Shown one piece after another: positions 1 through 64,000 of a stretch of DNA of 64,000 bases. The number at the start of each line of letters is the position of its first letter. Positions within the stretch are counted from its first letter, which is position 1. This stretch comes from a virus (taxonomy: Duplodnaviria; Caudoviricetes): IMG/VR virus record IMGVR_UViG_3300042539_001740, one strand, 5' to 3'. Position numbers and translations under genes: made by a program. The notes under the pieces are model-generated. The model ran no database searches and was not told where the DNA came from. It saw only the letters and a list, made by a program, of their open reading frames with translations.

Positions 1-2
1 TT

Positions 3-407
3 ATGAAAAAAACGATTTTATTTCTATTATTATTTTTACCATTTTTAACATTTGCACAACTAGGTTTATCTCCCCAACAAATTGAAAAAAATCTAGGTAC
101 AAATCACAAAACCGAATTCATTGATGGATTAAAGATTTTTACTTATTATTATGATATTGTGTATATGGACGAGAAACAATTGGAAAGTTATGGGTTCATT
201 TTTGTTGAAAGTAATGGGGTAGAATATTGTGCAAATTGGAGTGTTTACAGACCAATCAAGATGTTAAACAAATCTTATAAAGATTTGGAGCCATATGTGA
301 AAGTTGGTGAAAATGTTTGGGTTGATTATGTTACTGGTTCAAGGATGGAATTAAAAATAAATAGGAGTGAGGGTTTTCATTCAATACATGTTAATTATTT
401 AAAATAG
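3..407 (+). CDS. Secreted/periplasmic hypothetical protein
   Basis: Signal peptide ending FLTFA-Q; Gln after the SPI site is typical of Bacteroidota. Confidence 0.7.
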   Translation: MKKTILFLLLFLPFLTFAQLGLSPQQIEKNLGTNHKTEFIDGLKIFTYYYDIVYMDEKQLESYGFIFVESNGVEYCANWSVYRPIKMLNKSYKDLEPYVKVGENVWVDYVTGSRMELKINRSEGFHSIHVNYLK

Positions 408-413
408 AAAAAA

Positions 414-590
414 ATGAAGTTCAAAGTAGGAGACAAGGTTTACAAACCAAAAGGGTATAAGTTCCCTGGTATCGTAGTGGCGGTATTTCAAACCACATCA
501 GGTGAAACAAGAATTGTTGCTGAATTAATCGACAATGGAATGTTGCACATATTTAGTGAGAGTCAGTTGGAACTTGACATTAACAATTAA
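414..590 (+). CDS. 58-aa SH3-fold protein resembling DfrB/R67 type II dihydrofolate reductase (not in ORF track)
   Basis: Manual translation MKFKVGDKVYKPKGYKFPGIVVAVFQTTSGETRIVAELIDNGMLHIFSESQLELDINN. It follows the R67 pattern FxxGDxVxKxxGxxWxGxVV...GxVQIY....LE. Confidence 0.6.
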   Translation: MKFKVGDKVYKPKGYKFPGIVVAVFQTTSGETRIVAELIDNGMLHIFSESQLELDINN

Positions 591-606
591 AAAAATTAAA
601 GTTGTG

Positions 607-849
607 ATGAAAAACACCCCCATTCAAAATGTTATAGCAAAGTTAGAAAAACTTGTCAGAGAGTCCGAGGTTGGTACTGAGGAAAAACGGAAATTAAACT
701 TGGCGATATCTTATCTTTGGGATGAGTTAGATAATGAAAGAAAAACGATGGTTGAAATTTTCGACCTAAGTAAACGAGAACATCCAACTCAAGTAACAGG
801 TAAAATGTGGGTAAATAAACATTTTATGGATTATCAAAAATTTTTATGA
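607..849 (+). CDS. Hypothetical protein (likely start ATG 607 rather than 535)
   Basis: In-frame ATG just after the stop of the 414-590 gene; its stop overlaps the next ATG (ATGA). Confidence 0.6.
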   Translation: MKNTPIQNVIAKLEKLVRESEVGTEEKRKLNLAISYLWDELDNERKTMVEIFDLSKREHPTQVTGKMWVNKHFMDYQKFL

Positions 850-977
850 TGGAGAACAAGAATCAAGGAAAAAGTGAAGAACAAGTTAAGTTTTCTTTAC
901 AGATGTTTGCAGGTACGATGTTAGCTTTAATTGTACTGGGTTTGGTATATCTCATTAAGTTGGGATTTGGTTTGTAA
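846..977 (+). CDS. 43-aa single-TM membrane protein (not in ORF track)
   Basis: MMENKNQGKSEEQVKFSLQMFAGTMLALIVLGLVYLIKLGFGL; ATGA overlap with the upstream stop. Confidence 0.55.
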   Translation: MMENKNQGKSEEQVKFSLQMFAGTMLALIVLGLVYLIKLGFGL

Positions 978-981
978 TGTA

Positions 982-1066
982 GGTCGGGTGGTGAAATTGG
1001 TATCCACGCAACACTTAAACCGTTGTGGTCAGTAAGACCTTATGAGTTCGAGTCTCATCCCGACTA
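982..1066 (+). tRNA. tRNA-Leu(TAA)
   Basis: Acceptor GGTCGGG/CCCGACT, discriminator A, 3-bp D stem, loop CT-TAA-AC, long variable arm, T arm ATGAG-TTCGAGT-CTCAT. CCA not encoded. Confidence 0.9.
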
Positions 1067-1073
1067 CAAAAAT

Positions 1074-1150
1074 ACCCCCTTGGCGGAATAGGTAGACGCG
1101 CATCATTTAGGATGATGTTTTGATTGAGAGTTCGATTCTCTCAGGGGGTA
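1074..1150 (+). tRNA. tRNA-Leu(TAG) with short variable region
   Basis: Acceptor ACCCCCT/AGGGGGT, discriminator A, anticodon arm CATCA-TTTAGGA-TGATG, 8-nt variable region, T arm GAGAG-TTCGATT-CTCTC. CCA not encoded. Confidence 0.85.
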
Positions 1151-1239
1151 CAAAAATTATCTTATGCTTTATGTAATGTTAATTGTACTATTAATATTTT
1201 ATATGTTGGGATTTTTAGATACTGACATTTAGGATATTT

Positions 1240-1425
1240 ATGATAATGAAAAAGATATTAATATTATTTTTATTTTTTACACTTTCATCTTGTGTTGTAT
1301 TTCAAAGACCCTCTTGTCATTCTTATCCACAAGCGAGCTTAAGACACAAAATGAAAAGTCCAAATCTCAAAAAGAGGGGAAGTACACATAGAATGTTACC
1401 AATCCATATGAGAAACAGAGATTGA
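1240..1425 (+). CDS. Small putative lipoprotein with basic tail
   Basis: MKKILILFLFFTLSSC lipobox-like signal. Confidence 0.5.
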   Translation: MIMKKILILFLFFTLSSCVVFQRPSCHSYPQASLRHKMKSPNLKKRGSTHRMLPIHMRNRD

Positions 1426-1451
1426 TTTATTTACCACAATAATTTTTTCAA

Positions 1452-1667
1452 ATGAATATCCGTGTTTTACTTGTTTTACACCTAATGTTTTATATGTTGG
1501 GTGCTTATCATTTTGGTACTTTTAATATTTTCGAGTTTGAGGAGGTTAAAAGTATAATTATGAATTACTCACATGCAGATACTTCATTTTGTTTCTTGTT
1601 GACCTGTGAGGTTATAATTCTTATATTTTCATATCTAATATCAAAACACTTCTTCAATGAAAAATGA
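1452..1667 (+). CDS. Small membrane protein
   Basis: Two hydrophobic segments; overlaps the next gene. Confidence 0.5.
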   Translation: MNIRVLLVLHLMFYMLGAYHFGTFNIFEFEEVKSIIMNYSHADTSFCFLLTCEVIILIFSYLISKHFFNEK

Positions 1668-1971
1668 CAAACTTGTAGTTAAAAAGAAACCAAATATAAC
1701 CACAATATATCCCCACGGAATATCTGAGCCATATGTAGTTTATATATTTCGTTCAGGATGGGAACAAAGATACCATATCATAAGTGAGTGGGGTGAAACT
1801 GATGAAACAACTCACAAACTTATGAAAGTTATTGAACTACTCGATTTCTATGGTATTGATGCAATTGACTTACCTTCTAAAGATTTACATTGTGTGAATA
1901 GGGAAGAAATCTTGAGTCATCCAAATGATGCAGATTTGGGAGAGTTTGTTCGAAAAAAGTTGTACGAATAA
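1657..1971 (+). CDS. Hypothetical protein
   Basis: 104-aa ORF in a tightly packed operon. Confidence 0.65.
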   Translation: MKNDKLVVKKKPNITTIYPHGISEPYVVYIFRSGWEQRYHIISEWGETDETTHKLMKVIELLDFYGIDAIDLPSKDLHCVNREEILSHPNDADLGEFVRKKLYE

Positions 1972-1990
1972 AAAATTGTTTTTATATTTG
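1959..1990 (+). promoter_or_regulatory. Bacteroidota housekeeping-sigma promoter (-33/-7)
   Basis: GTTG-N20-TATATTTG; consensus is TTTG-N19-21-TAnnTTTG. Confidence 0.55.
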
Positions 1991-2010
1991 TTGGACAAAC
2001 AAAGAACACT

Positions 2011-2175
2011 ATGAAAACGAAGAATAAAATCAATATAACCCTGAATGCCATTGGTAATGGTGCTCGATTGGTATATTTAGAGAAGAACCCCCACGGTTTT
2101 TCAGCTGTGACTAAAGTTCATAAGAGTTCAAAACAATATTCTCGTAAAAACAAAAAACTGGTCTATGAAATATAA
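2011..2175 (+). CDS. 54-aa basic peptide, ArfA-like candidate (not in ORF track)
   Basis: MKTKNKINITLNAIGNGARLVYLEKNPHGFSAVTKVHKSSKQYSRKNKKLVYEI; has its own promoter and overlaps the next gene. Confidence 0.6.
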   Translation: MKTKNKINITLNAIGNGARLVYLEKNPHGFSAVTKVHKSSKQYSRKNKKLVYEI

Positions 2176-2587
2176 AATCTATTTGGATGATGAAAGAACA
2201 CCTAATGACAAGGATTGGATTGTTGTTAGAAACTATGGGGCTTTCATCAAAAAAATCAACGAACTTGGTTTGGACAATGTTGATGTTATTTCATTTGACC
2301 ACGATTTGGGTGATACTGCGGTTGAGGAATATTTTAGAAATGTAATTAAAAAAGGAATATTGGATTATGATAACATCGAAGAAAAAACTGGATATGATGC
2401 AGCAAAATGGTTGGTTGGTCACTATATGGACAACTTTACAAGTCCTTTCCCTCAAATATATGTTCACTCCGCCAATCCTGTTGGAGCTGCTAATATTGTT
2501 AATTATATTAATGGTTTCTTAAAACATTTGGATAAGGAACAAACCGCAAAATTGAAAGTTCATCCGTTCACCATTCAAGAAAAATAA
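2165..2587 (+). CDS. Cyclic-phosphate-processing receiver-domain protein
   Basis: IYLDDERTP, ISFDHDLG, KTGYDAAKWL and VHSANPVGA motifs. Confidence 0.75.
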   Translation: MKYKIYLDDERTPNDKDWIVVRNYGAFIKKINELGLDNVDVISFDHDLGDTAVEEYFRNVIKKGILDYDNIEEKTGYDAAKWLVGHYMDNFTSPFPQIYVHSANPVGAANIVNYINGFLKHLDKEQTAKLKVHPFTIQEK

Positions 2588-2589
2588 TA

Positions 2590-3081
2590 ATGAATATCTT
2601 CTTTTTAGATTATGATGTCATCAAGTGTGCAAGATATCATTGTGATAAACATTGTGTTAAACAACTATTGGAGGCGGCTCAACTTTTGTGTGGTGCTCAC
2701 CATGTTACAAACTCAGGTTTAGATATTCCATATAAATTATCACACAAAAACCACCCCTGTTCAATATGGGTTAGAGAGTCATTATCTAACTATTATTACC
2801 TATGTGAATTGGGGTTGGAGTTGTGTAAAGAATACACTTATCGTTATGGTAAAAGACATAAATCACAAGATGTTATTGAATGGTGTGTGATGAATCCAAT
2901 TAATGTAAAAGATAAGGATTTCACTGAACCACCCAAAGCAATGCCTGATGAATATAAGGTTAAGGATGTAATTCAATCATATAGAAACTATTATATTGGT
3001 GCAAAAAAAGATTTTGTTTCTTGGAAAAATCGTGATGTTCCCTCTTGGTTTTGTGAAGAAAATAACTTACAATTAGTATAA
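2590..3081 (+). CDS. Pyrimidine-dimer DNA glycosylase (DenV/endonuclease V-like family)
   Basis: MNIFFLD...HCDKHCVKQLLEAAQLL...HKNHPCSIWVRES...YTYRYGKRHKS. Confidence 0.8.
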   Translation: MNIFFLDYDVIKCARYHCDKHCVKQLLEAAQLLCGAHHVTNSGLDIPYKLSHKNHPCSIWVRESLSNYYYLCELGLELCKEYTYRYGKRHKSQDVIEWCVMNPINVKDKDFTEPPKAMPDEYKVKDVIQSYRNYYIGAKKDFVSWKNRDVPSWFCEENNLQLV

Positions 3082-3087
3082 AATATT

Positions 3088-3348
3088 ATGACAGAAGAAA
3101 AATACAATGAGATAAAAAAACTCAAAGAAACAATAGTTAATTTGGAGTTCAAGTTATCAACAATCAATAACTTAATTGAGTCAAAAAAATTGGAAATGGA
3201 GATAAAGGGGACATCAACTTGTAACTTTAAAATCAATCGTTTTATCAAGTTAGGTGGTGATGATTTTATCAAATCAATCTTAGATAGTGAAAGAAAAACA
3301 ACGGAATATCAACTCTCAAAAATGAGAGAAGATTTCGATAAATTATAA
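3088..3348 (+). CDS. Hypothetical coiled-coil protein
   Basis: ORF track; operon packing. Confidence 0.6.
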   Translation: MTEEKYNEIKKLKETIVNLEFKLSTINNLIESKKLEMEIKGTSTCNFKINRFIKLGGDDFIKSILDSERKTTEYQLSKMREDFDKL

Positions 3349-3353
3349 TATTT

Positions 3354-3443
3354 ATGGATACCTACAACATTATTATGGCAAGCATTCTTACATCCCTTTT
3401 TATAATTTTAGCTTTACGAATTAGAAATAACAGAAAAGCATGA
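3354..3443 (+). CDS. 29-aa membrane peptide (not in ORF track)
   Basis: MDTYNIIMASILTSLFIILALRIRNNRKA; its TGA overlaps ATG 3440. Confidence 0.5.
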   Translation: MDTYNIIMASILTSLFIILALRIRNNRKA

Positions 3444-3709
3444 TACACAACTTAACAAAGTTTCAGCTCGAAGTTTGGAATAAAATCAAACCACACCTCA
3501 AAGAGGAATATGGTACTCAAATCAATTTCGATGATGAACTACAGATAAACTTTAGTTTTGGGAACGGAAAGATTGTCTTAGATGTTTTTCCACAAGATGA
3601 AGTATTGTTATTTATACATTTCGAAAATGAGGGGTTTGAAAAACATTTTTTTAATAGTAGTAATTTAGATAGTTTAATAGAAATTTTAAAGAAAAATGAA
3701 TATCAATGA
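3440..3709 (+). CDS. Hypothetical protein
   Basis: ORF track; overlaps its neighbours. Confidence 0.6.
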   Translation: MIHNLTKFQLEVWNKIKPHLKEEYGTQINFDDELQINFSFGNGKIVLDVFPQDEVLLFIHFENEGFEKHFFNSSNLDSLIEILKKNEYQ

Positions 3710-4001
3710 AGCATATGACTTTCTAATGAAGAAAGTTGATGAACTAAAAGAACAAGGAATAGAAGTATTAATCAAAGATTCTATAGTAACACCTGACACA
3801 AAAGAAAAATATAACAGACCAGATAGATTACCCTCAACAGAATGGAAAACTATTTGTTTAGGTCTTCAGTGTGAAGGTGACTTAGGTAAAGTTCGTGAAA
3901 TTGAACATTTATGTAGTATGGTTGGTATCTATTTCGACACAGGTTATGGTGGTGGTCAAAGAGAGTGGGAAATAGATTGGTCTTTCAGAGTTTCCCAATA
4001 A
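3696..4001 (+). CDS. Hypothetical protein
   Basis: ORF track; GIYFDTGYGGGQREWEIDWSF motif. Confidence 0.65.
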   Translation: MNINEAYDFLMKKVDELKEQGIEVLIKDSIVTPDTKEKYNRPDRLPSTEWKTICLGLQCEGDLGKVREIEHLCSMVGIYFDTGYGGGQREWEIDWSFRVSQ

Positions 4002-4026
4002 AATTTAAAAAAAAACCCATTTTGAT

Positions 4027-4057
4027 TTTGAAATTAGAATGGGGTTTTCTATTTTTG
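4027..4057 (+). promoter_or_regulatory. Bacteroidota housekeeping-sigma promoter inside an imperfect inverted repeat
   Basis: TTTG-N19-TATTTTTG, an exact consensus match; overlaps the hairpin AAACCCATTTTGATTT/AAATTAGAATGGGGTTT. Confidence 0.6.
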
Positions 4058-4080
4058 TAAGACAATAAAACAATATCACA

Positions 4081-4560
4081 ATGGGAACAAATTACTACAG
4101 AATACCAAGTGTCCAAGAAATGGAACAAAAAAAAGCTAAGTTAATTGAGAATGTTACCAACTTAGTAGTCTCACCATATATGATTGAACGTAAGTTCACA
4201 AATTTTGAGGTAGGATTTGATAGATATTCTGCTTGGGACATATTCACTATGGGGACTTCAATACATTTGGGTAAAAGAAGTAGTGGTTGGAAATTCTTAT
4301 GGAATTTTCACGATAACAATTATTACTCAAACAAAGAGGAATTATTTAACTTTATACGAACTGGTAGAATAGTTGATGAATATGGTGAAGAAATGGATGT
4401 TGAGGAGTTCATCAAAATGGCCTTAGAATGGGGACAACCTGATGGATTGGATGGGGAAACATATCGTAGACAACATCCTCGTCAATACTCCCACGATTTT
4501 GAAAAAAAAGAACAATATATTGATGGTTTAAGAGTTGCACCTTATACTGATTTTTCATAA
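4081..4560 (+). CDS. Conserved phage hypothetical protein
   Basis: MGTNYY...IHLGKRSSGWKFLWN...IVDEYGE...DFS pattern recalled from phage proteins. Confidence 0.7.
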   Translation: MGTNYYRIPSVQEMEQKKAKLIENVTNLVVSPYMIERKFTNFEVGFDRYSAWDIFTMGTSIHLGKRSSGWKFLWNFHDNNYYSNKEELFNFIRTGRIVDEYGEEMDVEEFIKMALEWGQPDGLDGETYRRQHPRQYSHDFEKKEQYIDGLRVAPYTDFS

Positions 4561-4580
4561 CAATTAAAATAATTATTACT

Positions 4581-4886
4581 ATGGCTAAGAGATTATCATA
4601 CGAACAAAAAAAAGAACAATTACTAATAGACATCATCAACAAGATGTTCGAATTTGCTGGTCATAATGTTACATTCGAAGATATCAAAGATAGAAAAGAT
4701 GATTGGTATGCTCAATGGACAATAACTGAAGACCAATATGACCAATGGCAAAAGTGGGGTGTGAAAGAAGTTAAGAAAAAGATGAAGATGACCGAAGATT
4801 TTGCTAAGAGACAAATGGCAATGATTGGTTTGAATTATGGTTTGAAATTCGCAGACCATAATATTTATCAAGAAAAAGAATTATGA
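4581..4886 (+). CDS. Hypothetical protein
   Basis: ORF track. Confidence 0.65.
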   Translation: MAKRLSYEQKKEQLLIDIINKMFEFAGHNVTFEDIKDRKDDWYAQWTITEDQYDQWQKWGVKEVKKKMKMTEDFAKRQMAMIGLNYGLKFADHNIYQEKEL

Positions 4887-4960
4887 AAAAATTTATCTGT
4901 AATTTCATTTCCAAAATAACATTCGGTAAAGTTTGTTTTGGGTGGTGTAAATTAAAATAG
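4883..4960 (+). CDS. 25-aa Cys-containing amphipathic peptide (not in ORF track)
   Basis: MKKFICNFISKITFGKVCFGWCKLK; ATGA overlap upstream, next ATG 3 nt after its stop. Confidence 0.5.
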   Translation: MKKFICNFISKITFGKVCFGWCKLK

Positions 4961-4962
4961 AA

Positions 4963-5376
4963 ATGAATCAAGATATCATATCATATCCGAGTGTTTTTGT
5001 TGATGATGTTACCATCTCTGTAATTTTCAAAGAAAATGAGAATTACGATATGATGACAAGATTATTTGACAAATATGGTTTTGGTTTTTATTACCCAAAG
5101 ACCAAAACCATTATGATTGATGGTGAACTTTTTGTTGATACAGATTTGACATTTGATGATTTACGATTTGTTGAGGCACACGAAGTTTCTCATTTATTAT
5201 TAGGACACACTGGTGGAATAAGATACGATGAAGATGAAATTGATGCAGATTTAATGGCATATCTTCTACTAAAAAAACAAGGATTGTCAACAGATAGATT
5301 AACAAGTACATTCCAAGAACGACATGGAATTGAGTTCACAAAAGAATTATTAAGTGATTTCCAATCAAAATTATAG
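4963..5376 (+). CDS. Zn metallopeptidase, ImmA/IrrE-like
   Basis: AHEVSHLLLGH (HExxH) plus downstream DEIDAD. Confidence 0.6.
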   Translation: MNQDIISYPSVFVDDVTISVIFKENENYDMMTRLFDKYGFGFYYPKTKTIMIDGELFVDTDLTFDDLRFVEAHEVSHLLLGHTGGIRYDEDEIDADLMAYLLLKKQGLSTDRLTSTFQERHGIEFTKELLSDFQSKL

Positions 5377-5404
5377 AAGTACAACATAGTGTTGTACTTT
5401 TTTT
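5377..5404 (+). terminator. Rho-independent terminator
   Basis: AAGTACAACA-TAG-TGTTGTACTT followed by a T run. Confidence 0.8.
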
Positions 5405-5453
5405 GTTAAAGGTCAATATTTATTATTTATAATAACTAAAAATATTTAACCTT

Positions 5454-6059
5454 ATGTCATCAGATATTATTGTAGCGTTTATAACAGGGGTGATGGGACC
5501 TGTGACATTGTTATATGTTAAAAATCTATTAGATAAGAAAAAGAAAAAACCCGATATGTTACACGATGCCCTGAAAGTTGGGGAATTGGTAATGTCAAAA
5601 ATCGAACACATCAGGGAAGAAATCAATTGTGATAGAGTTTGGGTTACTCAGTTCCACAATGGTGGTAATTTTTATCCTACGGGCAAATCTATGGCCAAAT
5701 TCAGTATGATTTATGAAGCTGTCGGTCCTAATGCTACCTCAAAACAAAATACCTTCAAAAACCTACCTGTAAACCTCTTCACAAAATCAATCAATCAGTT
5801 ATTCGAAAATGATGTTATTGAAATTGTTGATTTTAAGGATGAAACAATTGCAACTTATGGGTTGAAGTATATTGCCGAAGAAACGGCTTGTAAATCTCAA
5901 TATATATTTGCCATCAAAACAATTGATAACAAATTCATTGGTACACTAGGAATTGATTTTACCAAAAGAAAAACAAAATTGGATATGGAAACCATAAATC
6001 ACCTCGCAGTTCATGCAAGTTCTTTAGGTGGGGTGTTAATGAATCACCTGAAACAATAA
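5454..6059 (+). CDS. Single-TM + GAF-domain protein, probable T4 gpT-type holin
   Basis: N-terminal TM and poly-K, then a GAF-like domain (CDRVWVTQFHNG...FIGTLGIDF); same architecture as T4 holin T. Confidence 0.55.
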   Translation: MSSDIIVAFITGVMGPVTLLYVKNLLDKKKKKPDMLHDALKVGELVMSKIEHIREEINCDRVWVTQFHNGGNFYPTGKSMAKFSMIYEAVGPNATSKQNTFKNLPVNLFTKSINQLFENDVIEIVDFKDETIATYGLKYIAEETACKSQYIFAIKTIDNKFIGTLGIDFTKRKTKLDMETINHLAVHASSLGGVLMNHLKQ

Positions 6060-6063
6060 ATTT

Positions 6064-6708
6064 ATGGTAAAATTTTATCCACCAACAACAGATGCTAATT
6101 TAGATACAAGTAAATTCAAAAGATGGACTTATACCCCTTATAGAAATGGTGTTGATGTTTACGCCCCTTTTGATGGAAAGATTTATGGTGTTGATAAGAA
6201 GAAGGGACTAGTTAAAATTAAACACTTTTTTTCAAAAGACACTTATACTACTAAATTTTATGAATTAGGTGACATATATAAATCTAATGGGGATACTGTA
6301 AGAATGGGGGAAATTATAGGTAAAACAAGTTCAAGTCCTTTCAGTATGGAAATTGTAGATTCAGGTAATTTGGAACAATTGATAACACCATTCTTCACTG
6401 GTAGTGTAAATCTTAGAACAGAACCTAAACAAGAAAAAAATGTATCAAAAGAAAAGGAAATCCAAATTAAAGACAAAGAAACTTCAGATAAATTCGAAAA
6501 ACAAAAAGAAAAAAATAAGAAAGAAAAATATGTACCTGGTTTAAAAACTTATGAACCTGGTAAACTTTCTTTACTAGATGTTGGTTTAGTCCCCTTTCAT
6601 TTATTAGGAATGGCTGGTACTTATCTTCAAAATAGAATGAAAAGGAAAAAAGCAGAAAAAGAAAATTTAGAAGAGGAAGTGCAAAGAATTAAACAACTTA
6701 TAAAATAA
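6064..6708 (+). CDS. Degenerate M23 peptidase-domain protein with C-terminal LEEEVQRIKQLIK motif
   Basis: GVDVYAPFDG...VKIKH...GDTVRMGEIIG fits the M23 fold, but the HxxxD and HxH Zn ligands are replaced. Confidence 0.6.
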   Translation: MVKFYPPTTDANLDTSKFKRWTYTPYRNGVDVYAPFDGKIYGVDKKKGLVKIKHFFSKDTYTTKFYELGDIYKSNGDTVRMGEIIGKTSSSPFSMEIVDSGNLEQLITPFFTGSVNLRTEPKQEKNVSKEKEIQIKDKETSDKFEKQKEKNKKEKYVPGLKTYEPGKLSLLDVGLVPFHLLGMAGTYLQNRMKRKKAEKENLEEEVQRIKQLIK

Positions 6709-6745
6709 AAAAATCCCCATCTTAAAAAGTGGGGATTTATTTTTT
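6706..6745. terminator. Bidirectional terminator between convergent genes
   Basis: A-run, AAATCCCCAT/GTGGGGATTT stem, T-run. Confidence 0.75.
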
Positions 6746-6759
6746 GTAAGAAATTATAA

Positions 6760-6924
6760 CTATTTCTCAACTTTAGCTGAATCAACAGATGGAGTTGTAA
6801 CTGTAGTAGTTTCAACGGCTGTAGAATCTGTAGTTGTAGTTTTTTCTTCAGTAGCTGCAGTAGTTCCACAAGAAGCAAGAACAGTGCTAAGAACAACGAT
6901 TGTTCCAAAAAGTAATTTTCTCAT
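6760..6924 (-). CDS. 54-aa Thr-rich lipoprotein (not in ORF track)
   Basis: MRKLLFGTIVVLSTVLASCGTTAATEEKTTTTDSTAVETTTVTTPSVDSAKVEK; lipobox LASC-G. Confidence 0.8.
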   Translation of the reverse strand: MRKLLFGTIVVLSTVLASCGTTAATEEKTTTTDSTAVETTTVTTPSVDSAKVEK

Positions 6925-7057
6925 TTTGTCTAAAAAATTTAAGATTTTAATTTGATTTAGTTATTAAACACTTAATAAATACGCATTAAACTTTAATAAG
7001 TCAAATGGTGTTGAAAAATTTTTTGTTAAAATTATAATTATAAAAAAACTAAATAAT

Positions 7058-7414
7058 ATGAATTGGAAACACACCTTGATTATTGTGGTGTCTATTTTGT
7101 TTATTGGAATGGGTTTGGGTTATTTGATAAGTTATAACGCAAAGGAAACTAGAAATCTCCACCAACAACTAATAGATGCTGAAAGAAAAGCTATTGATTC
7201 TTTATATAAAGAATTGGAAGTTATGAAAACTGAAAGGGAAACTATGGAATCCCAACTAAATGCACTTACTACTGGTATTAGAATTAGTGAGTCAAACTTA
7301 TCAACAAAAATAAACCAACTAAAAATTCAAAACAATGTTAAGATTGAAGCTATTACTAATAGTACTAATGATGAGCTGCTCGATGGTTTACGCACAAGAT
7401 TTGGCAAAAAGTAA
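7058..7414 (+). CDS. TM + coiled-coil protein, i-spanin-like
   Basis: N-terminal TM, long helical periplasmic region; overlaps the next gene by 80 nt. Confidence 0.5.
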   Translation: MNWKHTLIIVVSILFIGMGLGYLISYNAKETRNLHQQLIDAERKAIDSLYKELEVMKTERETMESQLNALTTGIRISESNLSTKINQLKIQNNVKIEAITNSTNDELLDGLRTRFGKK

Positions 7415-7829
7415 CAAAGATTCCGTAAGTCCTAAAATAGATTTAGTTGTTATAGATGGAGATACACTTTTTACAATCAATAGAAAGGTTGCAATACAAA
7501 TAGCAATTGAACATGATTCCTTAGAAATCGTAACAAGTAAATTGAAAGAATGTAATGGTGTATTAGATTATTGTCTTGAGGTTAAAAATCAGTACAAAAC
7601 TGCATTAGACCAATCCCAAGGTGTGAGTGATATGTTGAGAAAAGAAATTGAAAAGAAGGACAAAATTATTGGTAGTTACAAAAAGATTGATGAATCTCAA
7701 CAAGCTATGTACAAAGAACTGAATACTGAATTTAAGAAAGCTAAGAACAGAAACAAGTGGTTAACAGGATTAAGTATTGGTGGGGTTACAGTAGGATTCA
7801 CTTCAATTATCCTTTTACTTCTTAAGTAA
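7335..7829 (+). CDS. Signal peptide + coiled coil + C-terminal TM protein, spanin-like
   Basis: Signal (MMSC lipobox or YA-Q SPI site), coiled coil, hydrophobic C-terminus; overlapping arrangement typical of spanin pairs. Confidence 0.45.
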   Translation: MLRLKLLLIVLMMSCSMVYAQDLAKSNKDSVSPKIDLVVIDGDTLFTINRKVAIQIAIEHDSLEIVTSKLKECNGVLDYCLEVKNQYKTALDQSQGVSDMLRKEIEKKDKIIGSYKKIDESQQAMYKELNTEFKKAKNRNKWLTGLSIGGVTVGFTSIILLLLK

Positions 7830-7881
7830 TCATATTATATTTTTTATGTCTTAGGACATAAAGATTAAATAATTTATTATT

Positions 7882-8250
7882 ATGGAAATTACTTATTTTG
7901 CTTTGGGTATGCTTTCGATGGTTGCTTTAACATTTGTTGGAGTTGTTGTTTGGGGTTTGTTCAGGGTCAGTAAAATTGAAAGACAAATTGCTGTCATAAA
8001 ACAAAACGATAGATTCGAGTTTGACAACGTTCAACGACAATTTGAAAATGTTTATCGTGGTATCGATAGTCAAAGGGATGATTACAGACACGAATTTGAA
8101 TCCGTGTTTCGTAGGTTTGAAACAATCGAGGAGAATTCAAGGTTGAATACCGATAACTTGGTGAGAATGATGAATGATAGATATGATGATTCAATTCGTT
8201 ACACAGACAAAAGAATTGATAAGTCATTAAATCAAAAAGAAGTATTATAA
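7882..8250 (+). CDS. Membrane-anchored coiled-coil protein
   Basis: N-terminal TM then a helical repeat-like region. Confidence 0.65.
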   Translation: MEITYFALGMLSMVALTFVGVVVWGLFRVSKIERQIAVIKQNDRFEFDNVQRQFENVYRGIDSQRDDYRHEFESVFRRFETIEENSRLNTDNLVRMMNDRYDDSIRYTDKRIDKSLNQKEVL

Positions 8251-8254
8251 CAAC

Positions 8255-8287
8255 AAACCCCTCCTAAAAAGAGGGGTTTATTTTTTT
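8255..8287. terminator. Terminator between 7882 gene and tmRNA
   Basis: AAACCCCTC-CTAAAAA-GAGGGGTTT followed by a T run. Confidence 0.75.
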
Positions 8288-8293
8288 CTGCGG

Positions 8294-8672
8294 TGGAGGT
8301 ATAGGGAGTCGAACCCTTTCCTGTCCATCTTAACTATTAAGGACTACATGCTTAGGACAACATTATTCGCAGTGCTCCGAGCTATTTGATTTTAATTACT
8401 ACCAAAACCAACAAAATCAGCCAATTCATTTTTAGGGATGAGAATTAGTTAGACAACCCTTCAGTGCTCCTGTTCCTGAGTTAATGCACCCCGACTCGAA
8501 AGTAATATCCTATTGACTAGGCTACTACCGCTTCTTCAGCACGGATTAAACCTACTGCAGAAAGTTTGTTGATAACGTTGCCGTGTATCGTTTCAAACCA
8601 GTTTAACGGACTTAGTTCAGGTCCGGCATGCCCCGAATAACTAACAACGTCAGTCGATTCCAGATTACCCCC
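8294..8672 (-). ncRNA. ssrA: tmRNA; tag ORF 8582-8517 encodes (A)GNVINKLSAVGLIRAEEAVVA
   Basis: 5' GGGGGTAATCTGGAATCGAC; 3' GGGTTCGACTCCC-TA-TACCTCC-A. Acceptor stem has the G3:U70 alanine determinant; internal ORF starts GGC and ends GCC-TAG. Confidence 0.93.
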
Positions 8673-8750
8673 ATATTTTCAATTAACTTTATACAAGGAT
8701 AAATATAAATAATGAATAAACCAAGGTATTTATAAAGAAAAATATTTTTT

Positions 8751-10145
8751 ATGACACCGAAGGAATTAGCTGATGAAGAATCAGAGATTAAATTTGAGGA
8801 TGATAAGGTTTTATTTATCAAAGTGAAAGGGTATGACGCTATGGACTACTACGCTTCTGAAAAATTGAAGAGAGAATATAATAAGTTCAATAGATATGGT
8901 GATGTCTATTTAATCGTTGATAAAGATGGTGAGAATAGTTATGTATTGAATCAAGTAAGAAATGGCTATACTGATGTGTTGGATTTTGATGGGATGGTAA
9001 ATAACTTTATGGATGTAATTGAGGATTATCCACAATTAGAATCGAAACTTGTTGAGTTCATTAAACCTGAGAACCCTTATGAAATGTTGTTATTAATTAA
9101 GGCGGGTAAAAAATATGATAAATGGGATATGAGAAGCATTGATGAATCTTTAAATGGGATGACACTTAACGAAAAGAATCCTGGTAAGAGTATGATTCAA
9201 CTTATGTTTGATGCTGATGAATATATATCTTTTTTTGACTATAAAGAAGGTGAATGGGATGCAAGGATATTGGGGTCTATATTTGGAAATAGTTATTATG
9301 GTAGTTCTTTTGATTTGATACCTAGTGATATGACTTGGGACGATTGGAAAGAAGGTTATATGTTTGGTTCATTTGATGATAAAAACAAAAAAAAGTTGGA
9401 TGATATTGTTTCATTTCTAATTCCTGGTGTAAAAGATTTAAAAGACAAAGATGAGGATAAATATAATAAGAGTGTTGTTCAGTTCTTAGATACCAATTTT
9501 CCGGTGGTTGGTGAAAGGATTGCTGATGAGTACAATTCATTAAGAAACGAATCCGCAGTAGAAAAAATCAAAGAAATTGGTATAAAAGATATTGCGGATG
9601 TATTCCAACAATATGGGGTTTTCAGAAAATCAGGTGTTTTTACAAATTATGTGACAACCGTAAATATCCTATTAAGTTTATATAAAAAAACTCAAAGTAA
9701 ACAAGCAACAATTGTTGAACTATTTAAGGAATTGGGTGAAGAAATGGACTTAGATATTGGTTATTATAATGAAGTGGCTATGGATAGTTGGGATTTTGAT
9801 TTTGAACAATTTAATGATGTTGTTGGTGACCAATTGGATACAATATTAGAAGAAATAGAAGATGAACCTGAAAAGTTTGAGGCCTTCAAAAACTATGCCG
9901 ATGTATTGAAAAAACTTAATGATATGGGTTACCAAATTGGTGGTCAATATAAATTACCAAACACGGAAAATTCATTCAGAATTGACGAAATTAGAAAAGA
10001 CGACTCAAAAGTAGTAATAGTTCATTGGAATAAATCATCAGGAAGGGGAGAAAGAAGAAGTTACACAATAGAAGAGTTTGTTAATTATTTACATTCACCA
10101 GAACTTTTTGAAAGTTTAGTAAAAAGATTGAAAAGAATTATGTAA
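8751..10145 (+). CDS. Large acidic hypothetical protein, probably late/virion
   Basis: 464-aa ORF; TATTTAT upstream; C-terminal LFESLVKRLKRIM. Confidence 0.75.
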   Translation: MTPKELADEESEIKFEDDKVLFIKVKGYDAMDYYASEKLKREYNKFNRYGDVYLIVDKDGENSYVLNQVRNGYTDVLDFDGMVNNFMDVIEDYPQLESKLVEFIKPENPYEMLLLIKAGKKYDKWDMRSIDESLNGMTLNEKNPGKSMIQLMFDADEYISFFDYKEGEWDARILGSIFGNSYYGSSFDLIPSDMTWDDWKEGYMFGSFDDKNKKKLDDIVSFLIPGVKDLKDKDEDKYNKSVVQFLDTNFPVVGERIADEYNSLRNESAVEKIKEIGIKDIADVFQQYGVFRKSGVFTNYVTTVNILLSLYKKTQSKQATIVELFKELGEEMDLDIGYYNEVAMDSWDFDFEQFNDVVGDQLDTILEEIEDEPEKFEAFKNYADVLKKLNDMGYQIGGQYKLPNTENSFRIDEIRKDDSKVVIVHWNKSSGRGERRSYTIEEFVNYLHSPELFESLVKRLKRIM

Positions 10146-10154
10146 TATTGTTCT

Positions 10155-10946
10155 ATGGAACAAAATATCAATTTTTTAAAAAGGGTTTTATCTGTCCCCA
10201 CAAAAACATATAAAGAGGATTTAATGATTCAATTTTTAACCGAATGGTTGGTTGAAAATAATATTCCTTATTTTGTTGATAAGATGGGAAATGTTTATGC
10301 AACCAAACAAACTGATGAGGTTGAATATTTTCCTTGTGTCGTTGCCCACACAGATACCGTTCACGAGCTCGATACAATCAATATTCGTGAGATGATGTTA
10401 CCCAATGACCAAAACGAATTAAAGATGGCCTTAAAGGCTTTTAATGACCAAGGATTACCCACTGGAATTGGGGGTGATGACAAATGTGGTGTTTATGTTT
10501 GTTTGGAGTTATTAAAACAATTACCAAATGTCAAAGCAGCTTTCTTTGTATCGGAAGAAACAGGATGTCATGGGTCAAAAAAAGCCGATAAAGATTTCTT
10601 CTCAAATGTTGGTTATGTTATGCAATTTGATGCTCCTGGTAATTGGATGGTCAGTGAGTATTGTATGGGTGTCAAACTATTTGATAAGGGTAGTGATTTC
10701 TTCGATAAATGTGACAAAGTATTAACGGAGGGTTTTAATAGTCGAAACAAATACCAATCCCACCCTTATACTGATGTTTACGCACTTAAACAACTATTTG
10801 ATTTTTCCTGTATAAACTTTGCTGTTGGTTATTACAACTATCACACAGAACACGAATATGTAATTGTTGATGATGTATATAATACTTTGGATATTGCTAA
10901 GAAAATGATATCTGAGTTGGGTACAAAAAAATACACTAAAAAATAA
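10155..10946 (+). CDS. M28/M20-clan Zn peptidase
   Basis: VAHTDTVH, GGDDKCG, SEETGC, FD and YHT metal-ligand motifs. Confidence 0.8.
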   Translation: MEQNINFLKRVLSVPTKTYKEDLMIQFLTEWLVENNIPYFVDKMGNVYATKQTDEVEYFPCVVAHTDTVHELDTINIREMMLPNDQNELKMALKAFNDQGLPTGIGGDDKCGVYVCLELLKQLPNVKAAFFVSEETGCHGSKKADKDFFSNVGYVMQFDAPGNWMVSEYCMGVKLFDKGSDFFDKCDKVLTEGFNSRNKYQSHPYTDVYALKQLFDFSCINFAVGYYNYHTEHEYVIVDDVYNTLDIAKKMISELGTKKYTKK

Positions 10947-10987
10947 TTTTTTTTTCATATATTACTATATTTATAAATAAAAAAATT

Positions 10988-11659
10988 ATGAGTAAGTATA
11001 GAAATATTAATGAAAGTGACATCGAAAGATTATCTAATATAATTTTAGAAACTGAATCTCAAACAGAAGAATTAGACGAAATTCTAAGTGGTACTAAAGC
11101 TAGTGACTTTTTCCAAGGTGTAAGAGGTTTTATGAAAGGTGAAAGTTTTGGTTATTTTAAATTTTTGAGTAAAATTAAAAATAGAAGTCAAAAAGTAATT
11201 AAAGAACTTGATGACATTGAAAAATTTATGGAAGAACTCAAGGAGTTAAAACCAAGAGTTGATAAGTTATCAATCGCACCTGAGAAAAAAATGAGATTGT
11301 TAAAACTTTTGGATTTTGTTATTACAAAGTGGGAACCATTTTTTCCTGGTTACAAAAAAGCTTTAGGTGAAATAAATCTTTTATCTACTGAAAAATTGAG
11401 TGGACAACGATTAGATGTTGTTCCTGGTTCAAAGAGAGCGCAAATAGGTAAAGATTTGATGATGTCAAAGGATGAAATGAGTCCTGAAGAAGATTTGAGT
11501 AAACCTGAAGTGGTTGATTTTGATACTACAACAACTACAACAACTAAGAAGTCAACAAGTCCTTTAACAAGTACAGGTGAAACAAAGGGTACAGAGGAAA
11601 AGAAAAAAGAAGAAAATTTAAAAGAGGAAATTGATAGATTCAAACAATTAATAAAATAA
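10988..11659 (+). CDS. Hypothetical protein with N-terminal INESDIERL and C-terminal LKEEIDRFKQLIK motifs; Thr-rich linker
   Basis: ORF track; TATTTAT at 10968. Confidence 0.75.
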   Translation: MSKYRNINESDIERLSNIILETESQTEELDEILSGTKASDFFQGVRGFMKGESFGYFKFLSKIKNRSQKVIKELDDIEKFMEELKELKPRVDKLSIAPEKKMRLLKLLDFVITKWEPFFPGYKKALGEINLLSTEKLSGQRLDVVPGSKRAQIGKDLMMSKDEMSPEEDLSKPEVVDFDTTTTTTTKKSTSPLTSTGETKGTEEKKKEENLKEEIDRFKQLIK

Positions 11660-11661
11660 TA

Positions 11662-11689
11662 AAAAAAGGGACTATTCAGTCCCTTTTTT
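11662..11689. terminator. Bidirectional terminator
   Basis: AAAAAAGGGACT-ATTC-AGTCCCTTTTTT between convergent genes. Confidence 0.85.
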
Positions 11690-13702
11690 CTTTTTGGTTT
11701 TTTTGGTTTCCTTTTCTTTGAAAATTATACTTTCATTATCTACGGTTAGAATGTATTGTTCATTTTCTATAATTTTACCATTTAACACCTCTTCTGATAC
11801 AAAATCTTCAATTTTATCTTGAATTGCTCTTTTGATTGGTCTGGCACCATATGTTTCATCAAAACCAACTTTAGAAATTAATTCTAAAACTGAATCATCA
11901 CAAGAAATATTATAATTCAAACCTTCTAATCTTTTAATTAGTTTATCGACCTCTAATTTAACAATTTGTTTTACTTCGTCTTCCTTCAATGTATTAAAAA
12001 CAATAATTTCATCAATACGATTAAGGAATTCAGGGGCAAAGAATTTCTGCAATTCCTTTTTTAACATATCCCTTTTATGTTCCTCTTCAATGTAAACATT
12101 CGCGTTTGTTTTGAATCCAACACCAGTACCAAAATCTTGTAGTTTTTTGACACCAAGGTTTGAGGTCATAATAATGATACAATTCTTGAAATTAATTTTT
12201 CTTCCAAGACCATCAGTAAGATGTCCATCGTCTAAAACTTGGAGTAACGTTGCAAACACGTCTTTATTTGCTTTCTCAATTTCATCGAATAAAATAACTG
12301 AATATGGTTTATTTTTCACTTGTTCGGTAAGTTGTCCCCCTTCATCGTAACCAACGTAACCTGGAGGTGAACCAATTAATCTTGATATTGAATGTTTTTC
12401 TTGGAATTCTGACATATCAACACGGATTAGATTTTCTTCACTACCAAATATTTCCTTAGCTAATTGTTTGGCTAAATAAGTTTTACCCACACCTGTTGAG
12501 CCTAAGAAAATAAATGAACCAATTGGTTTATTAGGGTCTTTAATCCCCAATCTATTTCTCCTTATTGCTTTTGCGATTTTAAGAACAGCTTCTGATTGTC
12601 CAATAACTTTCGAAGCCAAATTGTTATCAAGAGATGAAAGTTTATTAGTTTCATCAGAATCCATTTTTGAGACAGGAATCTTAGTCATATTAGATACAAC
12701 TTCATAAACTAGTTCCACACTAACTTCTTTCTTTTTGTTTAATAAATCAAATTCGAATTTCTTTTTTTCCTCTTCTAACTTATCTAATATTTTTGTTTCC
12801 TTATCTCTTAAATCTGCAGCCAGTTCATAGTTTTGACTTTTTACAACATCTATTTTTTGTTTTTTTATTTCTTGGGCTTGTGTTTTCAAATCCTCCACAA
12901 TTTGGGGCATTTTAATTTCAACCTGACTTCTTGCTCCGACTTCATCAATAATGTCAAATGCCTTATCCGGAAATTCTCTATCTGTAATATATCTTTCTGC
13001 TAAATCAACACAAAGTTTAAGTACATCATCACTATAATTTACTTTATGGTAATTTTCATATTTGTCTTTGACATTTAATAAAATTTGTAATGTTTCATCT
13101 TTAGTTGATGGGTCAACAATTACTTTTTGGAATCGTCTTTCTAATGCCCCATCTTTTTCAAAATTCTTTCTATATTCATCCAAAGTGGTTGCACCAATAC
13201 ATTGGATTTCCCCTCTTGCTAAGGCTGGTTTAAATATGTTAGAGGCATCCAATGAACCTGATGAATTACCTGCACCAACAATTTGATGGATTTCATCGAT
13301 AAACAAAATGATATTTGGGGCGGCTTGTAGTTCTTCTATAATCACCTTCATTCTTTCCTCAAATTGTCCTCTATATTTTGTACCTGCAACAATTGAGGTC
13401 ATATCTAAGGACATAATTCTTTTATCCATTAGATTTCTTGGACAATCTCCATTCAATATTTTCAAGGCCAAACCTTCTACTATAGCGGTTTTTCCACAAC
13501 CTGGTTCACCGATTATAATTGGATTATTTTTCTTTCTTCTTGATAATATTTGGGCTATTCTTGTTATTTCTCTATCTCTACCTACAACAGGGTCTAATTT
13601 TCCCTCCTCCGCAAGTTTAACCAAATCTTTTGCAAAATTATTTAATACTGGTGTGTCGCCCTTACCTTTACTTGAGTAATCTCCATCTTTAGATTCTATC
13701 AT
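11672..13702 (-). CDS. clpC: ClpC-type AAA+ unfoldase lacking the N-terminal Clp-repeat domain (likely start ATG 13702)
   Basis: Two AAA modules (GEPGCGKT, FIDEIH; GSTGVGKT, LFDEIEK), UVR-type M domain (NYELAADLRD) and a VGF ClpP-docking loop. Confidence 0.92.
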   Translation of the reverse strand: MIESKDGDYSSKGKGDTPVLNNFAKDLVKLAEEGKLDPVVGRDREITRIAQILSRRKKNNPIIIGEPGCGKTAIVEGLALKILNGDCPRNLMDKRIMSLDMTSIVAGTKYRGQFEERMKVIIEELQAAPNIILFIDEIHQIVGAGNSSGSLDASNIFKPALARGEIQCIGATTLDEYRKNFEKDGALERRFQKVIVDPSTKDETLQILLNVKDKYENYHKVNYSDDVLKLCVDLAERYITDREFPDKAFDIIDEVGARSQVEIKMPQIVEDLKTQAQEIKKQKIDVVKSQNYELAADLRDKETKILDKLEEEKKKFEFDLLNKKKEVSVELVYEVVSNMTKIPVSKMDSDETNKLSSLDNNLASKVIGQSEAVLKIAKAIRRNRLGIKDPNKPIGSFIFLGSTGVGKTYLAKQLAKEIFGSEENLIRVDMSEFQEKHSISRLIGSPPGYVGYDEGGQLTEQVKNKPYSVILFDEIEKANKDVFATLLQVLDDGHLTDGLGRKINFKNCIIIMTSNLGVKKLQDFGTGVGFKTNANVYIEEEHKRDMLKKELQKFFAPEFLNRIDEIIVFNTLKEDEVKQIVKLEVDKLIKRLEGLNYNISCDDSVLELISKVGFDETYGARPIKRAIQDKIEDFVSEEVLNGKIIENEQYILTVDNESIIFKEKETKKTKKKKGTE

Positions 13703-13755
13703 AACTTTTTTATTTAATAATAATGTTTTATTTGGTATTTTCAACAATCTTGTAA

Positions 13756-13768
13756 TGACAAAATGTCA
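13756..13768. promoter_or_regulatory. Perfect palindrome TGACA-AAA-TGTCA between divergent clpC and UVR gene
   Basis: Read directly in the intergenic region. Confidence 0.4.
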
Positions 13769-13868
13769 GTATTTTTAATTACAAAGTGACATTATTGATT
13801 ATCTTAATTAATTGGTATATAATTCGTACAATACTAAGTAAAATAAACTTAATAACAAACAATTTATT

Positions 13869-14306
13869 ATGGATAACGATTTTTATAAAAAATTTGAGAA
13901 AATTTTGGATGAGATTTTCGGTGGAAAACATAAACCAACAATTCCATTTGAAAGTTTCTTGGAGAATTTAAAGTATGATGACATTGATACTGATTTTAGT
14001 AAACTAAGAAATTCAGTTAGAAAGACAAAGGATGGAATTATTACTTCGATTCATTTTGTGATTAACCCTAACACAAAATGGTCAGCATCTAATTCAAATA
14101 CAAAGAGGGATTTGGAAACTAAATTAAACGAATGTATCCAAAACCAAGATTTTGAACAGGCGGCTAAAATCAGAGACGAAATAAAAGAACTTCAGAAAAA
14201 CAAAGGGAAAATTGAAACTCTCAAAAAAGAAATGGAAATAGCTATTGAAAAACAAGATTTCGAAAGGGCTATAGAAATCAGAGATGAATTAAAAAAAATT
14301 AATTAA
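13869..14306 (+). CDS. Tandem UVR (UvrB/C-motif) protein, candidate ClpC adaptor
   Basis: Two motifs: LNECIQNQDFEQAAKIRDEI and MEIAIEKQDFERAIEIRDEL. Confidence 0.85.
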   Translation: MDNDFYKKFEKILDEIFGGKHKPTIPFESFLENLKYDDIDTDFSKLRNSVRKTKDGIITSIHFVINPNTKWSASNSNTKRDLETKLNECIQNQDFEQAAKIRDEIKELQKNKGKIETLKKEMEIAIEKQDFERAIEIRDELKKIN

Positions 14307-14310
14307 CTTT

Positions 14311-14337
14311 AACCCCCGATATAAATGGGGGTTTTTT
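14311..14337 (+). terminator. Rho-independent terminator
   Basis: AACCCCC/GGGGGTT stem followed by a T run. Confidence 0.75.
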
Positions 14338-14349
14338 AAATTTAAAAAA

Positions 14350-14592
14350 ATGGCAATATTAAAAGAAGAAATAGTAGGTACAAAAATTATAAATGAAGTA
14401 CAATCAAGTAATTTAGTAAGAAGTGAGTATGATACAGCAACTAAAAAAATGATTGTTGAATTCAAAAATGGAACTAAATATGAATATGATGAAGTACCGC
14501 ACACAATTTACACTAGATTCAGGTTATCGGAATCCCAAGGTAAGTTTTTTAGTTCCACCATCGCTAAAAATTACAAGTACAAAAAGGTTTGA
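14350..14592 (+). CDS. KTSC-domain protein
   Basis: SSNLVRSEYD...MIVEFKNGTKYEYDEVP..IY..F..SESQGKFF...I...Y. Confidence 0.85.
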   Translation: MAILKEEIVGTKIINEVQSSNLVRSEYDTATKKMIVEFKNGTKYEYDEVPHTIYTRFRLSESQGKFFSSTIAKNYKYKKV

Positions 14593-14627
14593 TGTATATT
14601 TCCAATGTATGTGAATATTTATCAGAC

Positions 14628-15389
14628 ATGGATAATATTGAAAATATTTTAAGTAGTTTCGAGGTACAAGACCAGTTGTATCCAAAAATATGGTATCTAC
14701 CAAATGAAAAACATATGGGTGACCCTGAAGGTCAGAAATATAAAATAAACCCAAAGGTTAGAAAAAATTTACTTGAGATAACTTACCAATTTATTGAAAG
14801 TTTGGACATTGACGTTGTTATTGAAGACATTATTGTAGTTGGTTCAATAGCTAACTATAATTGGTCTAAGTTCTCAGACATTGACGTGCACATATTAGTT
14901 GATTACAAACAATTTTCCAATGAACTTAAAGATATGTACGTTGAATATTTTGATTTGAAAAAAGTAATTTTCAATCAAAAAAGAGATGTAAAAATGTTTG
15001 GTTTTGATGTTGAGTTTTTCATTGAGGATACTGATATGCAAGGTATCAGTGGAGGTGTTTATTCGTTACTGAATGATGAATGGTTAAAAACACCCAAAAG
15101 GTTTGATTTTAAAGTGGATTTGAAAGATGTAAAAAATAAATCTAAACAATGGATGAGAACTATTGATTCTTCGATAAAAAATATGGAAGACCAAGATATT
15201 GACACAATCGAAAAAACACTAAATCAATTTAAAAATAAACTTAAAAAGTTTAGATTAAGTGGTTTAAAAGGGGGTGGTGAAATGAGCTTGGAAAATTTGG
15301 TTTTTAAAGTATTACGAAGAAATGGGTATATTGACAAATTATATAAAACGCCTTTAAAACTTATAGATAATAAACTTTCTATTGAGTAA
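14628..15389 (+). CDS. Pol-beta superfamily nucleotidyltransferase (likely start ATG 14628)
   Basis: VVGSIANYNWSKFSDIDVH (GS..DxD) plus a third acidic residue in DVEFF; TATTTAT at 14616. Confidence 0.8.
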   Translation: MDNIENILSSFEVQDQLYPKIWYLPNEKHMGDPEGQKYKINPKVRKNLLEITYQFIESLDIDVVIEDIIVVGSIANYNWSKFSDIDVHILVDYKQFSNELKDMYVEYFDLKKVIFNQKRDVKMFGFDVEFFIEDTDMQGISGGVYSLLNDEWLKTPKRFDFKVDLKDVKNKSKQWMRTIDSSIKNMEDQDIDTIEKTLNQFKNKLKKFRLSGLKGGGEMSLENLVFKVLRRNGYIDKLYKTPLKLIDNKLSIE

Positions 15390-15450
15390 ATGTAGAATTG
15401 ATTAATTGTACATATTTATATATAAAAAATAATAACAAAAAAATCGAAAT

Positions 15451-16698
15451 ATGGGAAAATTAAAACCTATTGGTAGTGAAAAATTAGGAGGAATGGAAAA
15501 AATTCAAAGGATTTTGGAAATTTCTAAATATAATTTAAATACTCCTCAGTCAATTAACGAGAGTGAATCTTTAGAATATTCAAAAACATTAGCTGATGGA
15601 AATACATATCATATCACAAAAGAAAAAAATGGATATGTTATTAAAAAAGGGTTGACCGAATCAGTTAGTGAATATATTGAGCCGATGAAAAATAGAAAGT
15701 ATTATTCGTCTTATTCACAAGCATTGAAACGTTTAAACCTTATTGTGAAAGAGGTAAATGTAAATGAGGGTTATAGAGGAAACTTGTCATTATTTAACGA
15801 ACAAGAAAATATTGATGACAAAAAATATTTTTTAGTAAAAGGTGGTGAAACCAATGAACAAGAAGAAACTCAAATTCCACCAGCACCAGCAGCACCTGCG
15901 ACACCACCAGCTGTACCAGCAACACCTGAAACTGAAATGCCTATCGAAGAACCATTACCCGCTGAAGAACCTATGACAGATGAGATGCCAATGGATGATG
16001 AAGTTCCTATGGATGGTGAGGGTGAAACTCCACAAGAGGAAGATGTTGTTACTTTCAAAAGTATTCAAAAACTTACTGGTAAATTAGCTCAAAAACTTAG
16101 AACATTTGGTACTGATGAAGATAATGATATGTCATCCCAAGATGTAAAATATGTTATTAATTCAATTTTGTCTGCTTTGGACTTAAGTAAACTTGAACCT
16201 GACGACATTGAAGAAATTACTTCAAAATTTGAAGAGGGGGAAGAAATTGAAGAACCTGAAATGAGTGATGAGGAATTACCTGAACCTGAAATGGGTGGTG
16301 AAGAATTACCTGAACCTGAGATGGGTGGTGAAGAATTACCTGAACCTGAAATACCAGTTGCACCAGAAGGTGAAATGGCTGAAATGTACCCAAGACACGG
16401 AAGAAGAGAAAGTTTTGAGGAACGTCAACACAAAATGAGGATGAAAGAAATGGGATATGGTGTATCTGAATCAAAAGTTGACAGAATATTACAAAAGTAT
16501 TTCAATGAAACTCCAAAAAATATTAATGAAAGTAAGTTGGAAAGGTTATCCGAAAACTTTAAACAAGAATCAACTTCAAAAAGATTTTTGAACAAATACC
16601 CCTCCGCTAAACTTATTGGTAAAAACAAAAAGGGAACTTTAGTTTTTGAAATGGAAGGAGAAAAATTTGGCGTAACAACAAGTGGTAGATTGATATGA
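15451..16698 (+). CDS. Acidic Pro/Glu-rich protein, prohead-core-like
   Basis: Low-complexity acidic linker, many L/I-x-E sites, located in the head module. Confidence 0.6.
   Translation: MGKLKPIGSEKLGGMEKIQRILEISKYNLNTPQSINESESLEYSKTLADGNTYHITKEKNGYVIKKGLTESVSEYIEPMKNRKYYSSYSQALKRLNLIVKEVNVNEGYRGNLSLFNEQENIDDKKYFLVKGGETNEQEETQIPPAPAAPATPPAVPATPETEMPIEEPLPAEEPMTDEMPMDDEVPMDGEGETPQEEDVVTFKSIQKLTGKLAQKLRTFGTDEDNDMSSQDVKYVINSILSALDLSKLEPDDIEEITSKFEEGEEIEEPEMSDEELPEPEMGGEELPEPEMGGEELPEPEIPVAPEGEMAEMYPRHGRRESFEERQHKMRMKEMGYGVSESKVDRILQKYFNETPKNINESKLERLSENFKQESTSKRFLNKYPSAKLIGKNKKGTLVFEMEGEKFGVTTSGRLI
16252..16350 (+). repeat. 30-nt coding tandem repeat (EPEMGGEELP x ~3)
   Basis: gaacctgaaatgggtggtgaagaattacct units. 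Confidence 0.85.
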
Positions 16699-17105
16699 AC
16701 TATTTGATATATGTTAATGAATTAGGTCCGAATTATAAAGGTGATAACATTTACGAGTTTATATTTAGTGATAATATTACTGATGTTTGGGGTGAAATGT
16801 GGGAATCAAAACCATCTAATGGTTATCCACTACCACCTGATTTAGAACATATAAAAAAAGTAGGTGTTTTAAAAAATGATAAAATTTCTCTATCAGTCAT
16901 ACAAAAATCAGATTATTTTTCAATGATTGATGCAATAGATGATGTTGTAGCTTTAGGTTGGGAAAATGAATCTGAGTTAATTAATTTTGATTTAGTTAAA
17001 AGATTAGTTTTCAGATTTGGTGAAACTGAGGAGAATGTAAAAAATAAATTATATGAAAGGGATATAGTCCTTGAATTTGAAAAAAAATTTTCTTATGAAT
17101 CTTAA
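16695..17105 (+). CDS. Conserved hypothetical protein
   Basis: ATGA-coupled ORF in the head operon. Confidence 0.7.
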   Translation: MNYLIYVNELGPNYKGDNIYEFIFSDNITDVWGEMWESKPSNGYPLPPDLEHIKKVGVLKNDKISLSVIQKSDYFSMIDAIDDVVALGWENESELINFDLVKRLVFRFGETEENVKNKLYERDIVLEFEKKFSYES

Positions 17106-18168
17106 TAATAAAGTTGGATTTTTATTGGATATTGGTCTCACTCCTGATTTTATTGTATCATTAAATGAAAGTACAATAAACGCATTGTATGAAAGAATGA
17201 ACAAAAAAAAGGTTGAGGAACAAACAACACAACCTATTAATGCGACCAAATCAACAAAGACAACTGACATCTACACATTGAATCCTGGTGGGTCAATGGA
17301 CGTAAAAAACGCTGTAGTATCAAACAAGGATGGGAAAACTACTGTTGAAATGATGGAGGATGATAAGTTAGATGAAAAATTCGAGTCAAAAGCACAACAA
17401 GGATTATTTTGGGCTCGTTGTAACAAATGTAAAAGTGATGATTGTAAATGGTGTAAAATGGCTAAAGAATTTTCTAAGAGTACATCAAAGAAACAATATA
17501 AAAATATGCCAGAAAAAAAACATCCTGAAAAAACAGTAAAATACAAAAAGAAGGAAACTAAGGAGAATTTCACGATGGCAAACTATTTGGAAAAAATAGG
17601 TTCTGTTGCGGCATCTCAAATGGGAAAAAATGTTAATAAGTCGATGAGACCAACGTTTGAAAATTTTATGACAGAAAAGAATTTGGATAAATTGGTTAAA
17701 GAATCATTACAACCAACTATAACTAAAAAGGATTTATTAGGTTTATTAAAAAATAGAATTAACGAGGATTTCTATTTCGGTGAATCCGAAATGTTAGAAG
17801 ATTTTGAATTTATGGCAGAACCTGGTGTAAAAGAACCAGTAACAAAACCTAAAACTCCAACTGAAAAACCTAAGGAAAAACCAAGAAGAAAACCATCACG
17901 TGAAACACCATACGAAAACCCTGAGACAAGACCTCAAGGGGAAGATGAAGATTTTGATTTGGATATGATGGACTTTGAATTTATGTCTGAACCAGGTGTA
18001 AAAGAACCTGCTACCAAACCAAAAACCCCAACAGAAAAACCAAAAGAAAAACCAAGAAGAAAACCTGAAAGAATTACGCCATACGAAAATCCTGAAACAA
18101 GACCTCAAGGGAAAGAAGAATTTGATTTTGTGATGGAAAAACTTTATAATAAATTAAAAAAGAAGTAA
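17095..18168 (+). CDS. Multidomain head-region protein with Cys4 cluster and 57-aa duplication (likely start ATG 17095)
   Basis: KFESKAQQGLFWARCNKCKSDDCKWCKMAKEF...MPEKKH and a duplicated Pro/Lys-rich C-terminus. Confidence 0.7.
   Translation: MNLNNKVGFLLDIGLTPDFIVSLNESTINALYERMNKKKVEEQTTQPINATKSTKTTDIYTLNPGGSMDVKNAVVSNKDGKTTVEMMEDDKLDEKFESKAQQGLFWARCNKCKSDDCKWCKMAKEFSKSTSKKQYKNMPEKKHPEKTVKYKKKETKENFTMANYLEKIGSVAASQMGKNVNKSMRPTFENFMTEKNLDKLVKESLQPTITKKDLLGLLKNRINEDFYFGESEMLEDFEFMAEPGVKEPVTKPKTPTEKPKEKPRRKPSRETPYENPETRPQGEDEDFDLDMMDFEFMSEPGVKEPATKPKTPTEKPKEKPRRKPERITPYENPETRPQGKEEFDFVMEKLYNKLKKK
17800..18120 (+). repeat. Two-copy ~171-nt intragenic duplication
   Basis: DFEFM(A/S)EPGVKEP(V/A)TKPKTPTEKPKEKPRRKP...TPYENPETRPQG at 17800 and 17971. 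Confidence 0.9.
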
Positions 18169-19313
18169 TGAAAAAAAATTGGTTATTTGAAGCACCGATT
18201 AGTGACTACTTACCTGATGATGTAAAAAACAGAATAGAACGAACAGCTAAAAATCTGTACGACAATCCTGAAAACAAAGCACCAAGTTCACAAGAATTCA
18301 CATCTTTAATGTTTGGGTTACCAAATATAGAATCAAGTCACAAAAGTGATTTACAAGATTTAGCTTTAGTTACATTTTTTAATATGTACCCTCATATAAA
18401 AAATGGGGTTGATAATGGTAAAATAAAGGTAAATGCAATTTTAGGTCAAGGTAGTGGTGGTAGAAGATTATCTCAAGAAATACCTACAACAAAAATAGAA
18501 AAGGCAAAACAAGTAGATTCATCATTTGACGAAAGAATAAAACAAAGACATATACAAAATGCTTTAACACAAGGAGCTGCTTGGAGGGATGGATTTAATG
18601 CTGTTAACAATATTGAGGATGAATTAAATTCGATTGACCCAAGATTAGTTGACTTATACAAAAAGTTCGGTTCGGGGGCTTCTCGTTTTTATTGGGAAAA
18701 CACGGCACAATTAGAAAGAATGGCTCAAAGTGTTACAGGGAGAGTCGCATATTGTGATGTCTATTTAGATAAAAATGGGGTTTGGATTATTGATGCTGCC
18801 GCACCAAATTTTCCTTTACTTATGCACGAATTGGTTAAAGGGGCGAGATATTATGATTCTATTTTCACATTACCTAAAAACAAAGAAGTGGGTGATACAA
18901 TTATGGGTGTAGCTGATGCCCACAAACACGAAATCAAAAATATGAATTATGGTAGAGCCCTAATAGAACAATTAAGATTTTTATGGGATATGGAACTTGA
19001 TGGTTATTCATATGAAATTGAACCCGATTTATTATTGATGTTGGCTCAAGAATTTGAGGGGAAACCTGATGATTACAATAAAATGATGTTAGGGGTTTTT
19101 AAAAATGACAAAGAACAAATCGATAGATTTTTAGATTTGTCACAAGAAATTATAGATGATATTAATTACGAAAAGAAAAAAGAAAAACCATTAGAAAAAA
19201 TGAAGTTTGAAAAGAAGAAACCAATTGAACCAGAGGAAAAAGAAGATGATGATGACGATTTCAATCCCGATGATTGGGATACATTCGATTTTGATGATGA
19301 AGATGAAGATTAA
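18168..19313 (+). CDS. Hypothetical protein with acidic tail
   Basis: ORF track; WLFE-AP N-terminal site. Confidence 0.7.
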   Translation: MKKNWLFEAPISDYLPDDVKNRIERTAKNLYDNPENKAPSSQEFTSLMFGLPNIESSHKSDLQDLALVTFFNMYPHIKNGVDNGKIKVNAILGQGSGGRRLSQEIPTTKIEKAKQVDSSFDERIKQRHIQNALTQGAAWRDGFNAVNNIEDELNSIDPRLVDLYKKFGSGASRFYWENTAQLERMAQSVTGRVAYCDVYLDKNGVWIIDAAAPNFPLLMHELVKGARYYDSIFTLPKNKEVGDTIMGVADAHKHEIKNMNYGRALIEQLRFLWDMELDGYSYEIEPDLLLMLAQEFEGKPDDYNKMMLGVFKNDKEQIDRFLDLSQEIIDDINYEKKKEKPLEKMKFEKKKPIEPEEKEDDDDDFNPDDWDTFDFDDEDED

Positions 19314-19318
19314 CTTAC

Positions 19319-19350
19319 AAACCCCCATTTATAATTAAGTGGGGGTTTTT
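19319..19350 (+). terminator. Rho-independent terminator
   Basis: AAACCCCCA/TGGGGGTTT stem followed by a T run. Confidence 0.75.
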
Positions 19351-19372
19351 ATATTTATATAAAATACAATTT

Positions 19373-21136
19373 ATGAGTTTAACAAAAGAACAAGTAATGA
19401 TAGAATATGTAAGATGTATGAAAGATACACCTTACGCATTAAGAACATACCTTGAAACATATGACAACACAGTTTCAAAATATGTCCCACTAGAGTTGTT
19501 TCCTGACCAAATATCATTATTAAATGACTACGAGGAATACAATGAAAATATTGCCTTGAAGTACAGACAAGCAGGAGTATCAACAGTTACGGCAGCATGG
19601 ATATCTAAAAGAATAGCGTTTGCTAAAAAAACAAAACCTGAAAAGATTTTGATTATCGCAAATAAACTAGATACTTCTATGGAAATGGCCAATAAAATCA
19701 GGATGTTTATTGGACAATGGCCATCTTGGGTTGGTATTGATTTTTCAAGTGATAAAAATTCACAAAAACACTATAAAACAAATAATGGTTGTGAGGTAAA
19801 AGCTGTTGCTACCTCTAAGGATGCCCTACGTGGTTTCACACCAACAATTCTTGTATTTGATGAAGCTGCGTTCATTGATGCAGATTCTGACTTCTGGGCA
19901 GCTTGTATGGCCTCACTTTCTACTGGTGGTAAAGTTATTGTGGTGTCAACACCAAATGGTTATGACCCAATTTATTATGAAATATATAATCAGGCACATA
20001 GAAATATGAATGATTTCAAAATATCTGAAATGTTTTGGTACAGAGACCCAAGATATACAAAAGATTTATTTTTAGTTAAAACTCAAGATACTATTCACTA
20101 CCTTCTAAACAAAGAAGAATATCCTAAAGATGAAATTATTAGTTGGGAAACTATACCATTTGAAGAAAGAAATTTTGAGGAACTCAAGTTGATAATGGAT
20201 TCAGGTTATAAACCTTGTTCTTCTTGGTTTGAAGGTATGGTTAAAAAATTGAAATATGATAAAAGAAAAGTATCACAAGAGTTAGAGTGTAACTTCCTTG
20301 GTTCAGGTGATAACGTTTTTGATTCACTATTGATGCAAAGGGTAAAAGAGAATATGATTAGAGAACCCCAAAATAAAATGATTGGTAACTCTTTATGGAT
20401 TTGGAAAGAACCTGTGATGGGTCACAAATATGTGATGGGTGTGGATGTGAGTAGAGGGGATAGTGAGGACTTTAGTTCATTTCAAATTATTGACTTTGAT
20501 GAAAGAGAACAAGTTGCGGAATATGTGGGTAAACTTCCACCTGATACGATGGCAGAAATTTGTTATAAGTGGGGTAATATGTATAATTGTTTCATTGTAA
20601 TAGATATAACAGGAGGAATGGGTGTTTCAACATCTAGAAAACTTCAAGAAATGGGTTACAAAAATTTATATGTTGATGGTATTGATTTAGCCAATAAGTG
20701 GAAATATGACCCAAAGGCTTTAGAAAAGATACCGGGTTTAAATTTCAACAACAAACGTGTACAAATTATAGCATCATTTGAGGAAGCTATGAGACATCAG
20801 TTTAAAATTTATAGTTTACGATTATTCAATGAAATGAATACATTCGTATATGTAAATGGAAGACCAGACCATCAAAAGGGTCAACACGATGATTTAATTA
20901 TGTCAATTGCAATGGCAACTTATGTTGCGGAATCATCATTCAGTAGTTTAGAAAAGGTGACCGAACAAACTAAAGCTATGTTAGAATCTTGGTCTGTTAC
21001 TAACAATGAAACTGCAGCTAAACAGATTGATTTCAATCCCGTGATACCTTTTGGAACTGAGAGAATTAATCAAAGAAATCAAAACGCAAGTAAGGAGGAC
21101 TATATGAAATACTCTTGGTTATTCGGAGGTAGATAA
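19373..21136 (+). CDS. gp17: Terminase large subunit (T4 gp17-like)
   Basis: LKYRQAGVST Walker A variant, ILVFDEAAF Walker B, VSTPNG, QELECNFLG, nuclease MGVDVS and HDDLIMS. Confidence 0.93.
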   Translation: MSLTKEQVMIEYVRCMKDTPYALRTYLETYDNTVSKYVPLELFPDQISLLNDYEEYNENIALKYRQAGVSTVTAAWISKRIAFAKKTKPEKILIIANKLDTSMEMANKIRMFIGQWPSWVGIDFSSDKNSQKHYKTNNGCEVKAVATSKDALRGFTPTILVFDEAAFIDADSDFWAACMASLSTGGKVIVVSTPNGYDPIYYEIYNQAHRNMNDFKISEMFWYRDPRYTKDLFLVKTQDTIHYLLNKEEYPKDEIISWETIPFEERNFEELKLIMDSGYKPCSSWFEGMVKKLKYDKRKVSQELECNFLGSGDNVFDSLLMQRVKENMIREPQNKMIGNSLWIWKEPVMGHKYVMGVDVSRGDSEDFSSFQIIDFDEREQVAEYVGKLPPDTMAEICYKWGNMYNCFIVIDITGGMGVSTSRKLQEMGYKNLYVDGIDLANKWKYDPKALEKIPGLNFNNKRVQIIASFEEAMRHQFKIYSLRLFNEMNTFVYVNGRPDHQKGQHDDLIMSIAMATYVAESSFSSLEKVTEQTKAMLESWSVTNNETAAKQIDFNPVIPFGTERINQRNQNASKEDYMKYSWLFGGR

Positions 21137-21155
21137 TATTTATAAAAAAAAGATT

Positions 21156-21320
21156 ATGGGATTTGTAAACAGAAAAAAAAGTGGAGATAAGAAATTCAAT
21201 GGGTCAAAATTGAATGTTCCAGGTCAGGGTATATCAACTACAAAAATTAGTCCTCCTGATAAAGTCCCATTCAAAAACAATAATACGAATAGTACAACTA
21301 ATAATAATACATCAAATTAG
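21156..21320 (+). CDS. 54-aa basic/Asn-rich peptide (not in ORF track)
   Basis: MGFVNRKKSGDKKFNGSKLNVPGQG...; TATTTAT at 21137. Confidence 0.55.
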   Translation: MGFVNRKKSGDKKFNGSKLNVPGQGISTTKISPPDKVPFKNNNTNSTTNNNTSN

Positions 21321-21363
21321 GTAGAACTATTTAAAACAATAGAAATATATTTAAAATTTCTTT

Positions 21364-23151
21364 ATGGAAAATAATCAAAATAATTTAACAGTTTGGCAAA
21401 GATTAACACAAGCATTCGGTCCTAATGCTTTACTTAATCAAGATTACCCAACTTATAGTTTCGATAGAAAGGAGTTATTAAAAACTAAATCAAAACAAGA
21501 ATTTGATAAGGAATTACTCCAAGCACAACAAACTTACTACTTAGCAAATCAATGGACTAAGATTGAAAGTAACTTATACACTCAGGCTGTATATTACGAA
21601 CCAACTAGATTGGCTTCGTTTTATGATTATGAATCTATGGAATATACACCCGAAATATCTGCTGCGTTAGACATTTATGGTGAGGAATCTACTACGGTTG
21701 ACCAGAATGGGTATATGTTACAAATATACTCAGAATCAAAACGTATCAAGGGTATTTTAATAGATTTATTTTTGAATGTTTTAGATTTAAATACAAATCT
21801 ACCAATGTGGACTAGAAATACTTGTAAGTATGGTGATAACTTTGTCTATCTTAAACTTGACCCTGAAAAAGGAGTTGTTGGTTGTATGCAATTACCAAAT
21901 ATCGAAATTGAACGTTTGGAAAGAGGTATGCCAGCGCAAGCAAGTAGACAAAACGTAGAAGAGCCAGCTGAAAACAAAGGACTAAGATTCAAGTGGAAAG
22001 CTAAAGATATGGAATTTAATTCTTGGGAAATAGCACACTTTAGATTATTAGGTGATGATAGAAAGTTACCATATGGTACATCAATGTTAGAAAAGGCAAG
22101 GCGTATTTGGAAACAACTATTGTTATCTGAAGATGCGATGTTAATTTATAGAACATCACGTGCACCTGAAAGAAGGGTGTTCAAAGTATTCGTTGGTAAT
22201 ATGGATGATAAAGATGTTGAACCATATGTACAACGTGTTGCAAACAAGTTCAAAAGAAGTCAGGTTGTTGATTCTCAAACAGGTAATGTGGATATGAGAT
22301 TTAATCAAATGGCTGTTGACCAAGATTATTTCATTCCTGTACGTGATGCCGCTGCGGCAAGTCCGATTGATACATTACCTGGTGGTCAAAACTTAGGTGA
22401 GATTGCTGATATTGAATACATCCAAAAGAAACTACTTACTGCTTTACGTGTACCTAAAGCGTTTTTAGGTTTTGAAGAACCAGTTGGTGATGGTAAAAAT
22501 TTATCATTAATTGATATTCGTTTTGCAAGAACAATTAACAGAATCCAAAAATCTATGGTTGCTGAGTTAAATAAGATTGCGATTGTACATTTATTCCTTT
22601 TAGGTTTTGAAGATGAATTATCCAATTTTACTTTAAGTTTAACAAACCCATCGAGTCAAGCAGATTTATTAAAAATTGACATATGGAAAGAGAAGGTCGC
22701 ATTATATAAGGAATGTGTTACATCAATTGAGGGTATTGCACCAACTTCTGTTTCATGGGCTAAGAAACACGTTATGGGATTCTCTGATGAGGAAATCAAA
22801 CTTGATTTACAACAACAGAGAATTGAAAAAGCTGTAGGTGCTGAGCTTACAAATACCGCAACAATTATAACAAATACTGGTGTGTTTGATAATGTTGATA
22901 AATTATATACTCAAACAACAGGTACAACATCAGGTGGGGCACCACCACCTCCAGGAGGAGCTGAAGGGGGAACTCCACCACCAGCAGGTGGTCCTGAAGG
23001 TATGGGTGAAACATTTAACAATAGAGATAATTTAAACATATTGTTGGAAAACGAAGGGATATTTGAGGAAATGAGTTTTATTGATTTGTCCAAAGCCAAA
23101 AATTATTTGGGGGAAATGGAGAGTCAACTAAGTAAACTCCTAAAAGATTAA
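21364..23151 (+). CDS. gp20: Portal vertex protein (T4 gp20-like)
   Basis: YRTSRAPERRVFKVFVGNM, DYFIPVR, IDTLPGGQNLGEIADIEY, ALRVP. Confidence 0.95.
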   Translation: MENNQNNLTVWQRLTQAFGPNALLNQDYPTYSFDRKELLKTKSKQEFDKELLQAQQTYYLANQWTKIESNLYTQAVYYEPTRLASFYDYESMEYTPEISAALDIYGEESTTVDQNGYMLQIYSESKRIKGILIDLFLNVLDLNTNLPMWTRNTCKYGDNFVYLKLDPEKGVVGCMQLPNIEIERLERGMPAQASRQNVEEPAENKGLRFKWKAKDMEFNSWEIAHFRLLGDDRKLPYGTSMLEKARRIWKQLLLSEDAMLIYRTSRAPERRVFKVFVGNMDDKDVEPYVQRVANKFKRSQVVDSQTGNVDMRFNQMAVDQDYFIPVRDAAAASPIDTLPGGQNLGEIADIEYIQKKLLTALRVPKAFLGFEEPVGDGKNLSLIDIRFARTINRIQKSMVAELNKIAIVHLFLLGFEDELSNFTLSLTNPSSQADLLKIDIWKEKVALYKECVTSIEGIAPTSVSWAKKHVMGFSDEEIKLDLQQQRIEKAVGAELTNTATIITNTGVFDNVDKLYTQTTGTTSGGAPPPPGGAEGGTPPPAGGPEGMGETFNNRDNLNILLENEGIFEEMSFIDLSKAKNYLGEMESQLSKLLKD

Positions 23152-23172
23152 TATTTATTAATAAAAAAAATT

Positions 23173-23889
23173 ATGAAATTTGGTATAATTAAATCGAAAA
23201 TTGATAAGATTTTGTTGGAATCATTTTCCAATAAAAATGAATTTAAATCTGAACTTAAAAATTTTCAAAATACAATTTTAGAAAATAAAAATCTTACTAA
23301 ATTATTTTGGATTTATGATGAATTAAAAAATAAATCAAACATAGATAGTACGATTGTTAACGACTATGTTAATGAAACTATTAACCAATACAAAAATATT
23401 GTGAGCAAAATTAACCCAAAGAAATTGAGGAAACTTGAACTATGGGTTGAGGGTGTTGATGTTGAAAACGAATATACTGACATTGACAATTTGTTTTCTG
23501 ATAGTGTTCTAACTATTGAACAAAAAATTAATAGTAGAAAGAAAATAACAGAATCCCTTAAAAGAAAGGTTAAAAAAGAAAAAGAATCAATTAATTTACC
23601 AATATCAACAATGGTTAATATAGCAAATAAAACAATCAAAAACTACGTACAACAATTAGACGAAAACACTAAGGGTAAGTTGTTGAGATTTCTTTCTTCA
23701 GATGTTACTGAAATGGAATCTAAGTACAAAGTAGTTAAAGAAAGTGTTTTAAATAAACTAAGTAACATCAAACAAAATTCAGAAGAAGAAGTAGTCACCA
23801 AAATTGATGAAACAATTTCGAAGATTACAAATGAAAAGTTTGATAAATTGAATTTATTTAGATTGGAGGAATTGGATAATAGTATCTAA
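23173..23889 (+). CDS. Helical head-region hypothetical protein
   Basis: ORF after portal; TATTTAT at 23152. Confidence 0.7.
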   Translation: MKFGIIKSKIDKILLESFSNKNEFKSELKNFQNTILENKNLTKLFWIYDELKNKSNIDSTIVNDYVNETINQYKNIVSKINPKKLRKLELWVEGVDVENEYTDIDNLFSDSVLTIEQKINSRKKITESLKRKVKKEKESINLPISTMVNIANKTIKNYVQQLDENTKGKLLRFLSSDVTEMESKYKVVKESVLNKLSNIKQNSEEEVVTKIDETISKITNEKFDKLNLFRLEELDNSI

Positions 23890-24077
23890 TCTATTTTATT
23901 TTTGATTTTTTGAACATATTTTGCTTTGTTCAATTCAGTTCTTCTTTTGACTGAATTTTTAACAAATTCCTTTCTGTTTTTTAACTCAGTCATCAATTTG
24001 GTCTTGATAACTTTACTTTTAAAAAGTTTCAAGGCCTTTTCTATTGGTGTTTTATTATCGACTTTGATTATTAGCAT
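23886..24077 (-). CDS. rpsU: Ribosomal protein bS21 (start likely ATG 24077)
   Basis: MLIIKVD...IEKALKLFKSKV.KTKLMTELKNRKEFVKNSVKRR; position among head genes matches known bS21 phages. Confidence 0.9.
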   Translation of the reverse strand: MLIIKVDNKTPIEKALKLFKSKVIKTKLMTELKNRKEFVKNSVKRRTELNKAKYVQKIKNKID

Positions 24078-24171
24078 ATGATACAAATATTTGTTAAAAC
24101 AATTTATTTTTGACTATTAAGTAAATATCCCCTATTTTTATGAAAAAATAAACTGAAAATGTTACAAATTA

Positions 24172-24627
24172 ATGAAAAAAGGGAAAACCTCAAAAATACA
24201 AGGTTTTAAAATTGCAAAAGTTGTTTATGGTACTGTAGATTCGTTTGAATTGAACTCCATTTACCTAAACATACAAACATGGGTAGAACCAAAAGAAGAC
24301 GTAGAGAATTGGAATAGAGTTGTTTTGAATCTAAGTAGAAGTATCAAACATACAATTTATCACAATATAAACAAAGAATTATTCAACGAAAATTTTATTG
24401 TGGACTTAGATTTAAGGTCGAGTGGTATAAACTTAAATAAAAAATCTTTTCTCAACTTAGAAATAAACTTTTTTACAAAACAACCTTACTTAGATTTCAA
24501 ATCTTCTGAAATAAAGGATTGTTTGAAAAACATCACAAAAGACGTTTTCAGAGAAAACTTTCACAATAACAAATATTTTTCATTTACCTTAACCAAAAAG
24601 GATAAAAATAACTCTTCAGAAATATAA
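24172..24627 (+). CDS. Conserved hypothetical protein
   Basis: ORF divergent from bS21; TTTG-N20-TATTTTTA promoter-like element upstream. Confidence 0.7.
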   Translation: MKKGKTSKIQGFKIAKVVYGTVDSFELNSIYLNIQTWVEPKEDVENWNRVVLNLSRSIKHTIYHNINKELFNENFIVDLDLRSSGINLNKKSFLNLEINFFTKQPYLDFKSSEIKDCLKNITKDVFRENFHNNKYFSFTLTKKDKNNSSEI

Positions 24628-24666
24628 AACTATATTTGATTTATATTTATATAGTAAAATTCAAAT

Positions 24667-25389
24667 ATGAACTTAGAAGTAATCAAACCAGGACACGTGG
24701 GTAAAGGTATATTAATCGAATATGATGCAGGTTATGTTTCTCCTTCAATGGATGAAAATGCCAAAATAATAAAAGAATCTAAAAACTTTTTAGACCACTC
24801 CAAACCATTCGAATTTTATGCTGTATTACAAAAATATAACACCCCAAATCGTAATGGAAGAGTTTATCCTGAAAGAATCTTAAAAAGAGAAGCAGAAAAC
24901 TACAAAAAAATGATTGCTAAAGGTACTTCATTGTCTGAGTTAAATCACCCTGAGTCCTCCTTGATAGATTTAGATAGAGTTTCTCATATTATTACTGAAG
25001 TATGGTGGGAAGGACCTATATTGATGGGTAAACTAAAATTACTAACCTCACCAGGTTTTCACGAGAGGGGAATAGTTTCAACAAAAGGAGATATGGCTGC
25101 GAATTATCTCAGACAAGGAGTTACGTTAGGTATTTCATCTCGTGGTGTTGGTTCACTTAAAAAGGTTGGGGAACAGAATGAAGTACAAGATGACTTCGAG
25201 TTAATTTGTTTTGACTTAGTATCTTCACCATCAACACCAGGGGCTTACCTTTTTATAAATAAAGAGGATAGAGATATGTACGCTGAAAACTTAGACGAAG
25301 ATAAAAAAATGGCTATAGAAAGAAATGTTGGTGAAAAAGGTAACGCTACTCTTGATTTAATGAAAAAATTGGCTAAACTTGGGTATTAG
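24667..25389 (+). CDS. gp21: Prohead core protease (T4 gp21-like)
   Basis: NRNGRVYP, ELNHP, VSH, LGISSRGVGSL, FDLVSSPSTPGA. Confidence 0.95.
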   Translation: MNLEVIKPGHVGKGILIEYDAGYVSPSMDENAKIIKESKNFLDHSKPFEFYAVLQKYNTPNRNGRVYPERILKREAENYKKMIAKGTSLSELNHPESSLIDLDRVSHIITEVWWEGPILMGKLKLLTSPGFHERGIVSTKGDMAANYLRQGVTLGISSRGVGSLKKVGEQNEVQDDFELICFDLVSSPSTPGAYLFINKEDRDMYAENLDEDKKMAIERNVGEKGNATLDLMKKLAKLGY

Positions 25390-25413
25390 TTAAATTAAAA
25401 AAATCATTAAGAT

Positions 25414-25629
25414 ATGGAAGATGGACAAAAGTATTTTGTAGCAAAAATTGCCGAGGATTTAGTTGATGAAGAATCAGGTAAAGTAAAAAAAATAAAATTA
25501 GAAAAATTAGTTCTTGGTTACAATCCCACAGATGTTGAAGCAAAAGTAACTAAAATCTATGAGCACTATACACAAGATTGGCGTATTACCGCAATAGTCG
25601 AGAGTAAAATAGATGAAGTAATTGAATAA
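25414..25629 (+). CDS. Small conserved hypothetical protein
   Basis: ORF track. Confidence 0.7.
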   Translation: MEDGQKYFVAKIAEDLVDEESGKVKKIKLEKLVLGYNPTDVEAKVTKIYEHYTQDWRITAIVESKIDEVIE

Positions 25630-25651
25630 TTTTTTTATCTAATTAAAAAAT

Positions 25652-25678
25652 AAAGGAGGACTTTGTTCCTCCTTTTTT
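25652..25678 (+). terminator. Rho-independent terminator
   Basis: AAAGGAGGA-CTTTGT-TCCTCCTTT followed by T. Confidence 0.8.
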
Positions 25679-25795
25679 CATTTTATAGATTTTGGGGATA
25701 TTTATAAATAAACTTTTTTGGGTTTGTTTATAACTCTACAAAAGTTTTTTTAAAGTATTAACATATTTATAGAATAAAAATACAAAAAACCAAAA

Positions 25796-27346
25796 ATGGC
25801 TGAAGAAAAAAACATTTTAGAAGAGGCAATCATTCAAATGAAAAATTTGGAAGAAGCGGTTGCTGAGAATGCAAAAGGAATACTTGGTTCAGTAATGAGA
25901 CAAGAAATCAAGGAATTAGTAAAAGAATCTCTTAACGAACAAGAAGACGAAGAAGAGGTTGATTCAGAAGAAGAAGAATCTGACATTGCTGATGTTGAAT
26001 TCGATGACGAAATGGATGATGAAGACATGGAAGACGAAATGGACGATGAAGACGAAATGGATGATGAAGACATGGAAGACGAAATGGATGATGAAGACAT
26101 GGAATTTGAAGACGATGAAGAAATGGAAGATGATGAAGATGTTACAATTGATTTAACAAATGAACCAATCGAAAACGTAATGAAAGTATTTTCAAGAATG
26201 AAAGATACTGACAAAATATCGGTGGTTGAAGATGGTGAAGGTAACATTGAACTATCTGATGATGAGACTAATAAAGAGTATTACATTGTACGTGAAGGGT
26301 TAGATATGGATGAAGAAATGTATGAAATGGATGAACCAATCTATGAACTCGAAATGGAAACTGACGAAGAAATGGATGACATGGATATGATGGAAATGGA
26401 TGACATAGATATGATGGAAATGGATGACATGGATATGATGGAAATGGATGACATGGATATGATGGAAATGGATGAACCAATCTATGAAATCGAAATGGAC
26501 GAGGAAATGGATGATTCTATGGACGAGGAAATGGATGATTTAATGGAAGCAAAGAAAGCCAGAAAACCGAAAGGAGTTGGTATTGGACACGGACCTAAAT
26601 TTAACTATGGAAAGGTTATGGACTTCCCAACAAAGAAAATGAAAAAGGGTGATGAAGCACCATATACTGGTAAAGGACCGAAGTATGAATTCGACAAAAA
26701 ATCACCAAGTTTACAAGGTGAATTTAAGGAGGGTAAATATGGTATGAACAAAGGCGATAAATCAAAAACTCACAAAGGTGAAGAAGATTATACCGGAAAA
26801 AAAGGTATGAAATCAAAAACTCACAAAGGTTCAGATTTTGAAAAAAGGGAAACTAAAGAAGCTTCAAGAACACTAGGTAATGGTAAATATTGGGGTAGAG
26901 AAGGTCTTCCAAAACCAAAAGCAGCACCACGTCATATCAGAAAAGAATCTATCGAATCTCAAGAAGTAAATTTACTTAGAGAAAAAAATGAGGAATACAG
27001 AAAAGCATTAAACGTTTTCAGAAATAAATTAAATGAAGTTGCAATATTTAATTCAAACTTAGCTTATGCGACAAGATTGTTTACAGAACATTCAACTTCA
27101 AAACAAGAAAAAATTAACATTCTGAAAAGATTTGATGGTGTAGAAACTCTTAAAGAATCAAAAAATCTTTACAAAATTATTAAAGACGAATTAACTCCTT
27201 CTACAGGAAAACAAGTTAATGAATCAATCGAAAGAACAATTCAAAAAAGTCCTTCAAATGGTTCATCAATTAACTTGATTGAGTCAAAAACTTACGAAAA
27301 TCCTCAATTCCTTAGAATGAAAGATTTAATGTCAAAATTAAAATAA
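25796..27346 (+). CDS. Prohead scaffold/core protein (gp22-like) with D/E/M repeats
   Basis: Directly before the capsid gene; acidic low-complexity region, coiled-coil C-terminus, many L-x-E sites. Confidence 0.75.
   Translation: MAEEKNILEEAIIQMKNLEEAVAENAKGILGSVMRQEIKELVKESLNEQEDEEEVDSEEEESDIADVEFDDEMDDEDMEDEMDDEDEMDDEDMEDEMDDEDMEFEDDEEMEDDEDVTIDLTNEPIENVMKVFSRMKDTDKISVVEDGEGNIELSDDETNKEYYIVREGLDMDEEMYEMDEPIYELEMETDEEMDDMDMMEMDDIDMMEMDDMDMMEMDDMDMMEMDEPIYEIEMDEEMDDSMDEEMDDLMEAKKARKPKGVGIGHGPKFNYGKVMDFPTKKMKKGDEAPYTGKGPKYEFDKKSPSLQGEFKEGKYGMNKGDKSKTHKGEEDYTGKKGMKSKTHKGSDFEKRETKEASRTLGNGKYWGREGLPKPKAAPRHIRKESIESQEVNLLREKNEEYRKALNVFRNKLNEVAIFNSNLAYATRLFTEHSTSKQEKINILKRFDGVETLKESKNLYKIIKDELTPSTGKQVNESIERTIQKSPSNGSSINLIESKTYENPQFLRMKDLMSKLK
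26008..26540 (+). repeat. Coding microrepeats MDDEDMEDE and MDDMDMMEM
   Basis: Repeated gaaatggatgatgaagacatggaagac and atggatgacatggatatgatggaa units. Confidence 0.85.
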
Positions 27347-27382
27347 ACAATAAACTGCAAACTAAACTAAAAAAAATAGAAA

Positions 27383-29251
27383 ATGGGAGCATTATTAGAA
27401 TCGGGTCTTGTTGGTAATATTGGTTTGAAACACCTTAAAGTTATCAAAGAAGATACTATCAACAAATGGGATAAATTAGGATTCCTTGAAGGTCTTAGAG
27501 GCCACCTAAAAGAAAACGTAGCTCAGTTATATGAAAACCAAGCTTCTTTCTTAATCAATGAAGCAACTTCTGATGGAAGTTCAGGTTCTTTCGAAACTGT
27601 TGTATTTCCTATCGTAAGAAGAGTTTTCTCTAAATTGTTAGCTAACGATATCGTATCTGTACAAGCTATGAACTTACCTATTGGTAAATTGTTCTACTTC
27701 GTACCTAAAATCCAAGGTTACACTGGTGCTACTTACCCTTCAGGTAACTTCAATGCTGGTGATAGTGGTCAACACTACGCACCTGTAGGAAGTCCTGGTA
27801 ACTATCCTGGTGATACAAGTGCTGGTTATGGTACAAGTACTGGTGCTTATGCAAAAAATCTTTATGATTTATTCTATGAAGGTAATGAAGCTGCTTTAGA
27901 CCCTCCTGGTTTATTTGATTATTCAAAAGGTCGTTGGTCTGCTATTACTCAAACAGCTACTGTTCAAGTTTGGAGTAGTGGATTACTTACTGATGCAACA
28001 TCTCAATATCCAGCAACAACTAACGTAAGAAAAGTAATTATCAAAATGTGTGGATTTGCTGACACTGGTGTTGGTAAACTTATTGCACCTGATGGTAATG
28101 AAATTGATACTGAGGCATTCTTATCTGATTTAAGAGTATATGCAACAGCCGCTCAAGCATCTTCACCTTTCAGTGCAACAACTCCTTGTAATGTTATTTA
28201 CAATGCTGCTGGTACAAGAAACTCATTATTATTCCGTGTTGTAACTCAACAATATGGTAAAGGTATCGTTTCTCCAACTTCAACTAATACTAAAACTACT
28301 TGGCCTTCAAATGGTGGTGGTACTTACAATGACATTTGTAGTCAAGATGGTTGTATCTACTTAGAGGTAGACCTTTCTTGTCCAATATGTGCTGATTGTG
28401 GTTCTGACTCTTTAGATGGTTACACAGGTACAACTTTGACTGGTACACTTTCAGGTACTGCATTCACAACAGTATTTAGAAGATACGAAGAATTAGAATT
28501 TGAAGACAAAATTGGTGAAGTTTCTTTCGACCTTGAATCAGTAACTGTTTCTGTAACTGAAAGAAAATTAAGAGCTCAATGGTCTCCTGAATTAGCACAA
28601 GACGTTGCTGCATTCCACAACATCGATGCTGAAGCTGAATTAACTGCTCTTCTTTCTGAGCAAGTTGCAGCTGAAATCGATAGAGAAATCCTACGTGACC
28701 TTAGAAAAGGTGCTGCTTGGAATCTAAGATGGGATTACAACGGATGGAGAAGAATTAGTGCTACTACTTCTTACACTCAAAAAGATTGGAATCAAACGTT
28801 GATTACTGCTATCAACCAACTTTCTGCTCAAATCCACAAATCAACTCTTAGAGGTGGTGCTAACTGGATTGTTGTGTCTTCTGAGGTTTCTGCAATCTTT
28901 GATGACTTGGAATACTTCCACGTATCAAATGCTTCTCCTGACCAAGACCAATACAATATGGGTATTGAAAGAGTAGGTACATTAGCAGGTAGATACCAAG
29001 TATATCGTGACCCTTACTTCCCACCTAACCAAGTGTTAATTGGACACAAAGGTACGTCACTTCTTGATACTGGTTACATCTATGCTCCGTATGTTCCACT
29101 TCAATTGACTCCAACAATGTATAATCCATTCAACTTTACACCAATCAAAGGTATCATGACTAGATACGCTAAAAAAATGGTGAACAACAGGTTCTATGGA
29201 AGAATTACAGTTGATGGTGTTAGAACATTCGACTTACAAGAATTGAGATAA
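27383..29251 (+). CDS. gp23: Major capsid protein (T4 gp23-like) with large Cys-rich insertion
   Basis: VSVQAMNLPIG, RKLRAQWSPELAQD, DAEAELTALL, IYAPYVPLQ, GIMTRYA. Confidence 0.96.
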   Translation: MGALLESGLVGNIGLKHLKVIKEDTINKWDKLGFLEGLRGHLKENVAQLYENQASFLINEATSDGSSGSFETVVFPIVRRVFSKLLANDIVSVQAMNLPIGKLFYFVPKIQGYTGATYPSGNFNAGDSGQHYAPVGSPGNYPGDTSAGYGTSTGAYAKNLYDLFYEGNEAALDPPGLFDYSKGRWSAITQTATVQVWSSGLLTDATSQYPATTNVRKVIIKMCGFADTGVGKLIAPDGNEIDTEAFLSDLRVYATAAQASSPFSATTPCNVIYNAAGTRNSLLFRVVTQQYGKGIVSPTSTNTKTTWPSNGGGTYNDICSQDGCIYLEVDLSCPICADCGSDSLDGYTGTTLTGTLSGTAFTTVFRRYEELEFEDKIGEVSFDLESVTVSVTERKLRAQWSPELAQDVAAFHNIDAEAELTALLSEQVAAEIDREILRDLRKGAAWNLRWDYNGWRRISATTSYTQKDWNQTLITAINQLSAQIHKSTLRGGANWIVVSSEVSAIFDDLEYFHVSNASPDQDQYNMGIERVGTLAGRYQVYRDPYFPPNQVLIGHKGTSLLDTGYIYAPYVPLQLTPTMYNPFNFTPIKGIMTRYAKKMVNNRFYGRITVDGVRTFDLQELR

Positions 29252-29275
29252 TCAATCTTAGTTAATATTGACGAG

Positions 29276-29304
29276 AGGGACAAGTTTTTGTCCCTTTTTT
29301 TTTT
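29276..29304 (+). terminator. Rho-independent terminator after capsid gene
   Basis: AGGGACAA-GTTT-TTGTCCCT followed by a long T run. Confidence 0.85.
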
Positions 29305-29348
29305 ATTGATTATTGAAATAATCAACTTTATGTTTATATTTATCTTAT

Positions 29349-30029
29349 ATGAAAAAGATACAATTAGATAAACAAATAGTTAACGAAATAATAAGGTTAT
29401 ACAATGACGAAATGTTGGGTAGTCCCAGTATATCCGAAAGATTGGGTATTAATAAACATATTGTATTACGTATATTAAAAGAAAACAATGTGAAAGTTGG
29501 TGTCCCTGGTAAAAAGTTCAAAGGAGGTAAAAAAGCCACATATAAAAGAACTTATGAAAAATACAAAGAGAAGAAAACGATTTATCACAAAGAATGGCAA
29601 AAAAATAATAGGGATAAATTAAATTCATATCATAAAGAATGGAGAGAAAATAATATTAATAAACATCGAGAAAAAAAACGAGAATATCAAAAACACAAAA
29701 GACATACTGACCCAATTTATAAACTCATCTCTAACTTTAGAACTGCAATATACATAGTACTTAAAGAAAACAATTTACAGAAGTACGGACACTACTTTGA
29801 TATCTTGGGTTACTCACCTGAGGAACTTATTGTACATTTACAAAAACAATTTAACGATGGGATGAATTGGGATAACTATGGTGAGTGGCATATTGACCAT
29901 ATTAAACCAATATCATCGTTTATATTTGAGAGTAGTGGAGATGATGAGTTTAAGAAGTGTTGGTCGTTAGAAAATCTTCAACCAATGTGGGGAATAGAAA
30001 ATATTAAAAAGGGTAACAAGTTTTCATAG
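29349..30029 (+). mobile_element. Free-standing HNH homing endonuclease
   Basis: N-terminal HTH; C-terminal WHIDHIKPISSF...CWSLENLQPMWGIENIKKGN. Confidence 0.8.
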
Positions 30030-30058
30030 ATTAATGATATTTATAAAGAAAGATTTTT

Positions 30059-30541
30059 ATGAATAAGAAGTTATATTTTTTGAATGAATCCGAAAGAGAA
30101 AGGATTTTGAATTTACACGAAAACAGAACCAAAAAACAATATCTGACTGAAAATATCTTTTCCGACTTATTTAAAACTTTAGGAACAGGTATTATTACAA
30201 CAGGTTGGGAAAAATTTCCGTGTGTTGTACAATCTAAAAATGTTAAACCAATTTTAAGAAAGGATAATACAGTTATGTATGATGGAAGTGGTTTTTTATG
30301 GTTTGGGAATGGTAGAAGGATGAATAAAACAACTAAAGAAATGTCAACTTATTATTGTGGTACTGATGGAAAGATACAGATTACACCAGTAACAAGTGGA
30401 ACTAATATTATTGGAATGGGGAAAGTCATAAATAGTGTAAAACCACAAATACCTGAAGTTTTAAAACTTGCAGGTTTGAGTGGTACCGATTTAAGTCAGG
30501 AAAACATAAACAAACTTTATGATATATTATCAAAGAAATAG
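30059..30541 (+). CDS. Hypothetical protein with N-terminal LNESERERILNLH motif
   Basis: ORF track; TATTTAT at 30038. Confidence 0.7.
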   Translation: MNKKLYFLNESERERILNLHENRTKKQYLTENIFSDLFKTLGTGIITTGWEKFPCVVQSKNVKPILRKDNTVMYDGSGFLWFGNGRRMNKTTKEMSTYYCGTDGKIQITPVTSGTNIIGMGKVINSVKPQIPEVLKLAGLSGTDLSQENINKLYDILSKK

Positions 30542-30544
30542 AAT

Positions 30545-30955
30545 ATGAAACAAATAAGAATTGATAAAAATGATAAATTAAGAATATTAAGTTTACATAA
30601 CAAAAATATTTTGGCTGAACAAACAACAGAAAATAAATCTATCGCAGATATTCAAAAACTTTTGGGGTTAAAAGATGATAATCAGTTCGGGCCACAAACC
30701 TTAGCCGCAATTAAAACTAAGTTAGGACAACCTGATAAAGTGACAACAACACCTACTATAACGACAAGTTCTACTGAGACAACTAAAACAGATTTACCAA
30801 GTGACTTTGGACAAATTAAACCAATAGAAATGTCACAAATGAAAGTTGGGGCATTAACTACTGATGGTGGTAAAGTGACTGGGGTCGCAACTTCAACAGT
30901 TCAAGGTAAACCTGAGGAAAATGCTTCAGATGCTATAGATTCTAAGAATCCTTAG
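30545..30955 (+). CDS. Protein with peptidoglycan-binding-like motif and Thr-rich tail
   Basis: IQKLLGLKDDNQFGPQTLAAIK resembles PG_binding_1; N-terminal DKLRILSLH motif. Confidence 0.55.
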   Translation: MKQIRIDKNDKLRILSLHNKNILAEQTTENKSIADIQKLLGLKDDNQFGPQTLAAIKTKLGQPDKVTTTPTITTSSTETTKTDLPSDFGQIKPIEMSQMKVGALTTDGGKVTGVATSTVQGKPEENASDAIDSKNP

Positions 30956-31166
30956 TTTCTTTACTGGAGAGTATTCTAATAGATTTTGAAATTACTTCAA
31001 CTTCACCAATTGAATATACACCTGACATATATGCGTATTTTACAGCTTGTACTAACATAAAGATTGCTTGTTCTCTATCCATTACATCGAGTAATGTTTG
31101 TAAGTGGTCATCAGTTAATAAAGGAACACTATTAAATAATTTACCGAATAATTCTTTTTCTTCCAT
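30942..31166 (-). CDS. Hypothetical protein (likely start ATG 31166)
   Basis: MEEKELFGKLF... Confidence 0.65.
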   Translation of the reverse strand: MEEKELFGKLFNSVPLLTDDHLQTLLDVMDREQAIFMLVQAVKYAYMSGVYSIGEVEVISKSIRILSSKETKDS

Positions 31167-31181
31167 AAAAATAATATACAA

Positions 31182-32120
31182 ATGATAGATAAGATTGTCA
31201 AGAAATTAAAACAAGAGATTTTAAAAGAAGCCACTTCAGATTCAAGTGGAGCTCGTGGTTCATTTGTTGTACCATTGAGACCAGGAAAAAGAATATTTGA
31301 TAAATCACAACTTGCACCTTTTAATGAACCCGCATCCAAATATTTTAGTCAGAAATTGGCAACAGATAGTTATGATGGGTCAATGGAGACACCAAAAAAA
31401 GAAATAAAAAAATTAGAATCAATCGCAAAAAAGGTATCAATATATGCAAAAAATAATCCTGTAAGAAATGATGATGATGGTGATGTAATTAATCCATTTC
31501 CAGGTCACAAAATCAAAAGACCATCAAAAAATGAAATTAACCAACCATTCAACAAAACAATTAAAGAGGTAACCTCAGGTTATGGTGGTGAGTACAATGC
31601 ACCCATAGAATTGGGTATGAAAAAATGGAAAAAAGAATCTTTAGCCCCATTTACAGAATTTGTTGATACTGAAGTTAATAACAAAAGTATTAAATCAACT
31701 ACCAAGGATAATATCAAACGTGTAGTTGGAATGTGGGAAAAGGGTAATGACAATACTTACAAGATTGATACCCACAATGTTCACACAATGAATGAATGGA
31801 GTTATGAAGAAGCCCCAATTTTGACTGAAGATTTGGCCGTATGGTTTGGAACAAAGAAAAAACCCAAGGGGTCAAAACAACCTAAAGGACCTTGGGTTAA
31901 CATATGTAGAAAAGTAGATGGTAAACATCCTCCTTGTGGAAGAAGTGAAGCTGATACAAAAGGATATCCCAAATGTAGAGCAGCTGGTGTTGCTGGTAAA
32001 ATGAGCGCATCTCAGAAACAAGCAGCTTGTGCTCAGAAACGTAGGGCTGAAAAGAAAGACCCAAAGTTAGGTACTGGTAACAAACCTACGATGACATCAT
32101 ACAAACCAAAGAAAAAATAA
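31182..32120 (+). CDS. Head-type protein with basic Cys-containing C-terminal domain
   Basis: LTE-DLAVWF...PWVNIC...HPPCGR...GYPKCR. Confidence 0.7.
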   Translation: MIDKIVKKLKQEILKEATSDSSGARGSFVVPLRPGKRIFDKSQLAPFNEPASKYFSQKLATDSYDGSMETPKKEIKKLESIAKKVSIYAKNNPVRNDDDGDVINPFPGHKIKRPSKNEINQPFNKTIKEVTSGYGGEYNAPIELGMKKWKKESLAPFTEFVDTEVNNKSIKSTTKDNIKRVVGMWEKGNDNTYKIDTHNVHTMNEWSYEEAPILTEDLAVWFGTKKKPKGSKQPKGPWVNICRKVDGKHPPCGRSEADTKGYPKCRAAGVAGKMSASQKQAACAQKRRAEKKDPKLGTGNKPTMTSYKPKKK

Positions 32121-32555
32121 TTATTTAGAAGGGGTTAAATCAGATAGTGATTTAACCTTTTTTATTATGTTTTCTAATGAGTGTTCTATTTGTGACATTA
32201 TTTGGTCTTCGTACTCTTGTCTAATTGTTTCCACTTTTCCATCATACATTTTTGATAATCTTTCCCAATTTCTATCACCAACAACAACATCATAGTGGTA
32301 CACGTGATTTGTGATACTGATTGTTCCGTGGTCTAAGATGCAAAACAAATCTAATTCTGCATTTTTGATATAACGTTTTCCACTTAAAGGTGCTAACAAG
32401 AATTTTGATTCGGGATGTGTAATAAGTGAACGAGCAATTGACATACACATTTTTTGGGTTTCTGAGATTTTTTCTTTTTTGGCTACACTTTTACTATTCC
32501 AAGTTAACCATTTGACATAGATTCTTTTTGTGATTCGTTTGATGAACTTTTCCAT
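32121..32555 (-). CDS. Hypothetical protein under a host-type promoter
   Basis: ORF track; promoter at 32582-32612. Confidence 0.7.
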   Translation of the reverse strand: MEKFIKRITKRIYVKWLTWNSKSVAKKEKISETQKMCMSIARSLITHPESKFLLAPLSGKRYIKNAELDLFCILDHGTISITNHVYHYDVVVGDRNWERLSKMYDGKVETIRQEYEDQIMSQIEHSLENIIKKVKSLSDLTPSK

Positions 32556-32581
32556 ATGATTGTTTATTTTTTGATTGAGTA

Positions 32582-32612
32582 CAAATATATGGATAGGTTT
32601 TGATAAAACAAA
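32582..32612 (-). promoter_or_regulatory. Bacteroidota housekeeping-sigma promoter
   Basis: Minus strand TTTG-N19-TATATTTG. Confidence 0.65.
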
Positions 32613-32613
32613 A

Positions 32614-32642
32614 AAAAAGGTAGAAAATAATTCTACCTTTTT
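32614..32642 (-). terminator. Terminator hairpin
   Basis: AAAAAGGTAGAA-AATAA-TTCTACCTTTTT. Confidence 0.75.
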
Positions 32643-32655
32643 AATAATTTATAAT

Positions 32656-33120
32656 TTAACAATAAGGTGGGGAACAACGTTTCTTTCCATCTAATCCTTT
32701 CATTTTACCTTTACAAACTTGAACGGCAAAACCGTTCGCATAAGCGGAGGGGTACACTTTGAATTTGGATTTAGCTGCAGCTTTTCCTCGACTACATAGT
32801 TTTGTACCAGTTTTCTTTTTCCCTTCCATCATAACCATTTCTTCGTCTTCTTCATAGTCATCATATTGAGTTTCATTCATCATAAAATCAAATACCTGAC
32901 TTAGATTTTCTTTTGCTACTGTTATATGGTCATCAGCCCAATCGTGACCACCTTTTAGGATAGCTTCAACTTCCATAGGGTCTAACTCTAATAATAATTG
33001 AGCTTGTCTTATCATTTGTTCTAAGTTTGAAAAGAACATATAGTTTTGGATTTGTCCATAATCCTTTTCATTAACTATTTTTTTAACTAAGTTGTTAAGT
33101 TGTGATTCTGTAATTCTCAT
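32656..33120 (-). CDS. Protein with N-terminal ITESQLNNLVKKIVNE motif and basic C-terminal YPSAYANG domain
   Basis: KLCSRGKAAAKSKFKVYPSAYANGFAVQVCKG...CSPPYC. Confidence 0.75.
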   Translation of the reverse strand: MRITESQLNNLVKKIVNEKDYGQIQNYMFFSNLEQMIRQAQLLLELDPMEVEAILKGGHDWADDHITVAKENLSQVFDFMMNETQYDDYEEDEEMVMMEGKKKTGTKLCSRGKAAAKSKFKVYPSAYANGFAVQVCKGKMKGLDGKKRCSPPYC

Positions 33121-33126
33121 ATTTTT

Positions 33127-33312
33127 TTAATTATTTAATCCATTAGGTCCTCCCAAAACAACTGCGTTCATTTGGATGACAGGTTTATTTTGGGCATCAG
33201 ACCAAACTGGATGAGGTGTTTGGACTGTACGAGTAGTACCAGAACACTCAACACAAAGTAAATATTCTGTGTTTGCACTTGTGGCACTTAATGGGTAAGT
33301 ATATGTAGGCAT
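33127..33312 (-). CDS. Small CxxC protein, paralogue of the C-terminus of 33338-33979
   Basis: CVEC...PHPVWSDAQNKPVIQMNAVVLGGPNGLNN. Confidence 0.75.
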   Translation of the reverse strand: MPTYTYPLSATSANTEYLLCVECSGTTRTVQTPHPVWSDAQNKPVIQMNAVVLGGPNGLNN

Positions 33313-33337
33313 ATTTTTTATTTATAAATATCGTTGT

Positions 33338-33979
33338 TTAATTATTAAGACCATTATGTCCTCCTAATGTTACTGCATTTAGTTGTATTACTGCTTGTCC
33401 TTGACCATTTGTCCAAGTTGGGTGTGGTGCTGTAACGGTCGTAGTTGTATATCCACTTCCATCGTAACACACATTACAAATAGCCGATTCCGTACCTGCT
33501 GAAAAACCATATAAACAAGTGTCACAATCAGGAAAAGACGCTGTACTAAGAAACTCTAATGTATAGAAAGTAGTAAGAAGATAATCCTCAAGTGAAATTT
33601 GACCAAAGGTTCTGACTTTGAAACAACCAACAAAACTATCATATCTACCTGTTGCTCTAATAAAATAAGCACTCTCAATAGTTGGAATTTCCCCAAATTC
33701 TGATATGTCAACAGACAAAATGGTTGCACTATCACAAGATTCTAATTGAACAATCGTATAATTATTAACTAAACATTCATAACAAGAATTATATATTGTA
33801 TTTGCAGTAATTGATGCCATAGGGTCATCAACATCTGTTATTGTTAAACAAACCCTCGTTGCTAAATTTGGGTCTGGGTCATTCCACGCTGATACTATAT
33901 CACCATTTACCAATGCTAATCCATTGAAAAAAACTGAATCTGTACTTAATATATCCTGACACTGAATACTATTTGCCAT
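33338..33979 (-). CDS. Cys-rich putative virion protein
   Basis: CYEC, CDTC, CNVC; ends PHPTWTNGQGQAVIQLNAVTLGGHNGLNN. Confidence 0.75.
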   Translation of the reverse strand: MANSIQCQDILSTDSVFFNGLALVNGDIVSAWNDPDPNLATRVCLTITDVDDPMASITANTIYNSCYECLVNNYTIVQLESCDSATILSVDISEFGEIPTIESAYFIRATGRYDSFVGCFKVRTFGQISLEDYLLTTFYTLEFLSTASFPDCDTCLYGFSAGTESAICNVCYDGSGYTTTTVTAPHPTWTNGQGQAVIQLNAVTLGGHNGLNN

Positions 33980-33997
33980 ATTTTTTAGTTATAATAA

Positions 33998-35464
33998 TTA
34001 TTTATAGTTCACAATTTGGAACTTGATTTGTCTTTTATAAGTATTAACCTCCCTACTACTTTCAACTTTAATATCAATAAAGTATTCATTTGGTATTTTA
34101 TCTCTGGTATCAAATATAAAGTAGTATTCATTTGGAGTTCTGTTAATTGCTGTCCAATCTTGAACTTGGACTTCTGTTTGTCCCTCTCTGACATATACAC
34201 GATAGTAAGCACTTACTTTTGGTAATAATCTGTTTGTGGTATATGCTTGTTTGATAATAACCCCAACCTTTCTAATGTCTGTATTAAATATTTTTTCATC
34301 TTGTTTGATACCATAATAATCAAAACCATATATTTTGGGGTCAACTGAGTTTGTTCCAATTGTAAATGTGTTTTTGAATGGTTGGAGTGTAAAGTCATTA
34401 AGTACGTTAGGTAGTGGGAATCCATTATAAAATAGATTTGTCCATCTATCAGAGAATGTACAAGGAGTTTTGTAACCAATAAGTGGCGGTATAACAACTT
34501 CGTAAACACCTTGTGTTCTTTGACAACCAGTGATAGCTGATAAACTTGGAATAACATTACCTGAATTGTCTAAGATTGAAACTATAGGATTTGAATCTAA
34601 ATTAATTGGATTACCATCTTCATATAGATACAAATATAACTTGTTAACTTTACCCAAAGTGAAACTATTTCTATCATCTTGAATAATATCATTGTAATTC
34701 GTTTCTAAAAATGGTTCGTAGAAAGTTTGAGTATGTCTTGTGAAAAATTGAACTTCATAAGTATCTGTTAATCCTGATAGTAATTCAACTTGAGGTAAAT
34801 AGGCAATCCCCCAACCTGTCACACCAGTAATTGCTCCATTAAGAATATTGTTGATTTCGTTTGTCATATCAAAAGATATGTTTTCATCTCCAAATTCAAA
34901 ATGTTGGGTTGCTACAATTGTGAGACCACTATAAGGTGTTGCTCCTGAATTTCTATTATTATATAAACCTGGTGTTTCCCAATCATTTATAGTGGTTCTT
35001 TGAATCCAATTTGATGGTCTTTCTGAAAAGTTTCTATCTAAATCACTGAATTCATATAACAAGTCAGCAAAATCATAACCAACACCCTCATCCCAATATT
35101 GTGGTTGAGCTGGGTCATTATCTATATAAGGTATTCTAAATAAGAACAAATCAAAAGATGTTGCTCTCATTCTAGTCTGTGACGTTGTGGTGTTGAGTAA
35201 TTCTTTATTGAAATTTGATGTATTGGTCATTCTAAGGGTATGTACCATACTATTAGTACATCCAGTAGTAATTGTACCATTCGATATTTTTTGTCTCAAT
35301 AAAGTCAAATCTAAATCAAAAATGAATCTACTATAACCACTTGGAAATTGTGATATAGCTGTAGCTCCGAAAAATAGTTCTGTAACAGGATTTCTTCCAG
35401 TGTTTGTGTAACTATTGGAAATTATTGTATTATTTCTACTGAAATAAGAATTATGAATTGACAT
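33998..35464 (-). CDS. Putative structural protein (beta-rich)
   Basis: 488-aa Thr/Asn/Tyr-rich ORF in the virion module; TATTTAT upstream on the minus strand. Confidence 0.6.
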   Translation of the reverse strand: MSIHNSYFSRNNTIISNSYTNTGRNPVTELFFGATAISQFPSGYSRFIFDLDLTLLRQKISNGTITTGCTNSMVHTLRMTNTSNFNKELLNTTTSQTRMRATSFDLFLFRIPYIDNDPAQPQYWDEGVGYDFADLLYEFSDLDRNFSERPSNWIQRTTINDWETPGLYNNRNSGATPYSGLTIVATQHFEFGDENISFDMTNEINNILNGAITGVTGWGIAYLPQVELLSGLTDTYEVQFFTRHTQTFYEPFLETNYNDIIQDDRNSFTLGKVNKLYLYLYEDGNPINLDSNPIVSILDNSGNVIPSLSAITGCQRTQGVYEVVIPPLIGYKTPCTFSDRWTNLFYNGFPLPNVLNDFTLQPFKNTFTIGTNSVDPKIYGFDYYGIKQDEKIFNTDIRKVGVIIKQAYTTNRLLPKVSAYYRVYVREGQTEVQVQDWTAINRTPNEYYFIFDTRDKIPNEYFIDIKVESSREVNTYKRQIKFQIVNYK

Positions 35465-35484
35465 TTATCTTTTATTAATAAATA

Positions 35485-37059
35485 TCAATTAATTCGGATA
35501 TTTCCATTTAGAATTGTATTTGATGCGTCAGCTAATAATTGACCTATTTCTGTAATTGATTGCCCACTTCTTGTTGAGATTGGTACAGGTTTCATACCAG
35601 GGAATGGGTGAACATGACCTTCAAGAAATGCGTATATTTTGGTTAATAATTTTATTAATTCTTCACCTCTCACAACAGAGAAGGTTAAATTCTCAATTGA
35701 GTTTTCATTACTTCCAATAAATCTATCCTGAGGAATACCATAGATTGTATCTTTTAGTGATAATTTTCTACTTTTTGGACTTGGTGAATCTTGTGATAAT
35801 AAATAAATCCTTTGAGCTCCCATAACGCCATAACTTATTGGTCTATCTGTATAGATTGATGGTTGTGTTGTTTCTTGAACTGGTGTTGCTTGAGGACCTA
35901 TCACAGGACTACCTGCTTTATTACCTGAAACCAAAAAGAATCCACTCTTTAAATTACCTTGAACAAGTTTTATTCCTTGTTTGAATCTCAAATAATTAAT
36001 TCCTTCTTTGAAGTCACTAGCTAAAGTATCAGGTGATATTTTAATACCTGTTTCATATGTAATTTTTGATGGAGTAACTATAAAAGGAAATTGGTCTTTA
36101 AAGTTTTGTTGATTAAAACTATATCCTGTTATAACAATATCACTTTTGAATGTACCCTCAATAAATTTATTAATTAAATATACAGCATCATCATAACTCT
36201 TGTTTGAAAATGTTAATGTATCTAAAGCGGCACCATAGTCAGTACCCATACTCAAAGTTTTAATTGAATCTATTTTAAAGTTTCTTGTATTTGTTTTGAT
36301 AGATGGAATCACATTATGAATTGAAACTGACCCATTGAATGTATCAAATAGGTTTTCAAGATTTTCAATATCCCAAATAATTATTTTTTTGACAAGTTGT
36401 ACATCCTCTTTAAGTGTTGTTGATGTATCAGGTTCACCTAAAACCTTTTCTTGTGTAAAGTTTGTTAATTGAATGAATGCTCTATTTTGATTTTCTTGAG
36501 GTAAGGACTGAGCTGTAATGTTTAATGATTTTCCAGCTCTAATCAAAACTTCATTTTCCTTAAGAATTAAATCAGCTGAACCCCTACCTAAAAATCCGTT
36601 ATCACCAGGTTCAGGAAATATACCTTTAACATTTTCTTTATAACTTCCATCTTGTGGATTTCTTAATGGAAAACTTTCCTTGTTTTGAACACCTGCAGCC
36701 AAATAAGTTTTCGCCCCTTGGAAATATTCGTACTTAGTTGTAAGTGGGGTTGAGAATGGCCCTTGTATATAAAATCTATTTTCTTTATCAAATTTTTTGT
36801 TTTGATAAAAAATATGAACATACTCTTGTATTTTGGGAGTTTGACTTACAAAGAAGGGTAATAATGGTAAAAAAACTAAAGGGTCTTTTCTTGTCCATTT
36901 GTCTTTTTCCTCATTCCAATCGGGAACTGAATTGATTAATGATTGATAATTTTCAGTTTCGGGGATAACCCTTAACCTACCCAACATCATTGGGTCTTTA
37001 TTGTCCAAAACAATACCAGGAAAAATTATCTGGTGAATATTTTCATTACTTATGTTCAT
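35485..37059 (-). CDS. Baseplate hub/spike protein, gp5/VgrG-like
   Basis: N-terminal OB fold (GIVLDNKDPMMLGRLRV...PKIQEYVHIF); C-terminal HxH (GHVHP) tip motif. Confidence 0.65.
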   Translation of the reverse strand: MNISNENIHQIIFPGIVLDNKDPMMLGRLRVIPETENYQSLINSVPDWNEEKDKWTRKDPLVFLPLLPFFVSQTPKIQEYVHIFYQNKKFDKENRFYIQGPFSTPLTTKYEYFQGAKTYLAAGVQNKESFPLRNPQDGSYKENVKGIFPEPGDNGFLGRGSADLILKENEVLIRAGKSLNITAQSLPQENQNRAFIQLTNFTQEKVLGEPDTSTTLKEDVQLVKKIIIWDIENLENLFDTFNGSVSIHNVIPSIKTNTRNFKIDSIKTLSMGTDYGAALDTLTFSNKSYDDAVYLINKFIEGTFKSDIVITGYSFNQQNFKDQFPFIVTPSKITYETGIKISPDTLASDFKEGINYLRFKQGIKLVQGNLKSGFFLVSGNKAGSPVIGPQATPVQETTQPSIYTDRPISYGVMGAQRIYLLSQDSPSPKSRKLSLKDTIYGIPQDRFIGSNENSIENLTFSVVRGEELIKLLTKIYAFLEGHVHPFPGMKPVPISTRSGQSITEIGQLLADASNTILNGNIRIN

Positions 37060-37286
37060 TTTTTGACTCTACTTTCGTACTCTTTCAAAATTGTGTTATA
37101 GGTTAGTTCAACCTTATCTAAATGATGAGTTAATTTTATTAAAGTTTCTTTCGTTTGTTCAAAATCTTCTTTCATAAAATCCATAGCAAAAACCAAATCT
37201 TTGTTTGATTGTGATTTGTAATCTTTAACTATATTTAAAACTTTTTCAGCATCTTGTTTTTTTCCCATATTAATATGATTTTCCAA
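37056..37286 (-). CDS. Hypothetical protein
   Basis: ORF track. Confidence 0.6.
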   Translation of the reverse strand: MENHINMGKKQDAEKVLNIVKDYKSQSNKDLVFAMDFMKEDFEQTKETLIKLTHHLDKVELTYNTILKEYESRVKK

Positions 37287-39186
37287 ATCCTGTTGCTGGT
37301 GTTGTAACTCCAGCTGGTGTAATTGCTAATGGTGGAATAAATATTTGTGTTTTTCCATTTTCTGAATTTTCATTAGCCATAGCTTTCATTTGAGCTAATA
37401 TACTCAATATACCCAAATTTGGACTCCCATCTGGTAAATCACCTGTTGGAATTCCTAATCTTTGTAATTCTTCAATTGCACCAATGAATGCTCTTGTTTC
37501 AGAGTACCCATCCAACAATTGAGAAACCGCTAATAAAGGTAATGGAATTTCACCACCCCATCCTGATAACGCTATTTTCAATAGCCAAAGAATTTCATCA
37601 ATAACACTTTTACACTTCCTGAAATCCCTTATAAATTGTGCTATTACTAAAAGTAATTGTACAAGTTTAATAATCATTATTAATCTTTTATCTACTTTTT
37701 CTTTAGCTAAATCTTTTATAACAGTTTGTAATAAATTGAGAATATCTTTTTTGATTAAATTGAAAAGTTCCTCAACAAATATAGCCCCAACTTTGGATAT
37801 GAAATTTATTATAAATTTTCTGAATTGAGTTATAAAATCCCTCCAACTATTAATTTGGTCAATGATAGTTCTTCCTAAAGCTTTTAAGATAATGAATATT
37901 GGTAATAATACTTTCGGAGTTAATATTGAAAATATTAAACCTTGAACAATAAGTTTTACAAAGTTGAAGTCCACTGTAGCTTTGATATCACCTGTTAATA
38001 CTAAACCTTGCCATTGGGGATTGTCAGTTAAGGTTTGTGTTATTTTATCTGCGGCATCGACCAAATCACTATCAGGTATAAATCTTAAATTTTCTAAAGC
38101 ATTTAATATAGAATCAGCATCTACTGGTAAATCAACATTATTACACTCAACAAATGTAACAACACCTTTTTGTATGTTTGCTATTTTTTGCTCTATTTTC
38201 CTTAAATCCAATTCTGTAAGTTCAAAAAATGAATCATCTATACCATCTAGTTCTGCTAATTTTGCAGTACCTTGTACATCAATTTCTGAAACATTATCAA
38301 AACAAAGACCTAAAATTCTTTGTATGAATAATTCAAATCTTGATGCGTTTTCTGCTTGAGCGAAACCAATGTTTGCTGAAATTGATATAGCCCCACACAA
38401 TGATTCTAATATTGCGGGTAAAACTGTTTCAAAATCAAACATTTTTATAGTACCAAAATAATCTAATAAAAAGTCCCCAACTTTATTAACACCATTAACT
38501 CGATTGGCTAACGTGATAGCATAAAAACCACCAGTTTGTCCATAAATTGTTTGGTCAACAAATTGGATATCAAAAAGGGGTTGTCCTGATTTACCTAAAT
38601 AATATGAACCATTGTCTGAATTATATGGTGAACCACTTTGAATCCTTTGATATAGTTCTCTATTCATAGAGAATGGTGCCTTTTGAATGTCTATTTGTAA
38701 TTTTTCATATAGTACTTTACCAGCACCTTCAGTAGGATTCTTTTTTAATAATCCACCTAAGTCAATTGAACTTACTTTAATATAAAGTGGTGCACCACCT
38801 TGGTTTGATGAAAAAGTTTGTTGTTGGTCACAACCTATTGCCGTAATCGCTTCTTCATTTATTATTTCAGCAATTCTTGGTTCAATATTTTTAAGCGTTT
38901 GGATTAAGAGACGTTTGATATAAGAAATTGTATTAGAACCTTTACCACCAGTCACGTTATTCAAATCTAAAAGTTGCTCAAATTGATTTTTTATATCTTT
39001 TTGATATCTTTTAGTTTGTTCTTTTACTTGGTCTAATTTACTTTGGATTGCGTCCAAAGCTTTCTCTTGTGAATCACCAGATTTTTCTTGTGCTTTATCA
39101 AATTTTTCTTTTAAATCTTTATAAGCACTCGTAGCCGCAATTTTTTTCTTGGCTGATTCATAATCAAAACTGAGGTCTAATGACAT
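37270..39186 (-). CDS. Large helical hypothetical protein, probably structural
   Basis: 638-aa ORF in the virion module. Confidence 0.7.
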   Translation of the reverse strand: MSLDLSFDYESAKKKIAATSAYKDLKEKFDKAQEKSGDSQEKALDAIQSKLDQVKEQTKRYQKDIKNQFEQLLDLNNVTGGKGSNTISYIKRLLIQTLKNIEPRIAEIINEEAITAIGCDQQQTFSSNQGGAPLYIKVSSIDLGGLLKKNPTEGAGKVLYEKLQIDIQKAPFSMNRELYQRIQSGSPYNSDNGSYYLGKSGQPLFDIQFVDQTIYGQTGGFYAITLANRVNGVNKVGDFLLDYFGTIKMFDFETVLPAILESLCGAISISANIGFAQAENASRFELFIQRILGLCFDNVSEIDVQGTAKLAELDGIDDSFFELTELDLRKIEQKIANIQKGVVTFVECNNVDLPVDADSILNALENLRFIPDSDLVDAADKITQTLTDNPQWQGLVLTGDIKATVDFNFVKLIVQGLIFSILTPKVLLPIFIILKALGRTIIDQINSWRDFITQFRKFIINFISKVGAIFVEELFNLIKKDILNLLQTVIKDLAKEKVDKRLIMIIKLVQLLLVIAQFIRDFRKCKSVIDEILWLLKIALSGWGGEIPLPLLAVSQLLDGYSETRAFIGAIEELQRLGIPTGDLPDGSPNLGILSILAQMKAMANENSENGKTQIFIPPLAITPAGVTTPATGFGKSY

Positions 39187-39560
39187 TATTTTTTCATTTT
39201 GTAAACATTATCAGTTTTTGAAACATCTCTTTCTAATAAATCTTTTATAATATCATCATCAACATCTATATCAGAAATTGAGAATGATTCTTTTGTGTTG
39301 TTACTTTTTTCCCACATTGAGGATTGTAACTTTGAAAGTGTCAACTTTTTCTCAACACAATCATTTATTATCTTTTGTTGTTTTTCTATAACAGGACCTA
39401 TGAGAGTCATATCTTCAGGTTCTTTCATCATAGTCAACATTTTATTTTGTATACGAATAGCTGTGTTTCTCTGTTCTACAAGTTCGTTATATATCTCTTG
39501 CATCAAAGAAAGCATTGATTCTTTCGTTAAATTAATTTCTTTTTTGTGAGGTCTGGCCAT
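39186..39560 (-). CDS. Helical protein, possibly small terminase (gp16-like)
   Basis: Size and helix-turn-helix coiled-coil pattern only; weak. Confidence 0.3.
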   Translation of the reverse strand: MARPHKKEINLTKESMLSLMQEIYNELVEQRNTAIRIQNKMLTMMKEPEDMTLIGPVIEKQQKIINDCVEKKLTLSKLQSSMWEKSNNTKESFSISDIDVDDDIIKDLLERDVSKTDNVYKMKK

Positions 39561-39571
39561 AGGTTTTTGTT

Positions 39572-40324
39572 TTATTCTTGCATCATTTTGTCAAGCATAC
39601 TAATATAAATATTTTTATATCGTTTTATACAAACCCTAATTTCTTTAGTTGATAAATTAGTCATTTCTCGAAGGGAAAGAAGAATCACATTTTTATTAAA
39701 TTTATTGTTTGAGTTACCAATAAAAATTGAGTCATAGTTTTCAAACAATTCCATAAGTGCTTGACCTAACTTAAATTCATTTTCTGATAAGTTTTTTTCT
39801 TTCAAAACTTTTTCTAGTTCAATTAAAAAACTCTGAATAATATTTTGAGAATCTAATGTGTCATTATCAATTGAGTATGATAAATTTTCATCATTTTCTA
39901 AATCTGAGGAGATATCCTCGTATGATATTTTTCTATTGGTTTCCTTAGCATCTTTAATTATTTGACCCATCAAATAATTTTTACAGATTGTACCAAAATA
40001 AGAATAAGCCTTCTTTTCCTTCGAGGGCTTAAACTTGTCTATTTTAGTCATTAGAAATGAATGTGTATCTATATGTAGTTCTTCGAAATCCATATCCTTT
40101 CGATATAATTTGTACCTACGAATAATTGATGAAATCATTTTATCAAGTGGAATTCGGAGGAATTCATTATAAATCTTGTTTTTTTCCTCCGATGTCTCCG
40201 CATTAAGATAATCGACTACAGCAACTTCTTCTTGTATATCGAAATAGTTTTTTTGTTTTGGTTTTCTTCCCTTTTTTTTAGAATCTAAAATAGTATCACC
40301 TGAAATGATATTTGTTTCGGTCAT
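39572..40324 (-). CDS. Phage sigma factor, T4 gp55-like (late transcription)
   Basis: Sigma region-2-like KIDKFKPSKEKKAYSYFGTICKNYL and N-terminal KNYF, comparable to gp55 YNYV and NFDETKYKNPHAYIT. Confidence 0.7.
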   Translation of the reverse strand: MTETNIISGDTILDSKKKGRKPKQKNYFDIQEEVAVVDYLNAETSEEKNKIYNEFLRIPLDKMISSIIRRYKLYRKDMDFEELHIDTHSFLMTKIDKFKPSKEKKAYSYFGTICKNYLMGQIIKDAKETNRKISYEDISSDLENDENLSYSIDNDTLDSQNIIQSFLIELEKVLKEKNLSENEFKLGQALMELFENYDSIFIGNSNNKFNKNVILLSLREMTNLSTKEIRVCIKRYKNIYISMLDKMMQE

Positions 40325-41127
40325 TAAATTGTTTGTCCTTCATACTTTATTTTTCTATCACTAGTGAAGAAATATTCTTTTTTTGCACTCTCAATCCAAA
40401 ATTTAACTTCATCAGGTTGAAGTTGACTATCTCCATTTTTGTAGTTCCAAAATATAGAACCTGGTCTGAAATTAGTATGTTTGTAACCAATTTTGGGTAG
40501 TGACATAATTTTTAAACCATAATGTGAAGCCCTTAGTAAAAATTCATAACCAAATGTAAGTTTGATAGTTCCTTTGAATAAACCAGTACTTTCTAAAGCT
40601 GATTTTTTAATAACCATACCCGAAATTTGAAAGTTCTGATATTGTTGTAGAACTTCATTTGTCAATAAACCAATTTCACTTGAAATATTCAAAGCAAAGG
40701 TTGCCTCATTAGTAAATCCAACAAATTTTCCTTTTTCATCAGTATCAACAACGATTGGTAGGAATACGTCAACATCATTATAAACTGATGAATATTTTTC
40801 TACGTTGTCAAACCAAATTTTAGAATATTCATCATCAAATTCAAAAATAGAAATCCATTCAGAACTTGATTCTTGGATACCAAGGTTAACTTGTTCACAA
40901 AAGTTAGGTTCATAGTCCCACTTTACTTTTTTAATATTTAAATCACCAAAATCATAAGTATCAAGTACTTCTAATAATTTTGTTTCATCAGTGTGAACAA
41001 TAACTAATTCATTGATTTGAGTTTTTTGTTCTTTAAGTGATGTGATTGCTTTTACAAAGTATTCGTCAAAGTCAAAAGCCGAACCCGATTTTATTGGTAA
41101 TATTACTGATACATTAAATTTTTCCAT
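40324..41127 (-). CDS. Glycosyltransferase family 2
   Basis: VSVILPI, NLGIQES, FEFDD. Confidence 0.8.
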   Translation of the reverse strand: MEKFNVSVILPIKSGSAFDFDEYFVKAITSLKEQKTQINELVIVHTDETKLLEVLDTYDFGDLNIKKVKWDYEPNFCEQVNLGIQESSSEWISIFEFDDEYSKIWFDNVEKYSSVYNDVDVFLPIVVDTDEKGKFVGFTNEATFALNISSEIGLLTNEVLQQYQNFQISGMVIKKSALESTGLFKGTIKLTFGYEFLLRASHYGLKIMSLPKIGYKHTNFRPGSIFWNYKNGDSQLQPDEVKFWIESAKKEYFFTSDRKIKYEGQTI

Positions 41128-41128
41128 A

Positions 41129-42187
41129 TTATTCTACTTCTTGTAATTTGTTTAGTTGTTCTTCAAAGGTTATGGCTCTTTTTTCCACGTATTCGTTAAA
41201 TAATTCTTTAACTTTTTTAGTAAAGTTTTCTTTGGTTGGTAAACTTTCAACTGTTTTTTCCATTTCAGAAATAATTTTTGGGTTGGTATTGTCTTCCAAC
41301 CAATTTTGGATGTAATCAGCCAAGAAATCAACAACTTGGGTTTTGTTATTTATCCACAAACCGTTGTCTTCACTCATCCATTCAGGTACTATATTAGGTA
41401 CTAAACCAATGACAGGAATATTAGTTTTCATACTTTCCAAAGGAAAAGTTCCATAAGAACTGGTTTCATCAACCCACACAGAAATGAAACAATTTTTTAG
41501 TTCTTCGGCAAATTGTTCAGTAGTCAAACCTCTCATGTCTTTGAAGGTCACCCATCTATATTGAGGGAATTTTAGATAAAAACTTTTGATTAGGTTTAAA
41601 GTGTCTCTTTGGTCTCTAGTGTGTACTGCAACAATCGGTTTGTTTGGTAATTTTTGTTTTGTAAAACTTTCTGAGATAAATGGTTCTAACACATCAAAAG
41701 AAACCCCTCTCATTGTGTTTTCCAAATATTCCTTAATCATATTTGATGTTGTAATACATTTGTAAAATCCTAATTGAGTCCAAGATTGACCTGGTTGTAA
41801 GGTTTCTAAAATGTGGTCATAAGCTTGGGTTAAAACAATTTTTCCACAAGGTAACTTAGTTATCTGTTCCATAACAAAACCATAAATTTCAGGTACAACT
41901 ATGAAGTCCTCAGGAGCTACAGATAGGTTTTGTCCTTCAATGAATGTGTGTGGAATTTTCATATATTCCTCACCTAACCAAGAACCAACACCATAGTAAT
42001 CATTTTTTTCATGTAACATAATAACATTAAATCCATCTTCCATCAATGTTAACCCCATATTATAAATGTAAGCTACTGATGCTTTTGCATTACCTTTAGT
42101 ATCTTGTACTAAAAGATAAATTTTCGACTTCTTGTCTTTTAAATTTTTAATTGATTGTTCTACTTTTTGTATTTGTTCAGAATTCAT
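41129..42187 (-). CDS. GT-B fold (GT4-like) glycosyltransferase
   Basis: IVVPE and SSYGTFPLESMKTNIPVIG. Confidence 0.75.
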   Translation of the reverse strand: MNSEQIQKVEQSIKNLKDKKSKIYLLVQDTKGNAKASVAYIYNMGLTLMEDGFNVIMLHEKNDYYGVGSWLGEEYMKIPHTFIEGQNLSVAPEDFIVVPEIYGFVMEQITKLPCGKIVLTQAYDHILETLQPGQSWTQLGFYKCITTSNMIKEYLENTMRGVSFDVLEPFISESFTKQKLPNKPIVAVHTRDQRDTLNLIKSFYLKFPQYRWVTFKDMRGLTTEQFAEELKNCFISVWVDETSSYGTFPLESMKTNIPVIGLVPNIVPEWMSEDNGLWINNKTQVVDFLADYIQNWLEDNTNPKIISEMEKTVESLPTKENFTKKVKELFNEYVEKRAITFEEQLNKLQEVE

Positions 42188-42188
42188 A

Positions 42189-42458
42189 TTAAATTTTATT
42201 TATTAATTTTTTATATAGTAATGAATTAAATGCTAATCTAAAAGGAATTGAAAGTTCTGTACTTTTCATTCCTAATGTTTCATCTGCTTCTTCGTTTTCT
42301 ACAATAAGTGTTTCAGTCATCATTTTGACCATTTCGTATTTTACTACACTTATATGATTTTGTGGTACACCACTATAATCTTTAGGGGGGTCAACGTTTA
42401 TGTAATTTTCTATCGCATCTATATCGAAATAATAATTTTCGCCTAATATTTTTAACAT
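42189..42458 (-). CDS. Hypothetical protein
   Basis: ORF track. Confidence 0.65.
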   Translation of the reverse strand: MLKILGENYYFDIDAIENYINVDPPKDYSGVPQNHISVVKYEMVKMMTETLIVENEEADETLGMKSTELSIPFRLAFNSLLYKKLINKI

Positions 42459-43105
42459 TATATTATTTGTTTGAGTATTGGTTCTAACTCTTTCAAACTT
42501 GTGATTGAGTCATATTTATTTATATCCTTATTATAATCAGTACTAAATTTGATTACCTTTTTGTCTTTTGGATGATTCAATAATAGGTTAGGATTTGCTG
42601 TAAGTAAAACATCAAATTCATCCCACAAAGAATTTATTGTGATATTAGAATAGAAGACAATCTTTTCCAATTCACACCCAAACTTAGATAAAAAGAAAAG
42701 AGTCGCTGGTTTAGATTTTCCAATTTCATCTGAAACCAAAAGAAAATCAACATTTTGTCTCAGATTATGATAAACATCATTTAAATCATAGAAAGTTGAC
42801 ATTTCTATTGAGGGAGCATGACCAAATAGTTCCATACAATATTCTTCATACATAAATGTATAATATTCCTCTTCATTTTGAAACGCAAAATGGTTCTTCA
42901 AATCCAAACTACTGACATCCGATAAAATTTTGTACTCAAATGGTTCTGAAACATTTTGGATTTCTGTATTACCTGATAAATCAATTGTATACGTTGGATT
43001 TAGGTACTCACTTTGTGGGGAATCAATTAAATGTTTTTCGTATAGTTGTTTAAATTTACCAATAGTATCTCTTAAAACCCCATTAATATCTATAGCTATC
43101 CTCAT
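42458..43105 (-). CDS. HAD-family 5'(3')-deoxyribonucleotidase-like protein
   Basis: IAIDINGVLRD (DxN variant of the HAD DxD motif). Confidence 0.7.
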   Translation of the reverse strand: MRIAIDINGVLRDTIGKFKQLYEKHLIDSPQSEYLNPTYTIDLSGNTEIQNVSEPFEYKILSDVSSLDLKNHFAFQNEEEYYTFMYEEYCMELFGHAPSIEMSTFYDLNDVYHNLRQNVDFLLVSDEIGKSKPATLFFLSKFGCELEKIVFYSNITINSLWDEFDVLLTANPNLLLNHPKDKKVIKFSTDYNKDINKYDSITSLKELEPILKQII

Positions 43106-43827
43106 TTATCTTCGTATCTTCTTAAGATTTTACCAATTAATGGATTTCTTACAACGTCTTGATTAGAGAATTCAAAAATACCCACATCATCAAGTTCTTT
43201 AAACTTTTTAATGGCATCATAAAGTCCTGTATGTGTTTTATCTTTGTACCTATCCGTTTGTTCAAGGTCACCACTTATGAAAAATTTACTATTGAAACCT
43301 ATCCTTGTCAAGAGTAATTTCATTTGATTTGGAGTCGAATTTTGAGCTTCTTCAAATATCAAGATTGAGTTGTCAATATTCATACCTCTCATATACGCCA
43401 AGGCAAAAACTTCGATGATATCGTTTTCTTTAAGTTTTTCTCTTGCTTCCTTCCCAATAATTTTGTTCATCAAATAATATGAAGGAAAAATATATGGGTC
43501 TAATTTTTCTTCTACGTTTCCAGGTAATGCACCTAATTTTTCTTCCGCTTCTACAGCTGGTCTTACGATAATTATTTTCTCATATGGTGACTGAGGGTCA
43601 GCTAATAAGTCAATTGCTGCCTTCATTGCTATATATGATTTACCAACACCTGCTGGTCCTGAACAAATTGTTATTTGATTTTTTTTAAGTAAATCATAAT
43701 AAAACTTTTGATTCTCAGTCAGGAATTTTTCTTTCGACTTTTTTTTAATAATCTCAGAAATTATTTCTTTCTTAGTTTTTTTTGTTTCAGTTTCCTGAGG
43801 TTGTGTTGGTTTTTTTCTTTGTGTCAT
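43102..43827 (-). CDS. phoH: PhoH-family ATPase
   Basis: GPAGVGKS, IIIVRPAVE, LAYMRG, EEAQN, GDLEQTD, VVRNPL. Confidence 0.93.
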   Translation of the reverse strand: MTQRKKPTQPQETETKKTKKEIISEIIKKKSKEKFLTENQKFYYDLLKKNQITICSGPAGVGKSYIAMKAAIDLLADPQSPYEKIIIVRPAVEAEEKLGALPGNVEEKLDPYIFPSYYLMNKIIGKEAREKLKENDIIEVFALAYMRGMNIDNSILIFEEAQNSTPNQMKLLLTRIGFNSKFFISGDLEQTDRYKDKTHTGLYDAIKKFKELDDVGIFEFSNQDVVRNPLIGKILRRYEDK

Positions 43828-43842
43828 TTAACTTTTTTTTTA

Positions 43843-44607
43843 CTATAGGTAAGTAAAATTTTTACATTTTATTTCATTTGGATACCAACCTTTTTCGGGT
43901 TGATTATAGTTTAACCAAAATTTAGGTGCTATTGTTAATTCTTTTTTATTCAACCATGCCGCCCACCATGAAAATGTTGATGCTGATATTATACAATATT
44001 TTGAAAAAAATAGAACTTTAAAATCAGTTATGACATCATTAGATATTATCTCAATATTATCAAAATACGATTTGGATAATTCGACATCATCAGTCACAAT
44101 AACAAAAGATAAATTTTTATTGTGTTGTTTTATTTCGTTAATTGCTTTTTCATAATATTTTTTAGGAATTAACCAATTGTTCGTTCCTATTTTATTATCA
44201 CCTCCTCTGATGTGAATATAACAAAATTTGTCAATAGGATATTTAGATAATATTTCATTAGTTTTTTCACAACTTTCAATTTTGAACCATTCAGTTATTA
44301 AATTTTTATACTTAGAGTAATATTTTTCTGTTTGGAAATAACCATTTAAATTTGTAAAATCTTTTACCCTGAAAATATTTTCATCATAATTTTGTTCAAA
44401 ACTTTCATAATAGTTGTATTTGACAAAACCATCAGATTCTCCTAAATCAATATTGGGAAAACATTTTTTTAAATGTCCACTATATGGTATATAAAATTTG
44501 TAATTATTTTCCATTGCAACTATACGACAAATTGAATATTGGAACATATGGTTACCAAGAGCAATGTTTTCCTCAACAAAAACTTTATTTAAACCAACTG
44601 TAATCAT
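43843..44607 (-). CDS. GT11 alpha-1,2-fucosyltransferase-like
   Basis: LGNHMFQY, GYFQTEKY, IHIRGGD, STFSWWAAWL. Confidence 0.88.
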   Translation of the reverse strand: MITVGLNKVFVEENIALGNHMFQYSICRIVAMENNYKFYIPYSGHLKKCFPNIDLGESDGFVKYNYYESFEQNYDENIFRVKDFTNLNGYFQTEKYYSKYKNLITEWFKIESCEKTNEILSKYPIDKFCYIHIRGGDNKIGTNNWLIPKKYYEKAINEIKQHNKNLSFVIVTDDVELSKSYFDNIEIISNDVITDFKVLFFSKYCIISASTFSWWAAWLNKKELTIAPKFWLNYNQPEKGWYPNEIKCKNFTYL

Positions 44608-44609
44608 TT

Positions 44610-45335
44610 TTAAAATTCTTTTAACATTTCTTTTATACTTGGGTACATAGTGAAATTTTGGGAATCCTCATTTATTTCTTCCTTAGCATCCATCAAAATT
44701 ATTCCCCTTGCTGCATCTTCAGGAGTCATATACATATGATAACCAAACATTTTTATATGTTCACTATTTGTGTAAGGTGTGGTCAAATCTCTACCATCAT
44801 AAGAGGAAAGTTTTAACCATTTGTAGGCTTGCTCGTCATTTGTTAGTATCATTCCACCTTTACCAATCGGAATTATCTTTTTAATTTGAAAAGATAAAAC
44901 TTGTAGTGCATCTCCACCAACAAACATATTTTTAGTGAATCTACCTGCCCCATCCCAAATTCTAGTATTTTTTAGTTGATAAATCCCTTTCCATTCTACA
45001 TCTTCAATTTCAAAATCTAAACCAGAATGTTTTATTTGCATAGGGACTGAAATATATGTCCTATCAGGTATTATTATTTTGTTTTTACCATCGAGTTCCC
45101 CAATGTGTTGTAGATACTTGAGACTTAAGAAAATACCATTGGAGCAACAATCTACACTCACAGCATATTTACAAGCAGAAAAGTCAGCTACTTTTTTCTC
45201 AAAAATATCGATTACTTCTCTTGGGTCACTCCATTCATAACCTAATTTTTTAATTAAATCCAATTCAGGTCTTTGTAGTTCTTTAGGTATCTTCCCCAAA
45301 GGCCAAACATTATACTTATATTTGTTTTCACTCAT
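44610..45335 (-). CDS. Short DegT/DnrJ/EryC1/StrS PLP aminotransferase
   Basis: AVSVDCCSNG, LSFQIKKIIPIGKGGMILTND. Confidence 0.85.
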   Translation of the reverse strand: MSENKYKYNVWPLGKIPKELQRPELDLIKKLGYEWSDPREVIDIFEKKVADFSACKYAVSVDCCSNGIFLSLKYLQHIGELDGKNKIIIPDRTYISVPMQIKHSGLDFEIEDVEWKGIYQLKNTRIWDGAGRFTKNMFVGGDALQVLSFQIKKIIPIGKGGMILTNDEQAYKWLKLSSYDGRDLTTPYTNSEHIKMFGYHMYMTPEDAARGIILMDAKEEINEDSQNFTMYPSIKEMLKEF

Positions 45336-45855
45336 TATTATATCCCATTTTTTTTGCGTTTTCTATTATTTTTGTAGGATTTATTTTTTTTACTAATTTA
45401 GCTGGATTACCCTTATAAACACCCCATTCTTCAGTATCTCCCATCAATAAACTACCGGCAGTTAACAAAACACCTTTTCTTAATATTGTTCCAGGTAAAA
45501 CAATTGCGTTAGTACCTATGTTTGAAAATTCCTCCATAATTACAGGTTTTGTTATTTGGTTACCTTTCAATTCTTTCGGGATTAGTACACCAAATAGTCC
45601 ACTTTCATCAAATCTGTCTGATGAACAAATTATCCTTACACCAGCCATAATATTATTAAATCCTTTTACAATGAACTCACTATTTATACCACCTATACAA
45701 GTGACATAGGGTGATATATGAATATAATTACCTAAGGTCAATGAAGTTGTACAATAGAATCCTTTATCAATTGCAATATGATTACCCATTTTCACAAGGT
45801 GAGGACGTTTTATTACAACCCCATCTTCTATTATAACATCTTGCCCTATTATCAT
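45328..45855 (-). CDS. Hexapeptide-repeat sugar O/N-acyltransferase (likely start ATG 45855)
   Basis: Left-handed beta-helix repeats, IGTNAIVLPG, GNPAKLVK; ATGA overlap upstream. Confidence 0.85.
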   Translation of the reverse strand: MIIGQDVIIEDGVVIKRPHLVKMGNHIAIDKGFYCTTSLTLGNYIHISPYVTCIGGINSEFIVKGFNNIMAGVRIICSSDRFDESGLFGVLIPKELKGNQITKPVIMEEFSNIGTNAIVLPGTILRKGVLLTAGSLLMGDTEEWGVYKGNPAKLVKKINPTKIIENAKKMGYNNE

Positions 45856-46364
45856 TTCCAACCTGTTAATTGTAATGTATATCGCATATCTTGTCCAATA
45901 TTTGCCGCCATATGTTTTGTATTTCCATACCATGCCACAAAAGTACCTGCTTTATAGTTAAAAAAAGGTTGACCATCAACTTCAAAATAGTGTCCACTTT
46001 TCCAATCCTCCAAAAAGATTAAAACTCTATGGATTTGATTTAATTCCAAATTGAATTTTTTTCTATACACATTATAGTGGTCACTATGTGTGGGTAATAT
46101 AACCCCTGTTTCCATACGATAATAACAAACACCAATGTCTTTTAGACCAAGATTTTCTTCTACATATTTTACAAACTTATCTGTCCAAATTGGATGGTTC
46201 TCGCCAAATGGACACATCATGCCTGAAAATAACTCAACATCTTGTTTATATCCTAAATTACGCCAATTTTCGATATCACTTTGGTTGTTAAAAATTTCTC
46301 GTTTATAATTTAAATTTTTAAATTCGTCATCCCAAAATTTTTCTATTTTACCTTGACTCCACAT
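45852..46364 (-). CDS. 2OG-Fe(II) oxygenase-like hydroxylase
   Basis: PTHSD (HxD), distal KHMAAN, RYTLQLTG. Confidence 0.75.
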   Translation of the reverse strand: MWSQGKIEKFWDDEFKNLNYKREIFNNQSDIENWRNLGYKQDVELFSGMMCPFGENHPIWTDKFVKYVEENLGLKDIGVCYYRMETGVILPTHSDHYNVYRKKFNLELNQIHRVLIFLEDWKSGHYFEVDGQPFFNYKAGTFVAWYGNTKHMAANIGQDMRYTLQLTGWK

Positions 46365-46378
46365 ATTTTTATAATTTT

Positions 46379-47620
46379 TTAAGAAATTCCGATTTTTATT
46401 ATTTCGACTTCATTTTGTTCTTTCATAAATCTCCATGGGTCAATAACTATTGAACCTGATGGAAACTGATAATCCAAAAAAGCATCGTGATTCGTTCCTA
46501 TGAAAAATATTGATTTTTTATTGATTGGTGGTTCTTCTGAATCAATCCAAGGGTCAAACATTTCAACGATTATATTTTTTTCATCTAAAATATTCTTCAA
46601 AAGAATTGCTGTACTACCAACAATCAAGTTTGTTTCCTTTTTGAAAGTTTTTCCCAATATTACTATTGGTAAATTATGTTGATTTCTTTTTTCAATAAGT
46701 AAATCAGCTAACCATTCTGTTTGTTTTTCTCTACATTCCATCAAATTACTATACCAGTCAAAACTCAGATTTTCTTTTTGTGCTAACCAAGAAAGAGCTA
46801 TGTTGTCTCTTGGATGGCAACCACCACCATCCCCCATACCACCTAAAAGGTATTTTGTACTTATTAATCTTTGGTTGGCCATAAATAGACCTTTCATTAC
46901 ATTGTCACAATTTATGTTGTTTAATTTGTGTGATAACTCCATAATTGTGTTAGCCAAACAAATTTTCATAGTGATGTACGTATTATAACTTACTTTTATC
47001 ATTTCAGCTTCCTCTATAGTACATTTATAAATTGGTTTATTATGTAATGTTGAATAAAAGTTTGTTACTACATTGTAAGCATTTTCATCATCAACACCAA
47101 ACAAAACAAATTCAGGGTTCATAAAATCATTTATAGTTGTTCCCATAGCAATAAAAAATGGGTTGTAACATAATTTAAGTTTATCACATAATAATGGTTT
47201 TATTTGATTTCTAATCGTTCCTGGTAAAACTGTTGAAATAATTACAACTATTTTTTCGTTTGGTTGATTGTCTATTTCCTTGGAAAGGTTTTTCATACCC
47301 TCAATCAAAAAAGAATAGTCAAAATCCACTCTTTCTTCAGGAATTCTGGTAACTCCCTCATATTTTTCATTATGTGGGGTTTGAATTGGTACAAATATAA
47401 TATCTGAATTATTTACTACTTGAGAGATATCAGACCATATAATACTATGAGTATCCAAAAGTTCTTGGGCGCCCTCCTCTCTATAAGGTAATTTTTTTTC
47501 ATCAAGAATTTTTTTAACTTTTTTATCTATATCAAAACCATAAATTTTATGTCCTTTTTTTTCGATAGCTAAAGCACAAGGTAATCCTAACTTACCCAAA
47601 CCTAAAAAACCTATATTCAT
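46379..47620 (-). CDS. UDP-glucose/GDP-mannose dehydrogenase family
   Basis: GLGKLG, VPIQTP, YNPFF, GDGGGCHPRD, GKTFK. Confidence 0.9.
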   Translation of the reverse strand: MNIGFLGLGKLGLPCALAIEKKGHKIYGFDIDKKVKKILDEKKLPYREEGAQELLDTHSIIWSDISQVVNNSDIIFVPIQTPHNEKYEGVTRIPEERVDFDYSFLIEGMKNLSKEIDNQPNEKIVVIISTVLPGTIRNQIKPLLCDKLKLCYNPFFIAMGTTINDFMNPEFVLFGVDDENAYNVVTNFYSTLHNKPIYKCTIEEAEMIKVSYNTYITMKICLANTIMELSHKLNNINCDNVMKGLFMANQRLISTKYLLGGMGDGGGCHPRDNIALSWLAQKENLSFDWYSNLMECREKQTEWLADLLIEKRNQHNLPIVILGKTFKKETNLIVGSTAILLKNILDEKNIIVEMFDPWIDSEEPPINKKSIFFIGTNHDAFLDYQFPSGSIVIDPWRFMKEQNEVEIIKIGIS

Positions 47621-49356
47621 TAATCAATTATTTTTTTTTGATACATTGGTATTGGTATCATTTTATGTTTATTTTTTTTGTTCAAATCTCTAAATATTTC
47701 TAAAGTATTTTTTTCATCAAATGACAAGTTTGTTTCATCGCCATGAAAATTCATTGCCCATTCTAATTTAGAATATGTTGTACCAATTTGTTCCTCATCA
47801 GTTCTGTTATCTTCCCACAAACCATCGGTGGGACTTGTATAGATAATATTTTTATTAATTTCAAGTTTTTTTGCAATTTCAATCACTTCAGTTTTGGTTA
47901 AGTCAGCTATTGGTGAAATATCAACACCACCATCACCATATTTTGTGAAAAAACCAATACCAAAATCTTCGATTTTATTACCAGTTCCAACAACTATACT
48001 ATTCAAATTACTAGCTATGTGATATAAAGTAACCATCCTTAATCGTGATTTTGTGTTAGCTAAAGATAAACTTTTAGTAAAGTTATTATTTATATTTACG
48101 TCATCTAAAAAAGTTTTATAAACAGATGTTAAGTCGATTTCCAAACTTTCAACATTTTTATAATTTTCTTTTAACCAAGAAATATGTTTTCGAGCTAATG
48201 AAAGTTGTTCTTCATTTCTATTAATTGGTAACGAAACTACGTAGGTTTTAAGTCCCGTAAGAGCACACAATGTAGATGTAACAGCAGAATCCACACCACC
48301 AGAAATGCCAATAACTAAAGACATATTAATATTTGTAGCGTAGTTTTTAATCCACTCAATGATTTCTAAATATTCAAACTCACTCAAAATTTTGTTGTAA
48401 ATTTTTTTTATATCTAATTTATTTAAATCAAAATTATTAATTTTCTCAAAAATGTGAATATTTGATTCTAAAAATTCTTTTGTAATTGTATTATAACTAT
48501 CAACTAATAATACTGGTATATTTTGAAATAGCTCCTCGAAATTTTTATTTTTAATAAGTACTGGTACGCGTTTCATATAAATTGTTTCCCAAACTCTATA
48601 ACAATCACAATTTTTAGCATTACCATCAACAGAAAGTACATAAAAGGATTTTTTAATTTCTTCTAAATAATTTTTATAATCGTCATCACCAATTGATTTT
48701 GGTGTTTGGATGTCACACCAATCAAATTGTTTGAAATAATTATTAACTTGGTTTCTAAAAATATTAGACCCAATACTATGGTTGATGTATAACAAGTTTT
48801 GTGGAGACTCAACTTTATTAATATATTCCTCTATTATATTTAATCTGTTGTCATTTTGTGATACTTTTCTTGGTAGCCCAAATGGGAATGGTCTTACAAT
48901 TTCATTTATATGAATATTCGCTGATGAAACATAAATTTTTAAAACATTCTTAGGTATTCTTTCAAATATTTCTTCATCTATATTTGTATCATCTAAACCA
49001 GTAAAAATTATAAAGTTTAAATAATCAAGTTCTTGACATAATTTTAACAAGTCTTGATTAAAAAAGTTATTGTATAATTCTAATTTTTTCGATTTGTGTT
49101 CTTCAAAATTGTTGTTTGGAAATTCTTCCATATTTGTAAAAATAGAAGATATATTTTTTTGTCTTTTATATAACCTTAAATTATCGATAAATAAAGTTAT
49201 ATTCTTTCTACCCTCTTTTTTCCAATCTTCACATTTTTGTAAAAATTCCAAATTATGTTCGTTAGCTATTTTAAGTTCCCATATATCTATACTTGTATGT
49301 GAACCAAAACAATAGTCACAAATTTCCATCAATTTAGTTGGAGAAAATAAATTCAT
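47620..49356 (-). CDS. nadE: Fusion: exostosin/GT47-like domain + NH3-dependent NAD+ synthetase
   Basis: C-terminal GISGGVDSA, NTKSRLRM, GTGNKIE, TKYGDGG, PTDGLW; N-terminal domain paralogous to 49334-50272 (CYRVWETIYMKRVPV). Confidence 0.85.
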   Translation of the reverse strand: MNLFSPTKLMEICDYCFGSHTSIDIWELKIANEHNLEFLQKCEDWKKEGRKNITLFIDNLRLYKRQKNISSIFTNMEEFPNNNFEEHKSKKLELYNNFFNQDLLKLCQELDYLNFIIFTGLDDTNIDEEIFERIPKNVLKIYVSSANIHINEIVRPFPFGLPRKVSQNDNRLNIIEEYINKVESPQNLLYINHSIGSNIFRNQVNNYFKQFDWCDIQTPKSIGDDDYKNYLEEIKKSFYVLSVDGNAKNCDCYRVWETIYMKRVPVLIKNKNFEELFQNIPVLLVDSYNTITKEFLESNIHIFEKINNFDLNKLDIKKIYNKILSEFEYLEIIEWIKNYATNINMSLVIGISGGVDSAVTSTLCALTGLKTYVVSLPINRNEEQLSLARKHISWLKENYKNVESLEIDLTSVYKTFLDDVNINNNFTKSLSLANTKSRLRMVTLYHIASNLNSIVVGTGNKIEDFGIGFFTKYGDGGVDISPIADLTKTEVIEIAKKLEINKNIIYTSPTDGLWEDNRTDEEQIGTTYSKLEWAMNFHGDETNLSFDEKNTLEIFRDLNKKNKHKMIPIPMYQKKIID

Positions 49357-50272
49357 ATTTTAAATTGTTTAAATCAAAATTGGACATCTCATCAAATAGA
49401 TGTGAATTATCTAAAAGTAGTTTTTCAGTCACTTCAGAAAAATCTTTCACAAAAAGTACTGGAATATCTTTGTAAATTTCTCTTAAATAACTTGTATCAA
49501 GAACTATTGGTACCCTTTTCATATATATTGTTTCCCAATCTCTGTGACAATCACAACCTATTGCGTTACCATCAGGACAAAATACAAATTTGTGTTTTTT
49601 TAAATTAATTAAATAATTAGAATAATTTAATTTGTTAATTTCTATCGTTACCCAACTTTCATTTCGAAAAGAATCAATTATTTTTTTTCTATTTGGGTTA
49701 GTTATTGAAAAATTTAAATAAGCTAATTTCGTTGGGGTGATTTCAACATTGATTGTTTGTTTAAGAATTTCATGATTATTGTCAAATTGATTTAATTTCC
49801 TTTTTATACCATAAGGTATGGGTACTACTTTTCCACCAAAGGATATTGCATTAGAAGCATAAATTTTTAACACATTTTCTGGAATTTTATCAAAAATTTC
49901 ATCATCTATTGGTGTGTCCTCAAACCCTGTGTAAATTATAAAATTCATATTTTTTATTTGTCCACAAAGGAACAACAAATCATTTTTTAAAAAAAAATCT
50001 GCAACAACTTTATCTTTATAGATGCGTAATTGTTCATTGTTCAATTCACCAGCTGTGTATTTTATACCATCTCTCTTGTACAATCGTATGTTGTCTATAA
50101 ATAAAGTCATATGTTTTTTTCCTTGTTTGATACACTCATCGACTTTATTTAAAAACTCAAAATTTGACAAATTTGCATCTTTTATTGACACTAAACCATT
50201 TTGATATCCTGATTGGTCACCGAATGAATAATCACAATTAATATGAAAAAAAGTGGGTTCTAGTAACTTCAT
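49334..50272 (-). CDS. Exostosin/GT47-like glycosyltransferase
   Basis: KFVFCPDGNAIGCDCHRDWETIYMKRVPIV. Confidence 0.75.
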   Translation of the reverse strand: MKLLEPTFFHINCDYSFGDQSGYQNGLVSIKDANLSNFEFLNKVDECIKQGKKHMTLFIDNIRLYKRDGIKYTAGELNNEQLRIYKDKVVADFFLKNDLLFLCGQIKNMNFIIYTGFEDTPIDDEIFDKIPENVLKIYASNAISFGGKVVPIPYGIKRKLNQFDNNHEILKQTINVEITPTKLAYLNFSITNPNRKKIIDSFRNESWVTIEINKLNYSNYLINLKKHKFVFCPDGNAIGCDCHRDWETIYMKRVPIVLDTSYLREIYKDIPVLFVKDFSEVTEKLLLDNSHLFDEMSNFDLNNLKYEFIFSN

Positions 50273-52833
50273 TTAAACAATTCTTTTTTATGTAAATCCA
50301 TTATGGAAATAAATTTAACCCCCATTTCCACTAAATCTTGGTTATTTTTTAATATTTCATCAAAAAAATTCCAAGCCATAACAACCACTAAATCAGGTTT
50401 ATCTGTCTTAAGTTCATTGATACTTTTTATTGGAACTCGAATTCCAGGTATAATTTTGTTAACTTTAAGTTTGTTATCTTCGACAATATAATCTAAGTAA
50501 GTTGAATCAATTCCAAAATAGTTTAAACTTGTGGTAGCTTTAGCTGGTGAACCATAACCAACAATTTTATTATATTTGTTTCTCAACTTATTAAAATTTT
50601 CTCTGACATTTGTTCTTATTTCAGAAACCTTGACCTCAAAATTTTTATAAATTGTTTTATTTTGGATTCCAAAGTCTTGTTCCAACTTTATAAATTTTTC
50701 TACAGAAAAATCTTTGTTGTTGTTTTTACCTACATACACCCTAATAGAACCACCATGTGTATTAATTTCCTCTACCCTGTTAAGAAATAAACCAAACCTA
50801 TCAAAGAATTTAATTAGAGAAGTAATAGTCCAATAGTTTACATGTTCATGATATATATTGTCAAATGTTAGGTCTTCCATTGTTTTAATGAAGTATTGTA
50901 CTTCAACTATAAAGGTACCATCACTCTTTAATATTTTTTTGACACCATTTACAATGTCATCCAATTCATCACTATGTGCAAAAACATTTGATGCTGTAAC
51001 GAGAGACACTTTTCCAAAATTTTCTAAAATTGTATTTACAACATTTGAATTAAAAAAATCATTTATTGTATATATACCATTATCGTTACATAGTTTAGCC
51101 AAGTTTGTTGCAGGTTCAATACCAATAACTTTTATACCCATTTCTTTCAAAGGACTTAAGAAGACACCATCATTTGAACCAATATCAACAACAATAGAAT
51201 CTGAATTTAATTTAAAGTCTTGGACATATTGTTTTGCTGCATTTTGAAAATGTTTTTTGAAGGTTTGTGTTGTTGACGAAGTATACAAGTAGTTACTAAA
51301 CATTTCTGTTGGAGGGGCAACAATAGATAATTGTACATTTTCACACTTGTTACAATGTTTTATTTCAAGAGGATATAGTTTTTCAATGTCTGATTCTGAA
51401 CTTAATAAGTTATTTGCCAAAGGAGAAAGTCCTAAAGACAAAACATCATTTAGTTTTTGATTATTACAGACTCTACATTGATACTTGTAGTTAGATACGA
51501 TTATTTCTTTTAACTTTTCATCCACTAAAATATAAGGTATAGTATGAGTGATACCATAATTTTCATGCTCTCTTTCACCTCGAACTAAATTTAAAAAAAC
51601 AGAATCCTCTAAAAAAACCATTGTATGTGCAACATTTGGTCGAATTACTGATAAGTCACCAGCATTAACGATTCTAGTTTCGATTACTGAATTTGAATCA
51701 GCTAAGTCTTTGGTTACACTTACATATTTACCTGAGATTAATAAACATTTTTGTTCTTGAATTGGATGGTAATGATTTGCACGAATTGTATTAGCTTTGG
51801 ATTCTATATAACCAATTAAATTAATTGGTTCAGTCAATTCATAGTTTAAAATTCTTCCTCTACTATCAACAAATTCTTTGTTTCCTTCGATGAAATATTC
51901 TAACTCTTGAACTGGTTTCTTTTCACTCCAGTTGGTTACCATTTCATCTATTGAGTTTTCAATATTGTAAAGAAAATTAAATCCCTTTGATAAAAGTTTT
52001 TTATTGGAAAGTGTATATCCCAAATTAGGGATTTCATCGTTTGTTTCTAAAATATTAACTTTAGGGTTTATTTTTTTACAAATTTCGGCGACCTCCTTTA
52101 TAGTTAAGTTTTCGTTAGTTATATGAAAAATTTCTTTGTTCATTTCCGATTCTGCTAAAAATTTCATACTTCTCACAACATCTAATATGTTAACTAAACT
52201 TTTGTATTGAACTCCACCAGAAAACAATTTAATTGTCCCATTAGATGAGGTAATTTTAGAAAAAAGATTTGGCATAATGTTTATCCTCATCGTATCGGTA
52301 GAATAACCATAAACAGTACCTAATCTTAAAATAAGATAGTTTAAATCAGAATTAATAATATCTTGTTCAGACTCATATTTACCTTTGGCATATGATAACA
52401 TAGGACAAGGTGGGAATTCTTCAGAAATCTCAAATTTTGTTTCAGTTAAGCCCTCATATACAACATGTGTAGAAGGGAACACCAACTTTGTACTATTGGA
52501 CAAGTTTTTGAGTAGAACTTTTGTTGCATCAACACCATTTCTTTTAATTGTTAAATCTTTTTCGTCATTAGATTCAGTTTTAGTGTAGGCAACATCGGTT
52601 GTACCTGCCAAATGAAAAACAATATCACAATTTTCTAACAACCTTTTCATTGTATCAGTATCCGTAACATCACAATTAATGTAATTTATACCCCAATCTC
52701 GTAGTTGTTTAACTCTTTCGGAAATAAATCTGTTGTCAATAACAATAATTTCTTTGTATCTTGCTTCACCTGAGTATAATTTACAAAGTTCAGTTCCTAT
52801 GTAACCCAATCCACCTGTTATAATAATTTTCAT
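50269..52833 (-). CDS. Triple fusion: NDP-sugar epimerase/dehydratase + cupin + NDP-sugar C-methyltransferase
   Basis: TGGLGYIG and YxxxK (SDR); RANHYH and RPNVAH (cupin); CRVC...CNKC, DIGSNDG, YHEH, GYGSPAK (C-MT). Confidence 0.88.
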   Translation of the reverse strand: MKIIITGGLGYIGTELCKLYSGEARYKEIIVIDNRFISERVKQLRDWGINYINCDVTDTDTMKRLLENCDIVFHLAGTTDVAYTKTESNDEKDLTIKRNGVDATKVLLKNLSNSTKLVFPSTHVVYEGLTETKFEISEEFPPCPMLSYAKGKYESEQDIINSDLNYLILRLGTVYGYSTDTMRINIMPNLFSKITSSNGTIKLFSGGVQYKSLVNILDVVRSMKFLAESEMNKEIFHITNENLTIKEVAEICKKINPKVNILETNDEIPNLGYTLSNKKLLSKGFNFLYNIENSIDEMVTNWSEKKPVQELEYFIEGNKEFVDSRGRILNYELTEPINLIGYIESKANTIRANHYHPIQEQKCLLISGKYVSVTKDLADSNSVIETRIVNAGDLSVIRPNVAHTMVFLEDSVFLNLVRGEREHENYGITHTIPYILVDEKLKEIIVSNYKYQCRVCNNQKLNDVLSLGLSPLANNLLSSESDIEKLYPLEIKHCNKCENVQLSIVAPPTEMFSNYLYTSSTTQTFKKHFQNAAKQYVQDFKLNSDSIVVDIGSNDGVFLSPLKEMGIKVIGIEPATNLAKLCNDNGIYTINDFFNSNVVNTILENFGKVSLVTASNVFAHSDELDDIVNGVKKILKSDGTFIVEVQYFIKTMEDLTFDNIYHEHVNYWTITSLIKFFDRFGLFLNRVEEINTHGGSIRVYVGKNNNKDFSVEKFIKLEQDFGIQNKTIYKNFEVKVSEIRTNVRENFNKLRNKYNKIVGYGSPAKATTSLNYFGIDSTYLDYIVEDNKLKVNKIIPGIRVPIKSINELKTDKPDLVVVMAWNFFDEILKNNQDLVEMGVKFISIMDLHKKELFK

Positions 52834-52844
52834 TAGTTTTTTTT

Positions 52845-53741
52845 TTATTGTTTTATTAAATAATTATATTTTTCTTTGATTAAATCTAACATTTCTGTAG
52901 GATATTGTGTCAAACTAGTTTCTTTCATTTTAGAAAAAAAGAACTCCTGAAATGGTTCAGAATACCCAAACCTATTGTAAACATCAACACCATTTTTGAT
53001 TTTTGTAGCAACATTGTTGAGGTAAAAATCATTATTAAATTCTTGATGTGCGTAGTTCTGAATTTTTGTTTTTACCCTTTCCACTCCACCCATAAAACTC
53101 AAGTGCCAACCACCATCGAATATCTTTTCAAAATTGACTCTTTTGTTCTTAAGATGGGTTAATGATACTTCTTTAGTGTCAGAAAATTTTACTATATAGT
53201 TTCCATACCAATTAGTATGAGCTAAAAGATTTATATAATAATAAAAACAATCTTGCATTAAACAATGATTGTATAAGTTATTTTCTCGTATTTTTTTAAC
53301 AATTTCAGGTTTTGGTATCTCATCTAAGTCTGAAATCATAATTAAGTCGTCATCCTCACAATCCATAAGACCAAACTTAATAAATTCTTTTTGGAGATAA
53401 TCTCGACAGAATGTTGGGTGTTTCTTCAATTCTCCTTCATTTTCTTCGATATCGTATCTTTCGGAAATTTTATTATACGTAAGTGTATATTTATCATTTC
53501 CTATCTTTGTTCCCATATTTAAAATGTCTTCAGGAAAATTATGTTTAATATGTATGATTTTGTCAGAAAATTTGTCAAACATACTTTTGTTTTCTTCAAA
53601 AAATAGTTTTTTGGGATTGTTAGCATGAGATTTAGTTGTTTCACTAATCACAAAATAATCAACAACATCGTACAAAAGTGTCAATCTAATTTCTAATAAA
53701 TCTAATTCATTGTAAAACTGAAAGCAATCGTATAATTTCAT
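52845..53741 (-). CDS. GT17-like glycosyltransferase
   Basis: YDCFQFYNELDLLEIRL, ISDLDEIP, GGWHLSF. Confidence 0.85.
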   Translation of the reverse strand: MKLYDCFQFYNELDLLEIRLTLLYDVVDYFVISETTKSHANNPKKLFFEENKSMFDKFSDKIIHIKHNFPEDILNMGTKIGNDKYTLTYNKISERYDIEENEGELKKHPTFCRDYLQKEFIKFGLMDCEDDDLIMISDLDEIPKPEIVKKIRENNLYNHCLMQDCFYYYINLLAHTNWYGNYIVKFSDTKEVSLTHLKNKRVNFEKIFDGGWHLSFMGGVERVKTKIQNYAHQEFNNDFYLNNVATKIKNGVDVYNRFGYSEPFQEFFFSKMKETSLTQYPTEMLDLIKEKYNYLIKQ

Positions 53742-54670
53742 TATAATAAGTTGTTTTCTTTATAAAAGTTTATTGCGTTATTTTTACATTCCTCATAATT
53801 GACCAAATCACCTTCCCTATTCATATAAGAAAAAAACTTAGAATACGAATCACCTAAAGACCAGTAACCATTACTTACATTATGTTTTGCCCAATAAATT
53901 GGTGCTATAGTTAACTTGGACTTAGTATTTAACCAAGCCGCCCACCAACTAAAACTAGAATTAGCGATTATCAAATATTTACTATTGTTTACCAAATAAA
54001 AGTCAAAACCAATATCAAAATGGTAACAAGGAAAATTACCTACGAACCCTTTTGCATAATTGGGGTCATCACTTACAATTATGAATTTCATATTTGGGTT
54101 TATTGTCAACATTTGATTAATTGAATCAGTCCAGTATTTTTTATTTGGTATTAAATTCATCACATTTTTATATTCCCCACCTCTAAAATTAATCACACAT
54201 AAATTATCATCAAGTACAATACCTAATTCTTTAAGTTTTTCGGTGTATGAATTTTCGTATTCATTTTTAAATTTGAACCAACTAATTACATCATTTCTTC
54301 TTTCTAAAAGATAATCTTCGGATTGACTAATAAGATGAACCATAGTATTATCACTAACATTCCATACATTTTCATCGTACATATTAATTAAACAACTATC
54401 ACCATTATAGATATGTTCTTTGTGAAAGTCATAATACTCATTCGGAATTCCTTGATACTTGTTTAGACCTCTTTCGTTTTTTCCATCAACAAAAACTTCT
54501 TTACCAAAATTAACATCTAAAAAGTAAAATTGATTCATACCATTGTAATAGTCGTGTGTTGGTTTCGGATTGACTCCCCATTCGTAGTTATTTTTTTCGG
54601 CAACTAAACGACATATGGTATAATACCACATATGATTTCCAAAATTTCCAGTCAAGTTTGTTGTTATCAT
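53741..54670 (-). CDS. GT11-like glycosyltransferase
   Basis: GNFGNHMWYY, INFRGGE, NSSFSWWAAWL. Confidence 0.82.
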   Translation of the reverse strand: MITTNLTGNFGNHMWYYTICRLVAEKNNYEWGVNPKPTHDYYNGMNQFYFLDVNFGKEVFVDGKNERGLNKYQGIPNEYYDFHKEHIYNGDSCLINMYDENVWNVSDNTMVHLISQSEDYLLERRNDVISWFKFKNEYENSYTEKLKELGIVLDDNLCVINFRGGEYKNVMNLIPNKKYWTDSINQMLTINPNMKFIIVSDDPNYAKGFVGNFPCYHFDIGFDFYLVNNSKYLIIANSSFSWWAAWLNTKSKLTIAPIYWAKHNVSNGYWSLGDSYSKFFSYMNREGDLVNYEECKNNAINFYKENNLL

Positions 54671-54708
54671 TAACCTATTTTATATATTTTTTTATTTTTG
54701 TTATTTTA

Positions 54709-55380
54709 TTAAAGTATGGTTTCGAAATTTTTGTTGAAGATATAACACTCTAACCTTTCAATTATCCAAGGACTATTTTCATTTTCTAAAAGAAACTCAA
54801 CAATTTTTTTATAGAATTCTTTACTCCTAACCCAAGCTTGTTCTTTTGTTATTACAAAATGTCCTCCTGGTATAAATTCGTATTGGTTTGGGGGTGTGTG
54901 TACATCTGAAAATAAAATTGACCAGTATTGGTTTACATTAATATTTGAACTTAAATCTTGGGGAAAACCATTAGATTGACAAGATAAAACAAATCCACCA
55001 CCAAATTGATTTGATGGATTCATTTTCCATGCCGTGCCGATATTGTTATTATGAAATCCAAAATACCCATCAATAATTAATGAAGCATTGTTATCTATTT
55101 CACTAATATCGGAATTCAAAACCTCTAATAAGTTACCCCAATGGTCAAATGGAAAATCTTGGACAAAAAAAGTATAATCCGACAAGTTTTCATAGTTCAA
55201 GTAAATGTGGTTAAAAAAAGTATGTACACATCTTCCTCTGTTTGGATTCAAACTGATTTCGTTTTTTTGAATCGGAACAACATTTCCTTTTCTATAAATC
55301 GTAATTTTTATTTCAGGACTAATTTCTTTAATCCAATCCAATGGTTTATCATATGCTGAAATAACTATCTCTTTTACCAT
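54709..55380 (-). CDS. DUF3431-like glycosylation-associated protein
   Basis: IVISAY, GRCVHTFFNHI, FFVQDFPFDH, GGHF, PWIIER. Confidence 0.7.
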   Translation of the reverse strand: MVKEIVISAYDKPLDWIKEISPEIKITIYRKGNVVPIQKNEISLNPNRGRCVHTFFNHIYLNYENLSDYTFFVQDFPFDHWGNLLEVLNSDISEIDNNASLIIDGYFGFHNNNIGTAWKMNPSNQFGGGFVLSCQSNGFPQDLSSNINVNQYWSILFSDVHTPPNQYEFIPGGHFVITKEQAWVRSKEFYKKIVEFLLENENSPWIIERLECYIFNKNFETIL

Positions 55381-55382
55381 TT

Positions 55383-63998: not shown

Positions 63999-64000
63999 AA

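Follow-up and report, generated by a model that had tools for sequence, protein, structure and literature searches.

In the window, a stretch of 64,000 nucleotides from a Caudoviricetes record, the part at 2011–24077 is best explained as the conserved flank to the left of the block of head and packaging genes in a T4-like, ~300-kb lake phage of Bacteroidota, in which host-derived genes act in parallel on the host protein-making machinery and not as one circuit. This explanation, taken as a whole, is given a probability of about 0.55. The initial annotation had united nine parts in one circuit: tRNAs, an ArfA-like peptide, a cyclic-phosphate-processing receiver (cREC) protein, tmRNA, ClpC, its UVR partner, a KTSC protein, a nucleotidyltransferase, and bS21. 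Eight of these parts are real, the exception being the ArfA-like identity of the peptide, and parts for trans-translation and Clp proteolysis do belong to the phage lineage; the full nine-part circuit is not supported. The set looks like a loose toolkit instead, because only tmRNA and ClpC remain neighbors across the relatives. What each part is, that it is conserved or patchy, and where it lies relative to the others (synteny) are established; the functional steps are all inferred.

Phage lineage and gene neighborhood

The window comes from a phage genome of ~300 kb. The IMG/VR record has 194 kb and is 66% complete, which gives an estimated size of ~295 kb, and its GC content is 31.3%. The portal protein is 78–94% identical to those of >598 IMG/VR contigs. 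Because of this identity, and because the context of the bS21 gene matches the published one, the phage belongs to the bS21 phage clade of freshwater Bacteroidota phages (Chen 2022, PMC9723584). In that clade, bS21 is a reverse-strand gene found amid those for TerL, portal, and prohead protease as well as the one for the major capsid protein, and co-evolves with its own neighbor gene; KTSC (fam46) is found at position −10 and an NTP_transf_2 family protein at −9, and ClpC is annotated in the tables. The head and packaging block is expressed late in infection, and the region is not an operon by transcription (Chen 2022, PMC9723584). Our phage also encodes an S77 prohead protease of the T4 type.

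In total, 25 related records, in sets of 13 and 12, were compared; all of them belong to a single clade, and the counts given below are therefore not independent events. The genes for tmRNA, ClpC, and bS21 are located within 15.8 kb of the ~300-kb genome. Three random positions would fall that close ~0.8% of the time, a post hoc estimate for a block that is inherited as a unit. Across the 25 records, tmRNA and ClpC are encoded on the same strand, 2–4.3 kb apart, and the intervening genes turn over. Genes for tmRNA, the peptidase, and ClpC were all found in 13/13 relatives, and tmRNA-ClpC in 11–12 of the 12 others.

Five phages of greater distance have these genes one by one or widely separated (up to hundreds of kb). 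LR745206 and LR756502 have a ClpC (58–59% identical) and no tmRNA, and in LR756508 the genes lie at 92 kb (tmRNA), 170 kb (S21), and 455 kb (ClpC). The co-occurrence of the nine parts did not hold up: independent, patchy distribution was seen for four of them and in these outgroup phages.

Both tRNA-Leu genes exist, with anticodons UAA (982..1067, plus strand; ARAGORN; Rfam tRNA, 44.6 bits) and UAG (1074..1151, plus strand; ARAGORN; Rfam tRNA, 55.5 bits), but they lie outside the interval 2011–24077 to which they had been assigned. They close a series of at least 15 tRNA genes that extends upstream to the contig end, and would supplement decoding capacity.

tmRNA and the Clp protease parts

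A one-piece tmRNA is encoded at 8291..8672 on the minus strand (RF00023, full length, 95.4 bits, where the cut-off is 47), as had been proposed, and was not called by ARAGORN. Its acceptor stem contains G3:U70, and the encoded 3′ end reads A-CCG, an incomplete CCA. An intrinsic terminator hairpin follows at ~8255–8285, and a conserved host-type −7 box, TAnnTTTG, is found upstream. This tmRNA was found in 15/15 informative relatives and in 11/12 further relatives. It is present here in every relative covering the site; the published account of the clade has no mention of tmRNA in its text or available supplement text (Chen 2022, PMC9723584). ARAGORN is blind to most tmRNAs of the clade, which may explain the gap.

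The tag reading frame (8517..8582, minus strand) has 21 codons, GNVINKLSAVGLIRAEEAVVA plus a stop, with the resume codon GGC according to the Rfam alignment. The frame is kept across relatives through synonymous changes and 3-nt indels, and the same frame was called by ARAGORN in two relatives. In all 80 of 80 IMG/VR loci the tag has 21–22 codons and a final Ala. Its C-terminus, V-x-A or V-A, is hydrophobic, and its last third is variable, with more non-synonymous than synonymous changes. Host tags from five Bacteroidota have 9 codons and end in LAA or MAA (e.g., GENNYALAA); the phage tag is thus about twice as long and differs in sequence. SmpB is encoded 0.5–0.9 kb from tmRNA in three relatives (G029, G032, and G036). 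Since tmRNA is present in every relative covering the site and SmpB adjoins it in these three, the sequences support ownership of a trans-translation system by the phage lineage.

ClpC is likewise a real gene, encoding a class I Hsp100 unfoldase of the ClpC type (11672..13747, minus strand; Pfam domains and PDB matches), albeit one lacking the N-domain. Translation probably begins with the ATG at 13702 and yields 676 aa with the domains AAA, AAA_lid_9, AAA_2, and ClpB_D2-small; the middle domain carries a UVR motif. The closest PDB matches are ClpC of Staphylococcus aureus and Bacillus subtilis. The alignment begins at residue 155 of S. aureus ClpC, and in-frame stops lie upstream, so the N-domain is absent; Bacteroidota ClpC proteins, 56–60% identical to the phage one, have 848 aa and an N-domain. 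Both Walker motifs and the pore loops are kept, and a G-V-G-F loop occupies the ClpP-docking position. ClpC was found in 25/25 related records, and a conserved TAnnTTTG box precedes the gene.

The proposed UVR partner is real as a gene. It encodes a 145-aa protein (13869..14306, plus strand) with two UVR motifs (PF02151, 2e-22, two stretches), divergent from ClpC. It resembles McsA in the UVR tail only, has no Cys-rich N-terminus, and scores 40 bits against the McsA model, for which the cut-off is 210. Its distribution is patchy (9/25 relatives; 3/13 and 6/12), and in the six relatives where it was located, including the most distant genome, G028, it directly adjoins ClpC in divergent orientation.

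Between tmRNA and ClpC lies a gene for a small zinc exopeptidase of the M20/M28/M42 type (10155..10946, plus strand; Pfam M42, M28, and M20; phrog_4191 peptidase, 2e-42). It comprises the PepT-like catalytic domain only, with weak PepT matches and the motifs GGDDKCG, SEETGCHG, and HTEHE, and was found in 13/13 relatives at 67–99% identity. ClpP was found in 3/3 near-complete genomes of relatives, ~19–80 kb from ClpC and not clustered with it. Together with ClpC in all 25 records, this supports a phage-owned set of Clp protease parts.

bS21 and the remaining parts

Ribosomal protein bS21 (23886..24086, minus strand; probable ATG at 24077) was confirmed by PF01165 (3e-12) and TIGR00030 (33.3 bits, above the cut-off). 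It was found in 12/12 and 10/12 relatives, with the reverse-strand placement among TerL, portal, and protease as published (PMC9723584), and has a conserved TAnnTTTG box upstream. It is separable from tmRNA and ClpC, since the 100%-complete 309-kb genome G028 lacks bS21 and keeps tmRNA, ClpC, SmpB, and ClpP.

The cREC protein (140 aa; 2165..2587, plus strand; PF20274, 5e-24; phrog_1479, 1e-29) and the KTSC-domain protein (80 aa; 14350..14592, plus strand; PF13619, 6e-16) are also what they had been taken for. The former was found in 10/13 and 11/12 relatives, at positions that vary between genomes, and its function has only been predicted (Iyer 2021, PMC7824862); the latter was found in 13/13 records tested for it. 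The nucleotidyltransferase (14589..15389, plus strand; phrog_36119, 4e-38) is of the Pol-beta superfamily, with a C-terminal three-helix bundle and 1640 homologues. Although its Pfam score is just below the cut-off (PF01909, 20.1 bits against 21), it is a real member: G85-S86...D97-x-D99 is invariant among 26 homologues, and the AF2 model (pLDDT 81) has a Pol-beta-type fold. The fold of the model weakly matched those of CD-NTases and aminoglycoside adenylyltransferases, and the comparison did not tie it to enzymes of CCA addition or RNA repair. The gene was found in 13/13 records tested for it.

The ORF taken for an ArfA-like peptide is genuine and conserved, a small gene (2011..2175, plus strand) encoding 54 aa of basic character and overlapping the cREC start by 11 nt. 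Its 42 small homologues are all unnamed viral or metagenome proteins, with the invariant motifs NPHG and K-x-H-K...Y-x-R-K. It was found in 3/13 relatives, and its association with cREC is confined to one subclade. The AF2 model has a pLDDT of 60. Like Escherichia coli ArfA, the peptide is small and basic, and its C-terminal tail is predicted to be disordered. The sole hhalign match places K-x-Y-x-R-K of the peptide on KGSYMRK of ArfA and falls short of significance (probability 0.35%, E 0.17). BLASTP against E. coli ArfA gave no alignment, and no Pfam or NCBIfam match was found with thresholds as loose as E ≤ 5 or E ≤ 1, nor any PHROG match. Kinship to ArfA was not detected by these searches, and the ArfA-like identity is not confirmed. 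No rescue role is assignable to this peptide, cREC, KTSC, or the nucleotidyltransferase.

Alternative explanations and known systems

In the preferred reading, several host-derived reverse-strand genes each retain a promoter box of the Bacteroidota type. Host AlaRS would charge the tmRNA, and host SmpB, or phage SmpB in some relatives, would deliver it; ribosomes stalled on broken mRNAs would be released and a phage-specific 21-residue tag added. The N-domain-less ClpC would dock on ClpP via its VGF-type loop and unfold proteins for degradation; complete relatives encode their own ClpP. The neighboring exopeptidase may trim the peptides so produced, and bS21 would join host 30S subunits and favor phage messages late in infection. 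Parallel action is suggested by the separability of the parts: bS21 is absent from G028, cREC varies in position, the distribution of peptide and UVR protein is patchy, and ClpP is distant. It is also suggested by the scattered genes of the five distant phages, the published lack of operon transcription and the co-evolution of bS21 with its own neighbor, and the separate TAnnTTTG boxes of tmRNA, ClpC, and bS21. The first three features also argue against the coupling of all nine parts, by which they would jointly free stalled ribosomes, repair RNA termini, and remove truncated products against abortive-infection RNases. In its favor, all the genes lie inside 24 kb, a part in repairing RNA or rescuing ribosomes has been proposed for cREC and KTSC in jumbo phages (PMC7824862), and a T4 Rnl1-like RNA ligase lies 2–4 kb from cREC in relatives G029, G031, and G032. 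However, no RNA ligase, RtcB, SmpB, ClpP, or release-factor domain was found in the 66%-complete window record, and neither the peptide nor the nucleotidyltransferase fold points to rescue or repair. With the outgroup distribution added, such a circuit is very improbable.

Two observations count against purely parallel action: tmRNA and ClpC are never apart in the 25 records, and the tag is conserved and unlike those of hosts. This adjacency and the private tag are better accounted for by a dedicated link than by mere coincidence, and a tag-and-degrade route from tmRNA to ClpC is plausible as a proposal. In such a route, the tag would be read at the ClpC pore and its bearer passed to ClpP, the exopeptidase would recycle peptides to amino acids, and the UVR protein would tune ClpC via its UVR-containing middle domain. 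N-domain-less ClpA recognizes ssrA tags directly. The retained Walker motifs, pore loops, and ClpP loop, the ClpP of near-complete genomes, the adjoining SmpB, the constant length and hydrophobic end of the tag, and the UVR gene beside ClpC even in the most divergent genome are consistent with it. On the other hand, the tag varies in its last third, the genes for ClpP and ClpC do not cluster, simple inheritance can explain adjacency inside one clade, and in the distant phages ClpC occurs without tmRNA or 360 kb from it. The route as a whole is a less probable alternative to parallel action. Less likely still, ClpC and the peptidase could serve virion morphogenesis (e.g., removal or remodeling of the scaffold or prohead core), with tmRNA an unrelated neighbor. 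They do share a conserved, late-expressed block (Chen 2022, PMC9723584) with KTSC, the nucleotidyltransferase, TerL, portal, and prohead protease. However, ClpC is on the opposite strand behind a host-type promoter box, not the signal preceding plus-strand genes, a T4-type prohead protease is already encoded, and in huge phages this ClpC is remote from the head genes, as in LR756508, where the portal gene is at 146–149 kb and ClpC at 455 kb.

The window phage shares with the bS21 phages of freshwater Bacteroidetes a genome of ~300 kb, ~31% GC, and many tRNAs, as well as reverse-strand bS21 among head genes and the context of KTSC, nucleotidyltransferase, and ClpC (PMC9723584). For phages of >200 kb, tRNAs, tmRNA, SmpB, and ribosomal protein S21 were reported and read as redirecting host translation (Al-Shayeb 2020, PMC7162821). 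Such genes recur in the present clade, but those of the huge phages are scattered, as in LR756508, whereas tmRNA, ClpC, and bS21 lie within 16 kb here and tmRNA-ClpC adjacency is clade-wide. With bacterial trans-translation, the phage system shares the one-piece tmRNA, G3:U70, the usual start of the tag frame, and the final Ala, and SmpB adjoins tmRNA in some relatives, though not in the window record. Bacterial tmRNA-SmpB is served by ClpXP and ClpAP; the phage genomes have a Clp ATPase with a ClpP loop and, in the same genomes, ClpP. The bacterial readers of ssrA tags are ClpX or ClpA, whereas the ATPase near the phage tmRNA is a ClpC without the N-domain, and the 21–22-codon phage tag ends in VA, against LAA or MAA in the 9-codon tags of Bacteroidota hosts. 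Phage ClpC resembles that of the ClpC-McsA/McsB/MecA system of Firmicutes in the UVR motif of its middle domain, in its ClpP-docking loop, and in having a neighboring gene with UVR motifs, as in McsA. In contrast, it lacks the N-domain that in Firmicutes binds MecA, McsB, and phospho-arginine, and its partner has two UVR motifs but, unlike McsA, no zinc-finger region.

The phage record, its tmRNA and its ClpC

The window corresponds to bases 121525–185524 (minus strand) of a linear 194,498-bp IMG/VR virus record with a GC content of 31.3%. The completeness of this record was estimated by CheckV as 66%, corresponding to a full genome of about 295 kb. Genes for a T4-type large terminase (19373–21136), a portal (21364–23151), and an S77 prohead protease (24667–25389) were found in the window. 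More than 598 relatives of the portal are present in IMG/VR, the best 80 of these being 78–94% identical. The window matches the bS21 phage clade (Chen et al., 2022; PMC9723584) in gene order, genome size, GC content, and the presence of a reverse-strand bS21 gene among the head genes. In that description, KTSC is listed as fam46 at position -10, the NTP_transf_2 family as fam14 at position -9, and ClpC as fam772, together with a “Clp protease”; the region is said not to be a single operon, with bS21 following its own neighbor gene. A tmRNA is mentioned neither in the text of that paper nor in the supplement text searched, so the gene is worth adding to the annotation of the clade. The supplement of Al-Shayeb et al. 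(2020) holds scattered GenBank text without a usable co-occurrence matrix, and the term “phage-encoded tmRNA” was not found in a literature search on phage tmRNA tags.

The tmRNA gene (8291–8672, minus strand) was confirmed with 95.4 bits against RF00023 (cut-off 47) over model positions 1–374, that is, the full model; it is not called by ARAGORN. In its tRNA-Ala-like acceptor stem, 5' GGGGGTA pairs with 3' TACCTCC, giving G3:U70, and the gene is accompanied by a strong terminator. By the Rfam alignment, GGC is the resume codon of the tag, and the tag frame (8582–8517, minus strand) reads GNVINKLSAVGLIRAEEAVVA, followed by a stop. This frame is kept as a coding sequence, its differences among relatives including synonymous substitutions and indels of 3 nt, and the identical frame is picked by ARAGORN in two relatives. 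In all 80 of 80 pattern-anchored loci the frame is open, contains 21–22 codons, and ends with Ala; there are 25 distinct versions, and the sequence of the final third changes while its length and hydrophobic end are retained. An origin of the gene as an attP remnant was rejected in view of its full length, its own distinct tag, and its conservation in a lytic T4-like lineage. In the more distant 484-kb phage LR756508.1, the tmRNA (92434–92880) has an apparent tag of about 36 residues ending with KPAAV, and ARAGORN chooses another, short frame.

The Clp ATPase (11672–13747, minus strand) is of the ClpC type, as initially annotated, with the Pfam domains AAA, AAA_lid_9, UVR, AAA_2, and D2-small. 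Its best PDB relatives are the ClpC proteins of Staphylococcus aureus and Bacillus subtilis (~1e-222). The protein retains the pore loops, the Walker motifs of both rings, and the short UVR-type middle domain, and the ClpP-docking position in D2 is occupied by G-V-G-F, where S. aureus ClpC has its F-A-G-F loop. The alignment begins at residue 155 of the S. aureus and B. subtilis proteins; thus, the N-domain is absent. No Clp_N match was found in the phage protein, the ORF is preceded by stop codons, and its likely start is the ATG at 13702. The N-terminal Clp repeat domain is the binder of adaptors and phospho-arginine. A 145-aa protein encoded divergently from ClpC (13869–14306, plus strand) indeed contains two UVR motifs. 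Its assignment as McsA was rejected at 40.3 bits (cut-off 210), the match being limited to the UVR tail; unlike McsA with its zinc-finger region, this protein has no Cys motifs in the N-terminal half. In the relative G034 (123-kb IMG/VR record, L354:384–4171), clpC is split after approximately residue 70, close to the first Walker A motif. The interruption spans about 1.65 kb and contains a 400-aa ORF for which Pfam gave no match; it may represent an intron, intein, or homing element.

Identity of the other components and promoter signals

Other components of the proposed ribosome-rescue set differ in how well their identities are supported. The two tRNA-Leu genes (982–1151) are real, but they fall outside the 2011–24077 span to which the set had been assigned. 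These two genes end an array of at least 15 tRNA genes, located at 184–194 kb of the genome, upstream of window position 1, and including two tRNA-Tyr and two tRNA-Met. Since this array reaches the contig end, the tRNA set may be larger. The bS21 gene (23886–24086, minus strand) was recognized by both PF01165 (46.6 bits, cut-off 27) and TIGR00030 (33.3 bits, cut-off 28.95), and KTSC (14350–14592) is a clear match.

The nucleotidyltransferase (14589–15389, 266 aa) has Pfam scores slightly below the cut-offs; its identity is upheld by a G-S...D-x-D motif (G85, S86, D97, D99) that is invariant in a family of 1640 proteins. The confident AF2 model (pLDDT 81) has a Pol-beta-type core and a C-terminal three-helix bundle. 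Foldseek matches of this model, CdnE and AAD(9) (E 7e-4 to 2e-3), are of the generic Pol-beta type (CD-NTases and aminoglycoside adenylyltransferases, TM ~0.2). The sole CCA-type match, to the CCA-adding enzyme of Archaeoglobus fulgidus, is weak (E 0.05, 153 columns), and a wider structure search was dominated by the three-helix bundle. The fold matches from both searches point to no particular substrate.

The cyclic-phosphate receiver protein, cREC (2165–2587), was identified by PF20274 with 85.2 bits (Pfam cut-off 27). The role predicted for cREC derives from its occurrence in operons with RNA ligases or with NAD/ADP-ribose enzymes. No such link was seen here, the RtcB, Rnl1, and Rnl2 families not being found in the window's 66%-complete record. 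The neighbors of cREC in the window are a 54-aa peptide and a phrog_624 protein (2590–3081) annotated as “DNA binding protein” and weakly matching Pyr_excise; a peptidase M23-like protein is encoded at 6064–6708. Among five relatives searched, RtcB was found in none and a T4 Rnl1-like RNA ligase in all five. In three of these, the ligase lies 2–4 kb from cREC (the two genes at 268.3 and 271.1 kb in G029, 138.8 and 142.5 kb in G031, and 76.3 and 80.2 kb in G032), in agreement with the published cRec-ligase link.

The 54-aa ORF (2011–2175), which shares 11 nt with the start of cREC, is a real gene with 42 small homologues sharing the invariant motifs NPHG and K-x-H-K...Y-x-R-K. Its proposed kinship with ArfA, which acts on stalled ribosomes by occupying the empty mRNA channel and bringing in RF2, found no support. 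No match was found in Pfam and NCBIfam at E<=5 or E<=1, no family library recognizes the peptide, and BLASTP against Escherichia coli ArfA (from NC_000913.3) returned nothing. The expected segment was aligned by hhalign with a probability of 0.35%, and the low-confidence AF2 model shows a pair of short helices and a basic, disordered tail. Thus, a role as a rescue factor would be a guess from a short motif. In one ESM Atlas cluster of this peptide, DUF7230 is found in 10% of the members, which is only a lead.

A Bacteroidota-type -7 box, TAnnTTTG, is conserved in position upstream of the tmRNA, being perfect in 7/11 relatives, and is also found upstream of clpC and bS21 in most relatives. The corresponding regions in the window are 8673–8730 (tmRNA), 13748–13868 (clpC), and 24087–24171 (bS21). 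Judged from these sequences, transcription of the three genes by unmodified host RNA polymerase is suggested; the common promoter type is a weak functional link. A T4-type late promoter TATAAATA was also considered for the tmRNA. This motif was assigned instead to the divergent plus-strand ORF 8751–10145, because the same motif precedes many plus-strand starts. Its plus-strand reading, TATTTATA, sits 14–20 nt ahead of ATG in many plus-strand genes (sites at 5424, 8727, 10968, 15413, 19352, 21137, 24644, and 25699). Counted on both strands, the octamer is present 25 times, whereas 12.5 copies are expected; 2 of 100 shuffles reach 25. It may be a phage promoter or start-site signal.

Distribution among related and distant phages

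Gene content was compared in 13 portal-anchored relatives, with about 30 kb stitched per relative. ClpC (76–93% identity, reverse strand throughout), the exopeptidase (10155–10946 in the window), KTSC, and the nucleotidyltransferase were found in all 13, bS21 in 12/12, and cREC in 10/13. The UVR partner and the 54-aa peptide were each found in only 3/13, the latter each time with cREC. The tmRNA was found in 15 of 22 long contigs; the other seven do not reach the tmRNA site, as they all end within the 12 kb upstream of the portal.

A degenerate pattern for the tag-coding stretch retrieved at least 117 IMG/VR contigs, and twelve large records, three of them near complete (295–322 kb), were searched whole. 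ClpC was found in all twelve, on the tmRNA strand and 2–4.3 kb from the tmRNA, which was itself detected by Rfam in 11. Genes for cREC were found in 11 records at variable positions, and bS21 in 10, being missing from the 100%-complete G028. The UVR partner was found in six, G028 included, each time beside clpC and divergent from it. ClpP was found in nine records, including all three near-complete genomes, about 19–80 kb from clpC. SmpB was found in four, adjoining the tmRNA at 0.5–0.9 kb in G029, G032, and G036 and distant in G028. The SmpB and ClpP of relatives are genuine: SmpB has an equivalog score of 154 bits (cut-off 130), and ClpP scores 242 bits on true ClpP models, below the equivalog cut-off of 361 of that model, against 62 bits on a head-maturation model. 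In the window, the place of SmpB in the three former relatives (7335–8250) holds two unrelated ORFs of 164 and 122 aa without a family match. SmpB, ClpP, and an RF-1 domain were not found in the window's own 66%-complete record. In relatives, ClpP lies 18–77 kb beyond the tmRNA, which would be off this contig, so the absence is not informative for ClpP and SmpB; contigs of the five nearest relatives likewise stop short of the ClpP region.

Outside the clade, in five more distant phages, the distribution is patchy. LR756508 has the tmRNA at 92 kb, bS21 at 170 kb, and ClpC at 455 kb; LR745206 and LR756502 have ClpC and bS21 without tmRNA; in Microcystis phage Mel-JY01, bS21 lies immediately after the prohead protease gene and tmRNA is missing; and both tmRNA and bS21 are missing from Flavobacterium phage immuto. 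Taken together, these counts, gathered as the suggested check of co-occurrence, make tmRNA and ClpC a fixed pair inside the clade and show the other components to be separable.

Possible function of the tmRNA–ClpC pair and comparison with known systems

With a probability of roughly 0.55, we favor the reading that host-derived helpers act in parallel on translation and protein turnover and owe their proximity to inheritance within a conserved block. The fixed tmRNA–ClpC pairing and the tag private to the phage argue for a dedicated route from tmRNA through ClpC/ClpP to the exopeptidase, a serious rival to which we give tentative credence. A more specific form, in which the long tag would be unread by host ClpXP and recognized only by the phage N-domain-less ClpC with ClpP and the exopeptidase, is doubtful. 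Such a private quality-control channel would return the products of stalled ribosomes as amino acids for the phage, with no competition with, or sensing by, the host ssrA pathway. That ClpC serves head morphogenesis is improbable.

The initial annotation joined nine components into one circuit that would rescue stalled ribosomes, repair RNA ends, and counter abortive-infection RNases. This circuit is very unlikely: one component fails on identity, four are patchy or mobile, and the RNA-repair arm has no ligase in the window's record. The analysis narrows the nine components to two or three that merit biochemical testing, and bS21, cREC, KTSC, the nucleotidyltransferase, and the 54-aa peptide should be treated as separate questions. 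The tmRNA–ClpC pair is a concrete and cheap biochemical test case for a possible virus-owned tagging-and-degradation pathway.

Scattered translation genes are known from large phages. The present freshwater clade is abundant, with more than 598 IMG/VR contigs, and in it a tmRNA with a conserved non-host tag is fixed beside a ClpC without its regulatory head. The closest cellular ClpC proteins, from Bacteroidota, are 56–60% identical and full length (e.g., 848 aa), carrying the N-domain that the phage protein lacks. The host-type tags in five Bacteroidota genomes with these closest ClpCs have 9 codons (GENNYALAA, GENNYAMAA, GEGNYALAA, GDNRFALAA, and DNTSYRLAA), in contrast to 21–22 codons in the phage clade. 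Thus, differing in both length and sequence, the phage tag is not a copy of the host tag.

Follow-up and report, generated by a model that had tools for sequence, protein, structure and literature searches.

A conserved helical peptide at the C-termini of unrelated proteins of T4-like lake phages, a candidate docking tag for the head core

The window (the whole stretch of 64,000 nucleotides analysed, from the IMG/VR record IMGVR_UViG_3300042539_001740, Duplodnaviria; Caudoviricetes) includes two plus-strand genes, 6064–6708 and 10988–11659, whose otherwise unrelated products share their extreme C-terminus, a peptide of 13 residues located right before the stop codon with the consensus [LIV]-x-E-E-[IV]-x-R-[IF]-K-x-L-[ILM]-K-stop. 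The preliminary description had given both the coordinates and the peptides of these tails exactly: the first protein ends in ENLEEEVQRIKQLIK and the second in ENLKEEIDRFKQLIK. Two further carriers of the tag are encoded by the same genome outside the window. The 214-aa product of 6064–6708 comprises a degenerate M23/LytM beta-domain (PF01551, E 2.4e-7; residues 1–115), a disordered K/E-rich linker (121–177) and a C-terminal helix (179–213) bearing the tag LEEEVQRIKQLIK (6667–6705), which abuts the stop codon. In the AF2 model, pLDDT is above 90 in the domain and below 50 in the linker, and the top Foldseek matches are Csd2, phi29 gp13, EnvC and DipM. The domain had been called a dead M23, and alignment with active relatives agrees with this, the HxxxD and HxH zinc ligands being missing. 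The tag residues L202, E204, E205, I209, L212 and K214 are invariant among homologues down to 45% identity. The 223-aa product of 10988–11659 consists, according to the family alignment (A5) and an AF2 model, of a leader and a helical-bundle body, which a disordered, Thr-rich linker joins to the tag LKEEIDRFKQLIK (11618–11656). Within this family, for which no counterpart was found in Pfam or PHROG, the body is conserved and the tail invariant, with a linker of anywhere between about 40 and 200 residues. Such disordered linkers of variable length make an architecture that suits a tethered peptide.

The similarity of the two tails extends to DNA, as noted earlier, with 78% identity over 67 nt (family D9). 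A shared DNA element behind it was ruled out, since codons vary (44 distinct tails) and each tagged protein family holds its own variant across phages, RIK or RFK, the latter being kept throughout the 10988–11659 family. The DNA likeness comes from constraint at the peptide level. The terminators reported after the tagged genes were also found: a terminator-like hairpin is predicted no more than 5 nt past each tagged ORF, one at 6711–6738 (plus strand) and one, bidirectional, at 11662–11689, between 10988–11659 and a convergent ClpC-like gene; their sequences are unrelated. A third tail that had been listed beside these, ELFESLVKRLKRIM (10101–10142) of the 464-aa protein 8751–10145 (plus strand), may be a relative of the tag, which it resembles with a one-residue shift. 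It is conserved as ELFE.L[VI][RK][KR].K[RK].. in homologues of 28–99% identity, but it differs in more distant homologues and is unmatched by the tag patterns. A 151-aa tagged family has a positional orthologue in this genome with a diverged tail.

The regular expression EE[IVFLM].R[IFLMV]K.L[ILMV] matched three proteins of this 214-ORF genome, all three at most 17 residues from the C-terminus, and gave no match in 200 shuffled proteomes; because it was composed after viewing these three, its shuffle count is no independent test, unlike the IMG/VR scan and the profile search. The IMG/VR pattern scan revealed 73 further tag copies, all in frame and ending at a true stop; none ended at TGG, though the pattern permits it. 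Long ORFs are closed by 72 of the 73 copies, and the carriers form six further body families, or eight with those of this genome, defined as BLASTP clusters after removal of the tail. Among the tagged bodies are active M23, M15 and VanY peptidases as well as membrane proteins of about 800 aa. Nearly all copies fall in one phage clade, that of abundant, uncultured T4-like lake phages. Position −12, unconstrained by the pattern, is L, I, V or F in 42 of 42 unique tails. A profile search of 1.84 billion representatives yielded 19 matches at E ≤ 0.001, 16 of them ending exactly at the last residue. The invariant tag residues are each encoded by two to five synonymous codons, and these varied codons, the variable linkers and the occurrence of the helix at N-termini too indicate that selection acts on the tag at the peptide level. 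The tag is a module common to unrelated protein bodies. In some relatives the helix is N-terminal and followed by h-x-E (G-L-h-x-E), which speaks against recognition of a free carboxyl end, and one protein (L044) has it at both ends. Most complete relatives possess a single strict C-terminal tag, so that the 'code' is mostly carried at N-termini, with the C-terminal form in the minority.

A second leader, MKKVVRLTESDL..., begins dozens of unrelated small proteins. The N-terminal relatives listed in the preliminary description are real and position-bound: the pattern [ILV][NTS]E[SQKT][DEQ]... has five matches, all at residues 3–8, against 0.56 expected anywhere. That list combines no fewer than two different motifs, the EExxRIKxL helix and an (I/L)(T/N)ES...(R/N)(I/L) leader. 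An ending in h-h-x-E is found in 13 of 16 type-B leaders against a background of 21% (Fisher P 5e-7). Motif scanning placed leaders in 10988–11659 (INESDIERLSNIILE, 11006–11050, ending I-L-E, also seen in the family alignment), in the 160-aa protein 30059–30541 (LNESERERILNLH, 30080–30118, plus strand), whose homologue in L034 begins MKNLFILNEEEKNRILNLHE, and in the 154-aa basic Cys-rich protein 32656–33120 (ITESQLNNLVKKIVNE, 33067–33114, minus strand). The last of these is retained in the orthologues of the related phages G003 and G001, and the C-terminal domain of the protein matches phrog_27331. The 136-aa protein 30545–30955 has an N-terminal DKLRILSLH (30572–30598, plus strand) with an RIL.LH core in common with 30059; its former label 'PG-binding' found no Pfam confirmation at E ≤ 0.01. 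A weak member, judged by sequence, is the N-terminal IVKKLKQEILKE (31194–31229, plus strand) of the 312-aa protein 31182–32120, which is present here as described but absent from the G003 orthologue. An internal copy of the leader motif, INESKLERLSENF (16522–16560, plus strand), lies 57 residues before the C-terminus of the acidic 415-aa protein 15451–16698.

The head module is T4-like and located on the plus strand, and the gp21-type processing setting that had been supposed is encoded in it. The presumed processing enzyme is a prohead protease of the T4 gp21 family (24667–25389; PF03420 Peptidase_S77, E 1.2e-22). The major capsid protein of the T4 gp23 family (27383–29251; homologues carry PF07068) keeps a predicted maturation site SFLINE|A after E60 (codons 27545–27574), which aligns with FLTE|A of T4 gp23 and has L57, I58 and E60 invariant. 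Between these genes, synteny places the scaffold in the gp22 position (25796–27346), with acidic repeats and a conserved L-I-E|S 19 residues before the C-terminus. Its tail FLRMKDLMSKLK (27308–27343), compared with the orthologue tails, has R-h-K-x-L-h in common with the tag. This likeness is modest; it was noticed after the fact and depends on patterns composed after viewing the tails. With the extended-class pattern, scaffold tails included, there were six matches against 0.37 in shuffles, and a PSSM built from strict tags alone ranked none of the scaffold tails of this lineage among the best 30 of 1014 C-termini. In G001, the scaffold ends ...EIEKMKKLWGYSYKK and a 75-aa protein ends ...EMDRFKKLTNYTFKK. 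The IKELVKESLNE pointed out earlier in the scaffold carries no statistical weight.

The motif ATATTTAT was found upstream of tagged genes (10988, the 5454–6064 operon, g6525 and 30059, 22 nt upstream in the case of 30059–30541) and also upstream of the sheath, tube, scaffold, protease and terminase genes. Across the genome it shows no enrichment (62 sites where about 80 are expected), and it could be a late promoter. Two neighbours of the tagged genes deserve mention. An M28/M42-like peptidase (10155–10946, plus strand; Pfam, phrog_4191), a candidate partner, is near tagged genes in both synteny contexts and occurs in 21 tag loci. A ClpC/ClpB-like double AAA+ ATPase without an N-domain (11672–13747, minus strand; Pfam AAA_2, AAA_lid_9, ClpB_D2-small and UVR) is convergent to 10988–11659.

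It is quite possible, although we advance it tentatively and from sequence, that the tag is a head-core docking peptide that is then cut off by the protease. The portable amphipathic helix of 13 residues, carried on a flexible linker at the extreme C-terminus of unrelated proteins or, in some relatives, at the N-terminus ahead of G-L-h-x-E, would recruit its carriers into the assembling prohead core by binding where core and scaffold proteins are held, on either the scaffold itself or the inner face of the capsid protein with its N-terminal propeptide. Cleavage by the gp21-type protease at the neighbouring h-x-E sites would release the cargo within the head, from where it would exit with the DNA at infection. 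This cargo would consist mainly of peptidoglycan hydrolases (M23, active or degenerate, M15 and VanY), along with large membrane proteins with glycine zippers and small uncharacterised proteins, a set resembling the ejection proteins of T7 or P22. In the classical T4 orientation, the same system would be represented by the N-terminal leaders (MKKVVRLTESDLLRIVKRVIKE|E and related types), which are more numerous. Of the packaging scheme proposed in the preliminary description, the modular terminal amphipathic helices stand, being conserved and clade-wide; the binding partner and tag binding in the head, loading of the carriers into the prohead and tag cleavage are what we infer. The head reading is favoured by the terminal conserved tag, its modular spread, the S77 protease, the capsid site and the upstream motif in common with structural genes. 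Against it, the M23-like gene is situated amid small membrane and coiled-coil proteins resembling a lysis cassette and is conservedly paired with the gene of a membrane-anchored protein (5454–6059), and the carriers of about 800 aa adjoin the tail tube gene and a ClpP gene. The L-x-E at the tag start need not be a cleavage site, being also a plain first turn of a helix with hydrophobic residues 1, 5, 8 and 11/12.

The same surroundings could mean that the tag docks its carriers on a membrane protein of the phage, part of a complex for lysis or envelope remodelling. The enzymes would then be tethered or regulated at the inner membrane, either up to lysis or while proheads assemble on the membrane; we consider this rather unlikely. 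The protein 5454–6059 has an N-terminal transmembrane segment, the M23-like gene follows it 4 nt on, and the pairing recurs in 12 divergent loci, although the G003 homologue sits 200 kb from the tagged gene. The genes at 6760–8250 encode a lipoprotein signal, a transmembrane segment with a coiled coil, and a signal peptide with a transmembrane segment. Peptidoglycan hydrolases are most of the carriers, with three in tandem at one locus, and their family has a second conserved hydrophobic motif, LLxPFxL, ahead of the tag; however, the M23 domain here, lacking the zinc ligands, cannot be the endolysin, other carriers (the 10988 family, a 532-aa zinc-ribbon acidic protein and the 151-aa family) have no lysis link, and the scaffold tails belong to the wider motif class. 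Docking into the tail (tube lumen, tape measure or baseplate), with the carriers acting as virion-associated lysins or channel formers, seems quite unlikely. Carriers of 716–839 aa are encoded directly upstream of the tail tube gene at four loci, tail enzymes with M23 domains are known, such as phi29 gp13, itself a structural match, and the gp5-like hub 35485–37059 has no Pfam match, lysozyme families included, at E ≤ 0.01. The carriers of this genome, however, lie upstream of the terminase and head genes and outside the tail genes, and the h-x-E flanks, the S77 protease and the scaffold-tail likeness point headward.

A tag read by the Clp machinery of the phage (a ClpC-like unfoldase, joined by ClpP in relatives) as a recognition or adaptor signal, so that its carriers are unfolded or degraded at a set time, is very unlikely; its model would be C-motif 2 of MuA, recognised by ClpX. 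The ClpC-like ATPase is present in four of four large relatives, in G001 and G004 the tagged gene for the ~800-aa protein has a true, divergent ClpP gene as its neighbour, and basic residues of the tag lie close to a strict C-terminal end. But the complete genome G003 is tagged without encoding ClpP, the ClpC-like gene of G001 is about 115 kb away from the tagged gene, the same helix can be N-terminal as a C-terminal degron would not be, and 13 conserved helical residues including an E-E pair are unlike known short hydrophobic degrons. It is likewise very improbable that there is no common partner and that the helix, spread by recombination, serves generically for self-association or as a stabilising cap, the N-terminal motifs reflecting AT-rich composition and Lys/Ile-rich starts. 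At 30% G+C, amphipathic K/I/L/E helices are frequent at termini, and a few cellular proteins, such as a Flavobacteriaceae ParB, have the same ending pattern. Nevertheless, 3–16 matches were observed against 0–0.6 in shuffled proteomes, particular charged residues and the exact terminal position do not vary over eight families, and 596 Gb of cellular genomes yield mostly short chance ORFs.

Several known systems resemble the proposed head-core docking. The giant phages SPN3US and phiKZ have a prohead cleavage motif S/A/G-x-E. Their gp21-like protease cuts many head-internal proteins at x-x-E, and the myovirus head holds a bolus of ejection proteins (PMC5694885, PMC7411985); the N-terminal propeptides there are long and not one common short motif, and C-terminal tags are undescribed. 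Encapsulins load diverse enzymes into an HK97-fold shell through a short, conserved peptide that a flexible linker holds at the C-terminus (review PMC7355545). Encapsulin peptides, however, are Gly/Ser/Leu-rich, unlike the E-E...R-I-K helix, and there is no protease step, while the shell here is a DNA-packaging phage head. The 80alpha scaffold and the unrelated SaPI1 protein CpmB have in common a C-terminal helix-and-hook with an RIIK motif, which binds the N-arm and the A/P cleft of the HK97-fold capsid protein (PMC5644958). That amphipathic helix of about 11 residues has, like the tag, a basic Ile-rich extreme C-terminus (RIIK versus RIKxL(I/L/M)K), whereas the scaffold tail here matches the tag at R-h-K-x-L-h only, which is statistically unsecured, and the carriers here are cargo enzymes with proposed capsid binding rather than size-determining scaffolds.

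The T4 proteins IPI, IPII, IPIII and Alt bear a capsid targeting sequence (CTS) (Mullaney and Black 1996, as cited in PMC9958956 and PMC3012670). Judging by these secondary accounts, the CTS is, like the tag, a short terminal peptide and the sole element common to diverse proteins, and the phages studied here have the same protease family (S77, gp21) and leaders ending in (I/L)-x-E. The CTS, as described there, is N-terminal and about 10 residues long, whereas the tag is C-terminal and without likeness to MKTYQEFIAE; the novelty here is this C-terminal form. The predicted packaging and cleavage would also concern peptidoglycan hydrolases and large membrane proteins, unlike the CTS cargo of those accounts. 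Phage G003 contains an array of about 46 small genes with unrelated bodies and common leaders, which parallels the T4 internal-protein locus, where the capsid targeting sequence alone is conserved (PMC3012670).

As the preliminary description had claimed, two unrelated proteins of the window, an M23-like protein (6064-6708) and a protein of 223 aa (10988-11659), end in nearly the same peptide, located exactly at the ends of their genes. The similarity extends to the DNA level, with 78% identity over 67 nt. The terminator proposed for each gene was borne out as a terminator-like hairpin 3′ of both, and the two hairpins are mutually unrelated in sequence. The peptide (hereafter the tag) is a 13-residue helix, [LIV]-x-E-E-[IV]-x-R-[IF]-K-x-L-[ILM]-K. 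A third strict copy in the genome closes an acidic zinc-ribbon protein of 532 aa (genome positions 6525-8123; end ...LNEEFDRIKQLLGYDRKTQ), and a fourth, diverged copy was found at the C-terminus of a 100-aa protein (...VTEDLKRINDLIKKLI); the strict pattern had no matches in shuffled proteomes. At identities down to 45%, homologues of the M23-like protein still end exactly in L-x-E-E-h-x-x-I-K-x-L-h-K, and the preceding linker drifts. In the family of the 10988-11659 protein, an N-terminal leader, a helical body and the invariant end [LIV]-x-E-E-[IV]-x-R-F-K-x-L-I-[KR] are conserved, with a low-complexity linker of about 40 to 200 residues between body and tail. The tag variant is family-specific across phages, RIK in one family and RFK in the other, which indicates that the similarity of the two tails within the genome results from a peptide constraint and not from recent gene conversion. 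The invariant Ile, Leu and Arg use three to five codons each among 44 distinct DNA tails. The tag is established as a portable, strictly terminal peptide of the partner type. An origin of the tails as copies of a DNA element including the terminator was ruled out, since the hairpins are unrelated and the codons vary.

A degenerate DNA pattern that codes for E-E-x-x-R-I-K-x-L-h-K and ends in TRR had 73 matches at 69 loci of IMG/VR. All 73 are in frame with a true stop codon, none lies at TGG although the pattern allows it, and 72 close long ORFs. The residue two before the first Glu, which was left free in the pattern, is L, I, V or F in 42 of 42 unique tails. After removal of the tails, the carriers formed eight BLASTP clusters, comprising a large group of small peptidoglycan hydrolases of the M23 (zinc ligands intact or lost), M15 and VanY types; proteins of 716-839 aa that contain hydrophobic glycine-zipper segments and whose genes lie directly 5′ of the tail tube gene, divergent from that of a true ClpP; two families of 151 aa and of 177-205 aa; the family of the 10988-11659 protein; and singletons. 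One locus (L012:8404-10429, also L043) contains tandem genes for M15-type, VanY-type and M23-like peptidoglycan peptidases, and all three are built alike, with an acidic linker, a short hydrophobic motif and the tag at the C-terminus.

At least two further genes are shared with the clade at 63 of the 69 loci. Each of four large relatives (226-318 kb) has one strict tag and no more, carried by an M23-like protein in two of them and by the protein of about 800 aa in the other two, whose genomes have no M23 gene. An exhaustive profile search among 1.84 billion representatives gave 19 significant matches, 16 of them ending at the last residue, and those inspected were the known carrier families. 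The search for related loci found only two near-identical ones with the 10988-11659 protein and nothing with the M23-like protein. Pfam and PHROGs assigned no family to eight of the ten carrier representatives tested, nor to most proteins of the window, and the literature retrieved with the motif strings was irrelevant throughout. In 596 Gb of cellular genomes the same pattern gave 55 matches, mostly short chance ORFs, and a few of them close proteins of unrelated families such as DnaA and the ParB of Flavobacteriaceae; on this count, a host-wide targeting signal was rejected. The ParB of likely host relatives, from MAGs of Polaribacter and other Flavobacteriaceae (L126, L146, L154, L161, L121), ends in ...EEEF(N/H/E)RIKNL(L/F)K and so matches the tag pattern, which may be coincidence or mimicry.

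The 6064-6708 protein was described earlier as a "dead M23", and the analysis agrees: it has an M23/LytM fold, but both zinc-ligand motifs, HxxxD and HxH, are absent. Both are present in tagged relatives from loci L006, L029, L047 and L065. Its AF2 model consists of a beta-domain (residues 1-115, pLDDT >90), a disordered linker (121-177) and a separate C-terminal helix, and the structural matches of the domain are Csd2, phi29 gp13, EnvC and DipM. In the model of the 10988-11659 protein, a disordered stretch connects a helical bundle to a terminal helix; the ESM Atlas contained no usable match for this protein, and a BFVD fold search with the model found nothing below E 0.04. A prediction, made without controls, of the complex of the major capsid protein (MCP) with a 40-residue tag chain gave no answer (score 0.00) and weighs neither way.

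The helix may stand at either end of a protein. In the complete large relative G003, several proteins start with it, for example MNLQENIDRIKEMMGLIVE... and PLNEETERILTLMGLNE..., the latter being the start of an active M23 peptidase, and h-x-E follows the helix each time. One protein with M15, M23 and CBM parts carries the helix at both ends. A loose 12-residue pattern gave 14 matches in three genomes, 13 of them terminal, versus 0.64 in shuffles. A second tail class, in which the helix is followed by [GNS]-[YF]-x-x-K, gave six matches versus 0.37 expected and includes the 532-aa protein of the window's genome as well as the scaffold (...EIEKMKKLWGYSYKK) and a 75-aa protein (...EMDRFKKLTNYTFKK) of the relative G001. 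The tail of the G001 scaffold clearly matches tails of small proteins. In the helix-and-hook system of 80alpha SP and CpmB the motif binds the MCP and is borne by the scaffold itself, whereas the tail of the phage's own scaffold (...FLRMKDLMSKLK) has only R-h-K-x-L-h in common with the tag. A PSSM built from the strict tags did not rank the scaffold tails of this lineage, and mimicry of the scaffold is not statistically secured.

The supposed N-terminal relatives of the tag proved to be real leaders, but most belong to another motif, [IL]-[TN]-E-S-x-L-x-[RN]-[IL]-V-K-[KR]-[IV]-[IL]-x-E. Three genomes contain 16 copies of this motif at residues 3-8, versus 0.23 expected, and 13 of the 16 leaders end in h-h-x-E, versus 21% of other proteins. 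In G003 the motif heads a run of small genes whose bodies have no BLAST similarity to each other. The run lies inside an array of about 46 small genes, all on the same strand, at 141-163 kb (loci L092-L093). The internal-protein locus of T4 shows the same pattern of common leaders and unrelated bodies (PMC3012670). At least four leader types are found in the G003 array: MKKVVRLTESDL...; MKIIITESQL...; M(K/R)xF(V/I)ITExEKK.I..L(Y/H)...; and ..YKKRF..L.ES.MGDV.P. In the window, the leader-bearing proteins encoded at 31182-32120 and 32656-33120 (minus strand) have basic Cys-rich C-terminal domains, which match phrog_23735 and phrog_27331, two PHROGs without assigned function.

The window corresponds to bases 121525-185524, read on the minus strand, of an IMG/VR virus record of 194.5 kb with about 30% G+C and a completeness rating of 66%. 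It contains a T4-like head module with the gene order portal, protease, scaffold, MCP. The genes encode the terminase (19373-21136), the portal protein (21364-23151), a prohead protease of the gp21 family (24667-25389; Peptidase_S77, PF03420, E 1.2e-22), an acidic scaffold in the gp22 position (25796-27346) and a capsid protein of the gp23 family (27383-29251; homologues with PF07068). The predicted maturation site of the MCP, L-I-N-E↓A, is invariant and aligned to L-T-E↓A of T4 gp23. Among cultured phages, Flavobacterium phage immuto and Microcystis phage Mel-JY01 come closest, with capsid proteins 41-46% identical over half of the MCP length. Megablast of the head module found no close relatives among cultured phages, and tblastn found none for the M23-like and 806-aa carriers. 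In metagenomes the clade is very abundant, with at least 8000 MCP candidates, all at E <= 1e-20.

The octamer ATATTTAT is located 12-50 nt 5′ of the genes for sheath, tube, scaffold, protease and terminase. It likewise precedes the 10988-11659 gene, the 5454-6064 operon, the genes of the 532-aa carrier and of the leader protein at 30059, and, within the G003 array, many leader genes. Of its 62 genomic sites, 34 lie at most 70 nt 5′ of a start codon, and the octamer may be a late promoter or a start signal. Its spacing to many structural and leader genes is tight (about 12-13 or 20-25 nt), for example 5′ of positions 10988, 19373, 24667, 25796 and 30059 of the window; in G003, 12 genes of the leader array have it exactly 13 nt ahead of them.

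The capsid-targeting sequence (CTS) of T4 occupies the extreme N-terminus, has about 10 residues, is removed in the prohead and by itself suffices to bring a foreign protein into the capsid. Both tags of the window, in contrast, are extreme C-terminal, and it is the leaders of the same window that share the N-terminal position. The setting of the CTS, a gp21-family protease with a gp22/gp23-type head module, is also that of the window phage, and its (L/I)-x-E flank has candidate counterparts in L/I/V/F-x-E at tag positions 1-3 (42/42) and in the h-h-x-E end of the leaders (13/16). Like the cargo-loading peptide of encapsulins, the tag is a conserved C-terminal peptide past a disordered linker on unrelated proteins, but it differs from the Gly/Ser/Leu consensus of those peptides, and the shell is a T4-type capsid protein and not an encapsulin.

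The leading explanation, with somewhat less than an even chance, is that the tag docks its carriers to the head core and is released by proteolysis. This reading is favoured because of the T4-type protease with cleavage motifs, the gene arrays resembling those of internal proteins and the scaffold-tail link in a part of the clade, as well as the promoter-like motif that tagged and structural genes have in common, the cargo resembling ejection proteins and the 80alpha/CpmB precedent (PMC5644958). According to a recent review of the T4 head, the localisation of proteins to the scaffolding core "remains mysterious" (PMC9958956). A fuller version, possible but doubtful, is that a helix usable at either end and kin to the docking tail of the scaffold loads a T7/P22-style ejection set into the head of a contractile-tailed phage. 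The users of this address helix would be an abundant clade of T4-like phages with Flavobacterium-like hosts. The loaded set would comprise peptidoglycan hydrolases, degenerate LytM domains and channel-forming membrane proteins of about 800 aa, and the degenerate LytM cargo might activate host amidases.

Docking of the carriers to membrane proteins is an unlikely alternative that would involve the lysis-like cassette near the M23-like gene. In the region around that gene (4963-8250), small genes of envelope type form a cluster resembling a lysis or spanin cassette. Its members are an HExxH protein (4963-5376), one protein whose N-terminus has a transmembrane segment (5454-6059), an ORF with a lipoprotein signal (6760-6924, minus strand), two proteins with a transmembrane segment and a coiled coil (7058-7414 and 7882-8250) and another that combines a signal peptide with a C-terminal transmembrane segment (7335-7829). 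Delivery of the carriers into the tail appears improbable, and there is little chance that the tag has no common partner at all. Recognition by a phage ClpC-like/ClpP machinery is equally hard to credit. A C-terminal Clp degron needs a free end and comprises a short hydrophobic or basic terminus of 3-6 residues, whereas the tag conserves 13 residues and its helix is also found N-terminally and up to 7 residues from the end; ClpP was found neither in the complete G003 nor in the window's record (66% complete). The window does encode a double AAA+ ATPase of the ClpC/ClpB-like kind that lacks an N-domain (11672-13747, minus strand), adjoining a small protein with two UVR motifs (13869-14306, plus strand), and bona fide ClpP is present in G001, G002 and G004 (Pfam E 1e-57); a ClpP gene lies at L039:3646-4335 (minus strand).

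A C-terminal capsid address releasable by protease is undescribed for T4-like phages and, if the head-core reading is true, would be a ready tool for loading proteins that need a free N-terminus. On known enzymes of the clade the tags form a natural series, 13 residues long, N- or C-terminal and in several variants, which makes the question of protein localisation to the core testable with peptides, fusions and co-variation analysis. As head addresses, the tags would mark the set of proteins injected into the host by the clade, reveal peptidoglycan hydrolases as myovirus head cargo and equip phage-capsid engineering with a loading tag for the C-terminus. With a membrane or Clp partner instead, they would define another phage-encoded peptide-recognition system, likewise undescribed.

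The most consistent neighbour of the tagged genes is an M28/M42/M20-like peptidase (phrog_4191; 10155-10946, plus strand; also L039:7934-8950 and L061:5983-6975). Both in the M23/ClpC block and in the tail-tube block, its gene is no more than a few kb away from a tagged one. Two repetitive regions were also noted in the window. D/E/M codon repeats form long arrays in the scaffold gene (25976-26540), and a direct repeat of 150 nt with 83% identity (17800-18120), inside the ORF 17071-18168, codes for a repeated Pro/Lys/Glu-rich segment.

What the first reader, a model, noticed from the sequence alone, without database searches (positions are those of the whole stretch)
8294..8672. Phage tmRNA with a 21-residue tag ending -AVVA
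Seen: an intact tRNA-like domain (G3:U70) and a tag ORF (A)GNVINKLSAVGLIRAEEAVVA*. Two late-type motifs lie 27-39 nt upstream, and the 3' end reads A-CC-G, so CCA is incomplete. Established: Bacteroidota tags are short (about GETNYALAA-type), and ClpXP reads the C-terminal AA. tmRNAs are known in large phages. Inference: the longer, helical, non-AA tag could redirect rescued polypeptides to another protease (for example the phage ClpC) or stabilise them, while still freeing ribosomes stalled by host anti-phage RNases.
Basis: partly seen in the sequence, partly recalled or inferred. Interest (0 to 1): 0.7.

Follow-up and report, generated by a model that had tools for sequence, protein, structure and literature searches.

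The report
Jumbo-phage tmRNA with private long tag
A giant lake phage of Bacteroidota carries a working-looking copy of the bacterial ribosome-rescue RNA (tmRNA), and its 21-residue tag is unlike its hosts' 9-residue tag and kept as a peptide across hundreds of related phage contigs; which protease reads it is untested.

Summary
Rfam finds a full-length one-piece tmRNA at 8291-8672 on the minus strand (95.4 bits, cut-off 47). It has G3:U70, discriminator A and no encoded CCA. The tag is GNVINKLSAVGLIRAEEAVVA, starting at a GGC resume codon.

The record is a 194-kb fragment (66% complete) of a bS21-encoding freshwater jumbo phage; that lineage is predicted to infect Bacteroidota.

An unbiased sample of relatives shows the same 21-22-residue tag family. 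The N-terminal core and the C-terminal Ala are conserved, and synonymous codon changes occur at invariant residues. The tag's first 11 codons are absent from 185,579 prokaryote species genomes. Flavobacteriaceae tags are 9 residues, GENNYALAA type.

Metatranscriptome contigs cover only the gene body. Both complete relatives encode SmpB.

- An N-domain-less ClpC-like ATPase with a ClpP-docking VGF loop always lies 2-3 kb away, but this is synteny within one collinear lineage.
- Some relatives' tags end in -AA or -TA.
- An -LVA ending is degraded well in E. coli.
- No amphipathic helix is indicated.

This scan found the same tmRNA family before in related phage genomes, with similar verdicts. 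It is a new variant of a known kind (phage tmRNA) and of moderate interest.

The parts
8291..8672 (-). One-piece tmRNA gene. The 5' G is at 8672 and the discriminator A at 8294. Positions 8293-8291 read CCG, so CCA is not encoded.
   Evidence: Rfam RF00023 at 95.4 bits over the full model. 27 of 63 predicted pairs show compensatory changes and G3:U70 is invariant. Metatranscriptome contigs cover only 8321-8664.
8517..8582 (-). Tag reading frame. The resume codon GGC is at 8582-8580, followed by 21 codons giving GNVINKLSAVGLIRAEEAVVA and a TAG stop at 8519-8517.
   Evidence: Sequence and translation. ARAGORN makes the same call in near relatives. Synonymous codon variation occurs at invariant residues. 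An unbiased sample of relatives gives the same tag family.
8586..8587 (-). U-5 and A-4 upstream of the resume codon, the frame-setting positions.
   Evidence: Invariant in all upstream contexts of the family. They correspond to E. coli U85/A86 (PMC2481249).
8694..8724 (-). Promoter-like region. It holds TTG (8724-8722), two overlapping TATTTAT motifs (8711-8699) and TATCCTTG (8701-8694), which is one mismatch from the Bacteroidota -7 box TAnnTTTG. This would leave a leader of about 20 nt for RNase P to remove.
   Evidence: Sequence. Relatives carry an exact TAnnTTTG at the same place. ATATTTAT lies upstream of 29 of 180 gene calls. Promoter function is inferred.
8255..8279 (.). G+C-rich hairpin with T runs on both strands. 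It is a likely bidirectional terminator for the tmRNA and for the convergent ORF 7882-8250.
   Evidence: Terminator scan found 3 sites against 0.3 expected.
8751..10145 (+). 464-aa ORF of unknown family, transcribed divergently from the tmRNA. It evolves fast: 24-48% identity in relatives whose flanking genes are 66-92% identical.
   Evidence: No Pfam or PHROG hit. Synteny and identities.
10155..10946 (+). M42/M28/M20-type metallopeptidase, part of the conserved block.
   Evidence: Pfam and phrog_4191. 546 viral stretches encode relatives.
11672..13747 (-). ClpC-like double AAA+ unfoldase without the N-domain. It has both Walker A/B pairs, a short M-domain with a UVR motif and a VGF ClpP-docking loop. 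It is a candidate reader of the tag by proximity only, and that link is untested.
   Evidence: Pfam and NCBIfam. The best PDB matches are ClpC from residue about 155 onward. VGF aligns with the AGF/LGF loop of ClpC. It was present next to the tmRNA in 57 of 57 loci with enough flank.

Best explanation
This is a functional, transcribed one-piece tmRNA of a freshwater jumbo phage of Bacteroidota.

Proposed mechanism:
- It is transcribed from a host-type promoter.
- It is trimmed, given CCA and charged with alanine through G3:U70.
- With SmpB it enters stalled ribosomes. SmpB is phage-encoded in both complete relatives; for this fragment it is either host SmpB or a gene in the missing third of the genome.
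- It frees the ribosome and appends A-GNVINKLSAVGLIRAEEAVVA to the nascent chain.

The tag is selected as a peptide and shows a two-part conservation pattern. There is an invariant N-terminal core (NK-[LM]-x-x-[VI]-G-L-[IV]-R), a variable middle, and a small hydrophobic C-terminus, mostly -VA and always ending in Ala.

The most likely reading is that the tag is still a degradation signal. The C-terminus would be read like -AA, and the conserved core would be read by some further factor that is not yet identified.

Shown: the gene, its structure, the tag, its conservation and its difference from host tags. Inferred: charging, tagging, degradation and the existence of a core-binding factor.
For: - Rfam gives a full-length match.
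- Compensatory changes occur in the acceptor stem, P2 helix, PK1 hairpin and T arm, and G3:U70 is invariant.
- The resume codon is supported by the Rfam alignment, by ARAGORN in relatives, by U-5/A-4 and by the host-type Gly resume codon.
- The tag region is the best-conserved part of the RNA, while the pseudoknot regions carry large indels.
- There are 27 distinct tag-coding sequences with synonymous variation at invariant Gly, Val, Leu, Arg and Glu positions and at the terminal Val-Ala.
- In the unbiased sample taken through the neighbouring peptidase, 69 of 80 loci hold the tmRNA (the other 11 are cut short on that side). Every complete tag frame read in these loci is of the 21-22-residue type; two further loci hold only the 5' part of the gene.
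- The tag's first 11 codons are absent from 185,579 species genomes.
- Host-family tags are 9 residues long.
- RNA-library contigs from two studies cover only the gene body and not the flanking ORFs.
- SmpB is present in both complete relatives, G001 and G004.
- The gene has its own promoter-like region and terminator.
- -LVA works as a ClpXP degron in E. coli.
- A long tag reads out to another protease in Mycoplasma, which is a precedent for specificity being encoded in a long tag.
Against: - There is no direct evidence of charging, tagging or degradation.
- No SmpB was found in the held 66% of this genome.
- The contigs are Logan assemblies, so they show presence in RNA libraries but not RNA ends or levels.
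- Part of the tag's nucleotide conservation could come from an RNA hairpin predicted inside the tag region.
- All relatives belong to one collinear lineage, so many contigs do not amount to many independent observations.
Confidence: 0.6

Rival explanations
1. Private tag-and-destroy route. The conserved tag core is read by the neighbouring N-domain-less ClpC-like unfoldase, which docks on ClpP (host, or phage where present). Rescued products would then be cleared separately from host ssrA substrates, and the adjacent aminopeptidase-like enzyme would finish the peptides.
For: - The ClpC-like gene lies 2-3 kb from the tmRNA on the same strand in G000, G001, G002, G003 and G004 and in 57 of 57 loci with enough flank.
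- The block tmRNA - ORF - peptidase - ClpC is conserved, while the DNA beyond the tmRNA differs in G004.
- The protein keeps its Walker motifs, pore loops and a VGF loop aligned to the ClpP-docking loop of ClpC.
- It lacks the N-domain that binds the usual adaptors.
- G004 encodes a true ClpP-like protein.
Against: - The synteny lies within one collinear lineage and is not independent evidence.
- No ClpP was found in complete relative G001 or in the held part of this genome.
- In other huge phages with ClpC-like genes, the tmRNA is absent or about 360 kb away.
- The tmRNA and ClpC gene are separated by oppositely oriented genes, so they are not one operon.
- No binding test was possible.
Confidence: 0.2
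2. Plain helper. The phage tmRNA only adds ribosome-rescue capacity during infection. The tag is an ordinary degron handled by host ClpXP and other proteases, and its length and core have no separate function.
For: - Phage tmRNAs are known and usually explained this way.
- The C-terminus is small and hydrophobic, and it switches between -VA, -TA and -AA among relatives.
- -LVA is degraded nearly as fast as -LAA in E. coli.
- Bacterial tags vary widely in length.
Against: If only the last residues mattered, the first 14 residues should drift. Instead they are nearly invariant, with synonymous codon changes, across phages whose SmpB is 45% identical, whose ClpC-like protein is 69% identical and whose neighbouring ORF is 24-30% identical.
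Confidence: 0.15
3. Tag as a protective or sorting signal, or the tmRNA as a competitor of the host tmRNA. Rescued chains would be spared from ClpXP, or host trans-translation would be displaced.
For: The tag differs from the host tag over its whole length. Complete relatives bring their own SmpB, which would allow competition with the host system.
Against: The C-terminal Ala preceded by Val/Thr/Ala resembles known degron ends. Nothing in the data points to stabilisation.
Confidence: 0.04
4. Non-functional remnant or attachment-site fragment of a host tmRNA.
For: Many temperate phages carry tmRNA pieces. ARAGORN does not call this copy.
Against: The gene is full length, with covariation, its own promoter-like region and terminator, a conserved frame and presence in RNA libraries. 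It has no blastn likeness to Flavobacterium genomes.
Confidence: 0.01

Closest known systems
One-piece tmRNA (SsrA, Rfam RF00023) of Flavobacteriaceae and other Bacteroidota, with tag GENNYALAA or close variants
   Same: Same overall architecture: G3:U70, discriminator A, Gly (GGC) resume codon preceded by UA at -5/-4, a TAnnTTTG-type promoter and no encoded CCA in most copies.
   Different: - The tag is 21-22 residues instead of 9 and has no sequence likeness beyond the first Gly.
- The Rfam score is 95 bits, against 111-170 bits for host-family genes.
- There is no blastn match to Flavobacterium genomes.
- The tag pattern is absent from 185,579 species genomes.
Phage-encoded tmRNAs: mycobacteriophage Bxz1 group, Bacillus phage G (PMC4131195), huge phages with tmRNA and SmpB (PMC7162821), and the two-piece tmRNA of phage Melnitz; 402 of 18,146 phage genomes carry one (PMC9004378)
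   Same: A complete tmRNA gene in a large lytic-type phage that also carries many tRNAs, with SmpB present in complete relatives.
   Different: - No GenBank phage record matches it by blastn.
- It belongs to the bS21 phages of freshwater Bacteroidota, whose paper does not mention tmRNA in its main text.
- In the papers searched I found no analysis of a phage tag that is conserved yet unlike the host tag.
Mycoplasma 27-residue ssrA tag, degraded by Lon instead of ClpXP (Gur and Sauer 2008, as cited in PMC8403727)
   Same: An unusually long, hydrophobic-rich tag. It is a precedent that tag length and inner residues can set protease choice.
   Different: That switch occurs in a bacterium that lacks ClpXP. 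Here the tag sits on a phage whose hosts keep the short tag, and the reader of the tag is unknown.
E. coli ssrA tag with its two-part code: AANDENY read by the adaptor SspB, LAA read by ClpX
   Same: The conservation pattern is two-part: a conserved N-terminal stretch, a variable middle and a conserved C-terminal end.
   Different: No SspB homologue was found in this phage or five relatives. The N-terminal core is unrelated in sequence, and binding by any adaptor is only an inference.

Membership tests
One-piece tmRNA (Rfam RF00023) | Covariance-model score above the curated gathering score over the full model | tested here: met
   95.4 bits against 47, model positions 1-374; repeated on the whole record.
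One-piece tmRNA (Rfam RF00023) | tRNA-Ala-like domain: 7-bp acceptor stem with G3:U70, discriminator A, T arm with a GUUCGA-type loop | tested here: met
   Sequence. G3:U70 is invariant in 28 of 28. Acceptor pairs 5-7 and the T-stem pairs change in a compensatory way. In this copy the outermost T-stem pair is A-A.
One-piece tmRNA (Rfam RF00023) | Long-range helix P2 joining the 5' and 3' parts, and pseudoknot PK1 before the tag | tested here: met
   Both P2 and the PK1 hairpin (columns 49-53 with 63-67, 12-13 double changes) are supported. The second PK1 stem and PK2-PK4 were not tested because RNAalifold cannot draw pseudoknots.
One-piece tmRNA (Rfam RF00023) | Tag reading frame with a defined resume codon, upstream frame-setting A, and an in-frame stop | tested here: met
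   GGC resume codon, U-5/A-4 invariant, 21 codons then TAG; the frame is kept in all relatives.
One-piece tmRNA (Rfam RF00023) | SmpB partner available | tested here: inconclusive
   No SmpB in the held 194 kb. SmpB is present in complete relatives G001 and G004 and in G002. The part of the genome where relatives carry it is not covered by any contig of this clade. Host SmpB could also serve.
One-piece tmRNA (Rfam RF00023) | Made as a stable RNA | tested here: inconclusive
   Contigs of four metatranscriptome runs from two studies cover 8321-8664 only, with none on the flanking ORFs. Contigs cannot show RNA ends, strand or level.
One-piece tmRNA (Rfam RF00023) | Alanylation and trans-translation activity | not testable with these tools
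   Needs biochemistry or mass spectrometry.
ClpXP-type ssrA degron | C-terminal -LAA (Ala-Ala-COOH) | tested here: not met
   This tag ends in -VVA, and relatives mostly end in -VA, with a few -TA or -AA. The engineered -LVA end still works in E. coli, so failing this test does not show escape from ClpXP.
ClpC (class I Hsp100 unfoldase partnering ClpP) | Two AAA+ modules, a short M-domain with UVR motif, and a ClpP-docking (V/A/L)GF loop | tested here: met
   Pfam AAA, AAA_lid_9, AAA_2, ClpB_D2-small and UVR. A single-stretch match to ClpC structures. VGF aligned to the AGF/LGF loop.
ClpC (class I Hsp100 unfoldase partnering ClpP) | N-terminal Clp_N domain that binds adaptors (MecA, McsB) | tested here: not met
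   The match to ClpC starts at about residue 155 of the solved chains; only about 25 unrelated residues precede it.

The most novel reading that the evidence does not exclude
The phage runs a private quality-control channel. Its own tmRNA (with its own SmpB) writes a phage-only degron, whose conserved core is recognised by the adjacent N-domain-less ClpC-like unfoldase working with ClpP. Stalled products in the infected cell would then be cleared without competing with, or depending on, the host's ssrA-ClpXP route.
Probability: 0.2. Interest if true: 0.75.

Novelty: new variant of a known kind. Interest (0 to 1): 0.45.

Why it matters
Phage tmRNAs are usually listed and then passed over. In this case the phage tag is unrelated to the host tag, more than twice its length, and held constant as a peptide across a large lineage of abundant lake phages. 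That implies the tag's sequence matters to the phage, not only ribosome release.

This turns a general question, what a phage gains from its own tmRNA, into specific tests. One can ask which protease or adaptor reads the conserved core, and whether the phage's own SmpB and ClpC-like protein form a separate route.

It also shows that ARAGORN-based surveys undercount such genes, because ARAGORN misses this copy.

Tried and rejected
- A first pattern scan (5' end plus GGCATGCCG) gave one chance match, L007. It is not a tmRNA.
- blastn of the tmRNA against 50,697 GenBank phage records found no match.
- ARAGORN on the window, and on the region at a lowered threshold, found nothing.
- blastn against three Flavobacterium genomes gave only chance hits.
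- The exact upstream 16-mer is not repeated in the window beyond chance.
- The sigma-70 consensus scan found nothing useful upstream of the gene, as expected for a Bacteroidota-type promoter.
- The helical hydrophobic moment of four tag variants is no higher than in shuffles, so an amphipathic helix is not indicated.
- No SspB family member was found in six records.
- Two SmpB scans found no SmpB on contigs of this window's own clade. Those contigs do not reach the region where relatives carry the gene, so this says nothing either way.
- Two published huge phages with ClpC-like genes were checked for a linked tmRNA. One has none above the cut-off and the other has it about 360 kb away.
- Complex prediction was not used. 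The tag is shorter than the 30 residues the tool asks for, and a pass would have been hard to interpret.
- Parts of the stretch without cover in the RNA runs are not used as evidence of silence.

Full report
**What is there**

Rfam's tmRNA model (RF00023) matches window 8291-8672 on the minus strand over all 374 model positions. The score is 95.4 bits against a gathering score of 47 (repeated on the whole record).

Read on the minus strand, the gene starts GGGGGUA and ends UACCUCC-A-CCG. The acceptor stem therefore carries G3:U70, the discriminator is A, and CCA is not fully encoded.

ARAGORN does not call this copy, even at a lowered threshold. It does call near relatives. In this copy the outermost T-stem pair is A-A.

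A G+C-rich hairpin with T runs on both strands lies 12 nt beyond the 3' end, at 8255-8279.

**The tag**

From GGC at 8582-8580 the frame reads GNVINKLSAVGLIRAEEAVVA and stops at TAG 8519-8517. Five things support this resume codon:
- It aligns with the resume codon of the Rfam consensus.
- ARAGORN reports exactly this tag for L030 and L049, whose tmRNA is 90% identical.
- U at -5 and A at -4 are invariant in every family member. These are the positions of E. coli U85/A86, which set the frame (PMC2481249).
- Flavobacteriaceae tmRNAs also resume at a Gly GGC codon in a similar context.
- The frame is kept in all relatives.

**Whose genome**

The window lies in an IMG/VR virus record of 194,498 bases, estimated 66% complete. 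The record carries 15 tRNA genes.

It encodes ribosomal protein bS21, as do relatives of up to 322 kb. This fits the bS21 phages of freshwater Bacteroidetes described by Chen et al. 2022. That paper predicts Flavobacteriia and related hosts, and its main text does not mention tmRNA (PMC9723584).

Two further observations agree with a Bacteroidota host:
- Shine-Dalgarno motifs upstream of 180 crude gene calls are at background level.
- The tmRNA's upstream region holds TTG, a 20-nt spacer and TATCCTTG, where relatives have an exact TAnnTTTG.

The 8-mer ATATTTAT lies upstream of 29 of 180 gene calls. Nothing shows that the motif is 'late'.

**Relatives**

A degenerate scan for the first 13 tag codons found 45 viral loci, holding 27 distinct tmRNA sequences 70-96% identical to the window's. 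A looser pattern raised this to 101 stretches, of which 80 were listed.

These scans select on the tag, so I took a second sample through the neighbouring peptidase gene. There, 546 viral stretches encode a relative and the best 80 were kept.
- 69 of the 80 loci hold the tmRNA.
- The other 11 are cut short on that side.
- Every complete tag frame read is of the same 21-22-residue type: G-[NE]-x-x-x-[KT]-[LM]-x-x-[VI]-G-L-[IV]-R, then a variable stretch, then [V/T/A]-A. Two further loci hold only the 5' part of the gene.

Most tags end in -VA. L425 and L428 end in -VTA, and L424 and L433 end in -VAA.

Among 27 distinct tag-coding sequences, invariant residues use several codons. Val10 uses four, Gly11 three and Leu12 both TTA and CTT. 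Unselected positions vary in the same way: Glu17 uses GAA/GAG, the terminal Val GTA/GTG and the terminal Ala GCC/GCG/GCT.

The tag columns are the best-conserved part of the alignment, while the pseudoknot regions carry large insertions and deletions. RNAalifold also predicts a hairpin inside the tag region, so some nucleotide constraint from RNA structure is possible. The double synonymous Leu change and the conservative replacements in G004 (GNILNKMALVGLVRQDELVNVA) point to selection on the peptide.

**RNA structure**

In 28 sequences, 27 of 63 predicted pairs keep pairing through changes on both sides. These lie in acceptor pairs 5-7, the long P2 helix, the PK1 hairpin, a 3' hairpin and the T stem. 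G1-C, G2-C and G3-U never vary.

**Comparison with hosts**

- The first 11 tag codons occur in none of 185,579 bacterial and archaeal species genomes.
- A scan for GE-x-NYA-x-AA found more than 120 loci, nearly all Bacteroidota.
- In 121 genomes of the family of a lake Flavobacterium MAG, 116 have a tmRNA above the cut-off, at 111-170 bits. Of 30 sampled, 28 encode a 9-residue G[ED]xx[YF]x[LM]AA tag; the other two look like miscalls.
- The phage tmRNA has no blastn likeness to three Flavobacterium genomes.

**Expression**

Six metatranscriptome runs hold about a third of the stretch's sampled words. I laid four of them, from two studies, on 8100-8900. Their contigs cover 8321-8664 only.

None of these contigs reaches the flanking ORFs. 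One contig type ends at 8664, eight bases from the 5' end, followed by adapter sequence. Other contigs match only the tag region and then diverge, as more distant family members would.

These are assembled contigs, so this is a hint that the RNA is made and accumulates. It is not proof, and it says nothing about RNA ends.

**SmpB and proteases**

No SmpB was found in the held part of this genome. Both complete relatives have one: G001 (322 kb) about 94 kb from its tmRNA, and G004 (309 kb) about 195 kb away in the linear record. Fragment G002 has one too.

In G001 and G002 the gene lies about 94 kb beyond the tmRNA. Contigs of this window's clade end 18-66 kb beyond it, so the question stays open for this phage.

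No SspB was found in six records. No ClpP was found here or in G001. G004 has a true ClpP-like gene, scoring 227 bits to a ClpP model against 60-70 bits to head-maturation models.

**The neighbourhood**

The order is:
- tmRNA (minus strand);
- a fast-evolving 464-aa ORF (plus strand);
- an M42/M28-type peptidase (plus strand);
- a small ORF;
- a ClpC-like gene (minus strand);
- an 80-aa ORF;
- a nucleotidyltransferase-like ORF.

This block is the same in G001, G003 and G004 and in every family locus with enough flank; in G002 the same genes were found apart from the fast-evolving ORF. In the peptidase sample, all 57 loci with enough flank on both sides hold both the tmRNA and the ClpC-like gene.

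The ClpC-like protein matches solved ClpC structures from about residue 155 onward, so it lacks the adaptor-binding N-domain. It keeps both Walker A/B pairs and both pore loops. Its VGF aligns with the ClpP-docking AGF/LGF loop.

All of these phages are collinear relatives, so the constant neighbourhood is one observation and not many. In two published huge phages with ClpC-like genes at 47-59% identity, the tmRNA is either not found above the cut-off or lies about 360 kb away.

**What it most likely does**

The gene has every sequence mark of a working tmRNA, so ribosome rescue with tagging is the base reading.

The whole-length conservation of a tag unlike the host's argues that the peptide has a specific reader. 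The pattern (constant N-terminal core, variable middle, small hydrophobic end) resembles the two-part design of the E. coli tag, which has an SspB site plus a ClpX site.

The C-terminus is probably still degron-like, for two reasons. It alternates between -VA, -TA and -AA among relatives. And an -LVA end gives a half-life of about 13 min, against about 8 min for -LAA, in E. coli (PMC3511798).

The Mycoplasma 27-residue tag, read by Lon, shows that a long tag can carry a change of protease (PMC8403727). The claimed helical character is not supported by a hydrophobic-moment check.

**Novelty**

Phage tmRNAs are known from mycobacteriophages and phage G (PMC4131195), from huge phages that also carry SmpB (PMC7162821), and from 402 of 18,146 phage genomes (PMC9004378).

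What I did not find in the papers searched is a phage lineage whose tag is unlike its hosts' tag and is held constant as a peptide.

Earlier agents of this scan reached much the same verdict on related phage genomes.
- an unbiased sample of tags;
- the tags that end in -AA and -TA;
- SmpB in both complete relatives;
- the cover by RNA-library contigs;
- the assignment to the bS21 lineage.

Noticed in passing
window 23910-24068 (minus strand): Ribosomal protein bS21 gene (Pfam 45.8 bits). It places this phage in the published bS21-phage lineage of freshwater Bacteroidota. G001, G002 and G003 have it, but the complete relative G004 does not.
   Followed up: partly
L061, L064, L078, L081, L087, L092, L104, L105, L107, L110, L131, L134; L077, L102, L103; L108: Other viral tmRNA families with long tags were called by ARAGORN. 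One is DVELSTMTFEDAMAFVGADYA[VLI]AA (24 aa, 12 contigs). Another is GNVYNNMEVSGLLATSKVAA (20 aa), which resembles this family at GNV.N and GL. A third is GNNTVSLDFGRKMALVA. No ClpC-like gene lies in their fetched flanks.
   Followed up: partly
L008-L012 compared with window 8291-13747: Mosaicism. In these contigs the 464-aa ORF and the peptidase are 99-100% identical to the window's, but the tmRNA is 95.8% identical and the ClpC-like protein 91-93%. This suggests recent recombination within the block.
   Followed up: no
window 8751-10145 (plus strand): The ORF between the tmRNA and the peptidase has no family hit. It is only 24-48% identical in relatives whose neighbouring genes are 66-92% identical. 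It is a fast-evolving gene at a fixed place.
   Followed up: partly
LR756508.1 414804-414915 (L473) and LR745206.1 419836-419927 (L472): Short hits to the tmRNA model in published huge phages: 112 nt at 58 bits and 92 nt at 22.8 bits. The second lies 3.4 kb upstream of that phage's ClpC-like gene. They may be tRNA-like-domain-only mini-tmRNAs or plain tRNAs.
   Followed up: no
IMG/VR contigs of this clade (G003; L025 contig 3300005662_000021): Two long contigs of the window's own clade both end about 65-66 kb beyond the tmRNA on the same side, short of where relatives carry SmpB. This may mark a repeat or a hypervariable region that breaks assemblies.
   Followed up: no
window 982-1151 (plus strand): Two adjacent tRNA-Leu genes (anticodons UAA and UAG). 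They are the last two of the 15 phage tRNA genes in the record's coordinates; the other 13 lie beyond this end of the window.
   Followed up: no
G004:C1:11295-11699 (L165): The complete relative G004 encodes a PolyA_pol/CCA-adding-type nucleotidyltransferase domain (73 bits). None was found in G000 or G001. This bears on how a tmRNA without encoded CCA is matured.
   Followed up: no

What the first reader, a model, noticed from the sequence alone, without database searches (positions are those of the whole stretch)
11672..14306. N-domain-less ClpC divergently paired with a tandem-UVR protein: phage-encoded unfoldase/adaptor module
Seen: ClpC starts directly at the AAA-1 region (no Clp-repeat N domain) but keeps a UVR-type M domain and a VGF ClpP-docking loop. 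The adjacent divergent gene carries two UVR motifs. Established: UVR coiled coils pair head-to-head, ClpC M-domain contacts control its resting state, and McsA carries a UVR motif. Inference: the small protein activates or targets ClpC through its M domains in place of the missing N domain, and the complex borrows a ClpP. Possible substrates are tmRNA-tagged proteins, host defence proteins or head-assembly intermediates.
Basis: partly seen in the sequence, partly recalled or inferred. Interest (0 to 1): 0.7.

Follow-up and report, generated by a model that had tools for sequence, protein, structure and literature searches.

The report
Headless phage ClpC with swappable helper
An uncultured lake jumbo phage carries a ClpC protein-unfolding motor that lacks its usual regulatory head, next to a small virus-only protein made of two ClpC-like coiled-coil hairpins. 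The two genes are very often neighbours and share a control site, but sister phages put a small heat-shock protein or nothing in that place, so the small protein is probably an optional stress-regulated helper and not a fixed part of the motor.

Summary
Window 11672-13702(-) encodes a 676-aa ClpC with both AAA+ modules, an M-domain with a UVR motif and a VGF loop that aligns with the S. aureus AGF ClpP-docking motif. It has no Clp_N domain. Window 13869-14306(+) encodes a 145-aa protein with two UVR hairpins.

- **Linkage:** in 76 of 78 related viral loci found with the UVR protein, an N-less ClpC lies divergently upstream.
- **Shared control site:** a 13-bp palindrome, TGACA-N3-TGTCA, sits between the two genes. 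It occurs once in the window and nowhere else in 801 kb of related flanks.
- **Not obligatory:** in 76 distinct loci found with ClpC, the slot holds the UVR gene in 41, an Hsp20 small heat-shock protein in 15 and neither in 20. The palindrome follows the slot gene.
- **Second lineage:** there a family member directly precedes a phage Hsp70, behind the same palindrome.

So the protein is most likely an optional, heat-shock-type cofactor. Docking on the ClpC M-domain is plausible but not shown. The "borrowed ClpP" is also unproven: two relatives encode their own ClpP and this record is only 66% complete.

This scan had already reported the same gene pair in other jumbo phages. I found no published description.

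The parts
11672..13702 (-). N-domain-less ClpC-type Hsp100 unfoldase, 676 aa. The ORF extends to a TTG at 13747, but the ATG at 13702 is the likely start.
   Evidence: Pfam and PHROG matches. Alignment to S. aureus ClpC 155-811. Relatives of 672-676 aa start at the same Met.
13487..13510 (-). D1 Walker A, GEPGCGKT, with an unusual Cys (Cys69, invariant in the clade). In relatives this is the insertion point of a split intein.
   Evidence: Read from the sequence. Invariant C69 in alignment A2. Split alleles in L042 and L019.
12788..12877 (-). M-domain UVR hairpin of ClpC. The tip residue Tyr292 corresponds to S. aureus F436.
   Evidence: PF02151 match of 26.6 bits. Alignment to S. aureus ClpC. 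Role of F436 from PMC12583610.
12113..12121 (-). VGF tripeptide of the ClpP-docking P-loop (FGTGVGFK).
   Evidence: Aligns with S. aureus AGF 671-673. G529 and F530 are invariant and V528 nearly so.
13756..13768 (.). Palindrome TGACAAAATGTCA between the divergent genes. Candidate operator.
   Evidence: Only copy in the window, 0.06 expected. Exact copy upstream of the UVR gene in 53 of 62 distinct related loci, and none elsewhere in 801 kb. It follows the slot gene, whether UVR, sHSP or UVR-Hsp70.
13717..13744 (-). Sigma-70-like promoter candidate for clpC.
   Evidence: Consensus scan, 10 of 12 positions. A pattern match only.
13795..13823 (+). Sigma-70-like promoter candidate for the UVR gene (TTGATT-17-TATAAT). 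It overlaps a conserved TTGGTATATAAT block.
   Evidence: A pattern match plus conservation.
13869..14306 (+). Tandem-UVR protein, 145 aa. It has an N-terminal helix, a low-confidence hairpin region and then helix-turn-long helix-turn-helix.
   Evidence: Pfam UVR twice. AlphaFold2 gives pLDDT 95-98 for residues 78-145. Large virus-only family.
14106..14198 (+). UVR motif 1 (tip Phe95).
   Evidence: 46.8 bits. Near-invariant F95.
14205..14300 (+). UVR motif 2 (tip Phe131). This is the most conserved part of the protein.
   Evidence: 42.9 bits. Invariant columns Q129, E132, A134, I135, I137, R138, D139, E140.
14311..14333 (+). Intrinsic-terminator-like hairpin directly after the UVR gene.
11661..11690 (.). 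Bidirectional terminator-like hairpin at the 3' end of clpC.
10155..10946 (+). M42/M28-like zinc peptidase. It always lies within a few kb of this ClpC in relatives, and in about a quarter of loci it sits directly downstream on the same strand.
   Evidence: Pfam and PHROG 4191. Synteny.

Best explanation
The locus is a phage proteostasis cassette.

**The motor.** The ClpC is a complete, ClpP-competent Hsp100 unfoldase without an N domain. It should therefore be blind to adaptors and phospho-arginine tags that act through the N domain.

**The slot.** Directly upstream and divergent lies a variable cofactor slot, controlled by a TGACA-N3-TGTCA operator. In this phage the slot holds a virus-only tandem-UVR protein. 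In sister phages it holds a small heat-shock protein or is empty.

**Proposed role.** The tandem-UVR protein most likely acts as an optional, stress- or stage-regulated helper. Its poorly ordered N-terminal part would hold or select client proteins. Its two UVR hairpins each carry the same aromatic tip residue that mediates head-to-head contacts between ClpC M-domains. They would dock on the M-domain tips (Tyr292), which would hand over clients and keep the N-less ClpC out of the M-domain-mediated resting state. Degradation would then run through a ClpP, which is phage-encoded in some relatives, with the neighbouring M42-like peptidase trimming the products.

**Shown:** gene content, motifs, linkage, the swap, and the conserved operator.

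**Inferred:** every binding step, the direction of regulation, the ClpP partner and the clients.
For: - **ClpC anatomy:** intact.
- **Conservation:** ClpC is 90-98% identical across relatives whose UVR protein has drifted to 44-59%.
- **Adjacency:** kept in 76 of 78 loci found with the UVR protein, despite a flipped peptidase gene, insertions of up to 2.5 kb on the other side and an intein insertion in clpC.
- **Co-occurrence without adjacency:** seen in record G001, where the only three UVR motifs are again these.
- **Operator:** unique to this intergenic region and conserved.
- **Slot alternatives:** the other occupants or neighbours are classical chaperones, Hsp20 and Hsp70.
- **Aromatic tip:** conserved in all three UVR hairpins.
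- **Published precedent:** delta-N ClpC needs loss of M-domain contacts to become active, and then degrades SsrA-tagged GFP (PMC12583610).
- **Related observation in plastids:** proteins with a UVR domain are enriched on trapped plastid CLPC1 (PMC8889267).
- **Distribution:** the family appears restricted to viruses.
Against: - The N-less ClpC occurs without this protein in 35 of 76 distinct loci found with ClpC. Five such records show no second UVR motif in 61-113 kb. The protein is therefore not required for ClpC function.
- The whole region is collinear within one phage clade, so part of the linkage is inherited and says nothing about function.
- Three huge phages whose ClpC lacks the N domain (59% identity in two, 47% in the third) have no tandem-UVR protein.
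- In a second lineage the family member is coupled to Hsp70, which has no M-domain. UVR-to-M-domain pairing cannot be the family's only mode of action.
- The McsA coiled-coil/UVR domain is reported to act in self-assembly, so self-assembly is an alternative role for the UVR hairpins.
Confidence: 0.42

Rival explanations
1. **Stand-alone holdase.** The protein works like the small heat-shock protein that replaces it. It binds unfolding or unassembled proteins through its N-terminal part and self-assembles through its UVR hairpins. It never touches ClpC directly, and ClpC (or Hsp70) only meets its clients.
For: - It swaps gene for gene with Hsp20 proteins behind the same operator.
- It is coupled to Hsp70 in another lineage.
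- UVR or coiled-coil domains serve self-association in McsA.
- The N-terminal F..LFD.FF motif resembles the N-terminal region of the phage sHSPs, but weakly.
Against: - The resemblance to sHSP N-termini is not significant (hhalign probability 8%).
- It does not explain why the hairpins keep the ClpC-type aromatic tip, or why the family is so consistently placed beside an Hsp100 or Hsp70.
Confidence: 0.27
2. **Hsp70-Hsp100 coupler.** One UVR hairpin pairs with the short ClpC M-domain and the other binds Hsp70. This would supply in trans the half of a ClpB-type M-domain that ClpC lacks, so that ClpC can cooperate with DnaK.
For: - The family sits beside ClpC in one lineage and directly before Hsp70 in another.
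- This phage also encodes a J-domain protein.
- The predicted helix-turn-long helix-turn-helix layout has the same order of elements as a ClpB M-domain. This comparison rests on my own knowledge.
Against: - Fold searches return only generic helical matches, with no ClpB M-domain among the top 50.
- No Hsp70 is encoded in the held part of this genome.
- There is no direct evidence of either contact.
Confidence: 0.1
3. **Neighbours by descent only.** The two genes sit together because the whole region is collinear in one phage clade. The shared UVR motif is a coincidence of a common coiled-coil motif.
For: - The full block (peptidase, ClpC, UVR, KTSC, nucleotidyltransferase-like gene, and onward to terminase) is collinear.
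- ClpC is simply the one inverted gene in the block.
- The slot is often empty.
Against: - Adjacency survives rearrangements on both sides.
- The genes co-occur when unlinked.
- The operator is locus-specific.
- The alternative occupants and neighbours are all chaperones.
Confidence: 0.1
4. **Autoregulator or anti-host factor.** Either the small protein binds the palindrome and controls its own promoter and that of clpC, or its hairpins target host proteins that carry UVR motifs (host ClpC or ClpB M-domains, UvrB/UvrC).
For: - The palindrome travels with the UVR gene in two lineages.
- UVR hairpins pair with other UVR hairpins in UvrB and UvrC (own knowledge; also quoted in PMC8889267).
Against: - The same palindrome also precedes sHSP genes in loci that lack the UVR protein, so another factor must bind it.
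- No DNA-binding fold was predicted.
- There is no evidence on host targets.
Confidence: 0.06

Closest known systems
ClpC-ClpP with the MecA adaptor, and engineered delta-N ClpC of Staphylococcus aureus (PMC5699869, PMC12583610, bioRxiv 10.1101/2025.06.06.658286)
   Same: Two AAA+ rings, a short M-domain with an aromatic tip and a ClpP-docking loop. Control of activity through M-domain contacts. The phage protein corresponds almost exactly to the laboratory delta-N construct.
   Different: The N domain is absent naturally. The tip residue is Tyr where S. aureus has Phe. Walker A carries a Cys. The candidate partner is unrelated to MecA and consists of two UVR hairpins.
McsA (with McsB) of the Bacillus clpC operon (PMC11046695)
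   Same: A small protein with a UVR/coiled-coil motif encoded next to clpC in a heat-shock-regulated unit. It is the best sequence match in the PDB (E 1.8e-5).
   Different: The phage protein has no zinc-finger CXXC motifs, the genome shows no McsB, and there are two UVR motifs where McsA has one. The McsA coiled coil is reported to serve McsAB assembly. The JGI label 'McsA' rests on the UVR motif alone.
Plastid CLPC1 interactors with UVR domains: CLPF, EXE1/2, UVR2-4 (PMC8889267)
   Same: UVR-bearing proteins associate with a ClpC whose M-domain also has a UVR motif, and an adaptor or substrate role has been proposed.
   Different: Different architectures (YccV, DUF151 and others), a single UVR motif and a eukaryotic organelle setting. 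There too, binding through the UVR motif is unproven.
Small heat-shock proteins working with Hsp70 and Hsp100 disaggregases
   Same: An Hsp20 gene occupies the same slot, in the same orientation and behind the same palindrome, in sister phages.
   Different: The window's protein has no alpha-crystallin domain. Similarity is limited to a short N-terminal motif and is not significant.
ClpI unfoldases of Actinomycetota (PMC10149685)
   Same: A ClpC-like enzyme with a short M-domain, Tyr at the tip, and a variable or atypical N-terminus.
   Different: ClpI is cellular and keeps an N-terminal domain. Some ClpI lack the ClpP loop. No tandem-UVR neighbour is reported.

Membership tests
ClpC (class I Hsp100/Clp ATPase that works with ClpP) | Two AAA+ modules with intact Walker A/B motifs and pore loops | tested here: met
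   Pfam AAA, AAA_lid_9, AAA_2 and ClpB_D2-small. GEPGCGKT, ILFIDEIH, KYR, GSTGVGKT, VILFDEIEKA and GYVG are read from the sequence and invariant in A2.
ClpC (class I Hsp100/Clp ATPase that works with ClpP) | Short M-domain with a UVR-type hairpin inserted in D1 | tested here: met
   PF02151 scores 26.6 bits in the genome scan and 21.3 bits in hmmscan. The region aligns to the S. aureus M-domain.
ClpC (class I Hsp100/Clp ATPase that works with ClpP) | ClpP-docking loop with an x-G-F tripeptide in D2 | tested here: met
   VGF aligns with S. aureus AGF 671-673.
ClpC (class I Hsp100/Clp ATPase that works with ClpP) | Conserved Clp_N (double Clp repeat) N-terminal domain | tested here: not met
   No PF02861 in the protein or in the 194-kb record. 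The PHROG profile is matched only from position 167. The alignment starts at S. aureus residue 155.
ClpC (class I Hsp100/Clp ATPase that works with ClpP) | Forms an active protease with ClpP | not testable with these tools
   No ClpP in the held 66% of the genome. Two relatives encode one.
UVR motif proteins (Pfam PF02151) | Helical hairpin matching the UvrB/UvrC motif above the curated cut-off | tested here: met
   Two matches, 46.8 and 42.9 bits. Whole-protein E 2.3e-22. AlphaFold2 helices at pLDDT 95-98.
McsA (protein-arginine kinase activator) | N-terminal zinc-coordinating CXXC domains and a McsB partner | tested here: not met
   The protein has a single Cys and no CXXC (sequence). No PF00217 in the record. 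Only the UVR part aligns with McsA.
Small heat-shock proteins (Hsp20) | Alpha-crystallin domain | tested here: not met
   No HSP20 match for the window's protein. The profile comparison with the phage sHSPs aligns 14 residues at probability 8%.
ClpB-type M-domain mimic | Fold match to the long coiled-coil M-domain | tested here: inconclusive
   Fold searches gave only generic helical matches.
Clp adaptor (functional class) | Binds the unfoldase and changes its activity or substrate choice | not testable with these tools
   Only linkage, co-regulation and motif logic are available.

The most novel reading that the evidence does not exclude
Tandem-UVR proteins are a virus-only class of co-chaperone that plugs into the coiled-coil control elements of host-type chaperone machines. 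One hairpin docks on the short M-domain of an N-less ClpC and the other on Hsp70. This would give phages a private, operator-controlled way to switch on an otherwise silent unfoldase and couple it to Hsp70. The module would be interchangeable with a small heat-shock protein.
Probability: 0.12. Interest if true: 0.8.

Novelty: new variant of a known kind. Interest (0 to 1): 0.58.

Why it matters
ClpC is held in check through its N domain and its M-domain contacts, and deregulated ClpC is toxic to bacteria (PMC12583610).

This phage clade is widespread in lake metagenomes. At least 594 viral contigs carry relatives of its ClpC. It keeps a natural N-less ClpC under very strong purifying selection and pairs it with a slot for stress-type cofactors behind a dedicated operator.

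If the tandem-UVR protein does act on the M-domain, it would be the first adaptor or activator known to work purely through that element, and a natural tool for probing ClpC activation.

Even if it does not, three things remain that the papers I searched do not describe: the UVR/sHSP/empty slot, the conserved palindrome, and the link to Hsp70 in a second lineage. Together they define a phage heat-shock-like regulon.

Tried and rejected
- **Complex prediction:** ClpC residues 1-350 with the UVR protein scored 0.15 against a mark of 0.32. That is no verdict, and it is not used as evidence either way.
- **Fold searches:** Foldseek and two VIA-align searches of the models gave only generic helical-bundle matches. 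McsA reached Z 5.3-5.6. The N-terminal 75 residues stayed at low confidence even with a 71-sequence alignment.
- **Profile comparison:** UVR family against phage sHSPs was not significant.
- **Cultured and deposited phages:** tblastn of the small protein found no match.
- **Cellular genomes:** the scan with the broad alignment failed for lack of a conserved stretch. With the narrower alignment it found only hits to single UVR motifs.
- **RNA runs:** no RNA holder listed.
- **Second palindrome:** the copy at genome position 12680 lies inside an ORF upstream of a sigma-factor gene. About 0.2 copies are expected in 194 kb, so I treat it as possibly chance.
- **Missing ClpP:** I tried to place it by synteny. 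The flanks of the relatives' ClpP genes have no homologue in this record.
- **Relatives and host:** relatives of a virus record cannot be drawn, so I could not look for the palindrome in host genomes.
- **G003 Hsp70:** the Hsp70 in record G003 looks like a cellular DnaK next to a response regulator, in a record flagged as provirus. I did not count it as a phage gene.
it says the operator is shared with dnaK. I found no Hsp70 gene in this genome.
Full report
**What the window is.** The window is bases 121525-185524 (minus strand) of a 194.5-kb IMG/VR virus record that CheckV estimates to be 66% complete. G+C is about 30%. About 5 kb downstream of the finding lies a T4-like head module with terminase large subunit, portal, prohead protease and major head protein. 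The closest deposited relatives of the ClpC are uncultured huge phages. Related metagenomic contigs reach about 280 kb. This is therefore an uncultured freshwater jumbo phage.

- The ORF 11672..13747(-) most likely starts at the ATG at 13702, giving 676 aa. Relatives are 672-676 aa with the same N-terminus, and a promoter-like site lies inside the TTG extension.
- Pfam finds both AAA+ modules, the D1 lid, the D2 small domain and a UVR motif in the M-domain. It finds no Clp_N. No Clp_N exists anywhere in the record.
- PHROG 4871 is matched only from profile position 167.
- The protein aligns from residue 11 to S. aureus ClpC residue 155. That is where D1 begins.
- The phage VGF aligns with AGF 671-673, the tripeptide that docks on ClpP and whose mutation abolishes ClpP binding.
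- The Walker motifs and pore loops are intact and invariant among 20 relatives.
- The divergent gene 13869..14306(+) has two UVR motifs (E 2.3e-22). These two and the M-domain motif are the only UVR motifs in 194 kb.
- AlphaFold2 with a 71-sequence alignment gives residues 78-145 as helix, turn, 33-residue helix, turn, helix at pLDDT 95-98. Residues 1-75 stay at low confidence.

**Linkage, searching from the small protein.**
- The protein belongs to a large family. There are 135 clusters at 90% identity, 201 representatives at E<=1e-10 in a profile search and 323 relatives in IMG/VR.
- Family members share an N-terminal F..FD.LF helix, a G.DE.G.W.K.T..S.DG stretch and two UVR hairpins.
- The family looks restricted to viruses. 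No full-length member turned up among 185,579 species genomes, and the Atlas clusters are 100% viral.
- In the 80 best IMG/VR loci, 76 of the 78 that hold upstream DNA have the N-less ClpC directly upstream on the opposite strand.
- ClpC is 67-98% identical across these loci, while the small protein falls to 29%.
- The adjacency survives three kinds of rearrangement: a flipped peptidase gene, insertions of up to 2.5 kb between the UVR and KTSC genes, and a split intein in clpC.
- In record G001 the two genes lie 30 kb apart. They still co-occur and again carry the only three UVR motifs of the record.

**A shared control site.**
- The 166-bp intergenic region holds the palindrome TGACAAAATGTCA at 13756-13768. 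It is the only TGACA-N3-TGTCA in the window, with 0.06 expected. It is one of two in the whole record.
- Among 62 distinct related loci with at least 260 nt of DNA upstream of the UVR gene, 53 have an exact copy there and 58 have one with at most one mismatch. Many have two copies about 30 nt apart.
- Not one exact copy occurs elsewhere in 801 kb of their flanks.
- Each gene also ends in its own terminator-like hairpin.

**Linkage, searching from ClpC, changes the picture.** I tested this.
- At least 594 IMG/VR contigs carry relatives of this ClpC.
- In 76 distinct loci, the divergent slot upstream of ClpC holds a tandem-UVR gene in 41, an Hsp20/alpha-crystallin gene in 15 (all 14 tested match Pfam HSP20), and neither in 20.
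- The palindrome lies within 300 nt of clpC in 37 of 41 UVR loci, 11 of 15 sHSP loci and 1 of 20 empty loci. It therefore belongs to the slot gene.
- Five 'neither' records of 61-113 kb show no second UVR motif and no Hsp20.
- Three huge phages whose ClpC lacks the N domain (59% identity in two, 47% in the third) also lack a tandem-UVR protein. Two of them carry other proteins with a single UVR motif, including a DUF151-UVR protein.
- The small protein is therefore optional and does not replace the missing N domain.

**A second lineage.** In eight IMG/VR loci and several ENA contigs, a family member of 128-131 aa ends 6-10 nt before a phage Hsp70 of 622 aa. The same palindrome lies about 78 nt upstream, and a phage ClpP lies 5 kb downstream. 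No ClpC is present in the held 62-90 kb. Here too the chaperone is 95-97% identical while the small protein is 62-93% identical.

**Mechanism.**
- Published work shows that S. aureus delta-N ClpC has raised ATPase activity but no proteolysis. The cause is that M-domain to M-domain contacts through F436 still hold it in a resting state.
- Adding the F436A mutation makes the enzyme degrade SsrA-tagged GFP as well as MecA-activated wild type does (PMC12583610).
- The phage ClpC keeps an aromatic residue (Tyr292) at that tip. Both hairpins of the small protein keep Phe at the equivalent place.
- A protein with two tip-like hairpins could therefore cap or bridge M-domains. That is the most economical reading of the anatomy, but it remains an inference.
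- The swap with an sHSP and the coupling to Hsp70 argue just as strongly for a client-holding co-chaperone, with UVR hairpins that might only self-associate. This is the role reported for the McsA coiled coil (PMC11046695).
- I therefore commit to the following: an optional, operator-controlled cofactor of the phage ClpC. M-domain docking is the favoured mode of action but is unproven.

**ClpP and substrates.**
- No ClpP, Hsp70, Hsp20, McsB or tmRNA is found in the held 194 kb. A J-domain protein is present.
- Two related records encode a ClpP and one does not.
- The flanks of those ClpP genes have no counterpart in this record. Whether this phage borrows the host ClpP cannot be decided.
- An M42/M28-like peptidase always lies within a few kb of ClpC. 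In about a quarter of loci it lies directly downstream on the same strand. That fits a role in trimming released peptides.

**Comparison and novelty.**
- The ClpC meets every ClpC feature that I tested except the N domain. It corresponds to the laboratory delta-N construct.
- The small protein is not McsA, because it has no zinc fingers and the genome shows no McsB. It is not an sHSP either. Pfam matched it only to UVR, with no match to any named adaptor family. Only its UVR motifs match known proteins: McsA 1.8e-5, the ClpC M-domain 1.9e-4 and UvrB 2e-3.
- Literature searches found no description of a phage N-less ClpC with a UVR partner.
- Earlier reports of this scan describe the same pair in several other jumbo phages.
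- I rate it a new variant of a known kind.

Noticed in passing
window 13487-13510 (-); relatives L042:4121-7879 and L019:3185-5837: In several relatives clpC is a 'fractured gene', split by an intein inside Walker A (GEPG|CGKT).
- The N-piece is 92-107 aa and ends in a ~24-aa intein N-fragment (CVLED...).
- The C-piece is 735-741 aa and begins with a ~133-aa intein C-fragment ending ...IVSHN, followed by CGKT.
- A 393-aa ORF lies between the two pieces in L042, and only a 55-aa remnant in L019.

The window's allele is uninterrupted but keeps the unusual Cys, which would be the +1 residue for splicing. The arrangement matches the one described by Dassa et al. 2009 (PMC2677866).
   Followed up: partly
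protein P0095 (116 aa, 1.2-kb JGI contig): A chimeric ORF joins the ClpC D1 lid and the first half of the M-domain to the UVR protein from the middle of UVR motif 1 onward. This is the product expected from an inversion between the two inverted UVR-coding repeats of the divergent genes. It could also be an assembly artefact.
   Followed up: no
window 10155-10946 (+): A short (263-aa) M42/M28-like zinc peptidase is linked to the N-less ClpC throughout the clade. Its orientation flips between sub-lineages.
   Followed up: partly
window 14350-15389 (+): A KTSC-domain protein (80 aa) and a nucleotidyltransferase-like protein (266 aa, PHROG 36119) form a very stable right-hand flank of the slot in nearly all relatives. 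Their functions are unknown.
   Followed up: no
genome C1:12680-12692 (outside the window; L184:3181-3193): The only other copy of the palindrome in the record lies inside a 171-aa ORF, about 270 nt upstream of a sigma-70-family factor gene. It could be chance or a second target of the same regulator.
   Followed up: partly
genome C1:3981-4157 (outside the window): The phage encodes a J-domain protein (86 bits), but no Hsp70 in the held part. This suggests that it recruits the host DnaK.
   Followed up: no
L022:997-1605 and L024:1486-2076 (huge phages LR745206, LR756502): These huge phages, which also have an N-less ClpC, encode DUF151 (bifunctional nuclease)-UVR proteins. That is the same architecture as the Arabidopsis UVR2-4 proteins trapped on plastid CLPC1.
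   Followed up: no
window 15451-16698 (+): A 415-aa, highly acidic protein with Pro/Ala-rich tracts and tandem EELPEPEMGG repeats. It has no family match but is conserved in position in relatives.
   Followed up: no
window 982-1151 (+) and genome C1:184374-193921: Two tRNA-Leu genes in the window belong to an array of 15 phage tRNA genes at the end of the record. ARAGORN found no tmRNA in the held record, although earlier notes of this scan report tmRNAs in related phages.
   Followed up: partly
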